Assembly: GCA_030583845.1 (NCBI GenBank)
Contig: CP129478.1
Coordinates: 407,175-471,174 of the forward strand
Source of the DNA: Candidatus Dojkabacteria bacterium
GTDB lineage: Bacteria > Patescibacteriota > Dojkabacteria > SC72 > JAHDCA01
Length of the DNA stretch: 64,000 nt
Direction: 5' to 3'
Part shown: piece after piece, positions 1-64,000 of the stretch
Layout: each line of letters begins with the position of its first letter
Position numbering within the stretch: position 1 is the first letter of the stretch
Notes under the pieces: model-generated
What the model saw: only the letters and a program-made list of their open reading frames with translations
The model's database searches: none
What the model was told of the DNA's origin: nothing
Program-made: the position numbers and the translations under genes

Positions 1-357
1 GAGGTACAAAGCTCAGTTCGCGAAGGCACACTCTCCTCACAGATTCCATTGTTCACAACAATCCCACGCGGCTTTGATTTCTCAAACAAGGTTGGTTACT
101 ACTACTCGGCCCCAGAGTGGATTATCCAGACTGACAAAGAAGCCTTTGCTATCGACCCAACTATTGTAGAAGCGAAGAATGTACAAATAAGTGGAAATGG
201 TCCTCTGTTTATAAGCCCTACCTCACAGCCTACAGAAGGAGACCTTGTGGTCTATAAAGATGGCTCTAAACTGGTGGTGGACAAGTTCAGTGGTACGATT
301 GAGTCTTCGACGGTCGTCGGTATAGTACTTGCACAGGAGCGCCGTTTCGTCGAATAA
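1..357 (+). CDS. hypothetical protein, 5'-partial (frame open from window start; first ATG at 49)
   Basis: Frame 1 has no stop from base 1 to the stop at 355-357. The ORF track gives a 102-aa product from 49. No recognisable motif. Confidence 0.3.
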   Translation, partial: EVQSSVREGTLSSQIPLFTTIPRGFDFSNKVGYYYSAPEWIIQTDKEAFAIDPTIVEAKNVQISGNGPLFISPTSQPTEGDLVVYKDGSKLVVDKFSGTIESSTVVGIVLAQERRFVE

Positions 358-378
358 TCATCCCTTCAAAGGTCAAAC

Positions 379-410
379 AAAAAGGGGCTTTTCAGCCCCT
401 TTTCTTTCTC
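379..410. terminator. bidirectional rho-independent terminator between convergent genes
   Basis: GGGGCT-TTTC-AGCCCC hairpin (384-399), flanked by an A-run upstream and a T-run downstream. It sits between the end of the plus ORF (357) and the end of groEL (426). Confidence 0.7.
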
Positions 411-425
411 CATACCCATCCTCGA

Positions 426-2078
<1,653 letters not shown>

Positions 2079-2085
2079 TTAACTC

Positions 2086-2379
2086 TTATTTAGCAAGAAC
2101 TGCCAAAATCTCCTCTTCCTCGAGGATGTAGTAAAGCTGACCATCAATCTCGATCTCGTCCGGTGCATATTTCTTAAAGAACACTCTGTCACCAACTTTT
2201 ACTGAGAAAGTAAAATCTTTCTTGCCAGTACCAAGCTTAACAACTACGCCTACCTCAGGCTTCTTATCGCCCTGTGCTGTAGGTGGAATTATCAAACCTC
2301 CCGATGTTGTCTCCTCTGCCTCATCAGGCATTACGACGACTCTTGATCCGAGTGGCTGAAGTTTTGCATCTTTTGCCAT
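2086..2379 (-). CDS. groS: co-chaperonin GroES
   Basis: 97 aa, GroES-like (LKPLGSRVVV...GGLIIP...GDKK mobile loop). 28 nt upstream of groEL. Confidence 0.95.
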   Translation of the reverse strand: MAKDAKLQPLGSRVVVMPDEAEETTSGGLIIPPTAQGDKKPEVGVVVKLGTGKKDFTFSVKVGDRVFFKKYAPDEIEIDGQLYYILEEEEILAVLAK

Positions 2380-2417
2380 TTTTTATGAATAAAAATTTAA
2401 TTAGATATATACATGAA

Positions 2418-2444
2418 TTAGCAAACACCATTTGATGTTGCTAG
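2418..2444. promoter_or_regulatory. CIRCE-like inverted repeat (HrcA operator) upstream of groES
   Basis: TTAGCAAAC-N9-TGTTGCTAG compared with consensus TTAGCACTC-N9-GAGTGCTAA (7/9 and 5/9 arm matches; core TAGCAA/TTGCTA palindrome). Lies 3 nt downstream of a -10 box on the groES strand. Confidence 0.55.
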
Positions 2445-2447
2445 AAG

Positions 2448-2476
2448 ATTTTAATGTCATATGGCAGAATCGTCAA
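2448..2476 (-). promoter_or_regulatory. sigma70-like promoter for groES-groEL (TTGACG-17-TAAAAT)
   Basis: On the minus strand: -35 TTGACG (2476..2471), 17-nt spacer, -10 TAAAAT (2453..2448), followed immediately by the CIRCE-like repeat. Confidence 0.5.
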
Positions 2477-2502
2477 GCCTAATTTATCAGATATTAAGCC
2501 AG

Positions 2503-3288
2503 CTAATTCCTTCTCCCTTTGATAATTATAGAGCCTTCTTCAAGCTCTATGTTCTCGATCGTATGCGAAGCGTAATTATTATCATTTACCGTGAGCACAG
2601 CGTCATAGTAAGCCCGATTAATCGTATGTTTTAATGAATTCAGTCCAAGATTCTCCAGATTTACCGGACCAACATAGATATCCTCTACAAATATTTCAGC
2701 ACCCTCAACCGCATCCTTTACCACCACAAGATGCAGCACAGGCAGTGCCTCCTCTTGAGCAGATAGTTGAATATAGACGTTCCACTCCCCATCTGCTGTC
2801 TCGAGGTAAAATTTCTCAAGCTCGAGATACTCCGGGAGTGCATCGGCGATAGTATCAGCAAACAGAACAGCCGCTTCTTCCTTGGTTAGTTCTACAAAAT
2901 TCAGCTCCTCTTCACTATCAACAAAGCTGTCGATCTTCACAAGTGCACTATTACGTTGGGGGGTGTAATCGAAAGCTGCGATATCTACCTCAATCACATT
3001 GCTTGTCGCGAGATCCCTGTTGAAGCCTTCTTCCCACTGCATGTAGCTATAGATCAGGTATGCAACTACACCCACGATGATTAGGAAGAGTATAGTTAGT
3101 AGCAAAAATATCACTCCACAGCAGCCTCGCCTTTTCTTCTTTCTCTTTGGGCTGGCGGCCTTAACTTCTGCAGGCCGGTCAATCACTTCGACTGGCTCTA
3201 CCTGTGCGACTGGTTCACTCTCCTGCACCTTTGGCGCCACCTGCTCAACCTGTGGAACCGGGTTGTGCTGTGTAGCTTGGGGCTCCAT
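2503..3288 (-). CDS. hypothetical membrane protein (Pro/Glu-rich N-terminus, KRKKKRR stop-transfer, one TM)
   Basis: 261-aa ORF. N-terminal PVPQVEQVAP-type low complexity, then KRKKKRRGCCGVIFLLLTILFLIIVGVVAYLIY (TM helix). Its start codon abuts the murJ stop. Confidence 0.5.
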   Translation of the reverse strand: MEPQATQHNPVPQVEQVAPKVQESEPVAQVEPVEVIDRPAEVKAASPKRKKKRRGCCGVIFLLLTILFLIIVGVVAYLIYSYMQWEEGFNRDLATSNVIEVDIAAFDYTPQRNSALVKIDSFVDSEEELNFVELTKEEAAVLFADTIADALPEYLELEKFYLETADGEWNVYIQLSAQEEALPVLHLVVVKDAVEGAEIFVEDIYVGPVNLENLGLNSLKHTINRAYYDAVLTVNDNNYASHTIENIELEEGSIIIKGRRN

Positions 3289-3289
3289 C

Positions 3290-5086
3290 TTAAACGGCGA
3301 ATTTCAGTTTACGTCTGACGAAATCTATCCCTTTATTGACCATCGAGACCTCACTTAGTCCCGATAGATAACTGAGCAAAAGGTAAACAGATCCACCAAC
3401 TATTGCTGTAACAATAAACAAGAGGATAATGTTGGCTGTTCGAGTTGTGTCGAGAGAGAAGTCTGTCAAACGGTAGATGAAGTACATTACCGCACCCATG
3501 ACAAATGCGTTTACCATCATCAATGAGATCGGCTTGAAAGTGCGCGCCCAGCTAAGCACTGCAACCTTCCTATTCAAGAAGAACATATTTAGAGTCATCT
3601 CTACAACAAATGCGATGCTGAGGCTAAGTGCCAGTCCACCAACCGAGGCATTTGATGCACTCCTTGTGGTCATCCAGGTCCATATATCCCCTTGGATTGA
3701 AGAGGCAATGTCCAGCAATGATGCGCTACTCTCTGGAGACAGTCCACTCCCTATCTGGATCAGCAGCTCAGACAAGATTGGACGCCAGTCAACATAGTGG
3801 CTGAAGAAATTGGTGAGGTAGTAGCTACAGACAATGTTTACAACTATTGTAATCACCGTAACAAGCAGCGGTAGCTTAGTTTCGTGCAATGCAAACAAGC
3901 CCCTTAGAGTGATTGCATTTCCCGCCTGGGCGATCATTGAGCCCGCCAACAGAGCTAGCGACCATGCTGTTACAACCGTTGCTGTCCAGTTTCCCTCAAA
4001 TGAGAAAACCAACCTCACGATTGGCAATCTAAGCACAACCATAGCCACAACGCATGGCAGGATAATGAACATCATCTGCTTCAGAGATTTATTAAACTCG
4101 GTTACGAACTGATCAAGCTTATCACGGGAGAAATACTCGGCTAAGTTTGGCAAGGCCACAAGTGAGAAAGCACTCACAAAGATCTGCACAGGGAAAAGAT
4201 GCAGGCTCATCGCATATTCAAAGGCACTCAATGCACCCGATGCGATGTTAAATGCGATCAGGGTGTTGATGACGCTGCTAATCTGCTCACCAAGGAAGGC
4301 AAGCATCCTTGGGACGGCGAGACGGATGATTTCCCAAAGTCCTGTTACATAAAACTTAGTCCTCACCTGTATATCTTCAAGATGCTCGATCTTCAGGTGG
4401 ATCTTCACGAATTTGACGACTATCGGAATCTGCACTGCAACATGGAGCATCGACCCAAGAACCATAGCCCAAGCTAGCCCTTCGACCCCCATGTCGTAAT
4501 ACCCCACAAATATGATTGAACCGAAAATCATACCTACGTTATAGAGCAGCGGCGCTAAAGCCGTTACGAAGAATCTCCTGTGGACCTGTAAGAACGCCGT
4601 AATTATTGAGCTCACGCTAAGGAACAGCGGCGAGAGCAACATGATTCTTACCAGGAGCAGGAGAAGCGCCTTCTCTTCTTCACCCGCACTTACACGCAGG
4701 TTGCTACCCAGATAGCCCGATTCTAGTATAAACTCACTCATTCCAGGCGTAAGTACATAGAGGACAAACACCATAAACATCGAGAATATCGCTATCGCAC
4801 CACTCGTAACCAAGAACAACTTGAGCAGCTTCTGTTCGCCGCGCTTCACCCTCACATCCATGAATACAGGGATCACAGCGGCATTAATTGTACCTGCAAT
4901 GATAATGTTGAAAATCGTCTCGGGCACAAGAAAGGCTGCCCAGAATATGTCGAGCTCTGAATCTATACCGAACTGATCTGCAATAAGGCGTAGCTTGAAA
5001 AAACCAAACAGCTTGGTAAAGAAGAGGATTATCGAAATGATGATTACAGTATCCCGTCTGGCAAAAAGCTTCTTAAGAAAACTCAT
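3290..5086 (-). CDS. murJ: lipid II flippase MurJ (MviN family)
   Basis: 598 aa, multi-TM. N-terminus FGFFKLRLIADQFGIDSELDIFWAAFLVPETIFNIIIAGTINAAVIPVF is typical of MurJ/MviN. Confidence 0.85.
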   Translation of the reverse strand: MSFLKKLFARRDTVIIISIILFFTKLFGFFKLRLIADQFGIDSELDIFWAAFLVPETIFNIIIAGTINAAVIPVFMDVRVKRGEQKLLKLFLVTSGAIAIFSMFMVFVLYVLTPGMSEFILESGYLGSNLRVSAGEEEKALLLLLVRIMLLSPLFLSVSSIITAFLQVHRRFFVTALAPLLYNVGMIFGSIIFVGYYDMGVEGLAWAMVLGSMLHVAVQIPIVVKFVKIHLKIEHLEDIQVRTKFYVTGLWEIIRLAVPRMLAFLGEQISSVINTLIAFNIASGALSAFEYAMSLHLFPVQIFVSAFSLVALPNLAEYFSRDKLDQFVTEFNKSLKQMMFIILPCVVAMVVLRLPIVRLVFSFEGNWTATVVTAWSLALLAGSMIAQAGNAITLRGLFALHETKLPLLVTVITIVVNIVCSYYLTNFFSHYVDWRPILSELLIQIGSGLSPESSASLLDIASSIQGDIWTWMTTRSASNASVGGLALSLSIAFVVEMTLNMFFLNRKVAVLSWARTFKPISLMMVNAFVMGAVMYFIYRLTDFSLDTTRTANIILLFIVTAIVGGSVYLLLSYLSGLSEVSMVNKGIDFVRRKLKFAV

Positions 5087-5261
5087 GACTTTTGGTTAAA
5101 TAAATAGTTGTAGAATATAAGTTTCAACGTAGTAGTTTGCTTAAAATGCGTGTCATTTAGCGAAAATTAAGCATCGGGAATTATGATATACGTTCCAATA
5201 ACTTTTATCAACTCACTATTTTCATACGAAATTAACCTTTGGGAATTACAATTAGAGCAGT

Positions 5262-6053
5262 ATGCTCAAAACCCTCCTTAACCTTCTTTTTCCAGTATTT
5301 TGCATTGGCTGTGGCAAGAGTGGAGGCTGGCTTTGCTCGAGATGCGCGAAGCGACTGATTCCAACAGTTCCCGAGTGTTTTGTGTGCAGGCGAATTTCGG
5401 GCGGTTATCGAACTCATACCACCTGCGTTCGACCGAGTTCCCCTACTCGCGCAATCCCGCTCTGGAGATATAGCGATCTAGGTCGTGACCTGATGCGCGA
5501 TTTCAAATTTAAAGGCTACTTTGATCTGCAGAGTACTTTTGCTGCAATTATCAAACAGCGGCTAAGTCATATACCTGAGATACGCGAGTTGGTAAAGGAA
5601 AGCACGATTGTCCCGATCCCGCTCCATCGCACAAGGCAGAATGAGCGTGGATTTAACCAATCGGAGATCTTGGCACGAATAATCACCCAATTTGCTTGGA
5701 AAGAGTACGGTTTCGACCTGAAAGTTGTACCACTGCTGCACAAGCTATCTGCAAACCAGCACCAGAGCAGCTCTACAGTTGAAGAGAGGAGAACAAATGT
5801 GAAAGGTGTGTACCAGATGAATGAGATCGTTGCGAAAGATTGTCCGAAGATACTGATTGTCGACGATGTCATCACAACTGGCTCGACTGTAAGCGAGGCA
5901 ATCGCGACTATATCAGAATGGTATTCAATAAATCGAAGCACACAACCCGAGATAAATTGTATGGCACTGTTTAGGGGCAGGGCTTACTTCAATAAGCGCG
6001 CTGCCCCTTCCCAACCTGTACCAACTGACTACTCTACTATCTCGGCGTCTTGA
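5262..6053 (+). CDS. comFC: ComF family protein (ComFC-like phosphoribosyltransferase)
   Basis: 263 aa. N-terminal zinc-finger CIGCG...CSRC. PRTase motif [29 protein letters not shown] as in ComFC. The 3' end overlaps the dnaK 3' end by 25 nt (convergent). Confidence 0.75.
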
Positions 6054-7963
6054 GCCTTCTCCTTATCGTCGTCAGACTTCTTCTCTTTCCCTTTAGCATC
6101 TTTATCTTCTCCACCCTCTTTCTTCTCACCCTCCTCTTTCTCAACCTCTTGGGCTGCCTGCTGATACATCTTCTGGCTGATTTCACCAACCAACTTCTGT
6201 AGCTCAGATGTCTTCTCCTTCACCTTCTCTACATCGATTGGGTCAGCCTCGATTAGCTTTTTCAGCTCTTCGATCACCTTCTCAGCCTCTTTCTGCTTAT
6301 CTGCGTCGATCTTATCTTTGTTCTCGCTAAACAGCTTCTCTGTGTTAAATATCAATGAGTCGGCGTCATTCTTTGCTTCTGCTTTCTCTTTCTTCTCCTT
6401 ATCTTCCTTCGCGAATTTTGCTGCGTCGTCTACCATCTTTCCGATCTCGTCGTCGGACAAACCGGTATTCGCAGTTATTGTAATCTTCTGCTCCTTGCCC
6501 GTAGCCTTGTCAACAGCTTTCACATTGAGGATTCCGTTTGCGTCTAGTGCAAATGTAACCTCGATCTGTGGCACTCCGCGTGGTGCGGGTGGAATTCCGT
6601 CTAGCATGAATTTGCCAAGCGTCTTATTGTCTGACGCCATTTCTCGCTCACCCTGAAGCACGTGCACTTCGACCGATGGCTGATTGTCAGCATAGGTTGT
6701 AAAAGTCTGTGTCTTCTCAGTAGGGATTGTGGTGTTTCGTGGGATCATCACGGTGCGAACTCCACCGGCCGTCTCGATACCTAAGGTCAATGGTGTCACA
6801 TCGAGCAAAGTGATGTCGTGCACATCTCCAGCGAGTACCCCACCCTGGATTGCTGCTCCTACGGCTACAACCTCATCTGGGTTGACCGATTTATTTGGTT
6901 CTTTACCGAAGAATTCAGCAACTTTCTTCTGAACTGCCGGCATTCTTGTCATACCACCGACTAGGAGGATCTCTTTTATATCACTCTTTTCCAGCTTCGC
7001 ATCAGCCAATGCTTTCTTCATTGGCTCGATGGTGCTGTCGATCAGGTCGGACACCAGCTTCTCTAATTCAGCCCGTGTGAGATCCATGCGCAGGTGCTTT
7101 GGACCTGAGGCATCTGCTGTAATGTAAGGGATATTGATCTCGCTTTTCTCCGATGATGAGAGCTCAATCTTTGATTTCTCCGCTGCTTCTTTCAATCTTT
7201 GCAAAGCTGTCTTATCTTCTCGGAGGTCGATTCCGTTATCCTTCTTGAACTGCTCGGCAATATGATCAATCAATACCTGGTCGAAATTGTCACCGCCAAG
7301 GTGTGTATCACCATTTGTTGAAAGCACTTCAAAAACGCCATCACCGATCTCGAGGATTGAGATATCAAATGTACCGCCACCAAGGTCGTATACAGCAATG
7401 ATCTCATCATTCTTCTTGTCTAAGCCATATGCAAGTGCTGCAGCTGTAGGCTCATTTACCACGCGCTTCACATCTAGACCTGCAATCTTGCCTGCGTCTT
7501 TTGTAGCTTTACGCTGTGCATCGTCGAAGTATGCTGGAACAGTAATCACGGCTTCGGTGACCTCTTCACCCAGAAATGCTTCTGCATCTTTCTTAAGCTT
7601 GGCCAAGACTTTAGCCGAGACCTCCTGAGGTGACATCCATTTATCGCCCATTTTTACTTCGACGCCACCATTCTTGGCTTTCTGCATCTCGAATGGAAGC
7701 AGCCCTTTGTCTTTCTGGACTGCTGGGTCATCCCATCTACGTCCGATCAATCTCTTGACCGAGTAGATAGTCCCAGTAGGATTGGTTACAGCCTGGTTCT
7801 TTGCCGGTGTACCGACAAGCACCTGGCCTTTCTCATCCTGTGCAACTACAGATGGTATAAGTCGACCACCCTCGCTGCTTGCGATCACCTCTGGCTTACC
7901 ACCCGAGAGGTATGCCATTGCTGAGTTTGTTGTACCCAGATCTATTCCGATTATTTTTGCCAT
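6029..7963 (-). CDS. dnaK: molecular chaperone DnaK (Hsp70)
   Basis: 644 aa. [18 protein letters not shown], acidic C-terminal tail. Confidence 0.97.
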
Positions 7964-8049
7964 TGTTTATTATTTAATAATTTATATTACATGCTGATTT
8001 ATATTGCCAAGAATGACTTCGCACATATGCTGAAAAATTCCTGGCATTA

Positions 8050-8619
8050 TTAATTAGCAGGTACTTTATTTACAACCACCTTTGCTGGCCTGATTACGAG
8101 ATCATCTAATACATATCCGCCTTCGGCCAATGCATGAATAGTATTGTCTTCACCGAGATTCACTATGGCAATTGCCTCATGTAGCTCTGGGTCAAATCGA
8201 TCTCCTGGTTTCACCTCAATTGCTCTAATCCCAATCTGGCTCATAGCGCTTCTCAACTTACCCAATATATTGACCACCCCTTCTAGCCAAGCCTTGCCGG
8301 CAACATCAAGATGCATCTCCCTACTCTCGCCGATTGCATAATTCATATCCTCGGCAATTGTGATAAGCTCTGAAGCCATTTCCTTACGCATTTGAAACAT
8401 CCTCAGCTCGACCCTTCTGTCTATAGCCTGTTCCAGGTTTTGGTAGTCGGCCAAGCTTTTCTTCAACTGCGTTAACAGGGCCTCTTTTTCTTCACCTATT
8501 TTCTTACTATCACGAGTCACACTTTCTAACCTAGCTTCAAGCTCTTGAATCTTCTCAACAGCTACTGTGTTGCTCTCTTTTGTAATAGTAGTTTTTTTCT
8601 GTTTTGTATCTTTTTTCAT
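8050..8619 (-). CDS. grpE: nucleotide exchange factor GrpE
   Basis: 189 aa. Coiled-coil N-terminus and GrpE C-terminal beta domain (FDPELHEAI...VLDDLVIRPAKV). Lies between hrcA and dnaK. Confidence 0.85.
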   Translation of the reverse strand: MKKDTKQKKTTITKESNTVAVEKIQELEARLESVTRDSKKIGEEKEALLTQLKKSLADYQNLEQAIDRRVELRMFQMRKEMASELITIAEDMNYAIGESREMHLDVAGKAWLEGVVNILGKLRSAMSQIGIRAIEVKPGDRFDPELHEAIAIVNLGEDNTIHALAEGGYVLDDLVIRPAKVVVNKVPAN

Positions 8620-8633
8620 AATATTGATAGTGG

Positions 8634-9359
8634 CTAACTCCAGCCTTTAAGCGATTCCTCAACTGAAGTACGAACCTCTGATAACATCGGAATCACATTC
8701 CTATAATCCATTCTACGTGAGCCGATAACACCCATGTGCCCCACCCGGTTATCCCAAAACTTCATGGTTGTAAAAGCAACTGCACACTCGTTCAGATCTT
8801 TAATACCCAACTCACCGCCAATAAGCACAGTTACATCATCGCTACCGGCACGTGTAAACACGCTGCGCAACAGATTCTCATCTTCAAGCAGATCTAGAAT
8901 CCGCTGGAGGAAATCTACATTCTTCAACTCTTCATAGTTCATAAGCGAAGAGACTCCATAATGCCTCGACATATCGTCCATCAATATGAAAGATGCGCAT
9001 CCGCTATTCTGCACCAGCAGCTCCAAGATAGTCTTGATCAATTTCTCTGGGTAGAAGCGCACACTGAAAATTCCTTGCCTTATCTGCACCATTCGGATCG
9101 AGTCTTGCAGCGACTTATCAACCCGCTCATTTATATAGAGCCTAAATGCCATATCAGTTGGAAGCCTACCTGCTGAAGCATGGGGCTTGTCTAGATACCC
9201 AAGCTCCATCAGCTTCACCATCTCGTTGCGGACGGTAGCTGAGCTCACATTAAAACCGTACTTGTTGATGATCTGCGCAGAGCCAACCTCTTCGGGCTCT
9301 TGCATATACTCTTCAATTATCGCTAGCAGTATATCCTTCTGTCTTTCGGTAAGCGTCAT
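8634..9359 (-). CDS. hrcA: heat-inducible transcription repressor HrcA
   Basis: 241 aa. N-terminal winged helix (LTERQKDILLAIIEEYMQ...SSATVRNEMVKLMELGYL). hrcA-grpE-dnaK order is conserved. Confidence 0.8.
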   Translation of the reverse strand: MTLTERQKDILLAIIEEYMQEPEEVGSAQIINKYGFNVSSATVRNEMVKLMELGYLDKPHASAGRLPTDMAFRLYINERVDKSLQDSIRMVQIRQGIFSVRFYPEKLIKTILELLVQNSGCASFILMDDMSRHYGVSSLMNYEELKNVDFLQRILDLLEDENLLRSVFTRAGSDDVTVLIGGELGIKDLNECAVAFTTMKFWDNRVGHMGVIGSRRMDYRNVIPMLSEVRTSVEESLKGWS

Positions 9360-9386
9360 TTAGCACTCCACTTAATTAACTGCTAA
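9360..9386. promoter_or_regulatory. CIRCE element (HrcA operator) abutting the hrcA start codon
   Basis: TTAGCACTC-N9-AACTGCTAA (9/9 and 7/9 arm matches to TTAGCACTC-N9-GAGTGCTAA), directly adjacent to the hrcA ATG (9357-9359). Confidence 0.7.
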
Positions 9387-9415
9387 ATAATAGTGGATGA
9401 GCAAAAAGCTGTCAA
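9387..9415 (-). promoter_or_regulatory. sigma70 promoter TTGACA-17-TATTAT for hrcA-grpE-dnaK
   Basis: Minus strand: -35 TTGACA (9415..9410), 17-nt spacer, -10 TATTAT (9392..9387), then CIRCE, then the ATG. Little or no room for a Shine-Dalgarno sequence. Confidence 0.65.
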
Positions 9416-9453
9416 GGAAATGGTTAACGATTAGTGAAGAGCAAGATTGCTAC

Positions 9454-9996
9454 CTAGTCGGTGATCTTTGTGATTTGATGCAATGTAACTTGTGTTACAT
9501 TTCCACCTTTACTGTCAGAACTGCCATCAACCTTGACCTCGATCATTAGAGGGTAAACGAGTCCACCAATTCTATGAGTTACTGTTCTACTGTAATCATG
9601 CCACATCGGTAGAGCTGTGGAGCAACCCAACCATTCACGCTCATCTGTCTCAATTATGTCTACAGCATCACCAGTTATCTTTGCCTGCTGGACAGGAGTC
9701 CACTCATTCCCTCGTATATGTGCATATAGAGTAATGCTTACCCCTTCGCGCGTTGGGAGCCGATAGATCATAGATACTCTCACCTCAGCGGCAGAATCAC
9801 TCGGCTTGACAACTATATAATCAGCACTCTCCTCCATCCGCCCACCAAATCTCCAATCCATTGTTAAAACACCTGGCGCCTCCTGTAAGATTACCTTATT
9901 ATCCGGATCAGCATGATACACTTTTCCCATTCCAGTATTACTAGACACTTCTACAAAATGTTGAGCTTTAGGAGTCTCGGCGTTAATTACACTCAT
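9454..9996 (-). CDS. hypothetical protein
   Basis: 180-aa ORF with no recognisable motifs. Divergent from rplY. Confidence 0.45.
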   Translation of the reverse strand: MSVINAETPKAQHFVEVSSNTGMGKVYHADPDNKVILQEAPGVLTMDWRFGGRMEESADYIVVKPSDSAAEVRVSMIYRLPTREGVSITLYAHIRGNEWTPVQQAKITGDAVDIIETDEREWLGCSTALPMWHDYSRTVTHRIGGLVYPLMIEVKVDGSSDSKGGNVTQVTLHQITKITD

Positions 9997-10092
9997 TGGA
10001 TTTATTGGCGATAATCTTAACTAGTTACGCAACTATACCCTATAGTATGGCTACGGTCAACCCATTTAACAAGCTTCATCGCACAGAATTGT

Positions 10093-10121
10093 TGCTAATC
10101 TACCGCTCTTCTGGTACAATC
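10093..10121 (+). promoter_or_regulatory. sigma70-like promoter TTGCTA-17-TACAAT for rplY
   Basis: -35 TTGCTA (10093-10098), 17-nt spacer, -10 TACAAT (10116-10121), 9 nt before the ATG at 10131. Implies a leaderless or very short leader. Confidence 0.5.
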
Positions 10122-10130
10122 ACAACCGTT

Positions 10131-10814
10131 ATGACAAAGATCAAGCTCGAAAAAAGAGAATTAAAAGGAAAAAAGACCAAGCAGCTCCGCCGAGAAGGAA
10201 TCATCCCTGCTGTCATCTACGATAAGACAGGCAATTCCACAATGGTACAAGGAGTATTGGGAGATTTTGTAAGAATCCTCGAGAATGCTACAACTACAAC
10301 AGTTATCGAAGCAGAGCTTGACGGTACAGTTCACAAGACATTTATCAAAGAGATTGAGAAAGACCCTATCACAGACTCAGTGGTTCATATCTCATTCTTC
10401 GAGGTTAACGACAAGGATATCATCACATACGAGCTTCCTGTTGCACTTATCGGCACCTCTATCGCGGTTAAGAACAACCTCGGTGTATTGGTACAGCCAA
10501 CAAAGACATTGCACGTACGTTCTACATTGAGTGCCATGAAGCCGGTTCTCGAGCTCGATATTTCGGGTCTTGAGCATCCTGGTCAGAGCATCAACCTGAG
10601 CGAGATTCAGCTTCCTGAGGGTGTTGAATTCGTCCAGAAAGATGTAGAAGACAAAGCTATCGCCACAATTACCGATCTCCAGAAATCTGTTGAGGAAGAG
10701 ATTGCCGAAGAGGCAGCCGCAGCAGCAGAGGCTGGTGAGGTTGTTGAAGGTGAAGAGGGCGCTGAAGGCGCAGCAGAAGCAGCTCCAGAGGGTGAAGCAG
10801 CAGCAGAGGAGTAA
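10131..10814 (+). CDS. rplY: 50S ribosomal protein L25 / general stress protein Ctc form (acidic Ala/Glu-rich C-terminal tail)
   Basis: MTKIKLEKRELKGKKTKQLRREGIIPAVIYDK is the classic L25/Ctc N-terminus. The track ORF starts at 9996, but the homologous start is the ATG at 10131. Confidence 0.8.
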   Translation: MTKIKLEKRELKGKKTKQLRREGIIPAVIYDKTGNSTMVQGVLGDFVRILENATTTTVIEAELDGTVHKTFIKEIEKDPITDSVVHISFFEVNDKDIITYELPVALIGTSIAVKNNLGVLVQPTKTLHVRSTLSAMKPVLELDISGLEHPGQSINLSEIQLPEGVEFVQKDVEDKAIATITDLQKSVEEEIAEEAAAAAEAGEVVEGEEGAEGAAEAAPEGEAAAEE

Positions 10815-10828
10815 CCCCCAAAATTTTC

Positions 10829-11767
10829 ATGAGTATGGATATTGAGACACAACAACCTGGGCAGCCAGGTGGTGCAGATTTTGAGCCAGAAAAAGAGCTT
10901 CCAAGCCTAGCCGACATATGCATTGTGATTGATGGTCTTGACGGCTCAGGAAAAGGAACTCTTGCTGAATATCTAGCCAACCGTGGACTTGAGGGATACA
11001 ACTTCATCGTAGACTATCCACAATATGGATTGCCGTGGGGTAAAGTTCTCTACAGCCTTCTCCACGAGAATGATCAGGGACTCAGCATTAATGATCGCAT
11101 GTTGGTATATGCACTCAACCGGCTCGAGACAGCCCATCAACTCAGGTGGCATATGGAGAAGACTAGGATCGTACCTGATATAAAGATCAATCTGATATTT
11201 GACCGATTTGCGACTTCTAATATTATCACTGCCGCCTATTACTACAAACTGGTGCAAGACAAGTGGAGAACATTTCCTCTTGAAAATCCAGCTGACGAGC
11301 AGAGCAGCCTAAAGGATTGGATCCTGCCTATGTACGACCATATGATGCAGATAGACGCAGAATTTATGCAAATATTGGGGGTGAGCGATGCAGTAGTATT
11401 TGTACCGATGTTAGACGAGCGGATTTCTATGGAAAGTCTACTAAACGACCAATCCAGAAGCGGAGTAGATATGTATGAGACTGCAAGCGTGCAGGGTCTA
11501 GCGAGAAAATTGTATAGAATCGTCGCCGAGGCTCACCCTGAGAGATTACATCTATACGACCAGCATAATGGTGACAAGCGGATGAGTACCGAGGAGCAAG
11601 CAATGCATATACTTGGAGCGCTCGGCTTATCTGAAGCCCCAGCAGGAACGGCGAACAGGGTCAACTATGCATTCTACAAAGAGTTAGTCGATCGTGATGC
11701 GGTAAACGCTTTGTTGGAGAGGTTTGGCTCTGAGGAGCTGAAGAGGTTAAACCCGTACGCGGTTTAG
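10829..11767 (+). CDS. P-loop nucleotide kinase, thymidylate-kinase-like (Tmk/dNK superfamily) with C-terminal extension
   Basis: 312 aa. IVIDGLDGSGKGT P-loop. DRMLVYALNRLE resembles the Tmk lid/DR motif region. Longer than canonical Tmk. Confidence 0.5.
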   Translation: MSMDIETQQPGQPGGADFEPEKELPSLADICIVIDGLDGSGKGTLAEYLANRGLEGYNFIVDYPQYGLPWGKVLYSLLHENDQGLSINDRMLVYALNRLETAHQLRWHMEKTRIVPDIKINLIFDRFATSNIITAAYYYKLVQDKWRTFPLENPADEQSSLKDWILPMYDHMMQIDAEFMQILGVSDAVVFVPMLDERISMESLLNDQSRSGVDMYETASVQGLARKLYRIVAEAHPERLHLYDQHNGDKRMSTEEQAMHILGALGLSEAPAGTANRVNYAFYKELVDRDAVNALLERFGSEELKRLNPYAV

Positions 11768-11816
11768 TGAGTTGTAAGGACCAAGCAGCTGCATAGGAGC
11801 ATAGCCAGTTGAACAC

Positions 11817-11843
11817 TCAAATAAAACCCTCCTTGCGGAGGGT
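11817..11843 (-). terminator. rho-independent terminator after rpsG (ACCCTCC-TTGC-GGAGGGT plus U-run on the minus strand)
   Basis: 7-bp GC-rich stem with a 4-nt loop. On the minus strand it is followed by UUUUAUUUG. Lies between convergent genes (11767/11871). Confidence 0.7.
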
Positions 11844-11870
11844 CCAATTACAAATCCATTACAGAGACTC

Positions 11871-12338
11871 TTACCACCTAAAGTGCGCAAACGCCTTGTT
11901 GGCCTCGGCCATACGCTCGACCTCTTCCTTCTTCTTTACAGCCTCACCTGCGTTGTTGAAGGCATCCATAAGCTGTCGCTCGAGCAACTTGTCAAAGCTA
12001 TCACCACTGTTCTTGCGGGTAATGCCGACGATCCATCGAACAACCAATGCTTCTTGACGCTCACCACTTACAGGAACTGGTACTTGGTAGTTTGCACCAC
12101 CTACTCGTCGTGACTTAACCTCCAATGAAGGACGTACATTGTCGACGGCCTGGTTGAGGAAGTCCATAGGGTCAACTTTCACATTCTTTGCACCCTTCTC
12201 CATCGCTGCATAAAAGATCTTCTCAGCCTTCTGGCGCTTACCATCGTGCATGATCTGGCTAATGAAGCGGGTAACCAGCTGGCTACCATACTTAGGATCT
12301 TTTCTTAACTGTCTCTGTTTTGCGGCTTTACCTCTCAT
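11871..12338 (-). CDS. rpsG: 30S ribosomal protein S7
   Basis: 155 aa, S7 signature (PKYGSQLVTRFI..., DAFNNAGEAVKKKEE...). Directly downstream of rpsL. Confidence 0.95.
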   Translation of the reverse strand: MRGKAAKQRQLRKDPKYGSQLVTRFISQIMHDGKRQKAEKIFYAAMEKGAKNVKVDPMDFLNQAVDNVRPSLEVKSRRVGGANYQVPVPVSGERQEALVVRWIVGITRKNSGDSFDKLLERQLMDAFNNAGEAVKKKEEVERMAEANKAFAHFRW

Positions 12339-12363
12339 ATCAGAACAAATTCATTACTTAAAA

Positions 12364-12777
12364 TTACTGAGCGTCAACCTTGGCTCCATACTTAGATCGA
12401 GCCTTCTTGCGGCCTTTTACGCCCTGAGTGTCATATCGACCTCTTACAACTGTGTACTTAACACCTGGGAGGTCTCGCTTTCGACCTGCCTTCACCATTA
12501 CTACTGAGTGCTCCTGCAAGTTGTGACCCTCACCTGGGATATAGGCTGTTACCTCCATACCGTTTGAGAGCCTTACCCTTGCGACTTTTCGCAAAGCTGA
12601 GTTAGGCTTCTTAGGTGTCATTGTCTTAACCTGAAGACATACACCACGCTTGAATGGGTTGTTTGCTGTTGAATAGCGATTTCTCAATGGGTTGAAGTTT
12701 GTCGCCAAAGCAATATGTCGACTCTTCTGTCGCTTGCTTTTTCTTGGTTTTCGAACTAGTTGATTTATTGTTGGCAT
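12364..12777 (-). CDS. rpsL: 30S ribosomal protein S12
   Basis: 137 aa. [12 protein letters not shown]...[14 protein letters not shown]...VVRG, canonical S12. Confidence 0.95.
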
Positions 12778-12825
12778 TGCCTGAATAACTCTTAATTCTA
12801 TTAAATATCTACTGTGGGAGTCTTA

Positions 12826-12850
12826 AAATCCTTCGGATTATACAATAAAA
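12826..12850 (-). promoter_or_regulatory. candidate rpsL promoter/leader: TATAAT followed by AATCC-GAAG-GATT hairpin; shared motif with the rpmH upstream region
   Basis: Minus strand reads TTGTATAATCCGAAGGATTTTAAG. The same 19-mer AAATCCTTCGGATTATA recurs at 63858-63876 upstream of rpmH. Confidence 0.35.
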
Positions 12851-12874
12851 ACTCCACTCGCGCTACCTTTTGTT

Positions 12875-12919
12875 GCCCCGCTAACTTATAGTCCGGATCA
12901 GACTATGAGTTAGCGGGGC
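12875..12919. terminator. long perfect stem-loop (12-bp outer stem GCCCCGCTAACT/AGTTAGCGGGGC with nested 7-bp stem) just after the rpoC stop
   Basis: Perfect 12-bp inverted repeat at 12875-12886 / 12908-12919. No strong U-tract on the rpoC strand, so it may be a factor-dependent or RNA-processing site between the rpoBC and rpsL units. Confidence 0.55.
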
Positions 12920-12927
12920 AAGTTTTC

Positions 12928-15900
12928 CTACTCCGTTGCCGTAATTACCTCCGGCTCTGCATAAAGCTCTTTCGCTTCTTCAATATCGATCCTTGCCTCG
13001 TCTCCAACTGGGATTCGGCGTCCAATGATCACATTCTCCTTCATACCCTGCAAAGTATCGACTCGACCGGTGATTGCCGACTCGGTCAACACTCTTACCT
13101 GCTCCTGGAATGACATAGCAGATAGGAAGCTCTCGGTCTTCAAAGCTGTAGTCTTGATACCAAGTAGCTTTGGTGCGATCAGTGCAACATTCTTGCCCTC
13201 TTCTCGCAATCCATCATTCAAAAGCTCAGCACCATACCTATTTACCAATGATCCGATCAGATACTCTGAATCACCAGCATCCATTACCATTCCAAGCTTG
13301 GCCATCTGTCGCACGATTACCTCAATGTGTACATCGTCGATGGTTACACCCTGCTCAGAGAACACACCCTGAACTTCACGAATCACATACTCCTGTGCCC
13401 TAGTGATCGATGCATATTCTGCGAGCTTCTTAGGATCAACTGAGCCTACTGTGATCTGTGTACCTGCTGTGACCTCCTGGCCATCAATGACGAGGATATC
13501 GAATCCTGAGAGCACTGAGATCAGCTCCTCTGCATCCAACTTACCTGTTACGGTCATAATGCCGTGGTCGATCTTTACGACACCTGTAAATGGAGCCTGC
13601 TTCTCTTTCTCATGCGAGTCAATGAAGAGTGTTTGTCCAATTGTCACCTTGTCACCATCGGCTACACTTACCTTCTTTGCATTTCCAACAATATAGTGGC
13701 GCTCTGACAACTTCTTACCAGTGATCAAGATCTGTGATGAGCCATCGTCTGCTGTTGTGATGCTTACCTTACCATCAACTGAAGCAATCTCTGCCTCTGC
13801 CTTAGGTGTTCGTGCTTCAAACAACTCTTCGACTCTTGGGAGACCCTGTGTGATGTCTACCTTCTTAGCACCACCGAAGTGGAACTGCTTCAACGTCATC
13901 TGTGTACCTGGCTCTCCGATCGATTGCGCAGCGATTACTCCTGCAGCTTTTCCGATCTCCACCAGCTTGTTCTGCTCAATATCGTGTCCATAACACATCT
14001 GGCAGATACCAAGTGGAGCCTCACATACGATTGGTGATCGGACGAATACCTCGTTGATTCCAAGCTCTTCTGAGTTCTCGGCAACCTCACGGGAGATAAT
14101 TTCATTCTTCTTCAGGACTACTTTACCCTTCCCATCTTTAAGATCCTGTGCGAGCACGCGACCCTCGATTGTCTTCTCAAATGAAAGCCTTCGCTCGTCG
14201 GCTCTTCGGATAATATAACCATCACCATCATAACCACAATCTTCCATTCTTACGATTACATCGTGTGCTACGTCGTGAAGCTTCCTTGTGAGGTAGCCTG
14301 ATGATGCAGTTCTCAAGGCTGTGTCAGCCACGCCCTTACGTCCTGCACCTGTTGCCACGAAGTATTCAAATGTACCAAGACCCTCTCGGTAGTTACCCTT
14401 CAATGGAAGCTTGATCCAATCACCTGAAGCATTTCTTGCCATACCCTTGATCGACATAATCTGTCGAGCCTGGATCTGACCACCGTTTGCTCCTGACGTA
14501 ACCATCTCAAACACTGGGTTGTTCTTATCAAGACTTGCCCATGCCTCAGCAGCAAGCTCGTCTGTGAACTCATTCCACATTGTGACCGAGAGATTTGTCT
14601 TCTCCTGCTCGGTTAGCAAACCCTGTAGGTAGTTCTCCTGGAGATGCAAATCTTTCTGCTCAACCTCTTGAATCCTCTTCTTAAGATCGATGTCGACCTT
14701 ACAGTCTTCCATCGAGAATGAGAATCCTAGTGTCGTTGCAAATTTGAATCCAAGCATCTTCAGGTCGTCGAGCAATCGCACAACTTCATCGAGTGAGTAT
14801 TGATCCTTGATCTCGCGGATAATCTCATCTACATCTGACTTGCCGATTCTCTGGTTGATAAACTTGTAATCCTCTGGCAGTACCTGGTTAAACATTACTC
14901 GCCCTACCGAAGTATTGTGAACTTTGCCCTTACCCTTTACAAATATTGCCTCGTCAATCTCAAGCAAGCCTCTATCGTATGCACGTACTGCTTCCTCGAA
15001 GCTTCCGAACATCCTTGGCTTATCGCTCTCCTTATAGTCAGTCATCAGGAAGTATCCAAGCAACATATCGTTGGTTGGGCTAGCTAGAACACCACCGTTC
15101 TTGATGTCGATAATGTTGTAGGTAGAGAGCATCTTCTCAACACCCTCTTTAATAGCCTCTTCTGTCAACAATACATGCACAGCCATCTGGTCACCGTCGA
15201 AGTCGGCGTTATAAGCCTTACATACCAATGGGTGGATTCGGATTGAATCTCCCTCTACCAATACTGGGTAGAATGCCTGGATTGAATACTTGTGCAATGT
15301 TGGGGCACGGTTTAGAAGCACAGGCTTATTCTTGATAATCTTCTCAAGGATGTCCCATACAATATCTTCTTCTGCATCGATCATCTCCTTTGCAACCTTG
15401 ATGTTTGGTGCAAGCTCAGTCTCAATAAGATCGTGGATCAGGAATGGCTTGAACATCTCCAATGCGACTGCCTTTGGCAGACCGCACTGGTGCAGCTTCA
15501 ATCTTGTGTCACCAACGATAACAGCACGACCTGAGTAGTCAACACGCTTACCGAGGAGGTTTCTTCGGAAGATACCCTTCTTACCTCTCAAGTCATCTGT
15601 CAATGACTTATAAGGGAGCTTCTTGTTGTTCATCATCGGCTTGCTTGGTCGGTGACTGTTGTCGATCAATGCATCTACTGACTCCTGGAGCATGCGCTTC
15701 TCGTTTCGGAGAATTACATCAGGCGCACCAATCTCAATAAGTCTCTTAAGACGATTATTTCGGTTGATGATCCTGCGGTAGAGGTCGTTAAGGTCTGAAG
15801 TTGCAAATTTACCACCTGATAGGGCGATAATAGGTCGCAACTCTGGTGGGATGACTGGCAATGTCTTGATTATCATCCATGATGGATCGATCTTGTTCTG

Positions 15901-16854
15901 GTAGAAGCCTTCAACATACTGCAATCTTCGGATCAAAGACATCTTCTTTGCCTTTGATTTCTGATTCTTGATCTGGTGCTTAAGGTTTGAGACCTCTCCA
16001 TCGAGGTCAATCTTATCCAAAAGCTCCTGAATAGCCTCAGCACCCATCTTTGCTTTGAAGAAGAGCAGGTCACGATCCTCAAGGTCAACATACTCATCTT
16101 CTGTAATTATTGTGCCTACTGTTACCTCTTTTAGAAGCTTCATCAGTTTTGTATAGAAGGTCTCGATCGACTCCTCTCGCTCTGCAAACTCGCGTCGAAC
16201 CTTCGCAACTTTCTGGCTCCTCTTATGCTCGATCTGACTTGCCTTAAATTCTGCCTTTGACTTATCTTTCTCTTTCTTGCCACTCTGCTTGATCTGACCA
16301 TCAAATTCATCGTTCACTTCCTTAAGCGCAGCTTCCAATTCTGTATCCAGTGTCTTTCGATCTTCTGCGAGATACTCTTCAGCAGCCTTTACCTTCACCT
16401 CTCGGGACTCATTGTCCACTTCAACAACCATATATCTGGTGTAGTAAACAACTGAGAGCATCTTCTTGTGTGACATATCGAGAACGATAGACATCTTGTT
16501 TGGGACACCGTATGCAAACCATACATGTGTTACAGGTACTGCGAGGTCGATGTGACCCATTCGCTCGCGTCGCACATCTTTTCGAGTTACCTCTACACCA
16601 CACTTATCACAGATAATGCCCTTGTATCGTACTTTCTTATACTTACCACAGAAGCATTCATAATTCTTGGTAGGACCGAAGATCTTCTCACAGAAGAGAC
16701 CCTCTGGCTCCATCCTATATGTTCGGTAGTTAATGGTCTCGGCTTTTGTAACCTCACCATATGACCACCCTTTGATCTGCTCCGGCGATGCAAGCGTGAG
16801 CTTCAATGCATCGAAGTCGGAGTAGTCCTGTCTAAAGTTCTTCTTGGTTTTCAT
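12928..16854 (-). CDS. rpoC: DNA-directed RNA polymerase subunit beta' (RpoC)
   Basis: 1308 aa. NADFDGDQMAVH catalytic motif, zinc-binding CxxC N-terminus, full-length collinear. Confidence 0.97.
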   Translation of the reverse strand: MKTKKNFRQDYSDFDALKLTLASPEQIKGWSYGEVTKAETINYRTYRMEPEGLFCEKIFGPTKNYECFCGKYKKVRYKGIICDKCGVEVTRKDVRRERMGHIDLAVPVTHVWFAYGVPNKMSIVLDMSHKKMLSVVYYTRYMVVEVDNESREVKVKAAEEYLAEDRKTLDTELEAALKEVNDEFDGQIKQSGKKEKDKSKAEFKASQIEHKRSQKVAKVRREFAEREESIETFYTKLMKLLKEVTVGTIITEDEYVDLEDRDLLFFKAKMGAEAIQELLDKIDLDGEVSNLKHQIKNQKSKAKKMSLIRRLQYVEGFYQNKIDPSWMIIKTLPVIPPELRPIIALSGGKFATSDLNDLYRRIINRNNRLKRLIEIGAPDVILRNEKRMLQESVDALIDNSHRPSKPMMNNKKLPYKSLTDDLRGKKGIFRRNLLGKRVDYSGRAVIVGDTRLKLHQCGLPKAVALEMFKPFLIHDLIETELAPNIKVAKEMIDAEEDIVWDILEKIIKNKPVLLNRAPTLHKYSIQAFYPVLVEGDSIRIHPLVCKAYNADFDGDQMAVHVLLTEEAIKEGVEKMLSTYNIIDIKNGGVLASPTNDMLLGYFLMTDYKESDKPRMFGSFEEAVRAYDRGLLEIDEAIFVKGKGKVHNTSVGRVMFNQVLPEDYKFINQRIGKSDVDEIIREIKDQYSLDEVVRLLDDLKMLGFKFATTLGFSFSMEDCKVDIDLKKRIQEVEQKDLHLQENYLQGLLTEQEKTNLSVTMWNEFTDELAAEAWASLDKNNPVFEMVTSGANGGQIQARQIMSIKGMARNASGDWIKLPLKGNYREGLGTFEYFVATGAGRKGVADTALRTASSGYLTRKLHDVAHDVIVRMEDCGYDGDGYIIRRADERRLSFEKTIEGRVLAQDLKDGKGKVVLKKNEIISREVAENSEELGINEVFVRSPIVCEAPLGICQMCYGHDIEQNKLVEIGKAAGVIAAQSIGEPGTQMTLKQFHFGGAKKVDITQGLPRVEELFEARTPKAEAEIASVDGKVSITTADDGSSQILITGKKLSERHYIVGNAKKVSVADGDKVTIGQTLFIDSHEKEKQAPFTGVVKIDHGIMTVTGKLDAEELISVLSGFDILVIDGQEVTAGTQITVGSVDPKKLAEYASITRAQEYVIREVQGVFSEQGVTIDDVHIEVIVRQMAKLGMVMDAGDSEYLIGSLVNRYGAELLNDGLREEGKNVALIAPKLLGIKTTALKTESFLSAMSFQEQVRVLTESAITGRVDTLQGMKENVIIGRRIPVGDEARIDIEEAKELYAEPEVITATE

Positions 16855-19800
16855 TGGTCTCCTCGCTCTTCGCGTTAGAAATTAGATCAAGGTTTATGCA
16901 GAGTGCATTCAACTCTTTTACGAGTACCTTGAATGACTCCGGTAAGTTGATATTTTCAATCTTCTCACCATGGATAATTGCTTTGTAAGCCTGGGCACGT
17001 CCCTGGACATCGTCTGATTTGATAGTGAGCATCTCCTGAAGTGCATACGGTGTCCCGTGTGCCTCGAGAGCCCATACTTCCATTTCTCCGAATCTCTGAC
17101 CACCCATCTGTGCCTTACCACCAAGAGGCTGCTGTGTTACCAATGTGTATGGTCCTGTAGATCTAGCATGTACCTTCTCGTCAGCGATATGCTTCAGCTT
17201 CAACACATACTTCATACCTACGGCTACTTTCCTTGGGAACTTCTCACCTGTCCTACCGTCATACAGATCAACCTTCTCTGCCATCTCAAATCCGTTCTTC
17301 TTCAATTCTTCTGCAATCCACTCGCTGTTTACATCCTCAAATGTTGGGATTGAGAGCTTGATTCCAAGCATCTCGGCATAGTGCCCGAAGTGCACCTCAA
17401 GCGCCTGACCCATGTTCATACGCTTTACAAATGTAGGTGTCAGGACAATATCAACTGGCTGTCCATCTGCCGTGAAAGGCATATCCTCAACTGGCCTGAT
17501 AGCTGCGATTGTGTTCTTGTCTCCGTGCCTACCCGACAGCTTATCACCGTAGTCTACTTTCTTGGTCTCTGCGACCCATACCTTCACCTGCTTTAGCACG
17601 CCTGGCTTCAACTTATCGTCATTCTCGACTGATAGCATCTGCGTCTTAACAACAATACCTTTCGATCCGTGGGGAACTCTGAGTGATACATCTCTTACTT
17701 CGCTTGCAGCTTTTCCGAAGATTGCTCTCAAGAGCCTTTCCTCAGCTGTAAGCTCCTGCTCACCTCTTGGTGCTACGATACCGGCGAGGATATCTCCACC
17801 ATTTACACGTGCACCTACTCGTACAACACCCTCGATATCAAGATTGTGCAAGATTCTGATCGCTCACATGTGGGATATCTGCAGTAAGTACCTCAGGTCC
17901 GAGATCTGTATCTCGGAGATCTTGCATATATTCTCGGATATGGATTGATGTCAAAGTGTCATCACGCACAATGCTCTCTGAGATAACTGTTGAGTCCTCA
18001 TAGTTATAACCCTCGTAGAACATCAATGCTGCTCGAATATTTGTACCAAGTGCTAGCTCACCATTGTCCATAGTTGGACCGTCAACGAGCACATCATCTT
18101 TCTTAAATTTCTGTCCTACATCGACACGTGGCCTCTCTGAGAAAGCTGTGTCATAGTTCGACCTGAAGAATTTGGTGATCTTGTACTCCTTCTTTCCAAG
18201 CTTCTTATAATCAACCAAGATATGGTCTGCATCAAGTGTCAGTACTACACCATCATCTTCTGCGAATACACCCCAACCTGACTGTCGAGCAACGATCTCT
18301 TCATATCCTGTACCAACCATAGGTGCCTGCTGCTTAAGCAGAGGGACAGCCTGTCTTTGCTGGTTTGAACCGGTAAGCGCTCGCTTCGAGTCGTCGTGGT
18401 GAACAAATGGGATAAGAGCCATACCTACACCTGCCTGCTGTGCAGCAACCAGGTCGATATAGTTCACCATCTGTACATCCTGCATCAAGAAGTCTCCCCT
18501 ATACCTTACAGGTACGATCTTCTCAAGGATGTTGCCATCTCCGTCCACCTTGATGCCTTGCAAAGTAACATGCGCATCTTTCTCACTTGCTGCATCTAGA
18601 TACTCGATCGACTCTGTGATGAACGATCGAACCTCTAGCTCCTTCATATCCTTATTCTTAGCCAACTTTGTCGCAATTGCGGCTGTGATTACCTCACCCT
18701 CTTTTACGATAAGTTTGCCAGCCTCTTTGATATCTTCTGCGGCTAATCTTCCAACTGCATCCTTGCCATTGTTCTTTACATGATTGCGGACTACGTAGTA
18801 TGGAGCCTCGATAAAACCAAAGTCGTTGATCTTTGCGAACATTGCCAGCTGGTTTACAACACCGATCGATGCGCTTTCTGGGCTGGTGATAGGGTCGATA
18901 CGTGAGTAGTGTGTGTGGTGAACCTCACGGATTGAGAATGTAGCTCTCTCCTTGGTGATACCACCTGGGCCTGATGCGGTTACTTTTCGCTTATTCTCAA
19001 GCTCTGAAAGGATATTTGCCTGATCCATGAACATTGAAAGCTGGTTTGAGCCGAAGAAGTTGAGGATCGCAGCCGAGATAGGCTTGGTGCTGACAAGCAT
19101 TGATGGTGTAAGTTTTGAATCCTCACCGTACATGCTCATCTTATCCTTAATATTCTTCTCTACTCTTCGTACACCTACTCTGAGCTGGTCGATCAATACC
19201 TCACCGACGCTTCGAATTCTTCGATTTGACAATGAGTCGATATCGTCCGCTGTTTCAACGCCGTTGTTGATCTGGATAAGCTTCTTGATTATCAAGATCA
19301 GATCATCTGTGTAAAGCCTGCACTCTGGACCCTCAAGAGGATACTCTGTGCCAAGCTTTCGGTTGAGCTGGTAACGACCAACCTTTCCGAGGTCAAACCT
19401 TCTGTCATTGAAGAAATGTCCCTTAACATACTTCTCTGCACTCTCCAGGGTTACATTCTCATCAGGTCGGAGCTTGTTGTAGACATTGATTACCGCCTCT
19501 TCTCGTGATCTTGTGAAATCTCTTGCCAATGTAGCTTCTATATATTTGTGGTCTTCACTTGTATCTACATCTTTGAAAAGATCCCTTATCTCATCGTCTG
19601 ACTCATAACCCAAAATACGGAGAAGCTCGGTAAGGAGTACCTTTGGTCTCTTCTGTACCAATCTAATTGAGATTACATCGTGCTTGTTTACTTCAAATTC
19701 ATACCACTGTCCTCGTGCTGGCATCAGCTTTGCCGAGTAAAGGTTTCTTGCTGGAGATTTATCACTGATGTCGAAAAGCACTCCCTCTGCTCGCACTACC

Positions 19801-20213
19801 TGATGGGTAACTACTCTGCGTACACCATTAATAACAAAGTAGCCATCTTCAGTCATTAGAGGCATATCTGCCACGAATATCTCCTGCTCCTTGAGCTCAC
19901 CAGTCCTGTTGTTCAGCAGCTGCGAAGTCACGTATACAGGCGCATCATAAGAAAGCCCCTTGTCAGAGGCTTCTTCTACTGTGCGATTTGGCTTCCCATA
20001 TCGAAAATCCTTAAAGTCGAGGGTCCACATCCTCTCCATAGTGTCTTTCACCGGGGTGATTTCGGAGAAGAGGTACTCAAGGCCATCCTTCTTAAATTCT
20101 TCAAACGATTTGATCTGTGCTTCGATAAGATTCGGAAATTGAATCTTTGACAGATCTGTAGCACCGAGGTTGACTCTGCCCGCCCGGTTACTCAAGATTT
20201 GCTTTGCTGCCAT
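16832..20213 (-). CDS. rpoB: DNA-directed RNA polymerase subunit beta (RpoB), split into two overlapping ORFs by an apparent +1 frameshift near 17840-17851
   Basis: The N-part ORF (to about 17838) ends ...ADIPHVSDQNLAQS*. The C-part ORF begins (TTG)HNLDIEGVVRVGARVNGGDIL. Together they align collinearly with E. coli RpoB ...[32 protein letters not shown]. One extra nucleotide within AATCTTG restores the frame. Confidence 0.9.
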
Positions 20214-20607
20214 ACTTTGTGTGAGCCTAATTATTTAAGATAAATAAAAAAAGCGTAGAAAAAGCTCCACGCCGAAAACGCTATCTCAAACTACTATCGG
20301 GTTGATGGGTCAATGCCACCATAATGAAGATGAACTTTTGGCCTAAATATAAGTACAATCGCTAAAAATCGAATGGATACTAGCACAGTACGCCACCGAT
20401 GTCAAACGGGCATTTTTAACAATACGATCGAGCCTCAAAGAGGTTCAGTAATAATAACAAATTCCGGCTCCACTAACAAGCTTTTTGACCATCCAAGTCT
20501 ATAAAATCTGAGCCACCTTAATCTTCACTTAATGAAATTATTAACTACAATATTGAGTCACCTTCCCAATCGCATGAAAGATCTGTACAATCAACTAAAT
20601 CACAAAA

Positions 20608-22891
20608 ATGGGAAGACGAAAAAAAGCGACATCGGAAATAACTATTCATAGTAAAGAAACCAGGATTATACTTGGTTTATTCCTCATACTTATAGCGCTT
20701 ACGCTTATCGCTGCACCGTTCAGCACAGAGGCTGTCTTCGAGCCGATTGTATTCTATCTTGGGGTACCATCAGTGGCCTGGGGAATCCTCATACTCCTCA
20801 TGGCAATCCGCGTCATCAAAGGCCCGAGCAAGTTTACAAACTGGAAAACCATTACAGGTACGCTTCTTATCGCTCTAATTCTCAACATCCTCTTCACATT
20901 TTGGATCCCCGAGGAGATATTAAGCAGCCAGACAGACTTCTCCAATGAAGGTGGCCAACTCGGATATATATTGCACACACAGCTAAATGCCATGGTAGGA
21001 GACTTCATCGAATTTGTACTTATTATTGTATTAATAATTGTAGCCTTCTCCCTCATCTCAGGTGTAAGCCTCGAACGGATCTCAAATAGTGTGGGCAACC
21101 TATTCGACAAGCTATTTGAAAGCCGCAATAAACTGAAGCTTCCAAAAGGTGAGGATGACGACGGAATCAGCATTGTAGATAGTATGTTCAAAGGCGGCGA
21201 CGACGATGAGGCTATAGATGAAGCAATTGAGCCAGAGATTGAAAATGGAGCCGAGCCGATCGCGAATATGAGGGCAAAAACCGAGCCAAATATGAGTGCC
21301 AACGTCGAGGCAGAGATCCGTGAAGCAACAGGCAAAGAGTTCGTAGAATCACCAAAGTCAAACAGCAAAGAAAGCAGTGAAGAGGAAAGCAGTACACTTA
21401 GCGAGCCACTATATCCAAACTGGAAATTCCCACCAGTAAACCTGCTCCAGAAGCCACAGGTCAGCCCGCAAGACCCAAACCTACACAAGCGCAACGCCAG
21501 CGTCATCGAGAAAACCTCTGCGCAGCTTCAATATTGAGTCACGTATCAGCAAAGTCACAATCGGCCCAACAGTCGTCCAGTACGCTCTAAGCATTACCGT
21601 AGGCACCAAGGTCGCAAAAGTGCGCAACCTCTCAAATGACATCGCATTGGCTCTAGCGACACCTGAGTCACAAATCCGCATCGAGGCTCCGATCCCTGGC
21701 ACCTCATTAATTGGTATCGAGATCCCCAACCCTACCCCGAATTTTGTATTCATCCGTGAGCTGGTCGAGAAGCTGAATGAAGAGCACGACAAATATAGAC
21801 TACCTATCATTCTTGGTAAGAATGTCGCTGGCCAACCAATCATCAAAGACCTCACAAGTCTCCCCCACCTCTTGGTCGCAGGCGCGACTGGTACCGGTAA
21901 ATCTGTAGGTATCAACTCGCTACTAACTGGTCTACTTATGACCAAGTCTCCTGATGAGCTAAAGCTTATTCTCGTCGACCCAAAGATGGTTGAGATGGCG
22001 CCTTATAATGGCATCCCTCACCTACTCACTCCGGTCATCACAGATATGGAGCTGGTAGTAAATGCGCTACAATGGACTGTCGAGGAGATGTTGAAGCGGT
22101 ATAGGGTATTGAAGCAGATCGGAGCCAGGAATATCACCGAGTACAACGACAAGGTTGGCGATCTAACAATGCCATACATAATAGTAGTAATCGATGAGAT
22201 GGCTGACCTTATGCTTACGACTGGAGTAGATGTAGAGTCAAAGATTGTACGACTAGCTCAGATGGCACGAGCAGTGGGTATTCACCTAATATTGGCAACC
22301 CAGAGACCTTCTGTAGATGTAATCACTGGCTTGATCAAGGCAAACGTGCCGGGTCGAATCGCATACAGCGTATCGACAGCTATCGACTCACGAGTAATCA
22401 TCGACCAGACTGGCGCAGAGACACTGATCGGCAAGGGAGATATGATGTTTAAATCACCTTCTACAGGCAGACCTATCCGTATGCAGGGTGCTTGGACTGA
22501 CACAGTCGACACCGAGGCGATCATCAGCTTTATCAAAGACCAGACGAAAGAGCTTAAGTATAGCGACGCAATCACCCAGCCGAAAGAAGAGAAGTCAGAA
22601 GGCGGAGGAGCTGCTTCGGGTCATTCAGATGACGCAATGTTCGCAGATGCACTCGAGGTAGTTGTAAATGCTCAAAAGGCATCGGCCTCCCTACTCCAGA
22701 GGAGATTGAGGATCGGTTATAACCGGGCTGCCAGATTGATTGATGAATTGCATGAGGCAGGAGCAATAGGCCCACAGGAGGGTAGTTCACCACGAAAAGT
22801 GCTAGTCTCCAGCAGTGATCAGATCTTAGGCGCAGGCAGCAGTGACGTTGATGATTTTGCAGACAACCAGGACGACAAGTCCGACTTCTAG
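20608..22891 (+). CDS. ftsK: DNA translocase FtsK/SpoIIIE (N-terminal membrane domain, linker, motor, gamma domain), with an apparent +1 frameshift near 21521-21529
   Basis: ORF1 (20608..21537) gives 4-TM and linker. The frame-2 reading from about 21440 gives ...FNIESRISKVTIGPTVVQYAL... (the FtsK alpha/beta start), then the Walker motor VAGATGTGKS and gamma domain LLQRRLRIGYNRAARLIDELHEAG. The junction KTSAQ(L)/FNIES matches the FtsK ETLAEFGIEA region after skipping 1 nt. Confidence 0.85.
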
Positions 22892-23007
22892 AGGTCATCA
22901 GACTCTCTACATTGAAATTTCTGCCCGATAGAGATTAATTCATCAAATGCAAATCTGCAAAATGATACAATCGCAAGGCCTGCATAGAATATTAGAATAG
23001 ATGAAAT

Positions 23008-24051
23008 ATGAAATTAAGAAAAAAGACCAAAATTAGAGAGCCGAAAAAACCGGCAGCGCCAATAAGCACTGCCAATATGCTCACCGCAGGCCAGGTGCTT
23101 AAATCGCGCCGTAAAGAGCTTCGATTAAGCATTGACCGCGTCTCCGCCGAGACCAAGATTCAGAAGCGATATATTGAGATCATCGAGGCCGATGATTATG
23201 ACCAGCTCGAGAGCACTGTATTCATCTCTGGATTCATTAAAATCTATGCCGAATACCTCTCTCTTAATGTAGATAAAGTGCTCGCCCTCTACAGACGAAA
23301 CAGCAGCACCAAGGCTGACCAGGCAAAGAAAGCAGCAAAAGAGGTCGAGACGCAAAGCCTGAAGGATTATCTCACCCCGCAGACATTAGTGCTGCTTCTG
23401 GTTGCCGCGACAATCGTTGGCTTGTTCAGCTATATCGGGGTGCAATTTTATAGATTCCAAAAAGAGCCATACCTGATAATCGCCTCCCCTACCGAGCTTA
23501 CATTTGAGACCACAGATGAGATCCTACTTATCAAAGGTCAAACAGAGAGTGGAACTATACTTACCGTAAATGAAGATACTGTACCTTTGGATGATCAGGA
23601 CAAATTCGAGTATGAGTACGATCTGCAAGAAGGCAACAACACCATCATCGTAAAAGCAGTTAGGAATAACAATAAGCGAAGCGAGACCCTCAAGGTGCTT
23701 GAGGTAAAATATATCACAGAGGAAGAGGCAGCACAGCAGGCAGAAGAAAACCCTCCACCCGAAGAGGCGCCACCACCAGCTACCGAGTACAAGCTGAAGG
23801 TCGAAGTGGTCGACGACGAGGCTTGGATCAAAATCGTGGTTGATGATACTCAGCAGTATGCCCAGATCCTGCCTCCTGGCTTTAGCGAAGAGTTCACTGT
23901 AAAATCCAGCTTCGAGGTGATCTCCGGCCGCCCGACCATTACCAATGTATATGTAAATGGTGAAGCGCGAGAGATGGTACTCGACTCTGAGTCGGGGACT
24001 GCCAAATTGAACTGCTCAATTAGTGGAGATACTTTATCTTGCCAAGACTAG
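23008..24051 (+). CDS. RodZ-like membrane protein (N-terminal XRE-type HTH, one TM, C-terminal domain)
   Basis: 347 aa. LTAGQVLKSRRKELRLSIDRVSAETKIQKRYIEIIE (HTH), then a TM helix LVLLLVAATIVGLFSYIGV, and a C-terminal beta-rich domain as in RodZ/DUF4115. Confidence 0.5.
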   Translation: MKLRKKTKIREPKKPAAPISTANMLTAGQVLKSRRKELRLSIDRVSAETKIQKRYIEIIEADDYDQLESTVFISGFIKIYAEYLSLNVDKVLALYRRNSSTKADQAKKAAKEVETQSLKDYLTPQTLVLLLVAATIVGLFSYIGVQFYRFQKEPYLIIASPTELTFETTDEILLIKGQTESGTILTVNEDTVPLDDQDKFEYEYDLQEGNNTIIVKAVRNNNKRSETLKVLEVKYITEEEAAQQAEENPPPEEAPPPATEYKLKVEVVDDEAWIKIVVDDTQQYAQILPPGFSEEFTVKSSFEVISGRPTITNVYVNGEAREMVLDSESGTAKLNCSISGDTLSCQD

Positions 24052-24072
24052 ATTAAGCGTAGATAAGAGTAG

Positions 24073-25839
24073 ATGGATAATCGAGATACAATAGAGCTGG
24101 TAAAAAGCAAAGCAGATATTGTCGCTGTCGTAGAGCGATACGTGAAATTAAGACAGATGGGGAAAAATTATGGAGCCCCCTGCCCTTTCCACCAAGAGAA
24201 AACCCCGTCTTTCATGGTCAGCCCCGATCTTCAGCATTACAAGTGCTTCGGCTGTGGCGAGTCTGGTGACGTCATCAGCTTTGTCCAGAAAATTGAGAAT
24301 ATAGAATTCTTCGAGGCGCTCCAGAAGTTGGCCAAGGAGGTCGGCGTAGAGATCACCACCCACCAGAAAAACAGCAAGTATGCCAAGCTCGAGGAGCTCA
24401 ACGAGATCGCTACACAGTTTTACCAACAGCAGCTTGAGTCAGTTAATGGCAAGAAGGCCAAAGAGTACTTCGTAAAGCGCGGGCTTGATCATAGCGAGGC
24501 AAAGAAATTTCAGGTTGGATATGCTTATGGGCGCGATACTTTGCTGGGGAAATTACGCGCGTCCAAATATAGCAATGCCGATCTGGCCGCATCGGGTCTG
24601 TTTACTGATAAAAGTGGGCGATTAAAAGACAGGTTTATCAATCGCCTAATGTTTCCAATCAAATCCTCTACCGGCAAGGTGATTGCATTCTCTGGGAGAC
24701 AGCTCCCGGGCGATGATTTCGGGCCAAAGTATCTCAACTCTCCAGAGACAGCGATATTCCATAAGCGGGAGACTGTTTTCGGGATATTTGAGAGCAAGAA
24801 CTATATGCGAAAAGAAGATCTATGCGTCATGGTTGAAGGGCAGATGGATGTGATCTCTGCTCATAAAATCGGGCTAAATTACTGCGTTGCCCCACTTGGG
24901 ACGGGGCTCACACTCCAGCAGCTCGAGCTGATATCGCGCTACACTAAAAATATTTTGTTCTTTTTTGATAATGATACCGCTGGGCACAAAGCTGTTGAGC
25001 GTGGATTTGAGCTTGCCTCCCCTCTTGGCCTCAACCTGTTTGCGATGATTGCACCGAAGCCATACAAGGATATCGACGAGTTTATTCAATCCGAGCCAGA
25101 GAAGGTTGTAAAGCTGGTCAAACCGAAGGTTGATGCATTCACATTCCTCATCTCGCAGCAGCTGAGCCGACTTGATACCACTGGACTGAAGGGACGCGAG
25201 GAGTTTATAAGCTACTGCGAAGGGCTGCTAACTTTTGTTACCGATAAGCGGAAAGGTGAATATTACAGGCAGAAAGTAAAGAAACTATCAGGAATCTCGG
25301 TCGATGGTAGTGCAGAGAATGTGAAGCCTGCAGATGATGCTCCACAGGCCGCCACAGGCAAAGTTGAGCAATCGGTACTCTCGCGCGAGGAGTATCTGGT
25401 CAGCCAAGCATTGGTGCAAAAGTTTGACGAATCATTCCGAAAGATGGACAAGAAATATTTCACCAAGCCGGCGCTTAAAGAGTTGATTGAACTGATACAA
25501 GGCTCATTGGAAGCCGATGCGGACCTGGATGTGAAAGCAATATATGAGTCTGATGAGACGCCAGCAGAGGTAGTCGCCGAGCTAGAGAGAATCTACTTCT
25601 CACCTGAGCTGGCGAGTGCGAGACTTGTCGACAAACAGGAGCTAAACAATATCTATCGCCTAGTCAGGATCGGATACTACGAGCGAGTGCGAAACCATTA
25701 CCGCAAGCAGCAGGCAATCGCAGAGGAGGCTGGTGACACCAATACAGCAGATCGATTTACTGATAAAATAATCCAGGTAACAAGTAATATTAGGGAGCTT
25801 GAGGAGTGGCAGAAGAATTCAACACCGAAGAAGAAGTAA
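24073..25839 (+). CDS. dnaG: DNA primase DnaG
   Basis: 588 aa. CHC2 zinc finger CPFHQEKTPSF...YKCFGCGESGD, TOPRIM domain VMVEGQMDVISAHKIG. Confidence 0.9.
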   Translation: MDNRDTIELVKSKADIVAVVERYVKLRQMGKNYGAPCPFHQEKTPSFMVSPDLQHYKCFGCGESGDVISFVQKIENIEFFEALQKLAKEVGVEITTHQKNSKYAKLEELNEIATQFYQQQLESVNGKKAKEYFVKRGLDHSEAKKFQVGYAYGRDTLLGKLRASKYSNADLAASGLFTDKSGRLKDRFINRLMFPIKSSTGKVIAFSGRQLPGDDFGPKYLNSPETAIFHKRETVFGIFESKNYMRKEDLCVMVEGQMDVISAHKIGLNYCVAPLGTGLTLQQLELISRYTKNILFFFDNDTAGHKAVERGFELASPLGLNLFAMIAPKPYKDIDEFIQSEPEKVVKLVKPKVDAFTFLISQQLSRLDTTGLKGREEFISYCEGLLTFVTDKRKGEYYRQKVKKLSGISVDGSAENVKPADDAPQAATGKVEQSVLSREEYLVSQALVQKFDESFRKMDKKYFTKPALKELIELIQGSLEADADLDVKAIYESDETPAEVVAELERIYFSPELASARLVDKQELNNIYRLVRIGYYERVRNHYRKQQAIAEEAGDTNTADRFTDKIIQVTSNIRELEEWQKNSTPKKK

Positions 25840-26828
25840 ACGGTCGACAGGGCGACGCTGTTATAGATGATGTTTCCGACTCTACAGACAGCAAGGCAGA
25901 TGTAGCAGAGTACGACAAGTACAATTACGACTATAAAGAGTATTGGCAAGGTCGCGAGTATGAGAATCTCGCAGAAGACTCAGCTCTATCGCGGCTTCTC
26001 AAGAAAGTCCGCGGCAAACGAATCGTAGACATCGGTGGCTCATATGGGCGACTGCTTCCGATCTACTATGACAAATTCGAGCAGCCAGTAATTCTCGACT
26101 ATTCATTAAATACTCTACTTAAATATGAGAAAGGTATCCTTGAAAAATACCCCAACACAAAGCTGGTCGCGGCAAACGTTTACCATCTGCCATTTCGGGA
26201 AAATTCTTTTGATGGCGCCCTGATGGTCAGAGTTCTGCACCACGTCAATGACCCAGAGATCTATTACGAGGAGCTCGCGGAAATAATGGCCGACAAGGGG
26301 ATTTATGTACAGGAATTCGCAAACAAGATTCACCTCAAGGCACGACTAAAGTGGATGTTGAAAGGGCAATTTAAAATGCTTGGCGAAGAGCCGTATGAGC
26401 AGCCCACACAGGAGAGCTTCGAAGGAAGCGATAAGGCAAAGAAAGATGGAGGCATTTTCATGAACTTTCATCCAAATCATATTAAGGAGATGCTGAGAGA
26501 TGTCGACTTCAAGATTGTCGGCAAAAGTAGCAGCTCATTTTTGCGTGTACCCAAGCTAAAGAAGATGTTACCTCTGAGCATGATGATGGGTCTAGAGAAG
26601 GCAGCACAGCTCATTATCGGAGGCACCAATATTGCTCCAAGTGTTTTCTACAAAGCACGAATGGAGAAAGAGGCAGAAAAGAACAATCTAGAGAAAAGTT
26701 TTAATGAAATCCTCGTATGTCCAGAATGCAAAGGAGAGTTGCAGTTTGAGCTTGACCAGGCTCGCTGCTCCAAATGCGGTATGGAGTACAAGAAGCATTC
26801 GACTGTTTGGGATTTTAGAGTAAGCTAA
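25806..26828 (+). CDS. class I SAM-dependent methyltransferase with C-terminal Trm112-like zinc ribbon
   Basis: 340 aa. IVDIGGSYGRL (motif I). C-terminal ILVCPECKGELQFELDQARCSKCGMEY. The first ATG overlaps the dnaG end by 34 nt, so the true start is uncertain. Confidence 0.55.
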   Translation: MAEEFNTEEEVNGRQGDAVIDDVSDSTDSKADVAEYDKYNYDYKEYWQGREYENLAEDSALSRLLKKVRGKRIVDIGGSYGRLLPIYYDKFEQPVILDYSLNTLLKYEKGILEKYPNTKLVAANVYHLPFRENSFDGALMVRVLHHVNDPEIYYEELAEIMADKGIYVQEFANKIHLKARLKWMLKGQFKMLGEEPYEQPTQESFEGSDKAKKDGGIFMNFHPNHIKEMLRDVDFKIVGKSSSSFLRVPKLKKMLPLSMMMGLEKAAQLIIGGTNIAPSVFYKARMEKEAEKNNLEKSFNEILVCPECKGELQFELDQARCSKCGMEYKKHSTVWDFRVS

Positions 26829-26835
26829 AGCCAAA

Positions 26836-27594
26836 ATGCAAAGCATTACACCCAATAAATCGCTCGGACAGAACTTTTTCACAAACGCATCGCTTGCCAG
26901 AAAGATTGTAGATATTGTAGTCGAGAGTGACCCAAGCCATATCATTGAGATCGGGCCCGGGCCAGGCACATTTACCAATCTGCTCGCCGAACGAGCCCAG
27001 GTGATTGCGATAGAGAAGGATCATCAATTTGAGATGGTGCTGAGTCAGATTGATAACTTAGAGGTGCTGTATCAAGATATCCTAGAGACTGATTTTCATG
27101 AAATTTTAATGAAATGGGAACTCGAGGCTGAGAAAGTTGTGATTTTTGGATCCCTACCCTACAACATCTCTAAACGGATTATCGCCAACAATTTAAGGTC
27201 TAGTCTAATACAAAACCAGTACTACATTATTCAGAAAGAGGTCGCTGAGAAATATATTGCGAATGCCCCACAAAATAATATCCTCTCTTTAACCTCAGAG
27301 GTGTACTCACAATGCAACAAACTCTTTGATATTAGCCCAGGCTCCTTCAACCCACCGCCAAAAGTCACCAGCAGCTTCATTAAATTTACATTAAACGCAA
27401 CAGGTGAAATTCATGAAAATGCCGAGGAGCTTTGCAAATTCATTAGCAGCTCATTCTCCCACCCGCGCAAAACATTAAACAACAACCTTAAAAACTATTC
27501 AGAAGAGATTCATGACAAAGAGCTACTACAGATGCGACCCTCTCAACTTACCCTCGACCAGTATGTAGAATTATTCAATCAGTTGAAAAGATAA
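26836..27594 (+). CDS. rsmA: 16S rRNA (adenine1518/1519-N6)-dimethyltransferase RsmA/KsgA
   Basis: 252 aa. SLGQNFFTNASLARKIVDIV...IIEIGPGPGTFT is the KsgA signature. Confidence 0.85.
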   Translation: MQSITPNKSLGQNFFTNASLARKIVDIVVESDPSHIIEIGPGPGTFTNLLAERAQVIAIEKDHQFEMVLSQIDNLEVLYQDILETDFHEILMKWELEAEKVVIFGSLPYNISKRIIANNLRSSLIQNQYYIIQKEVAEKYIANAPQNNILSLTSEVYSQCNKLFDISPGSFNPPPKVTSSFIKFTLNATGEIHENAEELCKFISSSFSHPRKTLNNNLKNYSEEIHDKELLQMRPSQLTLDQYVELFNQLKR

Positions 27595-27656
27595 TCCAGA
27601 CCGACTAAACTACCAGACAAGCAAACCTTTAAGAGATATTTGATATAATCGCCCAA

Positions 27657-28115
27657 ATGTTTAGGAAAGAAGAAGAACAACCGCAATACGACCTCGGACT
27701 TAAACAGCCCAAGACAAACGCACTCAGACAGTACCGCCAGAAGATTATGTTAAAGCTCAGATTCCTCGAGACCAAAGGATATCTGCGCAGTCCTTATCCA
27801 TGGTTCTTTATATTTCTCTCGATTGCTTTAATAGCTGTGCAGGTCTACTGGATATACTATGCCCTTCCGGAAATGCCTTCGCAGGTGCCAATCTACCTAA
27901 ATCAGCGAGATCTCGCAGAAAGACTTGCCCCAAAGATGCATATCTACATATTCCCAATCTTTTCTGGAATTATCTTTGTAGCTTCATTTATAGTAACCTC
28001 CAAGTTCTATTATCTTATCAAGATTTTATCTAACTACACTTTTGTCATAGCAATCCTCTCAATCACAATGCTAACGCTCGGCCTATTCCAGATAATCGCA
28101 TACTACAATGTATAA
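27657..28115 (+). CDS. hypothetical small membrane protein (3-4 TM)
   Basis: 152 aa, hydrophobic. 8-nt overlap with the downstream GT4 gene suggests co-transcription. Confidence 0.45.
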   Translation: MFRKEEEQPQYDLGLKQPKTNALRQYRQKIMLKLRFLETKGYLRSPYPWFFIFLSIALIAVQVYWIYYALPEMPSQVPIYLNQRDLAERLAPKMHIYIFPIFSGIIFVASFIVTSKFYYLIKILSNYTFVIAILSITMLTLGLFQIIAYYNV

Positions 28116-29391
28116 CGATCAGATAACCGAAATAGCCCAATCACTCATTCTTCAGTTCCAGCACCCACAGATTCCAGTCGAATATGCCCGTTATCTCCAG
28201 TACGCACTTTTCTTCATAATCCCTTGCCTACTTGCTCTCGTCCTCACCCCTATCATCGGCAAGATTGCCAACGACCTAGATATTCGCAACGATACAAAAA
28301 CATTCACGAAAAATAAGCTCAATCGATATGAAAATAACTCCAGAAGGGTTAAGAAGACTCGGATCCCACTGCTAGGAGGGCTTGCGGTTATTCTCCCGCT
28401 CCTGGTTCTAATTCCTCTATTCTTCGGATTTAATGAAATTACTATACCTATACTTATAGCAATATCTATTCTTACAATTGCTGGGATTATCGACGATATC
28501 TACAATCTTCCAGGCAGCATTCAGCTGCTCGCACAGCTAGCAGCCGCCTTCATATTTGCAGCCTCTGTAGTCAATCTTGAAGTAATCAAGATACCTTTTG
28601 ATGGGTTTATCGACCTCTCCATGTACACTTGGAACGGCAATATCATGGGCTTGCCATGGGAATTCGTGTTCCCGGGAGATCTGATCGCAATGTTTTGGGT
28701 AGTTGTAGCTATCAATGCTATTAAATGGGTATCGGGATTAGACGCGCTCATGGAGTCAAATCTGATAGTAGGCTTCTTTATGATATTTATCATTGCTGCG
28801 CGTGGTGAGGCTGCACTAGTGCTCCTGCTCAGCGCCATGCTCACAGGTGGGCTTGCCGGATTTACCTTCTACAACTTCCCACCCGCCAAGATTATGTCGG
28901 CCGCCACTGGCAAGACTGTATACGGCTTCTTGGTCGCTGCCCTAGCACTGCTTAACGACACTAAGCTCGCAATTACGATTTTGATAATGCTGCTGCCACT
29001 GGTCGACTTCCTATTTGTCGTAACCAAGAGGTTTATCGTCAACCGTCCTAAATCTTTCAAGGAGACCATTCTTACACCTTTCAGACTGCTTAGAATCTCT
29101 GATACAAACCATATCCACCACCAGCTTCTTAAGCTTGGCTTCTCGACAAAGCAGATCTTGCTGCTCGAAACCAGCATCACCTTGCTGGCTGGCTCTATCG
29201 CGGTGCTCACGACAGAGGCGTATAGGCTGTTCTTTATCCTCGTGGGTGGTACTTTAATGCTGCTTTTCCTTACCATTCTTCATGTGAAGACTTCGAAGAT
29301 CCAGAAGCCGGTCGAGGAGAAAGAGGACAAGCCGGAAAAGAGACCACCTGAGCCTCCAAAGGGATCCCCGGAGTCGCGGTATTCTTATTGA
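28108..29391 (+). CDS. glycosyltransferase family 4 polyprenyl-phosphate phospho-sugar transferase (MraY/WecA-like)
   Basis: 427 aa, about 10 TM. IAGIIDDIYNLPGSIQLLAQ resembles the MraY/WecA cytoplasmic loop motif. Confidence 0.6.
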   Translation: MYNDQITEIAQSLILQFQHPQIPVEYARYLQYALFFIIPCLLALVLTPIIGKIANDLDIRNDTKTFTKNKLNRYENNSRRVKKTRIPLLGGLAVILPLLVLIPLFFGFNEITIPILIAISILTIAGIIDDIYNLPGSIQLLAQLAAAFIFAASVVNLEVIKIPFDGFIDLSMYTWNGNIMGLPWEFVFPGDLIAMFWVVVAINAIKWVSGLDALMESNLIVGFFMIFIIAARGEAALVLLLSAMLTGGLAGFTFYNFPPAKIMSAATGKTVYGFLVAALALLNDTKLAITILIMLLPLVDFLFVVTKRFIVNRPKSFKETILTPFRLLRISDTNHIHHQLLKLGFSTKQILLLETSITLLAGSIAVLTTEAYRLFFILVGGTLMLLFLTILHVKTSKIQKPVEEKEDKPEKRPPEPPKGSPESRYSY

Positions 29392-29461
29392 TTTGTCATG
29401 TGTGCTCTCTCACTGTGAGCTTGGGTCGAGCTATACAAATGCCAAGCTCAACGTTCGTTCG
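29389..29461 (+). repeat. compound hairpin starting at the GT4 stop codon: 17-bp outer stem (TGATTTGTCATGTGTGC/GCACACATGACAAATCA) enclosing a 9-bp inner stem TGAGCTTGG...CCAAGCTCA
   Basis: Perfect inverted repeats read directly. The inner 35-mer GTGAGCTTGGGTCGA..TA.AAATGCCAAGCTCAA is shared with 35229-35264. Confidence 0.6.
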
Positions 29462-29548
29462 CACACATGACAAATCAGCCGCAAGCCTGAGGAAGAAGTT
29501 TGCCATTTATTAATCAGCTATGCAGTATTATCCGCACGGATTGATACA

Positions 29549-29869
29549 TATTCTCAGGTAGGCTTCTTTATAAGACTACGAGACTTGGACTCATTTATAA
29601 GTAATTTCTTTGAGCTGGCTGGCTCTCGAAAAGAGCATTGGGTTCATCAATAATGTCAGAGGCTCGACATGAACCCACCGCGAGTTGAGAGTGAACAATA
29701 CTTAAGATAAATATATACTCAGGTAGGCTTCTTTATAAGACTACGAGATTTGGACTCATTTATAAGTAATTTCTTTGAGCTGGCTGGCTCTCGAAAAGAG
29801 CATTGGGTTCATCAATAATGTCAGAGGCTCGACATGAACCCACCGCGAGTTGAGAGAGCCAGCCAGCTC
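29549..29869. repeat. tandem direct duplication (2 x 143 bp, period 165 bp, 1 mismatch) ending in a 17-bp perfect inverted repeat that encloses the ATG at 29834
   Basis: Copy 1 is 29549-29691 and copy 2 is 29714-29856. The inverted repeat TGAGCTGGCTGGCTCTC (29776-29792) / GAGAGCCAGCCAGCTCA (29854-29870) holds a nested stem TGGGTTCAT/ATGAACCCA. Confidence 0.8.
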
Positions 29870-29884
29870 ATATATAATGAACCG

Positions 29885-30595
29885 ATGAAAAAATATCTGC
29901 CACTACTAATAATTGTAATAGTCGTGACGCTGTTCCTATCCGTGGTCCTCTTCACAAGGTCGCAGGAGTCACTATTAAAGAACCTCCCTTATTTCAAAGA
30001 GTCTTATAAAAACACATCTTTATCGATCACATCGCGAAATGGCGTTGCCGATATTATGATAAACGACAAAGAGTATGGTGAGACCCCGCTGGCGATTGAA
30101 GAGCTAACAGAGGGCAGGTATGAGGTAATCCTAGAAAAGAAAAGCTCAGAAGATGACAGCTCATTTTATGAGCCGATTGCACTATTCTTGGATTTATACA
30201 GGAATACTGAGGCTATCATCGATCTAGAGATTGCACCGGGTGGTTACAAGGCAGGATATGTACTTTACTACACTCCCGCACCACAAGCTGAGGCACAGAC
30301 AGGATTTATTACTGTGGAATCAAACAGCTCTAAGAGCAGAATGCTGCTAGATGGAGATTATTATAGCGACCTCCCGATCTCAGTTGATGAGCTCGAGGAG
30401 GGTGAGTATAAAATGAAAATTGAATCAACAGGGTATGAATCTGTTGAAGTTCCTATTATTATCAGACAGGGATACAATCTGAATGTAAGTACATTTCTAC
30501 TACCTATCCCAACTAATTTAGAGAAGCCTGCCCAGCCAGAAAGCGAGAATAGCGACTCGGATGCTGAAGCGCAGGATGAAGGAGGTGCCGAGTAA
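29885..30595 (+). CDS. PEGA-domain protein with N-terminal TM anchor (track ORF from 29834; likely start MKKYLPLLIIV at 29885)
   Basis: Two PEGA-like repeats (SITSRNGVADIMINDKEYGETPLAIEELTEGRYEVILEKK; ITVESNSSKSRMLLDGDYYSDLPISVDELEEGEYKMKIESTGY). Its stop overlaps the next gene's start (TAAATG). Confidence 0.5.
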   Translation: MKKYLPLLIIVIVVTLFLSVVLFTRSQESLLKNLPYFKESYKNTSLSITSRNGVADIMINDKEYGETPLAIEELTEGRYEVILEKKSSEDDSSFYEPIALFLDLYRNTEAIIDLEIAPGGYKAGYVLYYTPAPQAEAQTGFITVESNSSKSRMLLDGDYYSDLPISVDELEEGEYKMKIESTGYESVEVPIIIRQGYNLNVSTFLLPIPTNLEKPAQPESENSDSDAEAQDEGGAE

Positions 30596-33500
30596 ATGGC
30601 AAAAGATGAATTTAAACATGTAAAAACTTCTACGCTAATCTCTGTGGTTATTCACGGGGCAAATGACTTCGGATACAAGCTTTCTCGAACATTGGCCGAG
30701 CAAGGCAGCAGGGTTATTGTCGTTGATAATTTCAATAAAGATAGCAAAAACTGGGTCACCAAGCTGAAGCGACTCGAGAGGTGCGATTTCGTAGACTTCC
30801 AGGGTATTGAAGAGCTTTTCACAACACTTGGGCGATTCGATTATCTCTTCTACCTGCAGAATCAGTATCTAAATAACACAACCGAATTCAATAGCACACA
30901 GTTCCTTGCCGAATCAAACAACCTAAACATAGTACTCAAGAATGCCCAAAAATATAAGGCAAAGGTGAGTCTTGTCACAACTGTGCACTTTAACAAGATT
31001 GCAATTGAAAATAGCTTCCGTAACAAAGATTACCATCCATCCCCCTACTCCGCCGAGGAGATTCAGAAATATTCCGAGACGGTCACCGCTGAATTTCACG
31101 ATAAATCAAAGTTGAATGTAAGAATCTTGCGGCTCGGTGCTCTCTTGGGTGACAAATATCATACAACCGAGGATAAAGAGCTAAGCACATTAATCCATGA
31201 AGGTGTAACTAAATCTGAGATCGTAATCCAGGGCGAAGGACTGACAAACCATTACCTTGTACACCCAGAGGATGCCGTTTACGGCATTTTGAAGCTTACC
31301 TTCACCGGAGAGACCAATGGTGAGGTTATCACATTGGCACAGGAGAGACCACTTACCACTCTTTCGATTGCATATAAGCTGCTTGAATTAAATGTCTCTG
31401 CGACGAAGATCAAATTTGCCAAGTCAAAAGATAACGATTTTCTATTCCAGGAGATATACACACCTGCACCATTCGCTACTGAGTATGGATGGTCTGCTCA
31501 AAGAACAATTGATGAATCATTTACAGAGGCAATTAAAGCCCTCTACAAAGCCGAGAATAAGAAATGGGATATTGAGAAAGATAGAGAGATCGAGATCGAA
31601 AGCGCCGCCGAGGCCGACAAGATAAAAACTAAGCATACTGCTAAGGTTGAGAAGACATCATTGGGTCGATTTTTCGACAAGATACTCTCTCCATTTCGAG
31701 CCCTATTTGCCAAGATTGGTGGCAATGAGCTGGATGTTTTCAACTTCCGCAATATAGCTTTCTTCACAGTCGGAGTGATTCTACTAGGCTTGGTGTCATA
31801 CTTCTTTATAACTCCAGTCGCTGTGTTAGGCATCGACGGCTACCGTATCGCCAGAAATACTAAGCAGACCTATGCACAGATTCAGGAATTAGACTTCGAA
31901 GGCGCAGAGGAGACTGTTAACTCTATGAGCAACGACTTTGAGCGCGTGGAAACAAGCACTAAGAGGCTTGAATGGGTATTTATAGTAACGCGACAGGAAG
32001 AGCTGTATAAAAATGTAAATCAACTACTATTTGCGACAGGCTATGCACTGCAGGGAGCTGAAGATATGGTCTCGGCATTGGAGCCGTTTGCCATGTATAT
32101 GAAAGAGTTTGAGCCAGCGGTTTCGTTTGGCGGAGAGAATAGAACCAACCCGGTCGAATATACCCAGTATCTAGAGCAGATGAAAGAGAACAGGTCTAAG
32201 CTCGAGACAGCCTCATACAACCTCACTCTGGCATCTAGTATCGTAGATTCTCTTGAGATACAGGAATTTCCAAAGGCAATCCAGCCAAGAGTCGCCGAAT
32301 TGAAATCAATGAACCGCGAGGCAAGCGAACTAATTACCCCATTCCAGAAGACATTGATCTTCTTGCCAGAGCTGCTTGGCAGTGAAGGAAGACAGCGATA
32401 CCTAATACTGCTACAAAATCCTTCAGAGCTCCGCTCAACTGGTGGATGGCTTTCAAGCTATGCAATCCTCGGGATCGAGAACGGTCAGGTAAGGCAGCTA
32501 GATGTCGATGACATCTACAATCTGGATGGTCAGCTATCGCTCGCAGATAAGAGCTACAGCGCCCCAGAAGATATGCAAGAGGCTCTCGACATCGATGAAT
32601 GGAGCATGTCCACCTCAAACTGGAGTCCTCACTTCCCCACTACAGCTGAAAATGCCAAGTTTTTCATCCAGGAATCTGGCAAAGCATATGAAGTTGATGG
32701 TGTAATCGCACTAGACGTTACATTTATACAGATGCTTCTGGAGAAATGGGGAGGAATTGAGGTACAGGGAGAAGATGAAGAGGTCACAGCTGACAACCTC
32801 TATTCGAAGATTTTTGCAATCCACGATGAGTTCACGCCGGGATCAAGGCAGAAGGCAACATTTATCGCTAACTTGGCAGATGCAGTGCTGAAGAAAGTGA
32901 TCTCATCGGGCTCAGATGGATACCGAGATATGTCAGAAGTATTCCTGCAGGCATTAGATCAGAAAAATATCTTGATCACCTTGAATAACCGCGAGGCCAA
33001 CCAATATTTCTCTGACCAGGGCTGGAGCGGCACAATTACCGAGGGGTATGTGGGCACACCGATCCCTGTCGAGTGGAACTGGGGAGCCAACAAGGCCAAC
33101 CTCTATCTGGAGAAAACCCACTCGCTAAATATGGATATTAAAAATGAAGACACTGTTAACTATACATATGTACTGGCGGTGAAGAACGAGTCAGAAGAGG
33201 ATAAGTATCCAGAGGGTGAGTATCGAAATTGGTTTAGGGTGTATCTACCTGAGAATGCCGACGTTAAGAGCGTGATTGGCTTTGACGACGACGATTACAC
33301 CGTATACCTAGAGGATAGATTTACGGTGGTCGCGGGCTGGTTTACTACCGAAATTCAATCAACAAACCAGGTGGAAGTTAACTACACACTAACCCGCGAT
33401 GAAAGCTCAACCGACCCATTCCCGATAAATATAGCAAACAACAGTATCAGTACCGAGATCAAGCTGTATAAACAGCCTGGGATATTCGATGATGTATACC

Positions 33501-33634
33501 AGCTAGACGTAAGCTACCCTGACACTTGGGCAATTATTGAAAATGGTGATATGCAGGAGGGAGTCTCTAAGCTGAGCAATAGATATGAACTGGAGAGCGA
33601 CATTGAGGTAGATCTACTGTGGGAGTACCGTTAA
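30596..33634 (+). CDS. large envelope protein: N-terminal NAD-dependent epimerase/dehydratase-like Rossmann domain, one TM, C-terminal DUF4012-like domain
   Basis: 1012 aa. VVIHGANDFGYKL...GSRVIVVDNF (degenerate GxxGxxG). TM IAFFTVGVILLGLVSYFFITPV. C-terminal LILLQNPSELRSTGGWLSSYAILG recalls the DUF4012 signature (from memory, unverified). Confidence 0.5.
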   Translation: MAKDEFKHVKTSTLISVVIHGANDFGYKLSRTLAEQGSRVIVVDNFNKDSKNWVTKLKRLERCDFVDFQGIEELFTTLGRFDYLFYLQNQYLNNTTEFNSTQFLAESNNLNIVLKNAQKYKAKVSLVTTVHFNKIAIENSFRNKDYHPSPYSAEEIQKYSETVTAEFHDKSKLNVRILRLGALLGDKYHTTEDKELSTLIHEGVTKSEIVIQGEGLTNHYLVHPEDAVYGILKLTFTGETNGEVITLAQERPLTTLSIAYKLLELNVSATKIKFAKSKDNDFLFQEIYTPAPFATEYGWSAQRTIDESFTEAIKALYKAENKKWDIEKDREIEIESAAEADKIKTKHTAKVEKTSLGRFFDKILSPFRALFAKIGGNELDVFNFRNIAFFTVGVILLGLVSYFFITPVAVLGIDGYRIARNTKQTYAQIQELDFEGAEETVNSMSNDFERVETSTKRLEWVFIVTRQEELYKNVNQLLFATGYALQGAEDMVSALEPFAMYMKEFEPAVSFGGENRTNPVEYTQYLEQMKENRSKLETASYNLTLASSIVDSLEIQEFPKAIQPRVAELKSMNREASELITPFQKTLIFLPELLGSEGRQRYLILLQNPSELRSTGGWLSSYAILGIENGQVRQLDVDDIYNLDGQLSLADKSYSAPEDMQEALDIDEWSMSTSNWSPHFPTTAENAKFFIQESGKAYEVDGVIALDVTFIQMLLEKWGGIEVQGEDEEVTADNLYSKIFAIHDEFTPGSRQKATFIANLADAVLKKVISSGSDGYRDMSEVFLQALDQKNILITLNNREANQYFSDQGWSGTITEGYVGTPIPVEWNWGANKANLYLEKTHSLNMDIKNEDTVNYTYVLAVKNESEEDKYPEGEYRNWFRVYLPENADVKSVIGFDDDDYTVYLEDRFTVVAGWFTTEIQSTNQVEVNYTLTRDESSTDPFPINIANNSISTEIKLYKQPGIFDDVYQLDVSYPDTWAIIENGDMQEGVSKLSNRYELESDIEVDLLWEYR

Positions 33635-33703
33635 GCTCTTGAATTTGGGAATTCTGAGAACTTTGACAAGTCTGGGATCGCGTGGAAATGGCGCTAAAGG
33701 ATA

Positions 33704-34078
33704 TTAGAAGCTAACTGCCCTATCGATCTCTTCGAGCTGTGCAAAAAGATCTAGCACCTCGTCACTTGAGATTTTGGGGAGCTTGGCAAATCGGCCAATC
33801 TCGTCAATTAGTAGATCGCAATTAACAGGAACTCGGCTGCTCATGCCCATCGGCCTAATAAACGTGGCAATATGATTAGATTTACAATTGCTGCACGAGA
33901 AGTGTATAATACTCGAGAAATTTGACTCCTGAACAATATGAACATCGTCAGTACCATATTCAGTACCGCACCTGTCACAGAATTTCGCAACCGTATCTAT
34001 AAAGTATTTCTTTTTACTATTGGAGGCAGAACCATTTAAGTTGTTACTATTTTTGTGGGTCTTATCGTTATTTTCCAT
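33704..34078 (-). CDS. hypothetical zinc-ribbon protein (CxxC...CxxC), divergent from rpoD
   Basis: 124 aa. CDRCGTEY...CSNCKSN. Lys/Asn-rich N-terminus. Only 32 nt separate its start from the rpoD start. Confidence 0.45.
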
Positions 34079-34110
34079 ACTATTTAAAATTATATCATAG
34101 AGAGGTTAAT

Positions 34111-35205
34111 ATGCAGCAAAGAAAAAAAGAGGAAGTAATCAAGCAGCTACTGGTCAAAGGAAGAGACCAGGGTTTCTTAACTCAGGATGATATCCTGATG
34201 GAGGTTCCTCATGCTGAAGATGATCTTGAGCTCCTCGACGAGATTTTCACATTGCTACAAGATGAGTCGATAGCCGTCCTCGAAGGCGAAGAGGTCCAGG
34301 AGACCAGCCGCGACGAGGAGACATTAACACTCGAGAAGAAGATCCGTATCCTCAAGACAATCCAATCAACCATCTCAACCGACGCAATCCGCTCATACCT
34401 GCATGAGATCGGCAAGATCCCTCTATTGACCGCTGAAGAAGAGGTTATCCTAGCCAAGAGAATCGAAGCCGGCGACAGGGAGGCAACCCAATTGCTGATC
34501 ACAGCCAACCTCCGATTGGTAGTGAGCATCGCCAAGAAATATGCAAAGCGTGGCCTCGAGCTACTCGACCTGATCCAGGAAGGCAACATGGGCCTGATGC
34601 GAGCCGTCGAGAAATTCAACTATAAGAAGGGCTTCAAATTCTCCACCTATGCAACTTGGTGGATCCGACAAGCTATCACCCGTGCAATCGCCGACCAGGC
34701 CCGCACGATCCGTATCCCTGTACATATGATCGAGACAATCAACAAATTCAACAAGGTTCAAGCGACTTTAACCAGCAAGCTTGGCCGCAAGCCTACAGAT
34801 GACGAGATCGCCAAAGAGATGGGCATCGACCTCGCAAAGGTCGCCGAGATTAAGAAGATTTCTCAAAACCCAACCTCCCTCTCTACCCCTATCGGCGAGG
34901 ATAAGGAAAACGAGCTTGCAGACATTTTGTCAGATGACTGGTCAAAATCACCTGAGCAGATAGCAACTACCGAGTACCTCCGAAACCAGATGAAGCTTAT
35001 CTTGGACACTCTCCAAGATCGTGAGCGCCGAGTGTTGTCTTTGCGATTTGGTCTGGATGATGGTGTGACTCGAACCTTGGAAGAGGTTGGCCGCGAGTTC
35101 GGTGTAACTCGTGAGCGTATTCGTCAGATCGAAGCAAAAGCCCTGAAGAAGCTTAAAGAGAGGTCTATGCAGAAGCAGTTGGAGGATTATATATCTATCG
35201 ATTAG
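34111..35205 (+). CDS. rpoD: RNA polymerase sigma factor RpoD/SigA (regions 1.2, 2, 3, 4)
   Basis: 364 aa. [20 protein letters not shown], ...[16 protein letters not shown]...[24 protein letters not shown], and a region 4 [30 protein letters not shown]. Confidence 0.92.
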
Positions 35206-35288
35206 GTTTCCTGATTTTCTCGCTCGAGGTGAGCTTGGGTCGAAATATAAATGCCAAGCTCAATTCTCGCTCTAAATTCAGGAAACCT
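35205..35288 (+). repeat. compound hairpin starting at the rpoD stop codon: 11-bp outer stem AGGTTTCCTGA/TCAGGAAACCT enclosing an inner GAGCTTGG...CCAAGCTC stem (same 35-nt core as 29412-29447)
   Basis: Read directly. A degenerate third copy lacking the central 24 nt is at 35466-35490 (CGAGGTGAGCT|CAATTCTCACTC). Confidence 0.6.
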
Positions 35289-35588
35289 AACATGGGTTGC
35301 AGAACGAAAAGTCTCGCTCACAAGTCACCAAAATTAGCATGCCGTTGCATAAATGGTGGCTCACTTACACAAGTAACGTGAGGGCAATGACCTCCATAGC
35401 GAAGAGGAGTAATATACACGAGACTTGGGAACCACGTCGAAGAATTCTGCTTCCACGAAGCTTCATTCGAGGTGAGCTCAATTCTCACTCACAAGACTTG
35501 TAGGTTAACAGAGGGATATACGAACAAGGTATTCATCAGTGACGTGGGGGAAGATTTTCGAGACTTTGCTCGCAACGTCGAGAAAATT

Positions 35589-35879
35589 TTACTCCACTTC
35601 ACTTTTAAGTTCTTCGATTCTCTGCAGCGTTTCCTCTTCAATCTTCAGAAGATCCTCTGGGGGGACCTCTAAATTATCCGTTCTGGTTTCAATCTCGTCC
35701 AAGATTTCCGAGTCGAAGCTGCTGCTAATCGGGCGAAGCTGAGATTCAACACCCGGAGTCACCTCAACAGAAGAAACAGTATCGTACAAAGTGATTCCTG
35801 ACCAGGCGATAGCCACGACTGTCAGGAGCACAATTATGAGTGTCAAAAAGACTCTATTCATAGAAGAGCGGGTCATCAA
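35589..35879 (-). CDS. small membrane protein (possible pilus-assembly accessory, PilP-like position)
   Basis: 96 aa with an N-terminal TM. Overlaps the upstream pilO-like gene by 26 nt. No diagnostic motif. Confidence 0.35.
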   Translation of the reverse strand: MMTRSSMNRVFLTLIIVLLTVVAIAWSGITLYDTVSSVEVTPGVESQLRPISSSFDSEILDEIETRTDNLEVPPEDLLKIEEETLQRIEELKSEVE

Positions 35880-36462
35880 TCTTATATATCAAAATCGATA
35901 TAGAGGCGCGGATATTTCCATCGGAATCCTCCTCTGTCGAGTAGGTGATTTTGTCGATGATTGGGTACATTGGCATCGCCTCGATATCCTTCATGAATGG
36001 GATGATGTCTTCCTCCTTACCAATCACAGTTATGTTTGCCCTCCAGTTCTCAAGAACCACGGTCTGGATTGGAGGCTCGCGGTCGGGCTCGTCGAAGCTG
36101 ATATTGTTGAGCACGAAATTATTCTTCTCGGCCAGGCCCTCAATATTGGACATAAATAGGCTAAAGTCGCCGGTGTGCGGGAAGATCAGGGTCACTTCCT
36201 TGGCTGTATCCTCGAATTGTGTAAATTGAGCATAAAGTGAGCCAATTGCATTTATCTTTGCCTCGAGCTGCTCTTTATACTGCCTTTTGGTCTTGATCTC
36301 ACTCTGAACACGGATGATCGTGGCCACCGATGGGCGGATTGCGAATACGACGCAGATAATTACAACAATAAAGGTAAAGACTGTAAACCCATACACCTTC
36401 TTCTTGGAATCCTTGATGGATTCAACCTGTTCGATTATTTTTTGGTCTTTTTCAATTGCCAT
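35854..36462 (-). CDS. PilO-like type IV pilus assembly protein (N-terminal TM plus coiled coil)
   Basis: 202 aa. Short cytoplasmic N-terminus, TM FTVFTFIVVIICVVFAI, then a coiled coil QSEIKTKRQYKEQLEAKINAI. The TAATG overlap with the upstream pilN-like gene indicates translational coupling. Confidence 0.45.
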   Translation of the reverse strand: MAIEKDQKIIEQVESIKDSKKKVYGFTVFTFIVVIICVVFAIRPSVATIIRVQSEIKTKRQYKEQLEAKINAIGSLYAQFTQFEDTAKEVTLIFPHTGDFSLFMSNIEGLAEKNNFVLNNISFDEPDREPPIQTVVLENWRANITVIGKEEDIIPFMKDIEAMPMYPIIDKITYSTEEDSDGNIRASISILIYKIDDPLFYE

Positions 36463-37082
36463 TAGTTTGATGCCTCCGATGGAGCTGAGGTGTCGCTTGC
36501 AGCAGCAGCGCTTTCTGCAGCCTCCTCCTGATTTATATTAAAACCAACCGAGAACTCGATCTTATTGCTTGAGCTACCCGATTTATTGAGCAACACCTTG
36601 AGACTACTCTGGTCATAATTTGGATTTTTCTTGAGCAATGATTCATAGCCTTGAACTGCCTGGAAATCATTAGCGATGAAATTCATCGACACCCTACCTC
36701 CAACATACGACATGTCCACTAATTCAACATCAGACGGCACGCTTTCTGTAATTGAAGCGACCACGGTAGAGTTTTTCTGCTGCTCGGCCGAAATCCTATT
36801 CATATCCGAGAGAAGTCTGTGCCAGTTGTTATATTTAATCTCATTATTTCTGAAGAAGTCGTCAGCAAGTGTTGCAGACATTGTGTTAACCTCGCCGGTG
36901 AGGTCGTTGTTAATGCGGTCAAACGCAAATCTGAATCCGAATACTACCAATACTATGCCTAGAACTGCGATTAGGATATATTTGCCGAAGCTAAAAAGCC
37001 ACTCGTAAAGCCTCTCCCAAGAGTCCTCCGGGGTGTTTACGGGGGTGAGCAGGTTTATTGATTGTGGGACCTCATTGGCCAT
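36462..37082 (-). CDS. PilN-like type IV pilus assembly protein
   Basis: 206 aa. N-terminal cytoplasmic segment QSINLLTPVNTPEDSWERLYEW (PilM-binding-type N-terminus), a TM, and a periplasmic domain. Architecture matches PilN. Confidence 0.45.
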   Translation of the reverse strand: MANEVPQSINLLTPVNTPEDSWERLYEWLFSFGKYILIAVLGIVLVVFGFRFAFDRINNDLTGEVNTMSATLADDFFRNNEIKYNNWHRLLSDMNRISAEQQKNSTVVASITESVPSDVELVDMSYVGGRVSMNFIANDFQAVQGYESLLKKNPNYDQSSLKVLLNKSGSSSNKIEFSVGFNINQEEAAESAAAASDTSAPSEASN

Positions 37083-37163
37083 GTCTGGGCAGTACGAAAT
37101 CTAACTATAAAAAGTATAAAGAAAAGTCGAGATTTAAACAACTATACGGGTCAGCCCTCCGCA

Positions 37164-37197
37164 GGGCGTCCGACCACTTCAAAGTGGTCGGACGCCC
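37164..37197. terminator. near-perfect 15/16-bp hairpin GGGCGTCCGACCACTT-CA-AAGTGGTCGGACGCCC in the intergenic region upstream of pilN
   Basis: Read directly. An overlapping alternative small stem GCCCTCCGCAGGGC (37152-37168) allows mutually exclusive folds. Confidence 0.6.
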
Positions 37198-37413
37198 TGG
37201 TTCGTATTACGCTACTCTGGGCTGGAAAGTCGGGGTTTGTTACAATGGAATTAATAAGCTGATTAAGAATCTTAAATGGATTTAATAATAGATCACCTAC
37301 TTTATTTTGCGGTAACACTTGGGATCGGCTTCGCGCTAGGCTGGAAGCTGAAACCATCAGAAAGTCACCAAAAGGAAGAGGAAAAAGTTCGGGAGTAAGC
37401 CTGATCTAGAATT

Positions 37414-37437
37414 GCTCGGACCCGATCGGGTCCGAGC
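37414..37437 (-). terminator. perfect 24-nt palindrome GCTCGGACCCGATCGGGTCCGAGC, 18 nt after the stop of the 37455..38390 gene
   Basis: Read directly. On the minus strand it is followed by AAUUCUAGAUC, a weak U-tract. Confidence 0.5.
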
Positions 37438-37454
37438 ATTAAGGTCTGAGCTAG

Positions 37455-38390
37455 TTACAGAGGGTTTACACCTACAGCCGGGGTGAATGTAATATCAAGA
37501 CTTCTAGCTACTTCATCGCATATCGTATATCCAGGATCATCGTCACAAGACATCCAAACCCACTTAGCATCCCCATCATAAGAAATTTGGAGTGCACTCG
37601 GACCACACGGTGCTGGAACGTTCTCTCCCATAACCAAGCATGTGCCAGACATTGTTAGGTCGGAAACATAATTTGTATCCAGAGTTGCTGTTCCAATAGA
37701 CTCATGTCTATGGATTATCCCTATGTTCGGATTTTGTGCTACTTCAGTCAACGCGACACCCTCGAATGAGCCACTAAAGCCTTCATACCAGACAGAGAAT
37801 TTTAAATCTGTATTACCAGCGCCAAGAAGCAACTTTCCTACCTCTGGGGAGCTATCTGAGTCTGGCCCATTCTGCTGTACCACAAAGTCAGAACGGGACG
37901 AAGTAAACACTACATCATATTGACCCAATGCTTCTCCCGTGCCGAGCTCATATGTATAGAATGTATAATCATAGGCAGTAAGTTCTGGCTCATCCACCGG
38001 TGGTGTAGTTTCGTCATCTTCATCGTCCGTACTTTCATCTGTACCCTCATCTGTTGTATCCTCGTTCTCGTCTTCGTCATCCTCAACATCTACGACAATC
38101 GTGGGATTATTATCCTCTTGAGATTGCTGATACATCGTGTAACCTATGTAGCCAAGCAATCCAAGCAGAAGTAACAGAATCACCAACAATAGAACCATCA
38201 TTTTCTTCTTTTTCTTAGCTTCATCATCGGTAGGTGTCTTAACATCTCCTGCTGGAGTGTTTGTATCTGCATCGAAAGCTGGAGTTTCTACAGCTGTATC
38301 CTTTACACTGTCCATCTGAGGTTTATCTGAGACTGGCGCTGCGCTATTTACAACTGTACCACCCTGCTTTGTACTCTCTTTCGGATCCAT
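37455..38390 (-). CDS. hypothetical membrane-anchored protein (acidic linker, C-terminal Cys-containing domain)
   Basis: 311 aa. KKKKKMMVLLLVILLLLLGLLGYIGY (TM). A long D/E/T-rich acidic tract. C-terminal domain with 6 Cys. Confidence 0.5.
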   Translation of the reverse strand: MDPKESTKQGGTVVNSAAPVSDKPQMDSVKDTAVETPAFDADTNTPAGDVKTPTDDEAKKKKKMMVLLLVILLLLLGLLGYIGYTMYQQSQEDNNPTIVVDVEDDEDENEDTTDEGTDESTDDEDDETTPPVDEPELTAYDYTFYTYELGTGEALGQYDVVFTSSRSDFVVQQNGPDSDSSPEVGKLLLGAGNTDLKFSVWYEGFSGSFEGVALTEVAQNPNIGIIHRHESIGTATLDTNYVSDLTMSGTCLVMGENVPAPCGPSALQISYDGDAKWVWMSCDDDPGYTICDEVARSLDITFTPAVGVNPL

Positions 38391-38612
38391 ATGCTAATTA
38401 ATGAAATCTTAACTACTTCATACTACGAGTTTTGAACAGAAATGTCACTCGACTGGCAGCACCTTCAAAAAAGCTCTGCAGTAATGTAAAATCACTCCTA
38501 GTAAAATATTAAATTTCCTCCCGCAGAAAATAACCATTTATCACAAGCCCCAACTACCCCGCAGAAGATATTTATAGGTGTATCCTGGCCATACGCCAGC
38601 GGCAACATCCAT

Positions 38613-40346
38613 ATGGGTCACCTCGCTGGGCAGTATGTTGTTTGCGACATATTTGCGAGATACCACAGGCTAAAAGGAAATCAGGTGTTGATGGTGTCAG
38701 GGAGTGACTGCCATGGAGCACCGGTCGAATTTAAAGCAGAAGAACAAGGAATTTCCCCAGAAGAATTGGCGCAGAAATCTCACGACACAATCCTTGATAC
38801 ATATAAGAGACTAGGCTTCCTATACGAGTGTTACACAAAAACCGCTACAGAAAACCATAAGGTCGTCGCACAAAATCTTTTCACGGTACTCAAAGAAAAC
38901 GGATATTTAATCACCCAGACCTCGAAACAGTACTACGACCCGAAGGTTGACCGCTTCCTCCCCGACCGCTATGTCCGTGGTACATGCCCAAACTGCAAGG
39001 CAACAAACGCCCGCGGCGACGAATGCCCAGAGTGTGGCACATACCTAGAGCCAGAGCAGCTAATCGACCCATACAGCACCCTATCCGATGCCACTCCAAT
39101 TATGAAAGAAACCGAGCACTTCTATGTCGACCTTAAATCGCTCGAGCCAAAACTACAAGAGTATGCAGACGCAACAAGCAAAAACTGGCGCAAATGGGTT
39201 CGCGAGTTCTCGCTTGGATGGCTAAGGCAGGGATTAGAGCCCCGCCCTATCACACGAGATACCACATACGGAGTTCCAGTACCTGTCGAGGGCTGGGAGA
39301 AGAAATCGATGTATGTCTGGTTTGAGGCAGTCATCGGCTACCTGTCAGCCGCTATCGAGTGGGCAGACAATCAGGGCGAGCCTGGCAAGTGGCAGGACTT
39401 CTGGAAAAATCCCGAGGCTAAGCACTACTACTTCATCGCAGGCGGCAATGTTCCGTTCCATACGATCATGTGGCCAGGTGAAATCATCGGCTACAACGAG
39501 AAATATCAGAATGATGCCTTATATGAAGCCAATAAGCTTCCAGGCGAGGATAGTAAAGAGCCTCTGCAGCTGCCTTTTGATGTGCCTGCGAACAATATGC
39601 TTTTCTACCGCGGCAAGAAGATGTCAAAGGGTGATGGAACAGGAATTACAGTAGATCAGATCTTGGATCTCTTTGGACCGGATGCGCTGCGGTTCTTCTT
39701 TGCGAGATATGCCCCCGAGAATCAGGACCGCGAGTTTATCTGGAAAGACTTTATTGATGCAAATAATAATGAGCTGGTTGCAAATCTTGGTAATTTCATT
39801 AACCGTACTTTGATATTTGTGGAGAGGTATTTTGAGGGTCGAGTGCCGGAAGGGAGCTTGGATGCAGAAGTCGAGAAAGCAGTTAGATCTGCATTTAATG
39901 AAGTTGGTGGTGCAATCGAGAAGGCCAAGTTTGTGAAAGCCACAGAAGAGCTCTTAGCATTGGGTTTCTTTGCAAATAAATACTTTAATGACAGCGAGCC
40001 ATGGGTTGCGGTGAAAGATGACTCAAGCAAAGCCGCTCAGACCATTCACAATTGTGTACAGATTGTGAACGCGTTCCGGGTGCTGCTAAAGCCATTTACT
40101 CCATTTGCTGCTGATAAACTCTCAGATATGCTGAACTACACCAATATAAAGCGTGACCAAGAGTATATTTACGATGCCAACGCCGATCTTGAGCGAACCG
40201 GGAAAGTAAGTCACCTTATCGATACCTGGTTTGTTAAGAAAGATACCAACGATCTACCTGTCGGCCATCAGATTGGGAAGGCTGAGATCTTGTTCCCGAA
40301 GTTTGAGTATAGCGAGGAGCTAGAGAAGCAGGACAAAGGGGAATAG
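38613..40346 (+). CDS. metG: methionyl-tRNA synthetase (coordinates from first ATG; conserved N-terminus continues upstream in-frame to about 38505 with no canonical start codon)
   Basis: The frame upstream of the ATG encodes ...QKIFIGVSWPYASGNIHMGHLAG, the class I PYANG..HIGH region. Zinc knuckle CPNCKATNARGDECPECG. KMSKS as KMSKGDGTG. Confidence 0.9.
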   Translation: MGHLAGQYVVCDIFARYHRLKGNQVLMVSGSDCHGAPVEFKAEEQGISPEELAQKSHDTILDTYKRLGFLYECYTKTATENHKVVAQNLFTVLKENGYLITQTSKQYYDPKVDRFLPDRYVRGTCPNCKATNARGDECPECGTYLEPEQLIDPYSTLSDATPIMKETEHFYVDLKSLEPKLQEYADATSKNWRKWVREFSLGWLRQGLEPRPITRDTTYGVPVPVEGWEKKSMYVWFEAVIGYLSAAIEWADNQGEPGKWQDFWKNPEAKHYYFIAGGNVPFHTIMWPGEIIGYNEKYQNDALYEANKLPGEDSKEPLQLPFDVPANNMLFYRGKKMSKGDGTGITVDQILDLFGPDALRFFFARYAPENQDREFIWKDFIDANNNELVANLGNFINRTLIFVERYFEGRVPEGSLDAEVEKAVRSAFNEVGGAIEKAKFVKATEELLALGFFANKYFNDSEPWVAVKDDSSKAAQTIHNCVQIVNAFRVLLKPFTPFAADKLSDMLNYTNIKRDQEYIYDANADLERTGKVSHLIDTWFVKKDTNDLPVGHQIGKAEILFPKFEYSEELEKQDKGE

Positions 40347-40351
40347 CAAAA

Positions 40352-41032
40352 TCAATTCTCTATTATCGACATTTTATTAGATTGTATTCGCACTACTTTT
40401 CCAAGATTCACATGTGCGCGAACTACTCCTGTTGAACCATATATAGGCGTACTACCTTTATATCTATCACCCCAATTCTTACCTCCACAGAGTTGAAAAA
40501 TAACAGCGCAATACTGTCCCTTTTCCAGTAATTTATTTAGCAAATCATCAACTCTGACAAGCGGACCATCAGTCGCACCTACTTTCAGGACAGTCGAAGG
40601 CAATCCTAAGAAACCACCAATTGAACCACCATGACCCGATACCACTAGAAGTGGCTTATCACTAGACCGTACATCTTGTTCCAGCATTCTCATAGCTTTT
40701 TCGTTAATAACTCCTTTCGGCTTAAATAAACCAACGATTATCTCTTTAACCGGCTCGCCTTGTAGATCTTGCCACATTTGATCTGCAGTATCATCTACCC
40801 TAGATATTTCACGCCTTATTATCCCATGCACTTCTGCCTCTTCGATTGGAGATCCCTTCTTTTCGATCCCAATATTAATGTAGGTTACAGGCACATCATT
40901 TACCCCGGCTAACTCAGGCAGGCGCAAACCACTCACCGTGAAAATCATAAGACCATTATATGTCTCGGCCGTAGCTCTAGTTTCAAGTTTCTGTGTGGGC
41001 ATATAGGATCCACCACTCGTTTCTCCCGACAT
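40352..41032 (-). CDS. hypothetical protein with caspase-like (clan CD, C14-type) His/Cys dyad arrangement
   Basis: 226 aa. LLVVSGHGGSIGGFLG (hydrophobic block-His-Gly) and, about 48 residues later, CAVIFQLCGG (hydrophobic block-Q-x-Cys-G-G), resembling caspase-3 IVLLSHGEEG...KLFIIQACRG in spacing and context. Confidence 0.4.
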   Translation of the reverse strand: MSGETSGGSYMPTQKLETRATAETYNGLMIFTVSGLRLPELAGVNDVPVTYINIGIEKKGSPIEEAEVHGIIRREISRVDDTADQMWQDLQGEPVKEIIVGLFKPKGVINEKAMRMLEQDVRSSDKPLLVVSGHGGSIGGFLGLPSTVLKVGATDGPLVRVDDLLNKLLEKGQYCAVIFQLCGGKNWGDRYKGSTPIYGSTGVVRAHVNLGKVVRIQSNKMSIIEN

Positions 41033-41064
41033 CTTTTAGATCTTTCGCAAGTTATTCTATAGTT

Positions 41065-43395
41065 CTACTCCCCTATCTGCTCAACCGTCAACCAACCATC
41101 CGCCAGCTCCAGTTTCTTCAGCTCCTGCCAGACAGCCTCTGTGACATACGGCATGAACGGATGCATAATTTTCATGCTCTCTTTCATTAAATGGATCATC
41201 TCTGCGAGGGCTGCAATTCGTTTATTCGACCCTATCTCTTCGTCAGCGATCTCGGTTTTGACAGCCTCGATATGCTTGTCACAATACTCACCCCAGAAAT
41301 ACTCGCGGATTGCCTCTGCACCGAGGTGGAATTTCATATCATCCATATATTTAATGATGCGTGTCTTATAATCCGCAAACTGCCTAAGCCGTTCGCTATC
41401 ATTTTCATGGATTTCATTAATTTTTAATGAAATGGCCTCTATCTCTGAGTCATCAAGATTCATTAAAACAAACCGACTTGCATTCCAGATCTTATTAACA
41501 AAGAATCGATGCCCTTTAATCTTCTCCTCCTGAAGTGGAGTATTTGAGCCTGGCAATGCATCGCTGTAATACCACATTCTCAATGCATCAGCACCATATT
41601 TCTCGAATATCTCACCCGGCTCAACACCATTACCCTTTGATTTCGACATCTTAGTTCCATCAGGAGCCAAGATCATCCCGTGCAGAAATACCCTCGAAAA
41701 AGGCGTCTTACCTGTGCGATATATCCCGAGCATCATCATACGTGCAACCCACCAGAACAGTATGTCGTGCATAGTCTCCATAGCCTGGGTCGGATAGTAC
41801 TTCTCAAAGTCATCTGCTCCTGGACCACCCAAAGTCGAGTATGGCCACTGCCCCGAGCTAAACCATGTGTCAAAGATATCTTCTTCCTGCTCCAGCAAGA
41901 GATCGTCTGCACTACCCGTCCAATCTGGATCGCCATCAGGCTTTTCTAGCCCCTTGATCAATTTCCCGCTTCCTCGAGCTTTCTCTCCAGTCTCAGCCTC
42001 ATAAGCGGTCAAGCTCCTTCCTGGATTCTCCTGCATCCAGTCGTACAAAGCCTTTCCACCGCTATACCAGACAGGGATTCTTTGCCCCCACCAAAGCTGG
42101 CGCGAGATGCACCACGGCTTGATATTTTCAAAGAAATGAATCAGCGCACGCTGCTTTCCAGCCGGCATTATCGTAGTCTCACCATTGTTGATTGCTTCAA
42201 TGCCCTTCTCGGCTAGCGGCTTTACATTTAGAAACCACTGGTGCGAGATAATTGGCTGAATTGTTGTACCGCATCGCTCGCAGACAGAGACCTCATGCTT
42301 AATTTTCTCCATTTTATGAAGCAACCCAAGCTCCTCAAGCTCTTTGACCAGGGCTTTTGAGCACTCAATCGTATCCATACCCTTAAATCGCTCAGGGATC
42401 GGGCCGTCCATCTTCCCTTCTTCATTTATTACATTGATAATCTCGAGCCCATGCCTCTCCCCCATCTCGAAGTCTACAGCCGCATGAGCAGGAGTCGCCT
42501 TCAACGCACCGGTACCAAATTCAGGATCGATCTCCTCATCGGCAATCAGTGGAATCTCCCGATCGGCGATCGGCAATCTAAGCATCTTTCCAACAAATTC
42601 TTTGTATCGCTCATCATCCGGATGGACAGCAACAGCCGTATCACCCAGCATCGTCTCAGGTCGCGTCGTTGCGACCATAATTCCGCGATATCCCAGCTTC
42701 TTATCGGCGGCATCATTATCAGCCTCATCGGCAAACGGATATATAATGTATGCGAAAATTCCACGCTGCTCTTCTTTGATTGTGTCTATATCGGCGAGCG
42801 CAGTTCGGTCGTACGAGCACCAGTTGATGATATATTTGCCTCGATAGATCAGCCCCTCGTCGAGCAATTTATAAAACGTATCGTAAATTATCTCAGTCAG
42901 CCTCGGGTCGAGGGTAAAGAAATCTCTGCTCCAATCGGCTGAAAGTCCTATGCGCTTCTCCTGCTCCTGAGCATTTTTCGCCGCCTCCATACAGAATTCA
43001 TAGCATCGCTTATAAAACTCCTCGCGACCCAGCTCCCATTTGCTCTCGCCCTGCTTCTCAAGTATTCGCGCAAAGACAGACTCGGTCTGGATGCTGGCGT
43101 GATCTTTGCCCGGTAGCAGAAGGGTTGGATGTCCGCGCATTCGGTTAAATCGCCCCATCGCGTCCTGGAAAGAGTAACCACATGTATGGCCTAGGTGAAG
43201 ATTGCCGTTGGCGTTTGGAGGTGGAAGCGGGATCGTGAAAGGCGTTTTCGGCTCCATGCCTTGCTCTTTTAATTTTTTCTCTAGCGTCTCTGGGCGGAAT
43301 AGGTCGTTCTCCTCCCACATTTTATAGATTTCTGGCTCCATCGTGTTGGAGTCGAATGCTTTTGGGATCTGTTCCGCTTTATTCTGTTTTTCCAC
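41065..43395 (-). CDS. valS: valyl-tRNA synthetase (short form lacking a C-terminal coiled coil)
   Basis: 776 aa. PPPNANGNLHLGH (HIGH region, ValRS-type PPPN), TKMSKSKGN (KMSKS), editing-domain-sized insertion. Confidence 0.8.
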   Translation of the reverse strand: MEKQNKAEQIPKAFDSNTMEPEIYKMWEENDLFRPETLEKKLKEQGMEPKTPFTIPLPPPNANGNLHLGHTCGYSFQDAMGRFNRMRGHPTLLLPGKDHASIQTESVFARILEKQGESKWELGREEFYKRCYEFCMEAAKNAQEQEKRIGLSADWSRDFFTLDPRLTEIIYDTFYKLLDEGLIYRGKYIINWCSYDRTALADIDTIKEEQRGIFAYIIYPFADEADNDAADKKLGYRGIMVATTRPETMLGDTAVAVHPDDERYKEFVGKMLRLPIADREIPLIADEEIDPEFGTGALKATPAHAAVDFEMGERHGLEIINVINEEGKMDGPIPERFKGMDTIECSKALVKELEELGLLHKMEKIKHEVSVCERCGTTIQPIISHQWFLNVKPLAEKGIEAINNGETTIMPAGKQRALIHFFENIKPWCISRQLWWGQRIPVWYSGGKALYDWMQENPGRSLTAYEAETGEKARGSGKLIKGLEKPDGDPDWTGSADDLLLEQEEDIFDTWFSSGQWPYSTLGGPGADDFEKYYPTQAMETMHDILFWWVARMMMLGIYRTGKTPFSRVFLHGMILAPDGTKMSKSKGNGVEPGEIFEKYGADALRMWYYSDALPGSNTPLQEEKIKGHRFFVNKIWNASRFVLMNLDDSEIEAISLKINEIHENDSERLRQFADYKTRIIKYMDDMKFHLGAEAIREYFWGEYCDKHIEAVKTEIADEEIGSNKRIAALAEMIHLMKESMKIMHPFMPYVTEAVWQELKKLELADGWLTVEQIGE

Positions 43396-43430
43396 TGTTC
43401 AGTCTGTTTAATTTAATCTCTTGCAAACGG

Positions 43431-43492
43431 TCAAATAAAAACCGTCCTCGAAAAATAAAAAAGCATAACTCTTTTATTCTCTAAGGACGGTC
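43431..43492 (-). terminator. rho-independent terminator on the minus strand (GACCGUCCU...AGGACGGU stem followed by UUUUUAUUU) immediately upstream of valS
   Basis: The plus strand shows ACCGTCCT...AGGACGGT with a preceding A-run TCAAATAAAA (43431-43440). Confidence 0.7.
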
Positions 43493-43690
43493 TTCACCGT
43501 GGTACCACCTTATTTCCCTGCACGGTTGCCCACACAGGCTTAATGTGTACTTTGAATTCAACATACACCCTCTATTTACGGTTGAGTTTCCGCCGGACTC
43601 TACTCTCTTCTGAAGCTACAGTGTGCCTATCAGATTTCCTTCCGGACCTCGAGGGTGACAAGCCCTCTCAAGCGGTTCTCTATTTAAATT
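43432..43690 (-). ncRNA. candidate structured ncRNA (about 260 nt) with SRP-RNA helix-8-like motif AGGUCCGGAAGGAA; possibly a divergent or large-type SRP RNA
   Basis: Bounded by an extended -10 promoter (TGGTATAAT, minus strand, 43705..43697) and the terminator at 43431-43492. Contains GAGGUCCGGAAGGAAAUC (a 14-nt identity to E. coli 4.5S RNA domain IV around the GGAA tetraloop) and UGUAGCU. No ORF. Confidence 0.4.
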
Positions 43691-43696
43691 TCATGA

Positions 43697-43735
43697 ATTA
43701 TACCATATATTAGCGCAGGGATCGATCTATTAGCG
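43697..43735 (-). promoter_or_regulatory. extended -10 promoter TGGTATAAT (minus strand) for the candidate ncRNA
   Basis: Reverse complement of 43697-43705 is TGGTATAAT. Weak -35. Confidence 0.4.
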
Positions 43736-43961
43736 GCCTCAAGTGTGCGGCGGCGTGGCGTGTTGCCATTTATATAACCCTATAGTATAATCTCGCTCAA
43801 TTGATTGTAGATGTGACGAAAGTTCATCGAAAATCTGCTCTTTAATATGAGGGATCATTTTCACCTCCATCAGGCTTTATGCCTGCATAAGAAGATTTAG
43901 CGGGAATAGATAACCGTGGTTGTCTGTTTTGCTAAATCTTTTAACAACAAGGAGGTTAAAC

Positions 43962-44117
43962 ATGCAAGGATTATTCATCGCCGGCGCGGCAGCGGCCCTT
44001 TCGGGGGTTATAGTCGTCGCTGTCGGCATAATGGGTAAGTCCCGCCCATCAATATACGCGGGACTTACTCTTACAGCCCTAGGGCTTGCGGTGGCGATAG
44101 CGCTAACGCCTGCCTAG
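43962..44117 (+). CDS. small hydrophobic membrane protein (51 aa) with strong SD
   Basis: AAGGAGGT is 7 nt upstream of the ATG at 43962. MQGLFIAGAAAALSGVIVVAVGIMGKSRPSIYAGLTLTALGLAVAIALTPA has two predicted TM helices. The track ORF begins at 43920. Confidence 0.5.
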   Translation: MQGLFIAGAAAALSGVIVVAVGIMGKSRPSIYAGLTLTALGLAVAIALTPA

Positions 44118-44274
44118 GGCTGGGGCACTCGGTTTGGGAAAATATTTTATAAAATTTCTCTTGCAAAAGAGTCTTCTTATCAAAATACAATTTCCATTCC
44201 GGGTGCCTAAACAATTTCACAAGACGAGAAACCACTTATAAACATTACCCCGTCAATAACGATATACTAAATAA

Positions 44275-45237
44275 ATGACTACCAACAAAGTACAAAGCAT
44301 AACCGACGAACAAATTTCGCCTGAAAACGACCCTTGCAATACAACAGCACAGCCTGAGGTCGATCCCATCGACTCACTAATATACAGACTTATCGACGAG
44401 GCACCGCATTATCATGGATTAGACCCTTTTACAGAGAATTACCAATACGGTTCTGATAATCCGTTTACACGATCCGAGCGGGCAAAAGCAATTCACTACA
44501 GGGTAAAAGAATGGCTGGACTATCTAGAGGAGGAGAAATTATACATTACATCAGAGGATCAGTCCTCTGCAGGCTCTTTCACATTAGTGTCGAAGCTTAA
44601 GGAGTTTGAAGGTGATAAAGAATTCGAGGCTATCCTTCTCAATACATTGGTTCGGCTTTCAGCTCAGGAAATTGACACTCTCAGCTGTGCAGATATATGG
44701 AGAAGCGATCTTTCAGCAGTGCATGAAGCAATCAAGAGATCAAGAATACTCTTCGATCAGAGAAAGGGTAATAGAACTCTCACAAAGCATGCGCTAAGAG
44801 TGGGTACAGCTATCTGCCTTGCGCTAATTCTTGCTTCATGCGCGAGTGGCGACTCACAACCAGAGTTTGACCATATAGTTTGTAGAGTTGGCGACTCCTT
44901 GGAAGATTTCTATCCAGTGCAAGGATCGGACGGGACAGTGAGTTACACATCAAGTGGGATTGAAGACCCATGGATAACATTAAGCTTTGGATCAGGCACA
45001 ACTCATCCTCTTTACTTAACACCCGCTGGCAATGGCACACCACCTCTACCTCAAGGTACTAATATCGAAGGAGTGGTCGCACACAGAGGATCCACAAGTA
45101 CAGACCCATTAGGAAGAATTCTTGGCTATTTGGAGTATCTATTCGATCCAAAAAAGGTCGTATTTGAGGCGACTGTTAGCCCTGATGATCCAAGCAAAAA
45201 ATGTGTAGGTGTGATGATTCCACCAACTCTACCTTAA
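44275..45237 (+). CDS. hypothetical single-pass membrane protein, paralog A (conserved N-terminal soluble domain, mid-protein TM with Cys, divergent C-terminal domain)
   Basis: 320 aa. The N-domain shares ...RAKAIHYRVKEWLDYLEEE... and ...LSAQEIDTLSCADIWRSDL... with the downstream paralog. TM LRVGTAICLALILASCASG. Confidence 0.55.
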   Translation: MTTNKVQSITDEQISPENDPCNTTAQPEVDPIDSLIYRLIDEAPHYHGLDPFTENYQYGSDNPFTRSERAKAIHYRVKEWLDYLEEEKLYITSEDQSSAGSFTLVSKLKEFEGDKEFEAILLNTLVRLSAQEIDTLSCADIWRSDLSAVHEAIKRSRILFDQRKGNRTLTKHALRVGTAICLALILASCASGDSQPEFDHIVCRVGDSLEDFYPVQGSDGTVSYTSSGIEDPWITLSFGSGTTHPLYLTPAGNGTPPLPQGTNIEGVVAHRGSTSTDPLGRILGYLEYLFDPKKVVFEATVSPDDPSKKCVGVMIPPTLP

Positions 45238-45257
45238 CAGTACACAATCTATCAGTA

Positions 45258-46181
45258 ATGACCACCGAAACAATTAGAGAAGAGATTAATAATAACGACT
45301 GTAACCAACTCCCCGAGAATTTGCTTATGCTTATTCAAAAATACCCACACCTCGAACAGCAGGCGATTTTAGCATCGAACAATATCCAACATTTTAGATC
45401 AGACGACCTCGGCACGGTGCACCAAGAATTCAATGACCATGCAGAGAGACACAAAGCTATAGCCTACAGGACACTCGAATGGCTGGAGTACCTAGATTCA
45501 ATACACGAGGGAGAGGTATTCCAAGAGCTATTTGGATTTGAAGCGGCAGAGCAATTTAGAAGTGCTTTGAGCGACCCAGATGAATCAAATATGATTGCCC
45601 TATCATTAGCAGTTATCTCCGCTATAGAGATCAATACGCTCTCGGTCTCCAATATCTGGCCGATGGATAAAAAGAAGCTTATGAGATCAGTAAGTCAATC
45701 TCGTGAAATCTACCCTCATATCGCTAAAAGTCTTGGCACATTGACAATGGTGCTATTGATAGCAGTTGCCTGTGCAACTCCATCTACACCTCCATACAAT
45801 TATGTTGTTTGTAGTAACGGTTATGAGCTCACCCTTTATACACAGGGTACAGGCACGGGAACTATTGGGGGGTTTAGGCGCGAACTGACTGCACCACCAG
45901 GTACAAACCTAACATTGGGATTACCAGGTAACTCTGGATGGGTAATCGATATCTCGCCACGTGCTCCGAGTCGAGGGATAGGGCAACATTCATCCGGATT
46001 TCTCGATCTAGAAGTTAATCCAACCATTCCTAATCCCCCTAATCCCCCTAATCAGATACCCGATCTTGATGAACTTGCCGACTCTTACCTTCAACCTCCA
46101 CTTATAACTTATACATCAGTTGATCCTCTAGCGATAGGAGACAGCCCTTCTAGCACATGTACTGGAATAAATGTTAGATAG
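45258..46181 (+). CDS. hypothetical single-pass membrane protein, paralog B (track ORF from 45201; start likely MTTETIRE at 45258)
   Basis: Shares N-domain motifs with paralog A (HKAIAYRTLEWLEYLD; ISAIEINTLSVSNIWPMD). TM LGTLTMVLLIAVACATP. The C-terminus is Pro/Gly-rich with PNPPNPPNQ and unrelated to A. Confidence 0.55.
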   Translation: MTTETIREEINNNDCNQLPENLLMLIQKYPHLEQQAILASNNIQHFRSDDLGTVHQEFNDHAERHKAIAYRTLEWLEYLDSIHEGEVFQELFGFEAAEQFRSALSDPDESNMIALSLAVISAIEINTLSVSNIWPMDKKKLMRSVSQSREIYPHIAKSLGTLTMVLLIAVACATPSTPPYNYVVCSNGYELTLYTQGTGTGTIGGFRRELTAPPGTNLTLGLPGNSGWVIDISPRAPSRGIGQHSSGFLDLEVNPTIPNPPNPPNQIPDLDELADSYLQPPLITYTSVDPLAIGDSPSSTCTGINVR

Positions 46182-46497
46182 TATACGACCGTAGATCACT
46201 GGTTATAACTTTCCTCGACAATGACTCAAGAGCAAAGTATAATCATCTAAGATCATTATGGAGTATCGAATAGACTTCAAGCTTATTGAGTCCACCGATT
46301 GCAACTTTAAAGTGAAGTTGCTTTGAAAGCTCATGCAAAAGCATGAATTTCCCAGACATCAATGTGAGTTACGCACAAATTCACTTCACGTGTCAGAAAC
46401 TTACCACTTCTTGTAAGTGGTTATAAATTAAGGCTTGGCGAAATTGTCGCATAAGCCTACAATAAATTAATTTAGTAATTAAGAAAGAATTTTAAAT

Positions 46498-48672
46498 ATG
46501 GAAAATAGAAATAGAAGACCAGGGCAAAATGCTCCTGGCAATAGTTCCGGATATCGATCCGGAGGAAGCTCTGGGCGTAGACCCAGAAATAACTCTGGAC
46601 ATAGGTCCGGAGGCTCTGGCCGCAATAGGCGCCCAGACAACAACAGTAGCCGGCCAAGGCACAGCTCCTACACGAGCCGTCCCACGGAAGGCAGACCAAC
46701 TGAGAATCGGTATTCAGACGATCGTCCGCGTACCTATTCCCCTAATCGAGGGAGTAATCCTCGCGGTCGTTCTAGCCGTCCACAAGGTGGCAGCGATCGA
46801 AGAGGTAGTAATCGAGGTCACTCTGGTGATAGAAACAGATCGCGTAGTTCAAACCGATCTACATCAGGCTATTCAGGCTCGCGCAACTTCCAGACCCCAC
46901 GACCGGCTCACCGCCGAAACAACCCACGGGTATATGGCGAACGTAAATTCATAACTCCAAAGGTATTTATCGAGCATGAGCCAATTGCCCCTGACGATAT
47001 AGAGAGCAAGCGACACCTCAAAGTGTGCACCCTCTCAGGTACAGGCGAAGTAGGTCGTAACTGTAATTTCGTAGAGTTTGGCGACGACATCATTATGATC
47101 GATGCTGGATTCTCATTCCCTGGACAAGAATTGTACGGAATCGATTACCTTATCCCAAATATCAGCTACCTACGCAAGCATAGGGATAAGATACGTGGAA
47201 TTTTGATCACACACGGCCACCTAGATCACACTGGGTCACTCCCCTACATCTTGCCTGAGCTCGATTTCCCAACTATATATGGTGGGAAATTTGCAAACGC
47301 CCTGATCAAGGCTAGGTTAAAAGAATTTAATCTGGATCAGAAAGTGAAGTTTGTCGACATTGGCAGGAATACCGAGATCGAGCTTGGCAGCTTAAAGGCC
47401 AAATTCATCGGTGTGACCCACAGCATCCCAAATGCATTCTCAATCTTCGTATCCTCATCTGACGGAAATGTATTTTTCTCAGGAGACTATAAGATTGACG
47501 AGGCACCAGCCAACGAGCCGGAGACCGACTACACTGCATTGAAAGAGCTGCAAGGAAAAGTAGACCTAGCGTTGATGGAAAGCACAAATGCCGATTCAAC
47601 TGGCAAGTCAAAATCTGAGCAGGAGATCGCAGGAAATCTCGAGAGAGTGATCACCGGCCACGACGGTAGAATTGTACTGGCAGCATTCTCCTCACTGGTG
47701 TCACGACTCTATTCTGTGATTAAAATCGCAGAAAAGACTGGTCGCAAAGTATTTATCTCGGGTAGAAGTATAAATCTATCTATCCAGATCGCTCGTGAGC
47801 AGGGATATATAAATGTACCCGATGGGCTGATCTTAGACGAGCGCAGGCTTTCCGAATTCCCTGATAACAAGGTGCTATTCCTTTGTACCGGCAGTCAAGG
47901 CGAAAGATATGCCGCACTAAACAGGATTTCACTTGGTGAGCATAAGTACTTCAAAGCGAAAGAGGGCGATATGGTCGTGCTTTCAGCATCGGAGATCCCA
48001 TCAAATGTGGTTCAGATTGAGAAGATGACCGACCGCCTGATCAGCATGGGGGTCGTATTGATCCAGAAAGATTACGAGCAGATCCATGAGAGCGGTCACG
48101 CGCTTCAGATGGATATGCAGATGATGTACGACATGGTAAAGCCACGTGAGATCATCCCGATCCACGGCAGCCTCACCATGCGCTACAAGAATAAGCGCAA
48201 CTATGTGAATTGGGGAATGCGCGACGACCAGGTGCACCTCACCAAAGATGGCCAGGTATGGATCCACACTGGAAATGGCGAAAACGGTAGCTGGAGGCGT
48301 GGCAAGCAGATCCCTTCCAAGCCGATATTGATCGACGGACTCGGTGTTGGTGATATTGGTGACGCAGTTATCAAAGATCGCCAGCAGTTAGCAGAGTACG
48401 GCATGCTCACAGTGATTATGAACCTAAGCTCGAAGAATAAGCAGCTGATTGGAAATCCCCGCTTCGTATCGAGGGGCTTCGTATATGTGAAGACATCGGG
48501 CGAGCTATTCGCCGAGGTCGAACAGATGGTTCGCGATATTCACCGCGACTGGATCGGACGGGCTGGTTCGAAAGACACTCGTGAATTGACCCGTGAAGTT
48601 GAAGATGCGATTGGGAAGCTGCTCTATAAGCGCACTGAGCGCGAGCCGATCGTGATGGCCGTAGCATTGTAA
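46498..48672 (+). CDS. rnj: ribonuclease J (beta-CASP metallo-beta-lactamase RNase) with a 150-aa Arg/Ser/Gly-rich N-terminal low-complexity extension
   Basis: Core: LSGTGEVGRNCNFVEFGDDIIMIDAGFSFP...ILITHGHLDHTGSLPY (HxHxDH), then beta-CASP and a C-terminal domain. The N-terminus NRNRRPGQNAPGNSSGYRSGGSSGRRPRNNSGHRSGG... is disordered and RS/RG-rich. Confidence 0.9.
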   Translation: MENRNRRPGQNAPGNSSGYRSGGSSGRRPRNNSGHRSGGSGRNRRPDNNSSRPRHSSYTSRPTEGRPTENRYSDDRPRTYSPNRGSNPRGRSSRPQGGSDRRGSNRGHSGDRNRSRSSNRSTSGYSGSRNFQTPRPAHRRNNPRVYGERKFITPKVFIEHEPIAPDDIESKRHLKVCTLSGTGEVGRNCNFVEFGDDIIMIDAGFSFPGQELYGIDYLIPNISYLRKHRDKIRGILITHGHLDHTGSLPYILPELDFPTIYGGKFANALIKARLKEFNLDQKVKFVDIGRNTEIELGSLKAKFIGVTHSIPNAFSIFVSSSDGNVFFSGDYKIDEAPANEPETDYTALKELQGKVDLALMESTNADSTGKSKSEQEIAGNLERVITGHDGRIVLAAFSSLVSRLYSVIKIAEKTGRKVFISGRSINLSIQIAREQGYINVPDGLILDERRLSEFPDNKVLFLCTGSQGERYAALNRISLGEHKYFKAKEGDMVVLSASEIPSNVVQIEKMTDRLISMGVVLIQKDYEQIHESGHALQMDMQMMYDMVKPREIIPIHGSLTMRYKNKRNYVNWGMRDDQVHLTKDGQVWIHTGNGENGSWRRGKQIPSKPILIDGLGVGDIGDAVIKDRQQLAEYGMLTVIMNLSSKNKQLIGNPRFVSRGFVYVKTSGELFAEVEQMVRDIHRDWIGRAGSKDTRELTREVEDAIGKLLYKRTEREPIVMAVAL

Positions 48673-48972
48673 ATGATTACAGGAGATGGGCTTAACGATA
48701 CCAATTAAGGGTTGTTTAACCCAGCTGTGACAGTTCTGTTACATTAGATTGTGACGGGCGTAGTCTGTGGTGCTGCGCCCGAATGTACCCCACGTAGCAG
48801 TCACCTCTACCCCAGGTGGCTGATCAGTTCGGGTGCGGCACCCCCACGAATTTTCATACGCACTTAAGTCGTGAATGCCACACACATCCTTGTTAAATTT
48901 CATTAAATTAGTGATAATCATTAAACTTTCGCATTTAAATAAGGGTAAACCGCTTTAAAACAGAGCAATTCA

Positions 48973-50619
48973 ATGAGGAGCGCTGACTTCGACAAACCAA
49001 TAGACGAGGCTATCGACAAGACCAAGCAGGAGCTGGATGAGCTAGCTCTACTTGAAAAAGGTAAGGCTACAATTGAAGACACCAAACCAAAGGACAGGAA
49101 CAGCGGCTATCCTACACATGTGCCACGCTGGTTTACTAGGACAGTTGAAATTGTGCCCGGAATATTCACATGGCTTATGATCCTACTGCCGTTTATAACG
49201 GCACTAATGGGTTACCCGCAGGTCATTATTATATATGTATCGTTTTTAACGATTTACTGGTCATATCGAGGTGTGAAATTTCTGGTCAGTCTTTTTATGG
49301 GATATAGCAGGTATAAGCACGATATGGCGTTTGATTTTGCTGGAGAGATGGTGAAGGTGGCTAAAGAGTCGGGTCAAGAACTACCCTACTATGTCTATAT
49401 CTGCCCAGTTGTAAATGAAGGAATGGACGTCCTCGAACCCACGTTTGAGGCATTTGCCAAACAGGATATAGATCCCAAAAGAATCTCAGTTGTATTTGCT
49501 CTTGAGGAAAGATTCGAAGCTGTAAGTAAACCGAATGCGGAGAAAATTATCGAGAAGTTTGGAAGCAATTTTAGGGAATCAATGATTTCGGTACATCCAA
49601 ATGATATCGAGGGCGAAGTGCTGGGAGTTAAAGGTGCAAATATTAACTGGGCGACAAGGAATTTCGTCAAAATCGTGAAAGCTCGAGGAGAGGATATTGC
49701 AGATTACCTTTTGATCACAGCTGATAGCGACATGAGACCACATCCAAAATATCTCTCAGCAATCACCTGGAAATACCTAACAGACGACAAACCGCTCCGA
49801 CGCTTCTACTCTACCGCGATTCACACATTCAATAATAATGTATGGCGAGTTCCGCCAATCAATCGTGTATTCTCAATTTCATTAACCATGGCCCTATTCC
49901 ATGACTGGGTTGTCCGCGGAAAGAAGCGTGAGACCTTCTCATCATATGTTGTGAACCTGCAAACAGTGCACGACGTCGGCTATTGGGATCCGCAGATCGG
50001 AATCGACGACACTACATTCTACTGGAATGCCTTGATACGCTTCGCTGGTGACTTCAGCGGAAAAGAGGTCTACATCCCTACATATAATGATGCTGTCGAG
50101 AACCAGACCTTCTGGAAAAGCCACAAATCTCTGTATAAACAGCAGCACCGTTGGGGCTGGGGAATTATCGTCTTCCCAATGACTTTTGCGGGGCTTTACA
50201 AGAATAAGGATGTGCCATTTATGACAAAGATGCGGATGATCTTCCGAGTAACTGAGAATCAGCTACTCTTTCTAACCGTTGTATATACCATCACCCTCTC
50301 ATTACCTATTTTGCAGATCTTCAGTATTGAGTATCAGTACAGCGCCGCCTCATACAATCTCGCACGAATGATGCGCTACATTCTTACTGTTTTGATGTTC
50401 TTCAATATCCCTATCTTCATGATTAGGCAGAAAATCACCCCTTCCCCTTCTAATTGGCCGCTGTGGAGGAAAATCTTGGATTTCTTTGAGGTTGTATTGG
50501 TAAGTATCAACATGCTTACAATCGGCTTTATCCCGAAAATTCATGCTCAAACTGAGATGTTGCTCAACAGGTTCAATAAGAAGTATTACGCGACAGAGAA
50601 AGTTGCAATCAAAAAGTAG
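48973..50619 (+). CDS. membrane-bound family 2 glycosyltransferase (processive, cellulose-synthase-like; QxxRW motif)
   Basis: 548 aa. TM helices flanking a cytoplasmic GT-A domain (LITADSDMRPHP...; QQHRWGWG is the QxxRW motif). Several C-terminal TM helices. Confidence 0.65.
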   Translation: MRSADFDKPIDEAIDKTKQELDELALLEKGKATIEDTKPKDRNSGYPTHVPRWFTRTVEIVPGIFTWLMILLPFITALMGYPQVIIIYVSFLTIYWSYRGVKFLVSLFMGYSRYKHDMAFDFAGEMVKVAKESGQELPYYVYICPVVNEGMDVLEPTFEAFAKQDIDPKRISVVFALEERFEAVSKPNAEKIIEKFGSNFRESMISVHPNDIEGEVLGVKGANINWATRNFVKIVKARGEDIADYLLITADSDMRPHPKYLSAITWKYLTDDKPLRRFYSTAIHTFNNNVWRVPPINRVFSISLTMALFHDWVVRGKKRETFSSYVVNLQTVHDVGYWDPQIGIDDTTFYWNALIRFAGDFSGKEVYIPTYNDAVENQTFWKSHKSLYKQQHRWGWGIIVFPMTFAGLYKNKDVPFMTKMRMIFRVTENQLLFLTVVYTITLSLPILQIFSIEYQYSAASYNLARMMRYILTVLMFFNIPIFMIRQKITPSPSNWPLWRKILDFFEVVLVSINMLTIGFIPKIHAQTEMLLNRFNKKYYATEKVAIKK

Positions 50620-50718
50620 GCCGCTAGCCTATAATGCGTAGCATTTCACGGCTCATTTGGCATAATTAATAGGCAAGTATAACCCGTGTGAGTATTAAAT
50701 GTGGGAAATCGGTAGGCT

Positions 50719-50967
50719 CTACTTAACTCTTTTCATCGCGGCATACCAGACATTCCCATGTTGCTTCAGTTTCTTCTCGCGGTCGTACGCGGCAAGCATT
50801 ATCATGTAACCCTCCACATATACAAGCTCCCACCTATGTTTCTTGGTGTAGCCTCTGTTTAATAATGAATTGTGCTGATTGAGGCGTAGTAGAAGATTAG
50901 ATGTTACACCAATGTAAAATGGATACCGCCTTGGTTTAATTGATTTGAGCACATATACGAAGTACAC
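50719..50967 (-). CDS. GIY-YIG domain nuclease-family small protein (UPF0213/YhbQ-like)
   Basis: 82 aa. YFVYVLKS...YIGVTSNLLLRLNQHN...GYTKKHRWELVYVE is GIY-YIG. Confidence 0.7.
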   Translation of the reverse strand: MYFVYVLKSIKPRRYPFYIGVTSNLLLRLNQHNSLLNRGYTKKHRWELVYVEGYMIMLAAYDREKKLKQHGNVWYAAMKRVK

Positions 50968-51052
50968 ATTTAATTATGGAGGAGAGGTGTTAAATTCGAT
51001 TAAAATTTCACCTATCCACTGGCTATAAGTTAGCGGCATGATATACTAAGTT

Positions 51053-52321
51053 ATGTTCAAGCTGCCTTTCCTTGGCCAGAAAGATGAGAAAATCCAGATA
51101 ACGCCTGATACACATCTTGTTGCGATTGATATCGGGACAGAAGCGCTTAAAACGATACTTTTCACGATCGATCAGTTCGGCGTCCACGTTAAAAAAGTGG
51201 CGCGCATCAACCAGCAGCAAAACGCAGTCAGCAAAGGTGTAATCCAAAACCTAAACACGGTAATGGAGAATTGCAACCTTGCCATAAACCAACTCACTAA
51301 CGAGTTACCCGAAGAACAATTGCCAAAGCACTCAGTAATGGGCATCGCAGGCGAGTATGTTCAAGGCGTTTCAATCATTGTGAACTATGAACGGGAAGAA
51401 AAGTATGACTTCGAAGTTACGGAGAAAGAAGAGGCACGCATAATTAGCAAAGTACACCAGCAAATATCCGAAGAGGGCAAAGAAGATCTGGCACGCCGCA
51501 CAGGCCTAATGCGTGAAGATATTGAGATTCTACATATAACCGTGACCGGCATGGAAATCGGTGGGATGAATGTAGAATCACTCCAGGGATTCCGTGGGAA
51601 AAGTGTCAGGCTTTACTTCTATGCCTCTTTCGCACCAAAGACATATATCGAAGCGTTGAAATCGGTGGCTAATGGGTTAAACATGTCACTAATGGGGATC
51701 GTTGCACAGCCGTTTGCTGTTGCGCGCGCCTATGCAGGCGCGCGCAACAAAGACTTCTCAGCAATCTTTGTCGATATCGGCGGTGGCACAACCGATGTCG
51801 CAGTCGTTAAAAATGGAAATGTCCTAGACACCCAAATGTTTGGATTTGGTGGGCGTGTATTTACTAAAGAGCTTGCCGCAGCCATGAACCTCGATTATAG
51901 GCATGCAGAGATGCGCAAGATTAAATATTCAAATAATGAGCTAGACGACAAGATTAAAAACGAGGTTAAAAAGCATATGAGAGAGACAACCTCAGTGTGG
52001 ATCAAAGGATTGAAGGCTGCAATCGAGAGCATCGAGGATGTAGAGGTGATGCCGACCCAGATCTATCTCTGTGGTGGTGGCGCACTTTTACCAGATATTA
52101 AGAATAGTATGCTAGAGTATCCGTGGACTCAGCTGCTACCCTTCCCGACAGTACCGAAGATCAATATCTTCCTCCCTGAGAGACTTTATGAGATTACAGA
52201 TGAGTCTGGCGAGCTGAAAAATGCATTTGATGTTACACCAGCCGCACTTGCTCGTTTTGCATATGATAAGATAACAAAGCCCGAAAACTACTACTTCAGC
52301 ACAATTAATGATTCCAAGTGA
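51053..52321 (+). CDS. actin-like ATPase of the FtsA/PilM family (FtsA-like, with 1C/SHS2 insert)
   Basis: 422 aa. LVAIDIGTEALKT (phosphate 1), VDIGGGTTDVAVV (phosphate 2), IYLCGGGALLPDI (adenosine motif). Confidence 0.6.
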   Translation: MFKLPFLGQKDEKIQITPDTHLVAIDIGTEALKTILFTIDQFGVHVKKVARINQQQNAVSKGVIQNLNTVMENCNLAINQLTNELPEEQLPKHSVMGIAGEYVQGVSIIVNYEREEKYDFEVTEKEEARIISKVHQQISEEGKEDLARRTGLMREDIEILHITVTGMEIGGMNVESLQGFRGKSVRLYFYASFAPKTYIEALKSVANGLNMSLMGIVAQPFAVARAYAGARNKDFSAIFVDIGGGTTDVAVVKNGNVLDTQMFGFGGRVFTKELAAAMNLDYRHAEMRKIKYSNNELDDKIKNEVKKHMRETTSVWIKGLKAAIESIEDVEVMPTQIYLCGGGALLPDIKNSMLEYPWTQLLPFPTVPKINIFLPERLYEITDESGELKNAFDVTPAALARFAYDKITKPENYYFSTINDSK

Positions 52322-52441
52322 GTGCATTAATTGCGACAGCCTGCCCACGATTGCCAACGGTTAAAGAATTTACTATGCTCAATTAAGAATTTAACGCTAC
52401 TTTGGTATTAATTCGCCAAGTCGCAAGAATAATAGAGGATC

Positions 52442-54580
52442 ATGAACCTGAATTCGAATGTTAAAAAAATTGTAATAAAGCCCGATCACGAGCTTACGGA
52501 TGTGATTCGCCAAGTCAAGAATGCGAAGGAGGATCGCATTGTCCTCACATTCACAGAGAAATCTGACATGCTTGTTAGCCCTATCAATATGAAGGTGCTT
52601 CTCGAAGAGGCCGATGCAAATAGCAAGCTACTTGTAACCCAGATCATCCAAAACCCGGCCGGTATCCGCAACTCGAAAGCGGCGGGAATTATCACAACCG
52701 ACAGCTCTGGTGCAGTTGACGAGGATATGTGGAGTAAAGCAGAAGAGACCTTCTCAAATCGTGTCGCAGCATTTCAGAGTCAGCTTAAGTCAAACCGTAC
52801 AACCCATCAGGACACAGATACACATGCTGATCCTGAAGCAGATATTATTGTAGACCTCACCGACACAGTCAAAAATCCTGTCACCGAGATTGAATTTGAA
52901 GATCAGAACCCTGAGCTGACCCATGTTGAGGAGCTAACCACTGAATCGTCTCCAGATGAGATGAGCGATCTACAGGTAGATGATATGAGCCATAAAGCTG
53001 AAGAGGTTGCAGGTGAGGAGAATACACCGGACATGCAAAGCCAGACAAATCAGCCCGAGACAGCATTTAGCAAGCGAGTAAACAGCGCGATTAAACGCTC
53101 ACAGGAAGAGCTAATCCGCAAGAGCAGCAGCAAGAAGGTTGTAAGCGAAAGCGGAGTTGCGATCGCACTCGACAGCGACATTGACGATCAATCAGCTGGT
53201 AGTGCAAATTCTATGGTCGGTAAAGATTTCAATGCAATGACGCCGGGTGGGATGGCAAAGGCACCATCAAAGATCCCTGCAATGTCTGGCGCACAGATGT
53301 TTAAAGCACCTGGTGGCAAAGCTACATCTGGAGCCAAGTTCAATTTCGCAAATTTGAAGCTACCAAAGATAAATATGGCCGCCCTAAAGAAGAAAGGTCC
53401 TATTGTTGCGATCCCCATTGCTTTAGTTGCCCTATTCATCGTCTACATCGTGTATGCAAACGCTCCTTTTGCTTCTGCCAAGATCTATATTGAGAGTCGT
53501 CCAGTCGAGGTCGAGGAATCATTCACCGGTAAGCCAGATGTCACAGAATTTAATGTCGAAGATAGAATGGTCCAGATCAAGCAGGAAGTGGTAGAAAAGG
53601 GTCGCTCCGACTCTCGTGAGACCACCCAGACAGCACGTCGTGGTGAGAAGGCCGATGGTATAGCAAATGTGAGATGCTATCTAAATGGATCTCTAGAGCT
53701 AGCCGAGGGTACAGTGATAACTGCGCCAAACGGTCTCCAGTTCCAGACCTTAGCCACAGTGACTATGATCTGCCCATGGCAGGAAACTGTCGCAGTCGAA
53801 GCACTGGCTGTTGGAAGCGAATACAACATGCAATCGGGTACACTGTTCTCGGTACCAAACTACAATGTAAACCAGGTGGTTATGCAAAATGATCTTTCGG
53901 CATTTACAGGTGGCTCAAGCGAGGAGTACCAGGTGGTTGGACAGGTCGACATCGACAACGCCAGCAAAGATCTACAGGAATCAGCCTTCGAAGAGGCTAA
54001 TAGTGAGCTTCAAGAGATGGCAAAAGATGGCTGGAAAATTATTGATTCAACGATCAAGAACGAGGTTGTTGGTGGTGTGAAAAGCGATTACCCTGTCGGT
54101 GCAGAGGCGGAAATAGTTAATGTGTCTTTGGAGACTAAATCAACCGCGCTTTATTATAAGGAGGATGAGATAAAAGATGTGGGTGAAGAGCTTCTACTCG
54201 AGGCTGCTCGTGAGCAGAATCTGTTCGATTCAGATGAAGATCTTGAGCTGAAGCTTGGTGATGATATTTTAACTGAGGTAAGTGTGGAAAAAGTCGAGGA
54301 CACGACAGTGACAATAAAAGTGAAATCTTCCGGCTCAGTTAAGCCCGACGTCGACAAGAATCAGATCATTGCTGACCTAAAGGGCATGGGCTGGGAAAAT
54401 GGTACAAAGTATCTTGAAGATCTTAACTTCACATCTAAGGACCCTCAATATGAGTTCTCCCCTACCTGGTTCCCAGGATTCTTGTGGAGATTCCCATCAA
54501 AGCAGGGCCGGATCAAGCTCGTAGTCGAAGAAGTTGAGAGACCTGCCGAGGAGAATACGAGTGAGGCGACTGAGGAGTAA
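52442..54580 (+). CDS. hypothetical bitopic membrane protein (cytoplasmic N-domain, acidic linker, TM, large extracytoplasmic C-terminal region)
   Basis: 712 aa. TM IVAIPIALVALFIVYIVYA at about residue 320. No catalytic motif recognised. Directly follows the FtsA-like gene. Confidence 0.5.
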   Translation: MNLNSNVKKIVIKPDHELTDVIRQVKNAKEDRIVLTFTEKSDMLVSPINMKVLLEEADANSKLLVTQIIQNPAGIRNSKAAGIITTDSSGAVDEDMWSKAEETFSNRVAAFQSQLKSNRTTHQDTDTHADPEADIIVDLTDTVKNPVTEIEFEDQNPELTHVEELTTESSPDEMSDLQVDDMSHKAEEVAGEENTPDMQSQTNQPETAFSKRVNSAIKRSQEELIRKSSSKKVVSESGVAIALDSDIDDQSAGSANSMVGKDFNAMTPGGMAKAPSKIPAMSGAQMFKAPGGKATSGAKFNFANLKLPKINMAALKKKGPIVAIPIALVALFIVYIVYANAPFASAKIYIESRPVEVEESFTGKPDVTEFNVEDRMVQIKQEVVEKGRSDSRETTQTARRGEKADGIANVRCYLNGSLELAEGTVITAPNGLQFQTLATVTMICPWQETVAVEALAVGSEYNMQSGTLFSVPNYNVNQVVMQNDLSAFTGGSSEEYQVVGQVDIDNASKDLQESAFEEANSELQEMAKDGWKIIDSTIKNEVVGGVKSDYPVGAEAEIVNVSLETKSTALYYKEDEIKDVGEELLLEAAREQNLFDSDEDLELKLGDDILTEVSVEKVEDTTVTIKVKSSGSVKPDVDKNQIIADLKGMGWENGTKYLEDLNFTSKDPQYEFSPTWFPGFLWRFPSKQGRIKLVVEEVERPAEENTSEATEE

Positions 54581-54588
54581 ACCGACAC

Positions 54589-54732
54589 ATGGTTAAATTG
54601 TGGAAGGCGATTAGGCGAGTCTCTCCAATTCTTAAGGAGTACATGAACGGTGAAATTAGTGACAAAGCGCTTATTGAGAGGCTGGATCTATTTTTTGTGA
54701 AATTTAGTGAGAAGAGCGAACTGGAGATGTAG
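54589..54732 (+). CDS. possible small ORF (47 aa), weak support
   Basis: ATG at 54589. GAGGAG lies 11 nt upstream, which is a long spacer. MVKLWKAIRRVSPILKEYMNGEISDKALIERLDLFFVKFSEKSELEM. Confidence 0.2.
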   Translation: MVKLWKAIRRVSPILKEYMNGEISDKALIERLDLFFVKFSEKSELEM

Positions 54733-54752
54733 GTTGGCACTTAGGTTCACAC

Positions 54753-54766
54753 GGAGAGAAATGGAT
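54753..54766 (-). repeat. att-like direct repeat: copy of the tRNA-Ser 3' end (GGAGAGAAATGGAT on plus; 13/14 match)
   Basis: Reverse complement ATCCATTTCTCTCC matches the tRNA-Ser(GGA) T-arm 3' strand plus acceptor 3' strand. Followed by GGACGCTCGGTCG, which is shared with the copy at 55829. Confidence 0.5.
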
Positions 54767-54830
54767 GGACGCTCGGTCGATGCCCAACTATCGATTACTC
54801 TTAACAAATCTAGTGTGTAAAAAGGTTGGT

Positions 54831-55109
54831 CTAATCCTCTGACCGAACATTGGACACCTTCAGATCCTCTGATTTGTAAAAAAAATACCCACAGTGCTCT
54901 GTAAATATCCCTATTTCCCCTAAGAGCTCATTCTTAATATAAAAGGCATATCTCAATTTCATAGTTGAGTCATCTGGGAATAAAACCTCAACAGTACTAT
55001 TAGCGTCAAAATCAGTCGCTTCTAAGGTTTTACGTGCCTGGCCCGTTCGCTCATATGTATATTTTTCAATTTGTTCAACCCAGTTATCTGGGACAATATT
55101 GCTTACCAT
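54831..55109 (-). CDS. hypothetical protein (cassette ORF between att-like repeats)
   Basis: 92 aa, no motif recognised. Sits between repeat copies at 54753 and 55146. Confidence 0.4.
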   Translation of the reverse strand: MVSNIVPDNWVEQIEKYTYERTGQARKTLEATDFDANSTVEVLFPDDSTMKLRYAFYIKNELLGEIGIFTEHCGYFFYKSEDLKVSNVRSED

Positions 55110-55145
55110 TTTTGTATTATATACTGCTTATACACTTTATCCTAC

Positions 55146-55159
55146 GGAGAGAAAGGGAT
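55146..55159 (-). repeat. att-like direct repeat: exact 14-nt copy of the tRNA-Ser 3' end (GGAGAGAAAGGGAT on plus)
   Basis: Exact match to tRNA-Ser positions 55973-55986. Followed by a conserved block of about 105 nt (55160-55265) homologous to 55829-55937. Confidence 0.55.
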
Positions 55160-55379
55160 GTTTATGCGTGTCACTTCGACCCTCTCAATAAATCAGGGAG
55201 TTGAGCTGCTCCCTGATATACGTACCCCCGCTCGCTTCGCGAAGCAGAGGTTCTCACAATAATCTTCTTCATTGATCTCCAACCATCCAGAGGCTTTCGG
55301 AGATTAAATGCAAAACTACTCTTATAGTTAGTGCAAAAGATACAACAGTTCGTATAGCTCAAAGTAAGATTTTGATGCG

Positions 55380-55781
55380 TTACCCGAAATAACCCTTTTC
55401 ATATACCTTTTGAAAAAATTCCTCCATATTTTTACCTAGTTCAATAATTGCGTCGTATTCGAACATAAATGGAATAAGAATAACTTTCGATTGATTTTCT
55501 CTTAGATCGAAGGCTATAGCTTCACCTCCACCATTTGATCCTATTAAAAAGATTCCAGGAGTAAACTTTTCTACCTCATAATTGGCATTCATTTGCTTTA
55601 GATCTTCGACTTTGTACAGTATTAAATATTCCTCACCAATAAATCCTTCCCCACCATTATGTAGCTGTAGAAATGATAAATAATCAGAGGGTGTATTATC
55701 CGGCAAGTTTAGATCTAATAGGAGTTTTTTATCGACTCCTGGGTTGCCATTAAATTTTTTAAGATATTTCTCGTTGATCAT
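55380..55781 (-). CDS. SMI1/KNR4 (SUKH-1) family protein, putative polymorphic-toxin immunity protein
   Basis: 133 aa. LPDNTPSDYLSFLQLHNGGEGFIGEEYLILYKVEDL...FLIGSNGGGEAIAFDL is the SUKH/SMI1 hallmark. No toxin gene is adjacent. Confidence 0.6.
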   Translation of the reverse strand: MINEKYLKKFNGNPGVDKKLLLDLNLPDNTPSDYLSFLQLHNGGEGFIGEEYLILYKVEDLKQMNANYEVEKFTPGIFLIGSNGGGEAIAFDLRENQSKVILIPFMFEYDAIIELGKNMEEFFQKVYEKGYFG

Positions 55782-55814
55782 GTTTATAAATATTCATAAA
55801 TAATTTTTGAACTC

Positions 55815-55828
55815 GGAGAGAAAGGGAT
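55815..55828 (-). repeat. att-like direct repeat: exact 14-nt copy of the tRNA-Ser 3' end
   Basis: GGAGAGAAAGGGAT. The adjacent 55829-55937 block contains hairpins (CAGGGAG...CTCCCTG; CTTCGCGAAG palindrome) shared with 55160-55265. Confidence 0.55.
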
Positions 55829-55937
55829 GGACGCTCGGTCGCTTTGCTCCCTCTCTAGATATCAGGGAGTTAAACTGCTCCCTGATATACGTACCCCTGC
55901 TCGCTTCGCGAAGCAGAGGTTCTCACAATAATCTTCT

Positions 55938-55974
55938 CCGTTGACCTGCAACCCGATGGGTTACAGGTCAACGG
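55938..55974 (-). promoter_or_regulatory. 17-bp hairpin (CCGTTGACCTGCAACCC-GAT-GGGTTACAGGTCAACGG) abutting and overlapping the 3' end of tRNA-Ser
   Basis: Read directly. One G-U wobble. Could be a tRNA 3' processing or terminator structure, or an integrase arm site. Confidence 0.4.
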
Positions 55975-56059
55975 AGAGAAAGGGATTCGAACCCTTGGCA
56001 CAGTTTCCTGCGCGCACGCACTCCAAGCGTGTCCTTTCGACCACTCAGGCATCTCTCCT
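55972..56059 (-). tRNA. tRNA-Ser (anticodon GGA), type II with long variable arm, no encoded CCA
   Basis: Minus strand: GGAGAGA-UG-CCUG AGUGGUCGAAA GG-A-CACGC UUGGAGU GCGUG-CGCGCAGGAAACUGUGCC-AAGGG UUCGAAU CCCUU-UCUCUCC-G. All stems pair, G discriminator. Confidence 0.85.
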
Positions 56060-56192
56060 CTGCTTTCTTTTGGCTAATATGAGCCTCAGAAAGAGCATCA
56101 AGAGTATATCAAAAGTACTGTTTGGCTTAAAGAAGCTTGGATCATGATAATTGCAACTATTTGAAGAGATGCTTCTCAACCTTATCGAGGCT
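56060..56192. repeat. 133-bp segment upstream of tRNA-Ser, duplicated at 56828-56960 (about 93% identity)
   Basis: Aligned by eye, about 10 mismatches. Both copies lie directly 5' (in tRNA orientation) of a tRNA-Ser copy. Confidence 0.7.
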
Positions 56193-56297
56193 GCACAATA
56201 GTGCCATTGAATCATTAGAGAGCTTCGCAAGTTCCGATTGTATCAATAGAAAAAAGCCCAAGAAGATCTTGGGCCTAAGATCTATACCGTTTAGATA

Positions 56298-56594
56298 CTA
56301 CATCTTCGCAAGAATTTCTTGCTTCTTCTGTGTAAATTCTTCCTCTGTGAGGATTCCTTTATCTCTAAGATCTGCTAATTTCTGAAGCTCTGCTGCATAA
56401 TCAACTGCAGGAGCATCTGCCACTGGAGCGTCTGCTGCTGGCATTGGTGCTTGCTGCATCTGCGGATCTTGTGGTGCAGCCTGTGCCTGCTGCTGCGCCT
56501 GGTTACTTCCCTCGATATTCTTGCGGATTGCTCGGTTTGTTCGTGCACTGCTAACCGCCTGTGCAGTAACTGCTGCTCTTAATAATCTACCCAT
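56298..56594 (-). CDS. SHOCT-domain protein (Gln/Ala/Pro-rich linker, C-terminal SHOCT)
   Basis: 98 aa. C-terminal LQKLADLRDKGILTEEEFTQKKQEILAK matches the SHOCT motif. Confidence 0.45.
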   Translation of the reverse strand: MGRLLRAAVTAQAVSSARTNRAIRKNIEGSNQAQQQAQAAPQDPQMQQAPMPAADAPVADAPAVDYAAELQKLADLRDKGILTEEEFTQKKQEILAKM

Positions 56595-56665
56595 TATTGT
56601 GTGGTGTTAATTTATTATTACTGGATTATATCACGGCGGAGATGAAGGATTGGTTTTGGGGATTT

Positions 56666-56827
56666 GGAGAGAAAGGGATATCTACGTGTGCCACTTCGTG
56701 GCAACTTCGCTGTCCGTCATGCTTCCCACTCACTTCGCTCGCGGAGCATGTCCGCTCGAACCCTTGGCACAGTTTCCTGCGCGCACGCACTCCAAGCGTG
56801 TCCTTTCGACCACTCAGGCATCTCTCC
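56666..56827 (-). tRNA. second tRNA-Ser(GGA) copy interrupted by a 75-nt insertion inside the T-loop (between UUCGA and AUCCC); pseudo-tRNA or intron-containing
   Basis: 5' part 56827..56755 is identical to copy 1 through GGGUUCGA. Then the 75-nt insert (plus 56680-56754). Then AUCCCUUUCUCUCC (plus 56666-56679). Confidence 0.6.
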
Positions 56828-56960
56828 TTTGCTTTCTTTTAGCTCATTTGAGCCTTAGAAAGAGCATCAAGAGTATATCAAAAGTACTGTTTGGCTTAAA
56901 GAAGCTTGGATCGTGGTAATTGCGACTATTTGAAGAGATGCTTCTCAACCTTATCGAGGC
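56828..56960. repeat. second copy of the 133-bp tRNA-upstream segment
   Basis: See 56060-56192. Overlaps the last 11 codons of the ORF 56926..57213. Confidence 0.7.
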
Positions 56961-57213
56961 GAGCACTATTCCCATCAACCTGGGCTTGGGTTAGTGGCAG
57001 CTCTGCCATTACGTAACTGTGGATCTGCATTACAAGATCCTGTAGGCTTCCGAAGTTGACCTTGAAGTCTGCAAATGCAGTCTCAAGTTTATCAAATCTC
57101 TCTTCTAGTTCATCAAAACGAGCGTCAATACTTGCAAACTTTAAGTCCTGCGTTGTAAACCTTTTCTCCATCAAAGCATCAATTAATTGTAGGTCTTTCT
57201 TTGTAAGAGCCAT
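56926..57213 (-). CDS. hypothetical coiled-coil protein
   Basis: 95 aa. The C-terminal 11 codons lie inside the duplicated segment. Confidence 0.4.
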   Translation of the reverse strand: MALTKKDLQLIDALMEKRFTTQDLKFASIDARFDELEERFDKLETAFADFKVNFGSLQDLVMQIHSYVMAELPLTQAQVDGNSARLDKVEKHLFK

Positions 57214-57420
57214 ATCGCAATCAATATAAACTTAGTTGATTATATTCGATTATAAAAAGTAGATGTTAAAAATTTGTGAAATCTGGGAAATTTGTACTCC
57301 ATGTTAAAACATTCTCTCTCTACTCAAAACTACCCCCTTCATCCTCCCTACCAAGCGACTTTTGTGCGATAATATTAATGAAATCTTAATGAACTTAAAA
57401 TTTAGCTTTGCAGGAATTTA

Positions 57421-59463
57421 ATGAAAGGAATTCTTCTCAAGGAGTACAAACCCGCCCGAATGCTGTATAAGCTGTTTTTCGAGTTGATAGCAATCCCTAT
57501 TGTTGCGCTGTTTCTTCCCGGTGTGTCAATTGATAGCTATCTGCAGCTAGCCATTCTTATCACATTAACTTCTGCTGTCTTTGCACTGATTTGGCCAATC
57601 ATTGCGAAGTATCTTTTAACAATCCTTCTCTACTCCGCTGGCATCTTAAACCTCCTACTTAATACATTAATCATCTGGCTACTCGCCCAGTTATTCCCTG
57701 GCGTTCAAATTGAGACACTATGGAGTGCCTTTATGGTGAGTATCTTAATAATGGGTTTTCGTATGTTGGCCGACGCTATTTTAAATATAGATGAAGAGGG
57801 CTCGTTTTACCGTCTATACACCAAGCGTGTCGCCTATAAGAATAGCCCTATAAAAGAACAGCTTGAGTCGTCAAAAGAATTAGATGATGGGACAATTTTT
57901 ATAGAGATCGACGGATTGTCCGCCGATGTCCTTAAATTTGCTGTCAGAAATGGCTATATGCCAACTTTACAACAGCTGATGATGGAACAGGGCTATAAGA
58001 TTCGTGAATGGGTCTGCGAGTACGGTGCATCCACACCGGTATGCCAGGCAGGAATACTCCAAGGAAAGAATAAAAATCTACCAGCATTCAGGTGGTTCGA
58101 CCGATCCGAGCAGAAAGTGAAGACAGGAAACAATCCTCAGCACTCTGCAGAGGTATTAAAAGAGATATCGAATGGTAAAGGGCTGTTAGCTGATCATGGA
58201 ATTAGCATCGGTAATATTTTTACAGGTGACGCAGAAGAGAGTGTTGCAACATTTAGTACGCTTCTAAATAAGAAAGATCGAGGTCTAAATTATTTTTACT
58301 ACTATTTCCTAAATCCTGATAACTACTTAAGGTCGTTTGTACTTTTCTGGATTGATGTTCTCTCGGAGATTAAAGATCAGCTATATCTTCAGGCTTATAA
58401 CATTCAACCTCGAATCAGAAAACAGTGGACTATGCCATTCATACGAGGTTTTCTCTCTATCTTTATGAGGGATATGCTTACCAGCGTGCTTATTGGGAAG
58501 ATGTATGAAGGGATTAAAAATGTATATATCGTTTATGCTGGGTACGATTTTATTGCCCATGAAAACGGGTTGGAGAGAGGTGAGGCGATTAAGGCCTTGA
58601 CGCAGACCGATAGAAAGATCAGCAATATAATGAAAGCGGCACAAACGACCCCTAGAAAATATCGGTTTGTGTTTCTGTCGGATCATGGGCAAAGCCAGGG
58701 AGCAAGCTTTAAGCAGCGCTACGGCTACTCTATTGATAAGTATATTTCTGAGATTGTTGGTCATTCGGCAGGAATCGAGGCATTGGAGCTTTCAGAGCCT
58801 GAAGCTGTTGATCAGCTAAGCCTCATATTGACTGAACAGTCCTATGAAAGCGGTAAGATTCACAAGGCAATTGGGAAGCTTTTCAGGCAAAAAACAAGGC
58901 CACTACCATCAAATAAGAAAGTGAAAAAGGTGTTGAGTGATGGGTCAAGTAGCCGTGCTGACATAAATAAGATCGTATGCCTCTTCTCGGGCAACCAAGC
59001 CGAGCTCTACTTTAAAGGCAATAAAAAGCGAGTAACAGTAGAGGAGATTAATGAAAAATATCCTAAGCTTATAAACTTGCTGAGCAGCCACCCAGGCGTC
59101 GGTTTTATATCGGTAGTCAGCGAGAAAGATGGCCCGCTAGTGATTGGCAAAAAAGGTACAAGATACCTAGATTCCGACAAGCTTAAAGGCCAAGATCCAC
59201 TCCTAAACTTTGATAAATATGCTGTTGACCAGCTTAAGCAGGTAAATACTTACGATACAGCTGCGGACATTATTATTAACAGCACACTTTACAGAAACAC
59301 CGATGAAGTAGCAGCGTTTGAAGAGTTTATTAGCAGCCATGGTGGCATAGGTGGTGGTCAGACAAAGCCGTTCATCATGTTTCCAAAGCAGTTTGAGTAC
59401 CCAGCCCAGCCAGTTTACAGGTCAACTGAGCTTCACAAAGTTATGAAATCCTGGCTCGCTTAA
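57421..59463 (+). CDS. membrane-anchored alkaline-phosphatase-superfamily protein (type I phosphodiesterase / nucleotide pyrophosphatase-like)
   Basis: 680 aa. N-terminal polytopic segment (about 4 TM). IFIEIDGLSADVL...GASTPVCQAGILQG and VFLSDHGQSQG resemble AlkP-core metal-ligand motifs (DGL..., SDHG). Confidence 0.55.
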   Translation: MKGILLKEYKPARMLYKLFFELIAIPIVALFLPGVSIDSYLQLAILITLTSAVFALIWPIIAKYLLTILLYSAGILNLLLNTLIIWLLAQLFPGVQIETLWSAFMVSILIMGFRMLADAILNIDEEGSFYRLYTKRVAYKNSPIKEQLESSKELDDGTIFIEIDGLSADVLKFAVRNGYMPTLQQLMMEQGYKIREWVCEYGASTPVCQAGILQGKNKNLPAFRWFDRSEQKVKTGNNPQHSAEVLKEISNGKGLLADHGISIGNIFTGDAEESVATFSTLLNKKDRGLNYFYYYFLNPDNYLRSFVLFWIDVLSEIKDQLYLQAYNIQPRIRKQWTMPFIRGFLSIFMRDMLTSVLIGKMYEGIKNVYIVYAGYDFIAHENGLERGEAIKALTQTDRKISNIMKAAQTTPRKYRFVFLSDHGQSQGASFKQRYGYSIDKYISEIVGHSAGIEALELSEPEAVDQLSLILTEQSYESGKIHKAIGKLFRQKTRPLPSNKKVKKVLSDGSSSRADINKIVCLFSGNQAELYFKGNKKRVTVEEINEKYPKLINLLSSHPGVGFISVVSEKDGPLVIGKKGTRYLDSDKLKGQDPLLNFDKYAVDQLKQVNTYDTAADIIINSTLYRNTDEVAAFEEFISSHGGIGGGQTKPFIMFPKQFEYPAQPVYRSTELHKVMKSWLA

Positions 59464-60905
59464 GATTTCCTACTTATAGTTAGGTAAACAAGCGAAAGAT
59501 TCATGAAAAGAAATATTGTTATGCCCTGAGGTAGGGTTAAAAGATAATGATCTAGAAGACCGATTATTAATATTGATGAAATAATCGATACTGTGTAGTA
59601 GAAGTCTTTACTCCTCAACAGACTGTACCCCCAAAAGGCGATCATGAAAAGGATCGTAGCGACCCCGGCGAACAATCCATTCTCTAAGATCAAGAGCAAG
59701 AAGATGTTGTGAACAGGTTGGTTTAATGTAAATCCACCAGTCGTTTGAAGCTTAATCTTCTCGTAAATTTCAACCGATCTTCCAATTCCTGTGCCTACAA
59801 GCCAATTCTCTTTAATGCCCGAAATTGCTGCTTGAGAAAGCTTCAACCGATCTTCAAAGCTCTCGTCTTGTATATTCGATGGCGAGAGTCGTTGCATAAA
59901 CACAGGAATTCCTATTACAGCAAGGTTAACTTTCTTTTCATTAACTTTCTCTAATGTAAATTTCATTAACATTAGAAATGCAAAAACGGCAAATGCTAAA
60001 GCTGCTGAACGTGATAATGTGATAGCTATTCCGAGTGCGATTATAGAGTAAACAGCCACATTAAATATTAATGAAATATCAGCACGTTTAAACGGCCTAA
60101 AACTGCTCTGCCCAAACAGATAGGCTGCAAGCAGTAAATAACCAGCAAAAATATTAGGATGAGGGAAAGTGCCATAAGCTCTAAGAAAATCTTGCCCGCT
60201 ATAGCTCCAGAAGCTCACACCCATTATTCCAGTCATTAAATTTGATTCTCCAAGAAAGCTTAATCCCATATCTGCCCCTCTATTTATCTGTGCCAGCCCA
60301 AGTCCAACCTCGAACAGCAAAATCAGAAGTCCAAGCCAAACGAACAGATATTTAATGAAATATTCATTAACTTTTTTAAACTTCATGAATATTTCATCTT
60401 TATCAAACAGAGCAAGTCCGATAAGATTGACAGCCACTAAATAGCGTACTCCAGAAATAAAGGTTATCCATTCTGGGTGTAGAAGGTAGTGCACCAGTAG
60501 GTATCCAAGCGATATAACCACTAAAAAAACACTCCAACGGGATAAACTGCGTCCAAAATCCACGAGAACACCTATAAGTGCAAGCAAAAGAAAAATATCT
60601 AGAATTGATAAAGTCGGAATAAGGTAGTTACTAATTATTAAATTTGCATATGGGTCGTATTCGAAAATCCCTTGAGGTAGCTGATAGGTGATATTGAAGG
60701 GTAGAGCCAAGAATAGAGTTATCAGGCCAGCAAAAGCATAGCTTTTTCCCTTCCATACAATATATGCCCATCCTATAAGTGAAAATGCGACAATGGCTGC
60801 TCGCTCATAACTCTCCTTCATTAAAAAGATACAAAGCGTGAGACCAAGAGCTAAAACGACCCATACAAGATATCTATGAATTAATGAAATAGTTTTCATG
60901 AGCAC
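59460..60905 (-). CDS. O-antigen ligase / polymerase family membrane protein (Wzy_C-like)
   Basis: 481 aa, about 10-12 TM. GTFPHPNIFAGYLLLAAYLF and SRSAALAFAVFAFLML resemble the Wzy_C/WaaL periplasmic loop motifs. Confidence 0.55.
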   Translation of the reverse strand: MLMKTISLIHRYLVWVVLALGLTLCIFLMKESYERAAIVAFSLIGWAYIVWKGKSYAFAGLITLFLALPFNITYQLPQGIFEYDPYANLIISNYLIPTLSILDIFLLLALIGVLVDFGRSLSRWSVFLVVISLGYLLVHYLLHPEWITFISGVRYLVAVNLIGLALFDKDEIFMKFKKVNEYFIKYLFVWLGLLILLFEVGLGLAQINRGADMGLSFLGESNLMTGIMGVSFWSYSGQDFLRAYGTFPHPNIFAGYLLLAAYLFGQSSFRPFKRADISLIFNVAVYSIIALGIAITLSRSAALAFAVFAFLMLMKFTLEKVNEKKVNLAVIGIPVFMQRLSPSNIQDESFEDRLKLSQAAISGIKENWLVGTGIGRSVEIYEKIKLQTTGGFTLNQPVHNIFLLLILENGLFAGVATILFMIAFWGYSLLRSKDFYYTVSIISSILIIGLLDHYLLTLPQGITIFLFMNLSLVYLTISRKS

Positions 60906-60975
60906 TATTGTAGCGCATCCGCAACTTCATGGCGCGATTAAATCGGCTGAGTCCAAGAAATAGCAGTCTAATAAG

Positions 60976-61548
60976 CTATTCTAATGCTTCGTCATTCAGC
61001 ACATCGTCCGCTTCAGACTCACTGTTTGCGTCATCTGCATTTGATTCCTCACTAGCGCCCTCGATAACTGGGATGATTCGCACAAATCGATCTGGGGCTT
61101 CTCCCTGGCTCTCAGTTCGGATATCAGGGAACTGTGACAAAATCATATGAACCACCCTTCGCTCTGCTGGTGGAAGAGGCTCCATATCAACATAATCGCC
61201 AAGGATTCTTGCATCTTCAGCTTTCTGAAGAGCAATTCTCTCGATCTTGTCGAAGCGCGACCTTCTATACCCACCTACATCGACGTTTACATACACCGTA
61301 CTATCTCCACCGTCCGCAAGCTCTCGATTTATCAAGAGGCTGACAATATACTGCAAGGCCTTTAGATGCCTACCGTGCTGGCCAATCATATAGCCCAAAT
61401 CATCGCCTTCAAACTCAACCTTGATGACTTTGGCGTCACCGTCGTCTGAAGCCTCAATAGCATAGGTAATCTTTGCATCAATGTTCATCATTGACGAAAG
61501 ATCTCCTACAATCTGCTGAGCCTTATTTAACAATTCTTGCTCATTCAT
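60976..61548 (-). CDS. jag: Jag/KhpB-like RNA-binding protein (KH plus R3H domains)
   Basis: 190 aa. The R3H region ...YRRSRFDKIERIALQKAEDARILGDYVDMEPLPPAERRVVHMIL. Conserved position after yidC. Confidence 0.75.
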   Translation of the reverse strand: MNEQELLNKAQQIVGDLSSMMNIDAKITYAIEASDDGDAKVIKVEFEGDDLGYMIGQHGRHLKALQYIVSLLINRELADGGDSTVYVNVDVGGYRRSRFDKIERIALQKAEDARILGDYVDMEPLPPAERRVVHMILSQFPDIRTESQGEAPDRFVRIIPVIEGASEESNADDANSESEADDVLNDEALE

Positions 61549-61589
61549 AATTATTTTAATGAATATTAAATTAAAAATTTTTCATCTCT

Positions 61590-61656
61590 CAGGTACCTGT
61601 ATAAATTCTCTTTAAGTGACCTAAGGTCAATTCTCGATAATTTATACAAGTACCTG
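61590..61656. promoter_or_regulatory. 18-bp inverted repeat (CAGGTACCTGTATAAATT ... AATTTATACAAGTACCTG, 1 mismatch) with a 31-nt spacer in the yidC-jag intergenic region
   Basis: Read directly. Located between the yidC stop (61693) and the jag start (61548). Confidence 0.5.
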
Positions 61657-61692
61657 ATATGATTTCTAGGGCAGAAGGCACAACATCCAACT

Positions 61693-62625
61693 TTACTCTT
61701 TACTACTTGCTTTCTTGGCGGGACGAACTCTGCTCACAATCTTTTTCATAACTTCAATGCTCTTATCTTTATCCACCACTATATACTGCACAAACATCAT
61801 TAATGATTGTACCAACCAGTATAATCCAAGCACCGCTGGTGCACTTAATGAAATCCACACAGTAAGAAGTGGGAATATCAGATTCATTGACTTCATCATC
61901 TGAGCCTGCATCTCTTGTGGATCCATAGGCTCATTCTTGTTACCCTTTTTCTCCGCTACGGCAGGCTTTTTAGCATTCTGGATCGACGACATAAATTTGG
62001 TGCTAAACCACTGAGCAATACCAACTGCTACACCTAGCAACAGGTATGGAATCGATTGAAGTGAGAAATACCCAACCTCTTTAGCCAAGGTTGTGTACTG
62101 AGTCGAAAGGTCAAGGAAAAGGAATTGTGTATTAATCTTTATATCACCACTGCCAAATACAAAATTCTCTACCCAAGGGTAAATTCCATCAGTATTACCA
62201 TCTGTCACAGCTCGAATCACTCCAATCATCGCTGCCAGAACTACAAATTGTGGAAGCATCGAGCCAAGACAACCAACAGGATTGTAACCAACCTCGCGAT
62301 AAAGCTTCATCTGCTCCTGACTTAGCTTCTGCTGATTATGCTTATACTGCTCCTGAAGCTTTTTCAGGCGTGGCTGCATCTCGGACATCTTGCTGGTCAT
62401 CTCCATCTGTTTCTTCGTTGACGGGATAAGGGCCACCCTTACAATTACAGCAACAGCAATAACAGCCAACCCGAGGTTATCACCCAAAACAGCGTAAAAC
62501 AGGAGCATTACGTTCAGGAACGGGCCGATTATTAATGTATGCCAAGCCGTGCTTAAAAACTCTATCATTAAAATTTCATTAATCGTTAAATATCCGACTA
62601 TGATACGCGCACCCGATATTCTCAA
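61693..62625 (-). CDS. yidC: membrane protein insertase YidC
   Basis: 310 aa. PFLNVMLLFYAV...AVIAVAVIVRVALIPSTKKQMEMTSKMSEMQPRLKKLQEQYK is the YidC core. Confidence 0.9.
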   Translation of the reverse strand: MRISGARIIVGYLTINEILMIEFLSTAWHTLIIGPFLNVMLLFYAVLGDNLGLAVIAVAVIVRVALIPSTKKQMEMTSKMSEMQPRLKKLQEQYKHNQQKLSQEQMKLYREVGYNPVGCLGSMLPQFVVLAAMIGVIRAVTDGNTDGIYPWVENFVFGSGDIKINTQFLFLDLSTQYTTLAKEVGYFSLQSIPYLLLGVAVGIAQWFSTKFMSSIQNAKKPAVAEKKGNKNEPMDPQEMQAQMMKSMNLIFPLLTVWISLSAPAVLGLYWLVQSLMMFVQYIVVDKDKSIEVMKKIVSRVRPAKKASSKE

Positions 62626-62799
62626 GTGGGTAGGATGATCTCAGAACTCGGTATAAGATGTCTGAACAGTTCAGAAGCGTTCTTACAAGCTCTGAGCTAA
62701 TGTCTCGCTGCTATCAATATCTGCATGGATTATACATCGGGAGTGCTCTCTCATCAAGGCAGCCTTCAACCACACAAACAGGCAATATTAATGAACAAC

Positions 62800-63048
62800 T
62801 TACAGTTTCTCCGGCACAGGATCGTAGTGAGGCCTAGTACTCCACTCATGACAACTACCAACCCTTTTTATTGCCAACCAACCACCTCGCACAGCCCCAA
62901 AACGCTCAATAGCCTCATAGCCGTATTGTGAACAGCTTGGGGTATATCGACAATAACGAGTGTTAGGAAACAGCTTACCCGTGAAACCATGATCGAACGA
63001 CAGTGTAGCTTGGTACAGTTTTATCAGTCCCATAAGGAGGTATTTCAT
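62800..63048 (-). CDS. yidD: membrane protein insertion efficiency factor YidD
   Basis: 82 aa. [11 protein letters not shown]...[35 protein letters not shown]. Confidence 0.8.
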
Positions 63049-63147
63049 ATCTAATTATACCAGTTCGTATCTATTTTAAATTACTACGCCATTCCACGTG
63101 TAACGAAGTGGAGTTTTAACCACAGCAAAAACGCAAAGGAAACCTCG

Positions 63148-63501
63148 CTACGAAGCCAATTTTAAAGACTCAATCAGTTCTTTTTTAAGACTTGCAATTT
63201 CTTGTGGCATTTCGTATGCAACATATGAGTACTTACAATTTGCTCCATATTCAGGATTTTCTGCCATAAATTCGGTGATAATGCTTCTCAGCCAGCGGGT
63301 CATCTTATGCCGCGTCACAGCATTTCCAATTTTCTTACTTACAACAAAGCCAAATTGAGGCGGTACGTCGGTCGAAGACTCATTATGCGGAGCGGGGGAC
63401 AGGGCAATCAGCATGCCATATTTGCCACGGTATTTCATTCCGTTTCTGTAAATTTTCTGAAAATCAGCTGTAGACTTGAGACGGTACTGCTTTGGAAGCA
63501 T
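63148..63501 (-). CDS. rnpA: ribonuclease P protein component RnpA
   Basis: 117 aa. MLPKQYRLKSTADFQKIYRNG...FGFVVSKKIGNAVTRHKMTRWLR. Conserved rpmH-rnpA order. Confidence 0.75.
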   Translation of the reverse strand: MLPKQYRLKSTADFQKIYRNGMKYRGKYGMLIALSPAPHNESSTDVPPQFGFVVSKKIGNAVTRHKMTRWLRSIITEFMAENPEYGANCKYSYVAYEMPQEIASLKKELIESLKLAS

Positions 63502-63607
63502 AGTCAGAGATAGTTACCTAAATATACCCAATTAAACACGCTACTATTGTGATGGTCAACAAAACCGCCACAAAGGAGAGCAATCAAAGTGAAGTAATAT
63601 GAATAAA

Positions 63608-63790
63608 CTAGCGGGCTTTTGACTTTGGCTTCTTACGGAGAAGCTTGAATTCGCTACTTACTGTGAGCTTCTTGCGACCCTTGGCCCTTCTTCGGCTAAG
63701 AACTCTTCGACCACCTTTGGTGGACATCCTAGCTCTGAAGCCAAGCTTCTTGATTCGCTTCATCTTTTTTGGTTGGTATGTTCTCTTCAT
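63608..63790 (-). CDS. rpmH: 50S ribosomal protein L34 (with short Lys-rich C-terminal extension)
   Basis: [44 protein letters not shown] is the L34 signature. Confidence 0.8.
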
Positions 63791-63857
63791 TTCGCCTAAA
63801 TTTGTACGTCAAAGTCTTTAGATGTGCAACTCGCTACCGACATGGCATGCAAAGTTG

Positions 63858-63876
63858 AAATCCTTCGGATTATATA
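63858..63876 (-). promoter_or_regulatory. second copy of the TATA(T)AATCCGAAGGATTT promoter/leader motif, upstream of rpmH
   Basis: AAATCCTTCGGATTATATA on plus. Identical 17-mer to 12826-12842 (rpsL upstream). On the minus strand it reads as a TATATAAT -10-like box plus an AATCC-GAAG-GATT hairpin. Confidence 0.35.
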
Positions 63877-64000
63877 CTAACTCTCCTTATCTAGCAACGA
63901 TTCGTCGGCCGCAGGCTCTTCTTCAACCTCTGCTGTCTCTTGACCGACAGCCTGCTGATTTGCAGCCGCAGCCTGAGCTATGGCATCAGCGATAGGTGGT
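63867..64000 (-). CDS. 3' end of an unidentified minus-strand gene running off the window (Ala/Glu-rich C-terminus)
   Basis: Open frame from the window edge to the TAG at 63867-63869. ...AAANQQAVGQETAEVEEEPAADESLLDKES*. Confidence 0.3.

Follow-up and report, generated by a model that had tools for sequence, protein, structure and literature searches.

Programmed +1 frameshifting is well described for prfB, the gene of release factor 2, whose signal consists of CUU UGA C together with an upstream Shine-Dalgarno-like element, and for the elements Ty1 and Ty3, in which the ribosome shifts at a slowly decoded ('hungry') codon; CUU serves as the slippery codon in both prfB and Ty1. An RNA polymerase beta subunit encoded in two pieces is also known, in nature (the archaeal subunits B' and B'') as well as from experiments with engineered E. 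coli. In addition, draft genomes and metagenome-assembled genomes (MAGs) contain consensus indels that disrupt reading frames, most commonly in the context of homopolymers.

Here we describe an rpoB gene that is split in the genome of an uncultured Candidatus Dojkabacteria bacterium, a MAG from which a window of 64 kb was analysed; all coordinates refer to positions within this window. As in prfB, a +1 shift would be needed and a CUU codon is located few codons before the 0-frame stop, but the shift does not map to this CUU, and there is neither a stop codon in the A site nor a Shine-Dalgarno-like stimulator nor any conservation. With Ty1 and Ty3 the gene has in common the direction of the shift and the Ty1 slip codon CUU. 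However, the codons that follow the CTT site suggested earlier (GCA) and the site derived from homology (CAG) are those most used in this genome for Ala and Gln, respectively. Two adjacent ORFs jointly cover RpoB, as in archaea, but here the break lies inside the Rpb2_6 domain, consists of a frame change and not of a stop-start junction, and is common to no relative. What this locus has in common with the consensus indels of MAGs and draft genomes is one additional base in a gene that is essential and present once, its restriction to one assembly, the collinearity of the two halves with full-length homologues, and a nearby second indel that independent assemblies of the species lack; differences are the lack of a homopolymer at the rpoB site and the otherwise very high accuracy of the assembly. 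We estimate a probability of roughly 80% that the interruption of rpoB is an assembly or consensus indel in the deposited MAG rather than a real mutation or a case of recoding. A strain mutation is less likely than an assembly indel; recoding is unlikely, and so is a two-piece beta subunit.

Two collinear halves of one rpoB gene

The N-terminal rpoB ORF extends over positions 17838-20213 on the minus strand (791 aa; WKZ31502.1, QY318_01935), and the annotated C-terminal ORF, on the same strand, over positions 16832-17851 (339 aa, TTG start at 17851; WKZ31501.1, QY318_01930). They share an overlap of 14 nt, and the frame of the 339-aa ORF is +1 relative to that of the 791-aa ORF; ORF and frame mapping thus bear out the arrangement given in the preliminary description. 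The +1 frame is open from 17863, i.e. the C-terminal part comprises 16832-17863 (minus strand), and the stretch open in both frames (17841-17863, minus strand) is the sole possible place for the frame change. The Pfam domain RNA_pol_Rpb2_6 is distributed over both ORFs: the 791-aa ORF ends with domain positions 2-133, and the 339-aa ORF starts with positions 134-373. Because the junction falls exactly at 133|134, the two halves are perfectly collinear, and this collinearity identifies both ORFs as parts of a single gene whose frame changes by one base. The deposited sequence does contain the split, which is no chance arrangement of ORFs.

In GenBank both halves are labelled 'MAG: hypothetical protein [Candidatus Dojkabacteria bacterium]' and belong to a contig of 1,036,382 bp. 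The neighbouring proteins of the window have consecutive WKZ accessions from one record, and the rpoB fragments were found solely in a single NCBI record (WKZ31501/WKZ31502).

Relatives place the frame change upstream of CTT

The preliminary description had compared the two halves with E. coli RpoB and had concluded that one nucleotide within AATCTTG is skipped. Any one-base skip from 17863 to 17841 restores collinearity with the E. coli protein and leaves the protein length unchanged; since all these skips are equivalent, an alignment with E. coli is unable to place the shift, and the choice of AATCTTG was under-determined. Close relatives are more informative in this respect. Deletion of one base results in an RpoB of 1126 aa, which equals the length of the two nearest homologues (P0001 and P0123; 92% amino acid and about 81% nucleotide identity), and the nucleotide alignment of the window's rpoB with its nearest relative over 3.38 kb contains a single gap, one base long, at GATC[A]GAAT (window, GATC[A]GAATCTTGCAC; relative, GATC-GAATTTTGCAG).

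For a broader comparison we used 163 related loci (80 GTDB species representatives, 80 JGI metagenome contigs and three Logan contigs; loci with a match were counted). In tblastn searches all of them, 163 out of 163, showed one in-frame segment spanning the rpoB junction. In this comparison, of the kind proposed for sister genomes in the preliminary description, no related locus shares the interruption (0/163). At the three positions after a conserved D/E, R-[I/V]-L is found in 137 of the 163 loci and Q-N in none. The +1 frame of the window reads RILHNLDIEG at this place, the 0 frame QNLAQS*; the final six codons of the 791-aa ORF (QNLAQS) represent out-of-frame read-through that is terminated by TGA at 17840-17838. 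The C-terminal part reads AIRILHNLDIEGVV and agrees with the clade consensus from R on.

The predominance of R-[I/V]-L among the relatives, taken together with RILHNLD in the +1 frame of the window, points to C17858 or A17857 as the extra base. On the evidence of these alignments the frame change is thus placed between the GAT (Asp) codon and the Arg codon (17858/17857), with the putative extra base at 17857-17858 on the minus strand (gene strand GAT-C-A-GAATC); the CTT site considered earlier (CTT at 17852-17850, skipped G17849) follows about 8 nt downstream. Deletion of either C17858 (leaving AGA) or A17857 (leaving CGA) gives HVSD-RILHNLD within an RpoB of 1126 aa. The site as it occurs in the window, extra base included, is GATCAGAATC, and its forms without this base are GATCGAATC or GATAGAATC. 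Of the earlier proposal, the collinearity of RpoB after a one-base skip stands (Pfam 133|134, 1126 aa), while the position of the skip within AATCTTG does not, as the relatives place it at 17858/17857. The agreement of R-I-L in the +1 frame with 137 of the 163 relatives also indicates normal protein constraint on the downstream frame, extending as far as the indel itself.

The best 120 homologues are all full length (1105-1144 aa), and no second rpoB copy was seen among the homologue matches. These data also bear on a beta subunit that functions in two pieces, with separate products of 791 and 339 aa, the second of which would restart at TTG 17851. The overlap of 14 nt and a TTG start at hand would suit such an arrangement, but it is highly improbable: the break does not coincide with a domain boundary but interrupts the conserved Rpb2_6 domain (133|134 of 373), the conserved R-I-L residues would be lost, no Shine-Dalgarno-like sequence precedes TTG 17851, and no relative has a split subunit, neither among the 120 best homologues nor among the 163 loci.

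A second one-base indel in ftsK

A similar break is present 3.7 kb away in ftsK, on the plus strand. The N-terminal ORF (20608-21537, 309 aa; WKZ31503.1) contains the 4TM domain and ends in out-of-frame read-through; together with its +1-frame continuation to 22891 it constitutes one gene. The C-terminal part, open in the +1 frame over 21440-22891 (plus strand), comprises the alpha, motor and gamma domains and appears to be without a protein entry, WKZ31503.1 and WKZ31504.1 being consecutive. Here a C is in excess, at 21515/21516 (plus strand; AAAAC[C]TCTG). Two relatives (L004 and L005) lack it and encode an intact FtsK of 761 aa; the alignment with them shows a single 1-nt gap, at window position 21515, and the lengths of the remaining gaps are all multiples of 3.

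Closer still are L166 (DRR779146) and L167 (DRR779145), two Logan contigs that stem from other sequencing runs and were retrieved with the MraY protein of the window. Around the ftsK site their identity to the window amounts to 97-100% per 300-nt bin, with 12 identical nucleotides on each side of the indel, but both lack the extra C and encode an intact FtsK of 760 aa, the same length that is obtained for the window after removal of this base (site form, AAAACTCTG). Across 10.8 kb the extra C is the sole coding indel of the window with respect to these contigs. Two independent assemblies of the species thus do not have the ftsK frameshift. In the window, the extra C is located at the 3' edge of a cluster of 21 strain SNPs (20892-21483).

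The preliminary description had attributed to ftsK the same geometry as to rpoB, a CTT codon followed by a skipped base. It is true that in both genes the 0 frame ends at a stop a few codons past a CTT. The extra C of ftsK, however, precedes the CTT in CAGCTTCAA by 10-11 nt, and the common geometry does not hold; it was only apparent because the ends of the 0-frame ORFs had been compared. Among the Leu codons of the window, CTT is the most frequent. Two cautions follow for similar cases, namely that the point of the frame change cannot be read off from where a 0-frame ORF ends, and that a distant homologue such as that of E. coli cannot place the shift; the shared 'CTT' motif vanishes with close relatives.

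No evidence for recoding

Programmed +1 ribosomal frameshifting, or another form of recoding, would restore full-length RpoB and FtsK, and both breaks do need a +1 shift and show a CTT shortly before the 0-frame stop. Several lines of evidence nevertheless make this explanation very unlikely. By homology, the frame changes 8-11 nt before the CTT in both genes, at GAT|C/A|GA in rpoB and at ACC|T or AC|C|T in ftsK, i.e. in neither case at CTT. The P-site codons at these places, GAU in rpoB and ACC or ACU in ftsK, are unable to re-pair in the +1 frame, and the 0-frame codons CAG and GCA are not slowly decoded candidates but the commonest for their amino acids; a rare codon was found at neither frame-change site. 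There is no in-frame stop at either site, the rpoB stop following only 6 codons downstream. At neither site is a Shine-Dalgarno-like element present; GGAGG, AGGA and GAGG are all missing from the upstream sequence CCACATGTGAGCGAT. The 97 nt downstream do not fold better than shuffled sequences (z = -0.87). Finally, the interruption is seen in none of the 163 relatives, and near-identical strains have an uninterrupted ftsK. Programmed slippage at CTT, as suggested in the preliminary description, is thus contradicted by the position of the frame change in both genes, by the lack of a known +1 motif and by the lack of any relative with an interruption, and programmed frameshifting is already largely refuted.

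Other ways of bypassing the break fare no better. For transcriptional slippage an A/T homopolymer of about 8 nt or more was sought, and none exists at the rpoB site; the ftsK site contains A4 at most. Read-through of UGA (code 25) was considered and rejected: the 0 frame beyond the TGA is unrelated sequence, so read-through would be unable to restore RpoB. It is very unlikely that this strain carries the extra base as a true, fixed insertion and produces its beta subunit, full-length or in two pieces, either by a +1 shift at GAU-C-AGA without re-pairing of the tRNA or by termination and reinitiation at TTG 17851. If this were true, an essential gene would depend on recoding in a bacterium of the CPR, which would be remarkable, but nothing here points toward a polymerase gene that depends on recoding.

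Consensus error or genuine mutation

Both indels are one base in size, have a defined position and are absent from all relatives. We infer that the extra base of rpoB is an artefact of assembly or consensus calling and not a mutation. The interruption occurs in one assembly only; it represents a single-base difference in length in an otherwise collinear sequence, and its sister indel in ftsK is missing from assemblies of the same species. In addition, rpoB is essential, and draft assemblies commonly contain long contigs that carry a short RpoB fragment. We propose that one spurious base (C17858 or A17857) entered the consensus and split an intact single-copy rpoB, that the extra C in ftsK would be a second indel of the same kind, and that the organism most likely makes an ordinary beta subunit of 1126 aa (DIPHVSD-RILHNLDIEG). 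The preliminary description had offered an indel error, a strain-level pseudogene and programmed +1 slippage; an indel error fits the evidence best, while slippage at CTT finds no support.

What speaks against an artefact is that the rpoB insertion lies outside a homopolymer. Moreover, the assembly is otherwise very accurate, contigs from SRR24881069 being 100% identical to the window over about 25 kb. With an assembly as accurate as this, errors should be rare, and two of them within 4 kb call for an explanation, for which a mixture of strains appears the best candidate. Both indels are located in one stretch, 15.2-27 kb. Here the contigs assembled from short reads are interrupted (15205-18802) or have strain alleles that differ from those of the window; elsewhere, about 45 kb of the window match contigs of this species, and no frameshifting indel is seen. 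The Logan contigs, which come from four runs, show 98-100% identity to the window, and all of them break at 15205 in rpoC and at about 18802 in rpoB; both end points are shared by L002, L003, L166 and L167, and the rpoB junction falls inside this unassembled gap. Below 19125, L166 runs into an rpoB sequence with less than 73% identity, a cross-species join in a conserved gene. Such contig breaks and strain alleles point to mixed strains or species, which are able to confuse consensus calling, and the rpoB indel may have arisen where co-occurring strains or species disturb assembly, i.e. in the 15-27 kb stretch.

The contigs retrieved include no independent sequence of the same species across 15205 to about 18802, and the 100% identical SRR24881069 contigs among them cover none of 15.2-27 kb. 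Exact matches in the contig index were not found for the 791-aa ORF, rpoC, the RodZ-like protein, DnaG or the N-terminal fragment of ftsK. An indel-tolerant exact DNA pattern over the junction, which was confirmed to match the window itself, had no match in JGI metagenomes or GTDB representatives, a set that does not include the source genome. Repaired versions of RpoB (DRIL, DQIL, DQNLH) and two repaired versions of FtsK are absent from a collection of 15 billion proteins, and junction-spanning queries of 279 and 657 aa recovered no fragment from the same species, the best match being 91% identical.

Alternatively, the insertion might be genuine DNA, a recent rpoB-null (and ftsK-truncated) allele of a subpopulation or of dying or defective cells that was captured as the consensus. 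This would agree with the otherwise high accuracy of the assembly and with the position of the ftsK indel beside 21 strain-specific SNPs, where the window carries a distinct strain allele; a truncated FtsK could also be tolerated, as E. coli is viable without the C-terminal motor of the protein. We nevertheless regard a genuine insertion as unlikely. The essential rpoB is present as a single copy in the small genomes of the CPR, and no second copy was seen here; both downstream frames are fully open and conserved; ftsK is intact in near-identical strains; and a lethal allele cannot be the majority in a population whose abundance sufficed for a closed MAG of 1.04 Mb.

The rpoB split is thus most probably an ordinary one-base indel in the deposited MAG and no new kind of feature. 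Its biological weight is little, being most probably a one-base error in the GenBank MAG QY318.

Two further possibilities for the origin of the indels were considered and rejected. ATCGA occurs in both repaired sites, suggesting a link with a methylation motif, but TCGA is present 407 times in the 64 kb, about every 157 nt, and at this frequency its proximity to the indels is not significant. Chimerism of the rpoB/rpoC segment is contradicted by its identity to relatives, which amounts to 73-88% per 400-nt bin (12.9-20.2 kb) and is even across both genes.

Other features of the window

Candidates for a third frameshift, at 44275-46181 and at 35589-37100, turned out to be separate genes, both in independent contigs and by Pfam. 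At 44275-46181 there are two overlapping ORFs on the same strand without Pfam matches; the independent contigs contain them as two genes, of 320 and 307 aa, and show no indel. The pilN-like cluster (35473-37505) is strain-variable, with about 95% identity to L166/L167 and many small gaps, and so is the RodZ-like gene (23602-23901), with about 91% identity to the same contigs. For RNase J (46498-48672), the MAG annotation contains an ORF of 724 aa (WKZ31522.1), while the annotation of identical DNA in L170-L172 comprises a gene of 141 aa and an RNase J of 525 aa; this discrepancy is a difference in start site or gene call and not an indel.

The intergenic region after mraY (29389-29870), for which no Rfam match was found, contains a tandem duplication of 165 nt with two 144-nt copies that are 99% identical (29548-29691 and 29713-29856). 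Strains L166-L168 lack the duplication and show a plain long hairpin at this place. At 29389-29477 the window forms a hairpin with arms of 36 nt, in which the differences between the arms and those of L166 are compensating.

At about 52000-62000, genes for baseplate-J, 'phage holin family', SUKH-1 and SHOCT proteins are found together with a tRNA-Ser (55972-56058), and the G+C content drops to 0.40-0.42. This region may represent an integrated phage-like element or an island encoding a contractile system.

Follow-up and report, generated by a model that had tools for sequence, protein, structure and literature searches.

A hyper-abundant octamer family, TTMATGAA, as a candidate lineage-specific genomic tag in Candidatus Dojkabacteria

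The closest described systems to the motif reported here are the DUS of the Neisseriaceae (GCCGTCTGAA and its dialects), for which the receptor is the minor pilin ComP, and the USS of the Pasteurellaceae (AAGTGCGGT/ACAAGCGGT); both DUS and USS are family-wide. A third is the cyanobacterial octamer HIP1 (GCGATCGC), which, according to a recent preprint (10.1101/2024.09.10.611283), makes natural transformation more efficient. Tags of this sort are without an earlier report in the bacterial group to which Dojkabacteria belong. We analyzed a window of 64 kb (the whole stretch examined, out of a 1.04-Mb genome) from Candidatus Dojkabacteria, a CPR bacterium. The best explanation of the results is that TTMATGAA acts as a lineage-specific genomic tag with TTAATGAAAT as its extended form, and its function here is putative.

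The hyper-abundance of the 10-mer TTAATGAAAT in the window is real. A first-pass annotation had called it over-represented, with fewer than one copy expected, and this was borne out: there are 17 exact copies where 0.3-0.4 are predicted (0.43 by 100 dinucleotide shuffles, maximum 2; 0.32 by a third-order Markov model), an enrichment of ~50-fold. The exact copies it had located are all correctly placed, and one more, at 39793 on the minus strand, had been missed. The core is the 8-mer TTAATGAA, with 33 copies in the window against 3.8 expected, or ~9 times chance. Among the 24 one-mismatch neighbors of this core only the palindrome TTCATGAA is enriched (8 sites in the window vs ~1.2 expected); the rest are at background, TTAATTAA included, and the neighbor counts in the window show neither enrichment nor depletion (66 observed vs 76 expected; transitions, 20 vs 24). 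Together, TTAATGAA and TTCATGAA make up TTMATGAA, a core family with 41 sites altogether and a density of 0.64/kb; that of the 10-mer is 0.27/kb. The core is quasi-palindromic, with TTCATGAA as its perfect palindrome form, and it is sharply specific, with a single two-fold degenerate position. An extended consensus is present as a preference for A and T at positions 9 and 10 after the core, and TTAATGAAAT is the commonest extended form; the flanks of the copies are otherwise unrelated, with nothing conserved or shared between sites and no detectable AT-rich phased flanks. The first-pass annotation counted at least eight one-off variants. Copies of the 10-mer with a single mismatch are scarcely above expectation (11 vs ~7.6; shuffles give 8.0 for at most one mismatch), and three of the examples named, 2060, 27377 and 61556, each differ from the 10-mer at two positions and have just the 8-mer core in common with it.

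The sites fall in genes and spacers along the window. Toward the left end, a palindrome lies in groEL (1858-1865), a core between groES and groEL (2060-2067, +), a core in gene 2503-3288 (2631-2638, +), an exact 10-mer between rpoB and ftsK (20529-20538, +) and a core in a RodZ-like gene (23233-23240, -). A gene previously labeled GT2, which in fact encodes a class-I SAM methyltransferase, contains a core (26102-26109, -), a palindrome (26457-26464) and an exact copy (26701-26710, +) that is in sense and reads FNEI. In rsmA, a palindrome (27095-27102) sits 11 bp ahead of an exact sense copy that reads LMK (27106-27115, +), and a core (27376-27383, -) and a second palindrome (27410-27417) follow; the exact sense copy in the Glycos_transf_4 gene (28430-28439, +) again reads FNEI. 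A palindrome occurs in the PilO-like gene (35990-35997), and an intergenic exact copy (38398-38407, +) lies upstream of the minus-strand gene 37455-38390, 8 nt from where it starts. The metS gene carries an antisense exact copy over the peptide GNFINR (39793-39802, -), conserved in the related loci L021 and L013, and a core (39895-39902, +) conserved in L021. In valS, two exact copies (41411-41420, -, sense; 41424-41433, +, antisense) form an inverted dyad with cores 11 bp apart, flanked by a core at 41183-41190 (-) and by another at 41459-41466 (-) that is conserved in L021; upstream of valS there is an intergenic palindrome (43690-43697). Exact copies also lie after the RNase J gene (48897-48906, -, intergenic) and antisense in a 548-aa gene of unknown function (49876-49885, -). 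Farther right, an intergenic exact copy (57375-57384, +) forms a direct dyad with an intergenic core 11 bp past it (57386-57393, +), a core (57418-57425, +) overlaps the start codon, ATG, of gene 57421-59463, and a core lies in the holin/phosphodiesterase gene (59048-59055, +). The Wzy_C gene has palindromes at 59500-59507 and 60382-60389, cores at 59937-59944, 60363-60370 and 60817-60824 (all -), and exact copies at 59960-59969 (-, sense) and at 60068-60077, 60352-60361 and 60881-60890 (all + and antisense), with 60352 forming a dyad with the core 11 bp past it. Finally, there is a core immediately upstream of the jag/khpB start (61556-61563, +), two exact copies in yidC (61845-61854, +, antisense; 62573-62582, -, sense) and an intergenic core between yidC and yidD (62788-62795, +).

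This distribution is strongly clumped (variance/mean 3.8). Nine sites fall in the single 1.4-kb Wzy gene, several stretches of 7-17 kb contain none, clusters are 9-25 kb apart, and genes appear either saturated with the motif or empty. In both the window and the related locus L146, the rpoB, rpoC, dnaK and ribosomal-protein genes have zero sites; enrichment in rpoBC and dnaK is nil (2/20 opportunities vs 29/66, P=0.007). Poorly conserved genes are also favored by USS and DUS (PMC2817400). Four pairs of sites have an exact 11-bp center-to-center spacing (P ~0.0015) and occur in all three relative orientations, direct, convergent and divergent, a pattern suggestive of a DNA-binding protein that binds cooperatively; sites in L021 are spaced by 11, 21 and 42 bp. 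Of two close inverted pairs described earlier, 41411/41424 is a true dyad, and 60352/60362 is a perfect 10-mer beside a 9-of-10 copy. No inverted pair in the window is located in a predicted terminator, whereas >90% of inverted DUS and USS pairs are in terminators (preprint 10.1101/2025.10.24.684340).

Several lines of evidence show that the signal lies at the DNA level. The two strands are used about equally (TTAATGAA, 18:15, P=0.73), as are sense and antisense orientations within genes (13:11), and all four stop-free frames are occupied; because the motif contains TAA or TGA, the third phase is closed on each strand. Where the earlier annotation spoke of all three coding phases, the copies use two of the three per strand. 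Its view that codon bias is an unlikely cause is upheld by synonymous codon shuffling within genes, which leaves 7.9 +/- 2.5 in-gene sites where 31 are observed. This protein-preserving baseline is ~2 times the value given by the order-3 Markov model, which means that peptides compatible with the motif are also enriched, ~2-fold, as Findlay & Redfield found for USS and DUS (PMC2817400). Sites arise via synonymous codon choice and tolerated amino-acid changes. In the window 37% of core-capable peptide positions carry the core, and the share is similar in L021 (36%) and L013 (44%); in L023 it is 0/29, and across 10 further loci from Dojkabacteria it ranges over 0-12%. For example, the valS peptides RLNEII, IINETF and FFINKI are identical in L013 and L023, and the motif is spelled in L013 only.

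Enrichment in relatives, raised in the first-pass annotation as a check, is present in two of them, the L021-like lineage and L013; their sisters L144, L023 and L022, which encode the same peptides by other codons, lack it. Observed cores exceed expectation in L021 (10 vs 1.1), L146 (5 vs 1.1), L149 (4 vs 0.9) and L013 (17 vs 2.4), and the core is the top 8-mer in both L013 and L021. That independent loci of two other lineages are enriched speaks against a repeat family of purely local extent. The sisters lacking enrichment diverge only ~16-25% in ValS (L023 and L013 share 84% ValS identity), and this requires two gains or several losses. Turnover of individual sites is high: across ~35 kb aligned at ~74% identity, 5 are shared, 10 are relative-only and 9 are window-only. 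The window keeps 5/15 of the L021/L146 sites at 74% nucleotide identity vs 8.5% expected (P=0.006), and between strains all sites are retained, even in a segment of 87.7% identity. Recombination occurs, as the co-occurring strain L017 is a mosaic with respect to the window, with successive segments at 99.9, 98.6, 95.4 and 87.7% identity.

We favor, with a probability of roughly 0.4, the interpretation that TTMATGAA is a DUS/USS-like self tag that accumulates by biased DNA uptake and recombination. It is favored by the density, about equal strand use, occupation of all stop-free frames, turnover and sparing of conserved genes, and also by a ComF-family gene and PilN within the window together with the comEC-dependent natural transformation demonstrated experimentally in Saccharibacteria, another CPR phylum (PMC10633639). 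As context only, the ComF-family (ComFC-like) protein, with a zinc ribbon and PRTase (5262-6053, +), matches TIGR00201 at E=4.6e-25, below the curated cut-off, and PilN (36462-37082, -) passes its Pfam threshold (25.5 bits vs a gathering score of 22.8); the PilO also named earlier is a weak, below-threshold match (35854-36462, -, E=0.007). The 64-kb window contains no prepilin-type signal motif. In the mechanism that we infer, which links the motif to uptake, a receptor and drive, a putative type IV pilus or Com component would preferentially bind or process core-bearing DNA, and copy-rich fragments would more frequently enter cells and recombine. Mutations that create copies would then be over-transmitted in the population (molecular drive), and copies would build up where protein function tolerates them, at synonymous codons and benign amino-acid changes, and not in highly expressed genes under strong constraint. 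The uptake hypothesis, first raised by the earlier annotation, is consistent with every test run and is partly supported by the strand, frame, turnover and gene-avoidance patterns. For DUS or USS, however, the strong clumping, the terminators free of inverted pairs, the 11-bp dyads in three orientations, the sister lineages lacking enrichment and the unenriched one-mismatch variants are atypical.

A nucleoid-protein or methylase site, the remaining alternative from the same annotation, is still a candidate. It is possible, though we lean against it, that the core is a HIP1-like structural octamer, the putative binding site of an abundant, lineage-specific and sequence-specific nucleoid-associated or chromosome-organizing protein, with clusters kept by selection along the chromosome. 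The quasi-palindromic core with its co-enriched perfect palindrome would suit such a protein, as would four dyads at one helical turn, the L021 spacings, the lack of sites in the most highly expressed genes, and the excess retention between lineages and full retention between strains; the cluster intervals recall the HIP1 periodicity of 10-90 kb (PMC5861425). Yet 19/24 sites are unshared between close lineages, which indicates that individual sites are dispensable, the relative L149 lacks the Wzy hot-spot, and hundreds of weak sites would all need to be under selection.

Less probable still is that the motif is a by-product of a horizontally acquired, sequence-specific modification or repair system turning near-cognate sequences into TTMATGAA, for example an orphan methyltransferase with mismatch correction of the very-short-patch (VSP) kind, or biased gene conversion directed by nicks. 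Known VSP-type effects are far below 9-fold, the neighbors (transitions included) are undepleted, and a genome-wide bias should hit rpoBC and dnaK equally, where enrichment is nil. The patchy phylogeny is what a mobile determinant would give and the very sharp specificity is of the kind usual for methyltransferase or endonuclease sites; orphan methyltransferases are linked to HIP1 abundance (PMC4390886), but the window encodes no DNA methyltransferase. We consider very improbable a polar guide of the Chi (RecBCD/AddAB) or KOPS/SRS (FtsK/SpoIIIE) type: the motif is an 8-mer over-represented in coding DNA and the window encodes an FtsK with a gamma domain, but the window is apparently one replichore (GC skew negative throughout; dnaA and dnaN lie ~7 kb beyond yidC in L149, placing the origin just past its right end), and the absence of strand bias effectively refutes such polarity. 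A trivial cause merits almost no credence: although the word is AT-rich in a 45% GC genome, contains TAATG and ATGAAA, both common at gene junctions, forms a start codon once (57418) and comes from a window with frameshifts in rpoB and ftsK that suggest some sequence errors, chance and composition are refuted by 0/100 shuffles with more than 2 copies, a codon or peptide artifact by the frames, strands and synonymous shuffling, mobile-element or MITE termini (another earlier suggestion) by the unrelated flanks, and an assembly artifact by the same sites in L016, L017 and L148, independent short-read assemblies from other samples.

How does the motif compare with known systems? Like the Chi and KOPS/AIMS octamers it is an over-represented 8-mer in coding DNA, but those are strongly leading-strand skewed. 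HIP1 resembles it as an exactly specific octamer that is present in great excess within ORFs, occupies several frames, has no peptide or RNA role and is placed unevenly or periodically, with some sites conserved between genomes and some lineages without the motif (PMC5861425, PMC4390886). In contrast to the main form here, HIP1 is a perfect GC-rich palindrome, is enriched 15-300-fold rather than ~9-fold (core) or ~50-fold (10-mer), and is tied to known orphan methyltransferases. Compared with USS, the Dojkabacteria motif is much more clumped, has no detectable AT-rich phased flanks and no enriched one-mismatch variants, and is patchy among lineages; like USS, it lies largely within genes (in H. 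influenzae, 65% of USS are in ORFs), uses tolerant reading frames with cognate peptides up ~2-fold, and favors genes and residues of low conservation (PMC2817400). Its AT-rich, quasi-palindromic sequence has no relation to that of DUS, 76% of its copies are inside ORFs vs ~35% for DUS (PMC2817400), no ComP-like gene is seen here, and any uptake bias is putative. With DUS it nonetheless shares a short, exact and sharply specific word that occurs in great excess on both strands, within genes as well as spacers, small lineage dialects (...AAAT preferred in the window, ...AAA[A/T] in L013), and a host with type IV pilus and Com genes.

The window contains 17 exact copies of the 10-mer flagged in the first-pass annotation, TTAATGAAAT (+ strand 11, − strand 6); shuffles of the window that preserve dinucleotides give an expectation of 0.43 and never more than 2, and the expectation under a third-order Markov model fitted to the window is 0.32. 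The 16 coordinates originally listed for it are all correct, and one copy had been overlooked (39793, − strand). In an unbiased k-mer survey of the window, the top-ranked 8-mer is TTAATGAA, with 33 sites versus 3.8 expected (P about 4e-20). Among its 24 single-base neighbours the palindrome TTCATGAA is the sole enriched one (8 sites versus about 1.2); the remaining 23 sum to 66 observed versus 76 expected, and TTAATTAA shows no enrichment in this count. Because only these two forms are enriched, the motif is TTMATGAA, with 41 sites in all; this core, and not the 10-mer, is the true unit. The base after the core is mostly A at position 9 (21/33) and mostly T at position 10 (20/33). One-mismatch variants of the 10-mer, earlier taken as additional signal, number 11, not far from the roughly 7.6 that chance would give. 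Searches with ValS (WKZ31519.1), RpoC and YidC place the window in an uncultivated CPR bacterium, Candidatus Dojkabacteria. The sequence read comprised the 64 kb and about 4 kb of flanks of a 1.04-Mb genome; the flanks were supplied by overlapping short Logan contigs recovered through exact-protein look-ups, L016 adding 3.1 kb to the left end and L148 1.1 kb to the right. The same sites recur in short-read assemblies made independently from separate sequencing runs (L016, which is 100% identical to the window across 12 kb, L017 and L148), and this rules out an assembly artefact. Samples containing the strain are SRR24881069, DRR779145 and DRR779146.

To understand at what level the motif is specified, we considered its strand, reading frame and coding context. 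The core lies 18 times on the + strand and 15 times on the − strand (P=0.73). ORFs occupy about 89% of the window and contain 31 of the 41 TTMATGAA sites, the 10 outside representing a mild non-coding excess (P about 0.01); the in-gene sites comprise 13 sense, 11 antisense and 7 palindromic copies. The 13 intragenic 10-mers are spread over all four stop-free frames (LMK and NEI in sense, ISL and FI[NK] in antisense). The earlier statement that copies occupy all three coding phases thus holds in that several frames are used, but not in their number, as one frame per strand is closed by TAA or TGA inside the motif. Taken together, the use of four frames and the even sense:antisense and strand ratios exclude peptide, RNA and translational explanations, including a ‘hidden stop’ role. 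When synonymous codons were shuffled within each gene, preserving every protein and each gene’s codon usage, 7.9 ± 2.5 sites remained (maximum 18 in 500 shuffles) versus the 31 observed; the excess is therefore mostly a choice between synonymous spellings. At roughly double what the Markov model predicts, this baseline shows that motif-compatible peptides are somewhat enriched too.

Enrichment of TTAATGAA is also found outside the window, in three loci of a related lineage and one of a second lineage. In the first there are 10 sites versus 1.1 expected in L021 (SRR25057012; ValS 86% identical to that of the window), 5 versus 1.1 in L146 (RpoC 87%) and 4 versus 0.9 in L149 (YidC 78%); in the second, L013 (JACKFR010000004.1; ValS MCB9790863.1, 69%) has 17 versus 2.4 (P about 1e-9). 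It is not enriched in L144 (JGI 3300037826), sister to the window and L021 (ValS 75% identical), in L023 (SRR23814903), sister to L013 (mutual ValS identity 84%), or in L022 (SRR27149815), L001 and ten further Dojkabacteria or CPR loci. An 8-mer survey of the loci lacking this enrichment found no comparable motif of their own, and gave no evidence for other ‘dialects’ in Dojkabacteria: the top 8-mers of 14 other loci reach only P 1e-5 to 1e-6, as multiple testing would produce. When each peptide position able to encode the core is counted as an opportunity, the core is spelled at 37% of opportunities in the window, 36% in L021 and 44% in L013, versus 0/29 in L023, 9% in L022, 12% in L144 and 0–11% in nine other loci; the 28% of L147 (31% GC) matches its AT-rich codon usage. 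The valS peptides RLNEII, IINETF and FFINKI are identical in L013 and L023, and only L013 spells the motif. The signal thus reflects a process acting on the DNA itself, active in certain lineages and inactive in their sisters, and a codon or peptide artefact is ruled out by the frame, shuffling and opportunity analyses alike. The ORFs specific to L013, inspected as candidate determinants, gave no Pfam matches.

Aligning the window with L021, L146 and L149 (about 35 kb at about 74% nucleotide identity) reveals 5 shared core sites, 10 found only in the relatives and 9 only in the window. The window thus retains 5/15 of the relatives’ sites versus 8.5% under neutrality (P=0.006), and 19/24 sites are lineage-specific; most core sites have arisen independently since the split. 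Between strains every site is retained, even within a segment of 87.7% identity. That segment belongs to L017 (DRR779146), a co-occurring strain that is mosaic relative to window positions 20376–39241: 98.6% identical at 20.4–29.6 kb, 99.9% at 29.9–35.2 kb, 95.4% at 35.5–37.5 kb and 87.7% at 38.0–39.2 kb, a pattern that indicates ongoing homologous recombination with diverged DNA.

Clumping of the core sites along the window is strong, with a variance/mean of 3.8 over 4-kb bins (P<1e-4). None falls between 2.7 and 20.5 kb, where murJ, dnaK, grpE, hrcA, ribosomal-protein genes, rpoC and rpoB lie; at average enrichment about 6 are expected from 4 to 20 kb (P about 0.002 for none), and the corresponding conserved gene block of L146 likewise has no core sites. 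Genes of this rpoBC/dnaK part use 2/20 opportunities versus 29/66 elsewhere (Fisher P=0.007). Near saturation are the Wzy_C gene (9/12), a methyltransferase gene (3/3), rsmA (4/6) and valS (4/7); the genes for RNase J and sigma-70 and the C-terminal ftsK ORF (21620–22891) are empty, jointly 0/10. The Wzy hot-spot is missing from the diverged Wzy of L149. Beside the RNase J gene, at 48973–54580, is a gene trio whose order is kept across Dojkabacteria (L013, L022, L023), encoding a protein of about 520–550 aa without family match, an FtsA/PilM-like actin-fold protein and a 680–712-aa protein with a Baseplate_J-like domain; it is almost motif-free in both motif-rich lineages.

Spacing is also non-random: four core pairs (27095/27106, 41413/41424, 57375/57386 and 60352/60363) are separated by exactly 11 bp, in direct, convergent and divergent orientations (P about 0.0015). 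The inverted pairs 41413/41424 and 60352/60363 both lie within ORFs, and none of 10 predicted terminators at 48–64 kb of the window contains the motif. The variable C-terminal region of L021 valS (6759–6875) holds five cores in 117 bp, spaced by 35, 11, 21 and 42 bp, and the window has three of these cores as well; the spacings suggest that clustered sites may be helically phased.

Two genes are split in the window: rpoB into ORFs of 791 and 339 aa (16832–20213; intact at 1126 aa in L146) and ftsK into ORFs of 309 and 423 aa (20608–22891; intact at 760 aa in L017). A single surplus C near 21515 causes the ftsK break (window GAAAACCTCT, L017 GAAAACTCT). These breaks are either assembly indel errors or genuine frameshifts. 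Small ORFs made of repeated modules occupy 54750–57000, which has no TTMATGAA site; here are 205-nt direct repeats (55987–56191 and 56756–56960, 96% identical) that partly duplicate a tRNA-Ser(GGA) (55972–56058, − strand), 105-nt repeats at 55180 and 55849, a hairpin with a 20-bp stem (55935–55977) and five copies of the 16-mer ACGGAGAGAAAGGGAT (54751, 55144, 55813, 55971 and 56664). Two related long hairpins, with 36–37-nt arms about 80% complementary and both containing GAGCTTGG...CCAAGCTCAA, directly follow the GT4 gene (29389–29477) and the sigma-70 gene (35202–35290). Upstream of the PEGA gene is a 144-nt tandem duplication (29548–29856, 99% identical). The most over-represented 6-mer is GCTTGG/CCAAGC (69 versus 39 expected), and both strands together carry five copies of AAGCTTGGCC. 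All this looks like a second repeat family unrelated to TTMATGAA.

We rank first, with a probability of about 0.4, the reading in which TTMATGAA is enriched through biased uptake and recombination: motif-bearing DNA would be preferentially taken up and then recombined, and copies would accumulate by molecular drive. Known uptake sequences roughly double their cognate peptides, sit in frames that follow protein tolerance and prefer poorly conserved genes and residues (Findlay & Redfield, PMC2817400), and Saccharibacteria have been shown to undergo Com-dependent natural transformation (PMC10633639). The ranking follows from the match to this pattern, from that precedent and from the ComF-family protein (5262–6053) and PilN encoded in the window. 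The annotated ComFC corresponds to that ComF-family gene; an ORF at 40352–41032 was ruled out for the role, as it has no family match. This 226-aa ORF (− strand, between metS and valS; no Pfam or NCBIfam matches) lies on a stretch of roughly 730 bp missing in the closest relative, L021, where the metS-valS gap is 28 bp. In Neisseriaceae the uptake sequence is recognised by a minor pilin, ComP; no reading frame in the 64 kb contains the prepilin motif G|FTLxE.

The clumping, the 11-bp dyads, the missing terminator pairs, the lack of enriched one-off variants and the patchy phylogeny fit uptake poorly and are nearer to HIP1, the cyanobacterial octamer whose conserved, periodically placed sites led to a nucleoid-structure hypothesis (PMC5861425). 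A HIP1-like structural DNA-binding site is accordingly a live rival, if an unlikely one. Less likely again, and also still live, is a by-product of a modification or repair system. HIP1 has been tied to orphan methyltransferases (PMC4390886), and a recent report has its methylated form increasing the efficiency of transformation (10.1101/2024.09.10.611283). No DNA methyltransferase domain is present among the proteins of the 64-kb window.

Polar guide octamers such as Chi and KOPS are strongly skewed to the leading strand. GC skew is negative along the entire window and, in L149, dnaA and dnaN are located some 7 kb past yidC, so the window is probably on a single replichore adjoining the origin; the 18:15 strand ratio there excludes a motif of this type. 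The jag/khpB-yidC spacer, which we infer to be close to the origin, carries a near-perfect 34-nt inverted repeat (61589–61657, 82% complementary, 1-nt loop). A larger repeat, including the MITE termini once proposed, or REP would be conserved beyond the core and lie mostly between genes; it is ruled out, as aligned 50-nt contexts show no flank conservation (at most 0.5 bit at each position outside 1–10) and 31/41 sites lie in frame-intact ORFs. When viral contigs were searched for three cores within 30 nt, all matches were noise from AT-rich giant viruses and tandem repeats, and the 23-nt palindrome ATTTCATTAANNNTTAATGAAAT gave 79 AT-rich chance matches in metagenome contigs, none encoding ValS and none motif-enriched; such short AT-rich patterns are useless for scanning public collections.

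The biased-uptake reading has implications for the CPR/Patescibacteria, a very large and almost uncultivated part of bacterial diversity in which pilus and Com genes are nearly universal. To our knowledge, natural transformation in CPR has so far been shown in Saccharibacteria alone, and specific uptake sequences are established solely in Neisseriaceae and Pasteurellaceae, with HIP1 a possible third case. No publication connects uptake sequences with CPR, and the 10-mer appears in the literature solely in primers or other incidental strings. We tentatively propose, with less confidence than the enrichment mechanism itself, that TTMATGAA(AT) could be the first uptake- or transformation-enhancing ‘self’ sequence beyond Proteobacteria and Cyanobacteria: a species-level CPR tag that a putative receptor would recognise as phased 11-bp dyads, gained or lost among Dojkabacteria over short phylogenetic distances. 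If so, these ultra-small symbionts would discriminate between their own and foreign DNA, with recombination inside the species, and the motif, appended to transforming DNA, would be a genetic tool. Motif-rich lineages and their motif-free sisters form a natural experiment in which to find the receptor or other determinant and to follow the rise and decay of tags. Even if uptake is not involved, an octamer this sharply specified, altering which codons one lineage uses but not those of its sister, points to an undescribed sequence-specific DNA system.

Two classes of short word are known to be non-polar and hyper-abundant and to spread into coding DNA: the uptake sequences (DUS of Neisseriaceae, USS of Pasteurellaceae) and HIP1. 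By sequence TTMATGAA falls outside all of these families. DUS is GCCGTCTGAA or dialects keeping a CTG core, and USS combines a 9-nt core (AAGTGCGGT or ACAAGCGGT) and AT-rich flanks in helical phase; the window core is unlike either. HIP1 is a perfectly palindromic octamer, GCGATCGC, whereas the main form here, TTAATGAA, is non-palindromic and the palindrome TTCATGAA a minor co-enriched form. Compared with the conserved, periodic HIP1 sites, those of the window are retained above the neutral level (5/15 versus 8.5%), mostly lineage-specific (19/24) and clumped (variance/mean 3.8). DUS inverted pairs are frequent in transcription terminators (10.1101/2025.10.24.684340), whereas the window’s pairs lie in ORFs and the motif is in 0/10 of the terminators predicted at 48–64 kb. 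DUS and USS reach about 1 per kb genome-wide on both strands; core density in the window is 0.64 per kb, 18:15 and clumped, over 64 kb of the 1.04-Mb genome. In their coding context the window copies resemble DUS and USS, with tolerant frames, poorly conserved genes and raised cognate peptides.

Follow-up and report, generated by a model that had tools for sequence, protein, structure and literature searches.

The ftsK gene of a Candidatus Dojkabacteria genome (WS6, CPR/Patescibacteria; GC ∼45%) was interrupted by one extra base, and the nearby rpoB gene by another, in a 64,000-nucleotide stretch of DNA that was analysed as a whole and is referred to hereafter as the window. Both breaks are probably single-nucleotide insertion errors in the deposited MAG consensus rather than real mutations, and the organism itself most likely has an intact ftsK (760 aa) and an intact rpoB (1126 aa). 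The two genes are divergent, rpoB-rpoC being on the minus and ftsK on the plus strand, with a spacer of 395 nt between them. The features of the locus are as follows.

20608..21516, plus strand: 5' part of ftsK, encoding the 4TM membrane domain and linker in frame 1, through ACC (Thr303); matches FtsK_4TM and aligns with residues 1-299 of a relative's FtsK.
21517, plus strand: extra T causing a +1 frame change in ftsK; a one-column gap in both relatives, fixed also by T-L-x-S-F.
21518..22891, plus strand: 3' part of ftsK, encoding the alpha, motor and gamma domains in frame 2 (domain profiles, tblastn).
21526..21529, plus strand: CTT-C, the shift site of the original prediction, not the site of the frame change (alignment, motif).
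21535..21537, plus strand: early TGA closing the frame-1 ORF of ftsK (...EKTSAQLQY*), read from the sequence.
17858..20213, minus strand: 5' part of rpoB (domain profiles, tblastn, alignment).
17857, minus strand: extra base in rpoB, A on the coding strand and T on the plus strand (GAT-C[A]GA-ATC); a one-column gap in both relatives.
16832..17856, minus strand: 3' part of rpoB, in the +1 frame (domain profiles, tblastn).

The frame-1 ORF of ftsK (20608..21537, plus strand) encodes 309 aa, ends in ...NASVIEKTSAQLQY* and has FtsK_4TM as its only domain. The +1 frame, preceded by a TAA (21437-21439), is open from 21440 to 22891. Its translation includes ...LRSFNIESRISKVTIGPTVVQYAL..., and its domains are FtsK_alpha, FtsK_SpoIIIE and FtsK_gamma. 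Between them, the two ORFs hold all four Pfam domains (4TM, alpha, the motor FtsK_SpoIIIE, and gamma). When the 761-aa FtsK of a relative was used as a tblastn query, it matched collinearly in two segments, residues 1-299 in frame 1 and residues 297-757 in frame 2. Skipping one base gave an FtsK of 760 aa, with ...NASVIEKTLR / SFNIESR... at the junction, which aligned with its homologues from end to end. The repaired protein carries the four domains of an FtsK/SpoIIIE DNA translocase in one collinear chain. It has the same full architecture as that family and is collinear with the 120 homologues listed, the one-base interruption being the sole difference between the family and the ftsK of the window. 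The original prediction that ftsK is cut by a +1 frame change, that skipping one nucleotide yields a collinear FtsK of ∼760 aa, and that rpoB has the same kind of defect close by (one extra base, +1, 3.7 kb away) was borne out on these points.

The position of the frame change was fixed by comparison with the nearest relatives, two syntenic Logan contigs, L001 (SRR25057012, a 79-kb contig) and L002 (SRR23332755), whose FtsK proteins share 80% and 83% amino acid identity, respectively, with that of the window. In the DNA alignment the window reads GAGAAAACC[T]CTGCGC, as compared with AAAACC-CTACGA and AAAACG-CTACGA in the two relatives, which makes 21517 the extra base; near the junction it is the sole length difference from both of them. 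Deletion of T21517 restored ...IEKTLRSFNIES..., and deletion of C21516, T21517 or C21518 in each case gave Thr-Leu back. The motif T-L-x-S-F, which spans the junction and is carried by 60 of 60 Dojkabacteria FtsK proteins, was recovered only with the frame change at 21517. A shift at CTT-C, where the CTT follows the extra base by 9 nt, would yield EKTSAQLNIES, with loss of the invariant L, S and F of FtsK.

The +1 split of rpoB leaves two minus-strand ORFs, 17838..20213 and 16832..17851. The C-terminus of the first is ...SDQNLAQS*, and the +1 frame goes on with ...NLDIEGVVRVGARV... to 16832; this interrupts the Rpb2_6 domain at position 133 of a 373-position profile. The coding strand reads GATC[A]GAATC, against GATC-GAAT and GACC-GAAT in the two relatives, so that 17857 is the extra base, and over the whole of rpoB it is the sole length difference from the relatives. 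Its removal restored ...HVSDRILHNLD.... The junction peptide of the repaired RpoB is ...HVSDRILHNLDIEGVVR..., and the junction motif [DE]RILQ[NK]L was continuous in all 11 Dojkabacteria loci compared. A shift at the CTT, here 5 nt downstream of the extra base, would yield DQNLHNLD, replacing R-I. The repaired RpoB has 1126 aa and scored 1247 bits against a cut-off of 896 bits for the NCBIfam rpoB equivalog, in one stretch crossing the junction. A small oddity of this protein is Q789H, one of its three deviations at invariant columns, which lies 9 nt downstream of the insertion.

Beyond each insertion, the differences from the relatives are synonymous third-position differences of the +1 frame: CTG/CTA, CGC/CGA and TTC/TTT in ftsK, and ATC/ATT/ATA in rpoB. 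This indicates that selection has acted on the +1 frame as far as the insertion itself. Protein conservation fixes both insertion positions independently of the DNA alignment, and the placement of the ftsK frame change at 21526-21529 (CAG-CTT-C) in the original prediction was wrong, since the alignment and T-L-x-S-F put it at 21517. The sequence context that ftsK was said to have in common with rpoB fails likewise: with the extra base of rpoB at 17857, neither break is at a CTT and there is no shared motif. From these breaks it had been proposed that either a systematic artefact tied to sequence context or a shared biological mechanism was at work. An artefact is indeed the favoured reading, whereas the tie to context is lost along with the CTT; a shared mechanism found no support, the breaks being absent in the closest relatives and the pinned sites carrying no recoding signal.

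Programmed +1 ribosomal frameshifting, or some other recoding, at a CTT-containing site would account for the decoding of both genes. In its favour, the two breaks share the +1 direction and each permissive shift window contains a CTT in frame. Re-pairing of CUU-C as UUC with tRNA-Leu(GAG) is conceivable, the CUU-U of prfB providing the analogy of CUU re-pairing in the +1 frame. However, CTT makes up 2.2% of codons in the window, and chance alone would place it in frame in both permissive windows in ∼8% of cases. The codon after CTT is a non-rare sense codon in each gene (CAA in ftsK, GCA in rpoB), and a shift at CTT would replace L-x-S-F in FtsK and R-I in RpoB. Above all, the breaks are not conserved. 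ftsK is intact (761 aa) in both L001 and L002, rpoB is intact (1126 aa) in L001, and the 120 listed FtsK homologues are without exception full length (677-818 aa) with FtsK_alpha, FtsK_SpoIIIE and FtsK_gamma, all but three of them having FtsK_4TM as well. Programmed +1 frameshifting is largely refuted by this non-conservation, and we regard it as very improbable.

The pinned sites themselves were devoid of recoding signals. Their 0-frame codons are ACC-UCU in ftsK and GAU-CAG in rpoB. On reading the sequence, no slippery P-site codon was found at either site, as ACC->CCU and GAU->AUC do not re-pair, and neither A-site codon is rare or a stop (UCU 9.8 and CAG 26.4 per 1000). No GGAGG-like stretch that might act as a Shine-Dalgarno-like stimulator was seen within 20 nt upstream (the 16S anti-SD sequence lies outside the window), and a search for unusual RNA structure around both sites found none (folding z-scores -1.07 to +1.17). 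Rfam returned one tRNA over the whole window and nothing else, and no family matched either of the antisense ORFs, 20754..21506 and 21481..21945. The sites are like that of prfB (CUU-UGA-C with an upstream Shine-Dalgarno-like stimulator) in the +1 direction and in having a CTT codon nearby, but the frame change precedes the CTT by 9 nt in ftsK and by 5 nt in rpoB, and there is no stop or rare A-site codon, stimulator or phylogenetic conservation. Conservation, a slippery P-site and a slow A-site with a stimulator, which characterize a prfB-type +1 site, were thus all lacking.

Transcriptional slippage needs long A/T homopolymers. The longest run at the pinned sites is AAAA at 21511-21514 in ftsK, with no homopolymer at the rpoB site, and neither site has an A or T run of about seven or more; slippage as known is thereby excluded. 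The present case resembles the endosymbionts Buchnera and Blochmannia, in which poly-A slippage rescues genes, in combining a small reduced genome with apparently frameshifted essential genes, but differs in that no homopolymer at either site exceeds four A. An alternative genetic code was also considered and rejected: TGA is a stop codon here (6 of 45 stop codons), and read-through would not restore the frame. It is very improbable that a thriving population genuinely carries the extra bases and translates both genes by efficient +1 recoding, at sites that are neither slippery nor conserved. Were the extra bases true in the reads, such recoding of essential genes would be a striking finding, and a CPR bacterium would have to possess a novel mechanism for it, for instance quadruplet decoding or ribosome hopping.

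Highly unlikely, too, is a natural split of the genes, with the halves made as separate polypeptides that assemble into a working enzyme. Bacterial beta subunits tolerate some artificial splits, and the TTG at 17851 of the rpoB 3' ORF overlaps the upstream stop by 14 nt, which makes coupled re-initiation conceivable; the rpoB cut, however, falls within Rpb2_6. The 3' part of ftsK has no ATG, GTG or TTG until a GTG at 21620, inside the alpha domain, and a start there would drop the invariant GPTVVQYAL of that domain, so that the downstream half lacks a start of its own that preserves its domains. Neither a promoter-like site just upstream of the ftsK 3' part nor a terminator-like site after the 5' part was found. 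In each gene exactly one extra nucleotide sets the window apart from its unsplit relatives.

Single insertions apart, there is no decay in ftsK or rpoB. The repaired FtsK deviated at 0 of 151 nearly invariant columns, and the repaired RpoB at 3 of 380 invariant columns, as compared with 4 of 472 in the intact RpoC. The frame of every gene of the relative's contig (L001 together with L083, covering window 11.5-48.7 kb) was compared with the window, and frame changes were present in rpoB and ftsK only. Pfam coverage was complete in the remaining window genes. An intrinsic scan for abutting same-strand ORF pairs with coding-like character gave 10 pairs, and the 8 besides rpoB and ftsK are ordinary neighbours. 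Two further candidates were rejected as frameshifts: 44275..45237 / 45201..46181 are tandem paralogues, and DnaG and the methyltransferase are encoded by two genes in the relative as well. The 64-kb window thus contains two broken genes, rpoB and ftsK.

The extra bases might also be real, very recent frameshift mutations that leave the genes inactive, or barely functional through rare spontaneous frameshifting. This would fit their presence in the deposited record, where WKZ31501.1, WKZ31502.1 and WKZ31503.1 are fragments, and the identity of the assembly to a Logan assembly over 15.3 kb otherwise; RpoB Q789H, so close to the insertion, could mark a small real mutational event. However, in bacteria rpoB is essential, and conservation of ftsK is nearly universal. 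A consensus genome with both genes broken would not be viable, yet the strain occurs in several datasets. Furthermore, ftsK and rpoB are free of other decay, and the truncated 309-aa product was obtained from no Logan assembly. We consider real mutations unlikely, and errors in the MAG consensus the better explanation.

Exact-sequence look-ups identified the proteins of the window as WKZ31487-31574, from a 1,036,382-bp GenBank contig described as 'MAG: Candidatus Dojkabacteria bacterium'. The N-terminal FtsK fragment is WKZ31503.1, named '4TM domain-containing protein', and WKZ31504.1 is already the following gene, which leaves the ftsK 3' part without a protein record. The RpoB fragments are WKZ31501.1 (339 aa, QY318_01930) and WKZ31502.1 (791 aa, QY318_01935), both 'hypothetical protein'. 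Since the fragments were deposited as separate proteins, the breaks sit in the deposited record. A second Dojkabacteria isolate, cMAG.19 (CP129477.1), has its FtsK 933 accessions earlier, at WKZ30570.1; the two records belong to one accession run, which suggests the same submission batch. Accession adjacency also suggests that the window's contig comes from a PacBio HiFi-only, unpolished cMAG set from anammox sludge. In the cMAG.19 study, circular contigs were taken directly from anammox-sludge assemblies built from PacBio HiFi reads (hifiasm-meta, Flye, Canu), with no short-read polishing; the reads averaged Q29.5 in quality and 8.5 kb in length, and abundance was low for several of the Patescibacteria (bioRxiv 10.1101/2023.08.15.553441).

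Where a member of a HiFi-only set like this is rare, uncorrected read errors can persist in a stretch covered by very few reads. The two insertions, 3.66 kb apart, are closer together than the mean read length and may share one poorly covered stretch. Each adds one base relative to the close relatives, and the gene is otherwise under purifying selection on both sides of it. Genes disrupted by indel errors in long-read and metagenome assemblies, which appear at NCBI as 'frameshifted' pseudogenes or fragments, are similar: a single-base indel in an essential gene whose conservation is otherwise perfect, absent in relatives, with no recoding signals and with the fragments deposited separately. 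Residual HiFi errors are usually homopolymer-length errors, whereas the insertions here are both non-homopolymer, which counts against consensus errors. Also counted against them were the occurrence of two insertions 3.7 kb apart, both in essential genes (∼11% under uniform placement), and a same-strain SRR24881069 assembly without any difference over 15.3 kb. At both sites, the codon left after deletion of the neighbouring base is synonymous with that left after deletion of the extra one (ACC/ACT, Thr; CGA/AGA, Arg); a strain SNP turned into an insertion by the consensus step would also fit, a speculation that is not statistically compelling.

Contigs of the same strain were present in SRR24881069, a run that may consist either of Illumina reads of independent origin or of the HiFi reads themselves. 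One was 100.000% identical to the window at 2364-15205 and another was identical at 39603-42112, and this 15.3 kb contained no indels, which indicates that the assembly is not generally noisy. A contig of the unrelated run DRR779145 was 99.71% identical to the window, with 25 substitutions and no indels. The rpoC-side contigs of both runs (L085, L086) end at the same nucleotide, 15205, within the coding sequence of the conserved NADFDGDQMAV motif of RpoC, which we interpret as assembly graph branching at conserved k-mers. The 309-aa FtsK fragment and both RpoB fragments were recorded from NCBI only, and the same-strain flanking proteins S7, S12, GroEL, DnaK and RnpA were found in Logan assemblies as well. 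This is weakly consistent with absence of the extra bases from the Logan assemblies, and contig breaks could also explain it. Exact look-ups of the RodZ-like protein, RpoC, MetRS, DnaG and the FtsK C-terminal ORF found none of these proteins on record.

No same-species sequence was found among the GTDB matches listed, the best of which had 56% identity. A degenerate junction pattern allowing 1 or 2 bases had a single match in JGI metagenomes, which was intact and is uninformative. When 50%-identity representatives were searched with the 309-aa FtsK fragment, the best match was 39% and no same-strain partial protein was found; a junction-centred 214-aa search, in which all matches were proteins of 159-359 aa, gave the GenBank fragment as the only same-strain protein. 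An intact 1126-aa RpoB from the same 90% cluster, P0260, was rejected as the same strain, being an L001-like relative with 88 differences.

The breaks carry little biological weight, since both ftsK and rpoB are almost certainly normal in the organism. They do bear on data quality: a 'complete' HiFi-only GenBank MAG contains frameshifted essential genes, the fragments of which have been deposited as proteins. Such fragments pollute protein databases and depress marker-gene completeness estimates, and they are open to misreading as recoding or pseudogenisation in CPR bacteria.

A methylation-motif-linked error was considered and rejected. The rpoB site adjoins GATC, yet GATC occurs 381 times in the 64 kb, and its presence there means little. 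The only thing common to both sites is that the extra plus-strand T comes right after a C (ACC[T]CTG in ftsK, TTC[T]GAT in rpoB), a slight resemblance that we do not regard as a motif.

In GenBank, the two fragments of the split rpoB gene (16832–20213) are deposited as ordinary proteins, WKZ31501.1 and WKZ31502.1, each named 'hypothetical protein'. The 5′ part of ftsK (20608–21537) is likewise an ordinary protein, WKZ31503.1, named '4TM domain-containing protein', and there is no protein record for the FtsK motor part between WKZ31503.1 and WKZ31504.1. Residue 789 of RpoB (17846–17848, − strand; numbered on the 1126-aa protein obtained by removing the extra base at 17857) is His in the window, whereas Gln is invariant in the relatives covered (at least eight loci). 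Only 9 nt separate the His789 codon from the rpoB extra base upstream of it, and the residue is one of only three deviations among 380 invariant columns. It could be the mark of a small complex error or mutation.

A frameshift was also considered for a pair of overlapping reading frames, neither of which has a Pfam match:

44275–45237, + strand: first overlapping ORF
45201–46181, + strand: second overlapping ORF

This was rejected, as each ORF matches the same 300-aa protein of a relative, with 30% and 36% identity respectively, indicating that the two are tandem paralogues.

The start of the methionyl-tRNA synthetase gene was analysed over the region 38505–38615.

38613–40346, + strand: metG, methionyl-tRNA synthetase

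The HIGH catalytic motif of MetG reads HMGH in the window, where no ATG, GTG or TTG is found 5′ of it, the sole canonical start being the Met within the motif itself. The frame is open 5′ of HMGH and encodes the conserved ...TTPQKIFIGVSWPYASGNIH... there. The 82%-identical relative (contig L083, 9820–10001) shows this same metG arrangement, while more distant MetG homologues all start at a Met 5–25 residues before KIFIGVSWPY. The GenBank product, WKZ31574.1, has its start set at ATA 38574. The small clade to which the window belongs may use a non-canonical metG start codon.

HrcA (8634–9359, − strand) is only 241 aa long, both in the window and in the Logan contigs of the same strain. It matches the Pfam HrcA C-terminal domain from profile position 98 on, and the first half of this domain appears to be absent.

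Comparison of the window with L086, the 99.7%-identical rpoC-side contig from run DRR779145, revealed 25 substitutions, mostly clustered in three short tracts:

6626–6887: substitution tract in dnaK
10169–10463: substitution tract in the L25 gene
14587–14880: substitution tract in rpoC

This uneven distribution suggests recombination between strains. L086 and L085, its counterpart from the unrelated run SRR24881069, are both Logan contigs of the window's strain, and position 1 of each corresponds to the identical nucleotide, window position 15205 in rpoC, which falls in sequence coding for the conserved RpoC motif NADFDGDQMAV. We interpret this common end as the breaking of de Bruijn graph contigs at conserved k-mers.

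A cluster of rnpA, yidC and a jag/KhpB-like gene occupies 60976–63501 (− strand). Such a cluster usually adjoins dnaA, and the replication origin is therefore probably close to the right end of the window. Two large proteins encoded on the + strand have unusual domain combinations: a 712-aa protein (52442–54580) combines a Baseplate_J-like stretch with a weak DUF4177 match, and a 680-aa protein (57421–59463) combines a phage-holin-4_2 membrane domain with a type I phosphodiesterase domain.

Follow-up and report, generated by a model that had tools for sequence, protein, structure and literature searches.

A nested palindromic repeat family in a Candidatus Dojkabacteria genome

The REP elements are imperfect palindromes that share their sequence across a genome, in tens to hundreds of extragenic copies and in both orientations. 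They carry the tetranucleotide GTAG/CTAC at the foot of the hairpin, and the gene of the RAYT (TnpA-REP, a Y1/HUH transposase) is typically REP-flanked. In an intrinsic terminator, a U-tract follows a GC-rich stem that has a short loop. The target of a diversity-generating retroelement (DGR) departs from its template repeat by substitutions specific to adenines, and an RT gene is located close by. TIGR arrays are tandem units next to a Nop-domain tas gene, and their spacers match DNA targets on both strands. Stem-loop TIGR units consist of a variable palindromic stem, two equal spacers of 8–12 nt and a loop UG...CCA/CAA; arrays have been described from CPR bacteria, and in the CPR TasR clade the TIGR loop contains an extended hairpin (PMC12045711, Faure et al. 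2025; bioRxiv 10.64898/2026.09.09.750476, the preprint of Xu et al. 2026).

The 64-kb window considered here, that is, the whole stretch of DNA that was analysed, comes from a Candidatus Dojkabacteria (CPR) genome of about 1.04 Mb. A sequence-only reading of it had pointed out compound stem-loops at two stop codons. The hairpins at both stop codons are genuine, and the pattern reaches well past these two sites. Both of them, denoted here S1 and S2, belong to a family of nested palindromic DNA repeats that is clade-specific and had not been described before. The claim that their similarity is no coincidence holds: at least five full and three truncated members are present in the window, and more are found in sister strains and a sister species.

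The nearest known category is the one named earlier, REP/BIME-like or other small mobile palindromic elements. Like REP, BIME and REPIN, the elements are short extragenic palindromes in both orientations, often situated just past stop codons; they fold as single strands, have conserved nucleotides at the hairpin foot, are clade-specific and dynamic, and are proposed to act secondarily as mRNA 3' stabilisers. Unlike REP, the copies share no stem sequence (six of the nine inner pairs differ and the outer stems are unrelated), only junction nucleotides and architecture being conserved. The layout is nested, with an outer stem, a symmetric loop and an inner palindrome, and the invariant foot is G|TG..CA|A rather than GTAG, an analogous but different motif. 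Finally, neither the scanned ORFs of the window nor the flanks retrieved included a RAYT gene.

The hairpin MITEs (Correia/NEMIS, RUP, ERIC, RPE) are similarly small, non-coding, repeated, intergenic and insertion-polymorphic between strains, and promoter or terminator activity is possible in both cases, as with M1 below, which supplies a -35 box. Unlike MITEs, however, this family has no shared terminal inverted repeats, target-site duplications or sequence-conserved body, and its arms are perfect and copy-specific rather than decaying.

Building plan of the elements

The elements are about 35–95 nt long and, read on the top strand, consist of three parts: (i) a perfect Watson-Crick outer stem with a sequence private to each copy; (ii) a pyrimidine-rich internal loop with two equally long strands, of which the 5' one usually starts UC... 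and the 3' one usually ends ...UC; and (iii) an inner palindrome of 8–39 nt, invariably G|TG...CA|A, that is, beginning with TG after G and ending with CA before A. Members are recognised solely by this architecture and the short junction motifs. The full plan is seen in S1, S2 and the elements at 29776–29870 (minus strand), 35554–35587 (minus strand) and 61589–61657, whereas the members at 29611–29691, 35420–35441 and 35460–35493 are truncated (Table 1). All are confined to three intergenic regions of the window. S1, S2 and S3 are sense to the upstream gene, while M1/M2 and S4 are antisense to both neighbours; the family thus occurs extragenically and in both orientations within the window.

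Table 1. Nested palindromes and associated features in the 64-kb window
Feature	Position	Strand	Remarks
S1, full compound hairpin	29389–29477	+	68.6 bits (covariance model); z -7.2
Hypervariable island	29393–29491		alleles A and B compared
Half M2 (outer arm, junction, one inner arm)	29560–29594	-	complete M2 in strains L001 and L008
Arm-truncated M1 copy	29611–29691	-	65.5 bits
M1, full compound hairpin	29776–29870	-	z -8.5; matches the plan
S2, full compound hairpin	35202–35290	+	73.5 bits; z -7.35
Armless W-type core	35420–35441	-	TTCGACG-TGGTTCCCA-AGTCTC; 10 bits, not significant alone
S3, armless S-type core	35460–35493	+	TCGAGGTGAGCTCAATTCTCACTC; 32 bits, E=3e-7
Small W-type compound hairpin	35554–35587	-	outer stem 6 bp, loop 7/7, inner TGCGAGCA
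S4, compound hairpin	61589–61657	+	14.2 bits, E 0.06; z -8.5

The outer stems are unbroken Watson-Crick runs of 13–18 bp without G-U pairs. They are indeed different and perfectly complementary, as had been stated, but the S1 and S2 stems are not co-varying, being unrelated sequences and not homologues. In the inner helix, six of nine pairs are changed on both sides, and Watson-Crick pairing is retained in 54 of 54 cells, with no G-U in any of them. Compensatory change is seen between alleles or orthologues (S1-A/S1-B, L010a/L011) and, across copies, in the inner helix. The unpaired motifs G|UG..CA|A, CUC and UC..UC are conserved, and in five copies the sequence is C-UC-Nn-UG[..]CAA-Nn-CG, closed by a C:G pair. 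The 3-bp helix beside the foot has a top-strand G-U pair in S1-B and M1.

Such textbook covariation of the inner helix, the conserved unpaired motifs, the very strong folding (z from -7 to -8.5) and the G-U pairs by the foot, which fit a folded top strand, favour a cis-acting structured RNA selected in 3' UTRs or intergenic regions, such as a terminator without a U-tract, an exonuclease block or a docking site for an RNase or another protein. The conserved junction nucleotides would then bind a protein, and the stems would be free to vary as long as they pair. Seven of about ten members begin 0–3 nt from a stop codon in the sense orientation, again as expected of such an RNA. However, G-U pairs are absent from the 54 inner-helix cells and the 13–18-bp outer stems, no copy is followed by a T-run, M1/M2 and S4 run antisense to the genes on either side, copies that are armless or reduced to a half have been retained, the elements are entirely missing from close relatives in which genes and synteny are the same, and the proximity to stop codons is forced by ancestral spacers of 7–14 nt. 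We consider this explanation unlikely.

In each of the 11 copies scored, the two sides of the internal loop are equally long (5/5, 6/6, 6/6, 7/7, 9/9, three times 10/10, 11/11, 12/12 and 15/15). This symmetry around the inner palindrome, together with the perfect Watson-Crick arms, is what one would expect of palindromes grown locally without mobility, a TG..CA seed triggering template switching or fold-back repair. Inverted repeats would be repeatedly created, extended and re-perfected in place, and the shared motifs would reflect common descent via local duplication and ectopic conversion between copies. Simple hairpins elsewhere (37162–37199 and 37413–37438) are also perfect and have compensatory changes, several members are clustered in each of two spacers (29.4–29.9 kb and 35.2–35.6 kb), and an exact inverted copy of 22 nt links the centre of hairpin W, described below, to a site about 280 nt downstream. 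On the other hand, template switching should have paired the loop strands as well, but they stay unpaired and keep their motifs in most copies; moreover, there are members at unlinked loci (29, 35 and 61 kb) and in a second species, and S1 and S2 have an identical core across 5.8 kb. Purely local growth seems rather improbable.

Loci, strains and relatives

The S1 stem begins at the T of the TGA of a Glycos_transf_4 ORF (28108–29391). The perfect outer stem of 17 bp reported at this stop codon is confirmed (TGATTTGTCATGTGTGC / GCACACATGACAAATCA); it encloses GTGAGCTTGGGTCGAGCTATACAAATGCCAAGCTCAA. The internal loop is 10/10, and the inner palindrome, TG..CA, spans 35 nt, with a stem of 9 bp and a loop of 17 nt. 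None of 200 shuffles folded equally well. The exact 13-mer GAGCTTGGGTCGA and the exact 14-mer AATGCCAAGCTCAA are each found in the 64 kb at S1 and S2 only, the chance expectation being about 0.002 exact matches for a 13-mer by an arithmetic estimate. Identical core segments of 15 and 14 nt, shared by two elements of one genome at a distance of 5.8 kb, point to recent copying or conversion between copies.

S1 exists in two alleles, each observed in two samples. Allele A (the window and SRR24881069) and allele B (DRR779146, DRR859400) differ in 41 columns out of about 100 nt, outer stem and core both being affected, while the upstream 2.4 kb, from about 27000 to 29392, are without differences. 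In allele B both stems are again perfectly paired. Among the changes from A to B are T>C, T>G, G>T and C>T, and the opposite arm mirrors the changes. An assembly artefact is ruled out by identical alleles from independent samples. DGR-type hypermutation was rejected, as the substitution spectrum is wrong, being mirrored on the other arm and not adenine-specific, and the window contains no RT gene. An inversion switch cannot yield the allele differences either, since perfect arms are their own reverse complement. S1 is missing from the sister species with 95% RpoD identity, where the spacer is 116 nt.

The S2 stem begins 1 nt ahead of the TAG of rpoD (34111–35205). The outer stem at this codon is perfect, as claimed, but its length is 13 bp and not 11 bp (TTAGGTTTCCTGA / TCAGGAAACCTAA). 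It encloses GTGAGCTTGGGTCGAAATATAAATGCCAAGCTCAA, with an internal loop of 15/15 and an inner palindrome of 33 nt; no shuffle out of 200 was as stable. A third, shortened copy had been placed at 35466–35490 with a loss of 24 nt; the copy, S3, is real, but it has the span given in Table 1, and its inner palindrome lacks 27 nt. Its score was obtained with a model that did not contain S3 in training. Sister strain L001 has a full-length S3 in the same place (L001 11439–11499), GTGAGCTCAG-GTTGATGACTGCGAATG-CTGAGCTCAA, and comparison of the two sequences identifies the window copy as a deletion derivative.

In L001 a different member, W, has taken the place of the left half of S2, with the unpaired right arm left over; the same pattern is seen between L010 and L011. 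The armless core at 35420–35441 is the exact 22-nt reverse complement of the W centre. The small minus-strand hairpin at 35554–35587 begins 1 nt past the stop of a minus-strand ORF (35589–35879). The spacer between rpoD and the next gene is 383 nt here, against 7 nt in L015 and 14 nt in L016, relatives with 78–82% RpoD identity.

These two relatives bear on the earlier suggestion that the core had been inserted into existing terminator hairpins. According to it, a mobile core of about 25–60 nt, comprising the junctions and the inner palindrome, would enter the loops of older gene-specific hairpins. Possible targets are numerous, as many gene ends have long simple perfect hairpins (380–403, 12873–12921, 37413–37438); armless cores do exist (S3 and 35420–35441), and the inner element of S2 is flanked on either side by the 9-nt direct repeat TTCTCGCTC. 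However, L015 and L016 have no hairpin in their spacers of 7–14 nt, hence the outer stem and the core arrived or arose together. Further, the alleles at one locus vary in the outer stem plus the core, the family motifs in the junction strands reach the first base of the outer stem (UC...UC), exact loop symmetry is not expected from entry into arbitrary loops, an "empty" outer stem was not found, and the flanking repeat is convincing in S2 only. We regard this scenario as very unlikely.

M1 has an outer stem of 17 bp (TGAGCTGGCTGGCTCTC), an internal loop of 11/11 and an inner palindrome of 39 nt. It adjoins the TATAAT of the promoter of a PEGA gene and supplies the -35 box. A second identical half of M2 is situated at 29725–29759, and the arm-truncated M1 copy sits in the first unit of a 165-nt tandem duplication.

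S4, 36 nt past the yidC stop, has an outer stem of 19 bp with one C.A mismatch, an internal loop of 9/9 and the inner element TGACCTAAGGTCA, and it probably belongs to the family. The sister species has no element at yidC-jag. As M1 (29776–29870) and S4 are antisense to both flanking genes, the strict link to stop codons does not hold; adjacency to a stop codon is expected for almost any tolerated insertion in so compact a genome.

The family is missing from relatives whose RpoD is 75–80% identical. Among relatives with 78–82% RpoD identity, the covariance model did not find the family in about 75 kb of distinct sequence, and both elements are missing at the two orthologous loci in 80% relatives (L012–14). 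The sister species has no members in another 20.6 kb. This distribution indicates that the elements are gains of one clade. A long hairpin with a degenerate core at the stop of a DUF4012-domain gene is present or absent among strains separated by about 10 SNPs in 7.6 kb, and other loci feature whole-hairpin replacement, halving and duplication. Turnover of the elements is thus very fast and proceeds by replacement, by halving, by deletion within an element and by duplication in tandem. They occupy the scarce non-coding nucleotides of a compact genome and for that reason touch stop codons and promoters. Synonymous changes are clustered in the last codons beside replaced hairpins, which points to short-tract homologous recombination between diverged lineages as a process from which the allelic hypervariability could stem.

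Database searches and possible mechanisms

The exact core had four matches in the genome contig collection (Planctomycetales, Synechococcales and Oscillatoriales cyanobacterial MAGs, and Polyangiaceae); these are chance, as they fit the hairpin part of the model only. No metagenome contig matched either GTGAGYYYGGGTCGAN{6,20}CCRRRCTCAA or the sister-species core GAGGTGGCTCGAAGCCAATTCTC, and the viral contigs contained no exact core. The sequence-only reading had let its case depend on further copies of the core; taken literally, this condition goes against it, as beyond S1 and S2 the genome contigs gave chance matches only and the metagenome and viral contigs none. With Rfam, only tRNA-Ser was found at the gathering threshold, and at E<=10 the S1 and S2 loci yielded sub-threshold chance matches only.

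Similarly to intrinsic terminators, the elements are stable hairpins immediately after or overlapping the stop codon. Unlike them, they have loops of 55–63 nt, conserved internal motifs and no U-tract, and some copies are antisense or lie upstream of promoters. The sequence 3' of the stems is GCCGCAAG in S1 and CATGGGTT in S2, and a scan for terminators at 29300–35700 made no call at either. Overall, of the initial interpretation, the repeat family stands, while the canonical terminator, insertion of the core into hairpins and the strict stop-codon link are not supported.

Integron attC sites resemble the elements in the architecture of the folded strand (stem, unpaired central spacer, stem and variable terminal structure), in little sequence conservation and in the location at the ORF 3' end. 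However, here the outer stems have no RYYYAAC/GTTRRRY R-boxes, there is no cassette array or intI, and the neighbours are core housekeeping genes in conserved synteny.

Several other identities were rejected. By inspection, neither strand has a GA/AG tandem after the 3-nt bulge, as in a K-turn or box C/D; CUGA...UGAUGA is present in the M1 loop only. SECIS, PYLIS or another recoding signal does not agree with the use of all three stop codons, TGA, TAG and TAA. A small ORF from the loop ATG would have different frames and peptides in S1-A, S1-B, S2, M1 and M2. As for TCGA, CTCGAG and GAGCTC as restriction or methylation sites, TCGA occurs at the expected frequency (ratio 0.97). Anti-Shine-Dalgarno mimicry by the CU-rich loops was discarded, as most genes here have no SD and look leaderless.

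We tentatively favour an invasive REP/REPIN-like palindromic repeat with turnover at the DNA level, whose role as an mRNA 3' hairpin would be incidental only. Like REP/REPIN or MITEs of the hairpin type, the elements would spread and be reshaped while folded as single strands, and a putative reader would recognise the invariant junctions. The arms would stay strictly complementary because one serves as the template for the other, through quasi-palindrome template switching or arm-to-arm conversion, and not through selection at the RNA level. Once transcribed, the elements may form stable hairpins at the 3' end and so shield the transcript or cause transcription to pause, a side effect making them tolerable at gene ends.

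Some observations do not agree with this REP-like explanation. No transposase, RAYT/HUH, integrase or reverse transcriptase gene is present in the window or the fetched flanks, and neither a target-site duplication nor a shared terminal inverted repeat was found in the filled-versus-empty and allele comparisons. The stems differ from copy to copy; we know of no REP or MITE family with copy-specific stems, nor of a mechanism giving each copy its own outer arms. The restriction to three intergenic regions of the window and the lack of members in the further 20.6 kb of the sister species also argue against it. The invariant unpaired nucleotides and the fixed strand polarity would equally fit a structured RNA with a protein partner, and the short-tract recombination mentioned above could account for the allelic hypervariability.

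Lastly, the elements share with tigRNAs, IS110 bridge RNAs and box C/D sRNAs a variable stem and two equal unpaired segments with a UG...C(C/A)A element between them. As in tigRNAs of the CPR TasR clade, this element can be an extended hairpin, and the host here is also a CPR bacterium. The hairpins might then be dispersed dual-guide RNAs of the Nop-domain world, akin to IS110 bridge RNAs or to tigRNAs of the stem-loop type, with an unlinked Tas-like protein as their reader. The loop strands would be the guides, the "loop repeat" would correspond to the inner TG..C(C)A, and the outer palindrome would be a stem replacing the edge repeat. The topology fits the published stem-loop TIGR units (PMC12045711; bioRxiv 10.64898/2026.09.09.750476), the loop strands are of equal length in all copies, there is a resemblance between the short inner elements TGGTTCCCA and TGCGAGCA and the TIGR 9-mers TGAAACCCA and TGCGAGCCA, and the sequence of the five copies with the closing C:G pair also speaks for it.

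However, real TIGR units read CCA-N9-CG NNNN CCA-N9-CG (PMC12045711, Table S1), whereas here the inner D...C pair (TG...CAA/CCA) is present in all copies, but the outer box C is N-UC and the outer box D is C-N' (CG in 5 of 11), neither conserved nor symmetric with the inner ones. As the outer junction (N-UC...UC-N') differs from the inner motif pair (UG...CAA), the two-fold symmetry defining tigRNAs is broken. The copies are scattered singly beside housekeeping genes and do not form tandem arrays adjoining a tas gene; the "spacers" are CU-rich and semi-conserved rather than diverse, and vary from 5 to 15 nt instead of the fixed length of about 9 nt; the stems are much longer (13–23 bp) and wobble-free. 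Nop/Tas or IS110 genes are absent from the window ORFs (Pfam) and the flanks, and a search of the window and L001, covering about 6% of the genome, found no TIGR-type tandem two-strand targets. The 879-nt spacer at 43396–44274 was dismissed as a TIGR array, as what it contains is a small membrane ORF besides a T-box-like leader; for neither of the two unannotated 320-aa ORFs that follow it was there a Tas-like match in the PDB. Dispersed guides are the most doubtful of the explanations considered. It is just as speculative that the compound hairpins are stand-alone relatives of tigRNAs or IS110 bridge RNAs in housekeeping 3' UTRs and promoter spacers, their two guide-like strands lying in a symmetric loop bounded by a copy-specific stem and a UG...C(C/A)A hairpin, with an unlinked, asymmetric Nop-type reader, and that the rapid allelic replacement is retargeting.

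Implications for CPR genomes

Genomes of the CPR/Patescibacteria are regarded as small, streamlined and repeat-poor. Here, a putatively invasive palindromic repeat has stretched a spacer of 7–14 nt to 383 nt, and through it strains that are otherwise identical come to differ at the 3' ends of genes and in the -35 box of a promoter. As a source of regulatory differences among strains of these organisms, this would be new. The copy-specific, perfectly complementary arms, set against conservation of the junction nucleotides and the symmetric loop only, constitute a mechanistic puzzle. Behind it may stand a DNA enzyme of a new kind that reads hairpins, an unusually efficient form of replication or repair that corrects palindromes, or dispersed relatives of the newly discovered TIGR/IS110 guide RNAs. 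Finally, islands with about 40% divergence within identical flanks can mislead strain-resolved metagenomics and the inference of recombination.

Architecture of the repeat family

S1, at the TGA of the GT4 gene, and S2, at the rpoD TAG, are compound hairpins (z -7.2 and -7.35 in folding against shuffles). S1 is as the sequence-only reading had described it, while S2 has the perfect outer stem ascribed to it, with 13 bp instead of 11. Two segments, 15 nt and 14 nt long, are identical between the enclosed cores. In the 64 kb scanned, the 13-mer GAGCTTGGGTCGA and the 14-mer AATGCCAAGCTCAA have exact matches at S1 and S2 only, and searches of public collections of genomes, metagenomes and viruses yielded no further copy of the exact cores. 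The third, short copy (S3) is genuine and is recovered at 32 bits by a covariance model trained on six copies.

The family extends beyond this pair, and what defines it is its architecture. Scanning for the pattern G-TG[palindrome]CA-A yielded two additional minus-strand members in the spacer immediately downstream of S1, where the window keeps only halves of M2, a member that is complete at this spot, in a single, different arrangement, in the near-identical strain L001. The covariance model also matches S4. A general architecture descriptor picks up all these members (M1, its twin, M2, S3, S4), a further small one and, outside the window, W (the hairpin that L001 has at its rpoD stop) and two members from the sister species (95% RpoD identity). 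The view of S1 and S2 as a repeat family and not a coincidence is borne out.

Coordinates of family members and other features in the window
Feature	Position	Strand	Description
S1	29389-29477		17-bp perfect outer stem; first base is the T of TGA, Glycos_transf_4 ORF
S2	35202-35290		13-bp perfect outer stem; begins 1 nt ahead of the rpoD TAG
S3	35460-35493		short copy
S4	61589-61657		covariance-model match, 14 bits, E 0.06
M1	29776-29870	minus	17-bp outer stem
Twin of M1	29611-29691	minus	arm-truncated; within the tandem duplication
Tandem duplication	29548-29856		two 165-nt units, 99% identical, each half of M2 plus M1
Small member	35554-35587	minus	starts 1 nt past the stop of a convergent ORF
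Predicted promoter at M1	29850-29878	plus	near-consensus -35 (TTGAGA) supplied by M1, 17 nt from TATAAT
Simple perfect hairpins, non-members	37162-37199; 37413-37438		17 bp; 11 bp
GIY-YIG ORF	50719-50967	minus	stand-alone, 82 aa
TATAAT-like boxes, examples	upstream of 27657, 29885, 33704(-), 62800(-)		6-10 nt upstream of ATG
AT-rich motif	2050-2081; 2372-2403; 27093-27117; 41411-41435; 59948-60397; 61554-61574		TTTTAATGAATATTTAATAAA / TTCATTAAAA
leuS	41065-43395	minus
T-box-like sequence	~43440-43700	minus	GGTGGTACCACGGTG..., upstream of leuS
Small hydrophobic ORF	43963-44118		strong SD (AAGGAGG)
rpoB-like; ftsK-like	16832-20213; 20608-22891		each two adjacent or overlapping ORFs
Region around tRNA-Ser(GGA)	54581-57420		small SUKH and SHOCT ORFs
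tRNA-Ser(GGA)	55972-56058	minus
205-nt repeats	55987-56191/56756-56960
105-nt repeats	55180-55284/55849-55953

On the top strand every copy consists of a copy-specific perfect outer stem, a loop strand, TG[inner palindrome, 8-39 nt]CA, a second loop strand and the closing outer stem. The 5' loop strand usually starts with UC and ends with ..CUC-GAGG/GCGG/GACG; the 3' one reads A-NN-CUC.. and usually ends with UC. Their length varies from 5 to 15 and is equal within the copy in 11/11 scored cases. Across the six long copies, the inner helix counts 9 pairs, and at 6 of these both partners have changed; 54/54 cells are Watson-Crick, with no G-U. The elements are clade-restricted, fast-turnover nested palindromes whose strand polarity is fixed, whose junction nucleotides are invariant and whose arms pair strictly by Watson-Crick rules; they occupy scarce intergenic space in both orientations.

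No Rfam family matches the repeats, and neither TSDs nor shared TIRs were found. The attC site and the DGR target were rejected. The terminator suggested earlier is ruled out in its canonical intrinsic form because the T-run is absent. A selected cis-acting RNA 3'-end element is rather unlikely, and would leave the copy-specific perfect outer arms unaccounted for, as would all models considered.

Distribution among relatives and turnover between strains

RpoD homologues place the window in a Candidatus Dojkabacteria bacterium (WS6; Patescibacteria/CPR). All neighbour genes of the repeats are housekeeping ones in conserved synteny, and no transposase, integrase, reverse transcriptase or Nop-domain gene is present among the window ORFs scanned. 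The sole nuclease-like candidate is the GIY-YIG ORF, with no link to the repeats.

As judged from related genomes, the family members are shown to be clade-specific gains. The spacer between rpoD and the convergent gene is 7 nt and 14 nt in two relatives with 78-82% identical RpoD (L015 and L016, respectively), versus 383 nt in the window; the 80% relatives have hairpins at neither locus, and the covariance model has no match in any of the 78-82% and 80% relatives. Therefore at rpoD the outer stem and core are not additions to an older terminator. This contradicts the proposal, made in the sequence-only reading, of a small core inserted into pre-existing terminator hairpins, which is improbable. 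The sister species lacks S1, has at the rpoD stop an orthologous, strongly diverged element (core TCGAGG-TGGCTCGAAGCCA-ATTCTC), and contains no member in a further 20.6 kb around yidC-jag.

L001 matches the window exactly between ~27000 and 29392 and shows 5 differences across 29871-35204, versus 41 differing columns inside 29393-29491. Its S1 allele is again perfectly paired (outer stem TGATCGTTTATGTTTGT/ACAAACATAAACGATCA, inner stem GAGTTCGG/CCGAACTC). Both alleles are stable and no artefacts, since two independent samples yield each of them. Downstream of rpoD, L001 has W in place of the left half of S2, whose right arm remains partnerless. The centre of W (L001 11121-11142) forms an exact 22-nt inverted repeat with L001 11399-11420 (window 35420-35441), ~280 nt downstream, a pattern compatible with templated, inverted copying from one member to another. 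Growth of the palindromes in place, with no mobility, is unlikely.

Two near-identical strains, L010 and L011, repeat the pattern of a new hairpin at a stop codon and an orphan right arm downstream. At the stop of a DUF4012-domain gene, L011 carries at 9498-9590 a simple hairpin of considerable length (ATTGAGGTTGAACTC/GAGTTCAACCTCAA) and, after it, a degenerate core (GGAAGCTCGAAGCTAATTCTTAG), both missing in L010; the strains are ~10 SNPs apart over 7.6 kb. Together with the hairpins, the type of stop codon and a few synonymous positions in the final codons change, so short-tract homologous recombination between lineages with separately evolved spacers can explain part of the sharp islands. 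The non-member hairpins also differ between the window and L001, by compensatory or inner-stem replacement changes, and hence this genome seems to maintain perfect arms in general.

The predicted promoter at M1 closely precedes the position (29885) at which the PEGA-domain gene probably starts, and in L001 the alternative allele M2 places a different sequence at the -35 position. Thus, by the predicted boxes, the repeat rewires this promoter between strains.

Other features of the window

Many genes throughout the window have a TATAAT-like box close to the ATG and lack a Shine-Dalgarno sequence, pointing to leaderless mRNAs. The AT-rich motif often sits immediately before start codons (groES, groEL, jag) and is a possible promoter or operator element. 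The T-box-like sequence is not reported by Rfam at the gathering threshold. The small hydrophobic ORF contains two perfect 10-11-bp hairpins, with a third just upstream. For the paired rpoB-like and ftsK-like ORFs, a frameshift, a truly split gene and an assembly error are all conceivable. The repeat-bearing region around tRNA-Ser(GGA) is a candidate integrated element or polymorphic toxin-immunity island.

Likeness to TIGR units and interpretation

Stem-loop TIGR arrays are described mainly from CPR bacteria. Each unit has a palindromic stem that varies and two spacers of equal length (8-12 nt); the spacers are parted by a central element with a UG start and a CCA/CAA end, extended to a hairpin in one CPR TasR clade (PMC12045711; bioRxiv 10.64898/2026.09.09.750476). 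Units in Table S1 read [stem]-CCA-N9-CG NNNN CCA-N9-CG-[stem] (PMC12045711). Our repeats have this topology, and their short inner forms (TGGTTCCCA, TGCGAGCA) resemble TIGR 9-mers. However, they fail the tests that define the group: they are single dispersed units and not arrays; the sequence examined has no tas gene; the outer junction (N-UC...UC-N') differs from the inner motif pair, unlike in TIGR; and both loop strands are rich in C and U and partly conserved, again unlike TIGR. No tandem TIGR-type target was found in the window and L001. The likeness is therefore treated as a resemblance in a possible working mode, not as membership, and a dual-guide RNA of the TIGR/IS110 kind is very improbable.

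Our preferred reading, a tentative one, is a REP/REPIN-like invasive element. On this reading it is the folded single strand that is acted on, the arms would stay identical through arm-to-arm templated correction, and gene ends would tolerate the element since the 3' hairpin that it forms does no harm or is of use. The family is a real feature of the palindromic-repeat kind, as a previously unseen variant. Its interest, moderate to high, lies in how unusually it is conserved, in the extreme dynamics of its alleles within a streamlined CPR genome and in its TIGR-like topology.
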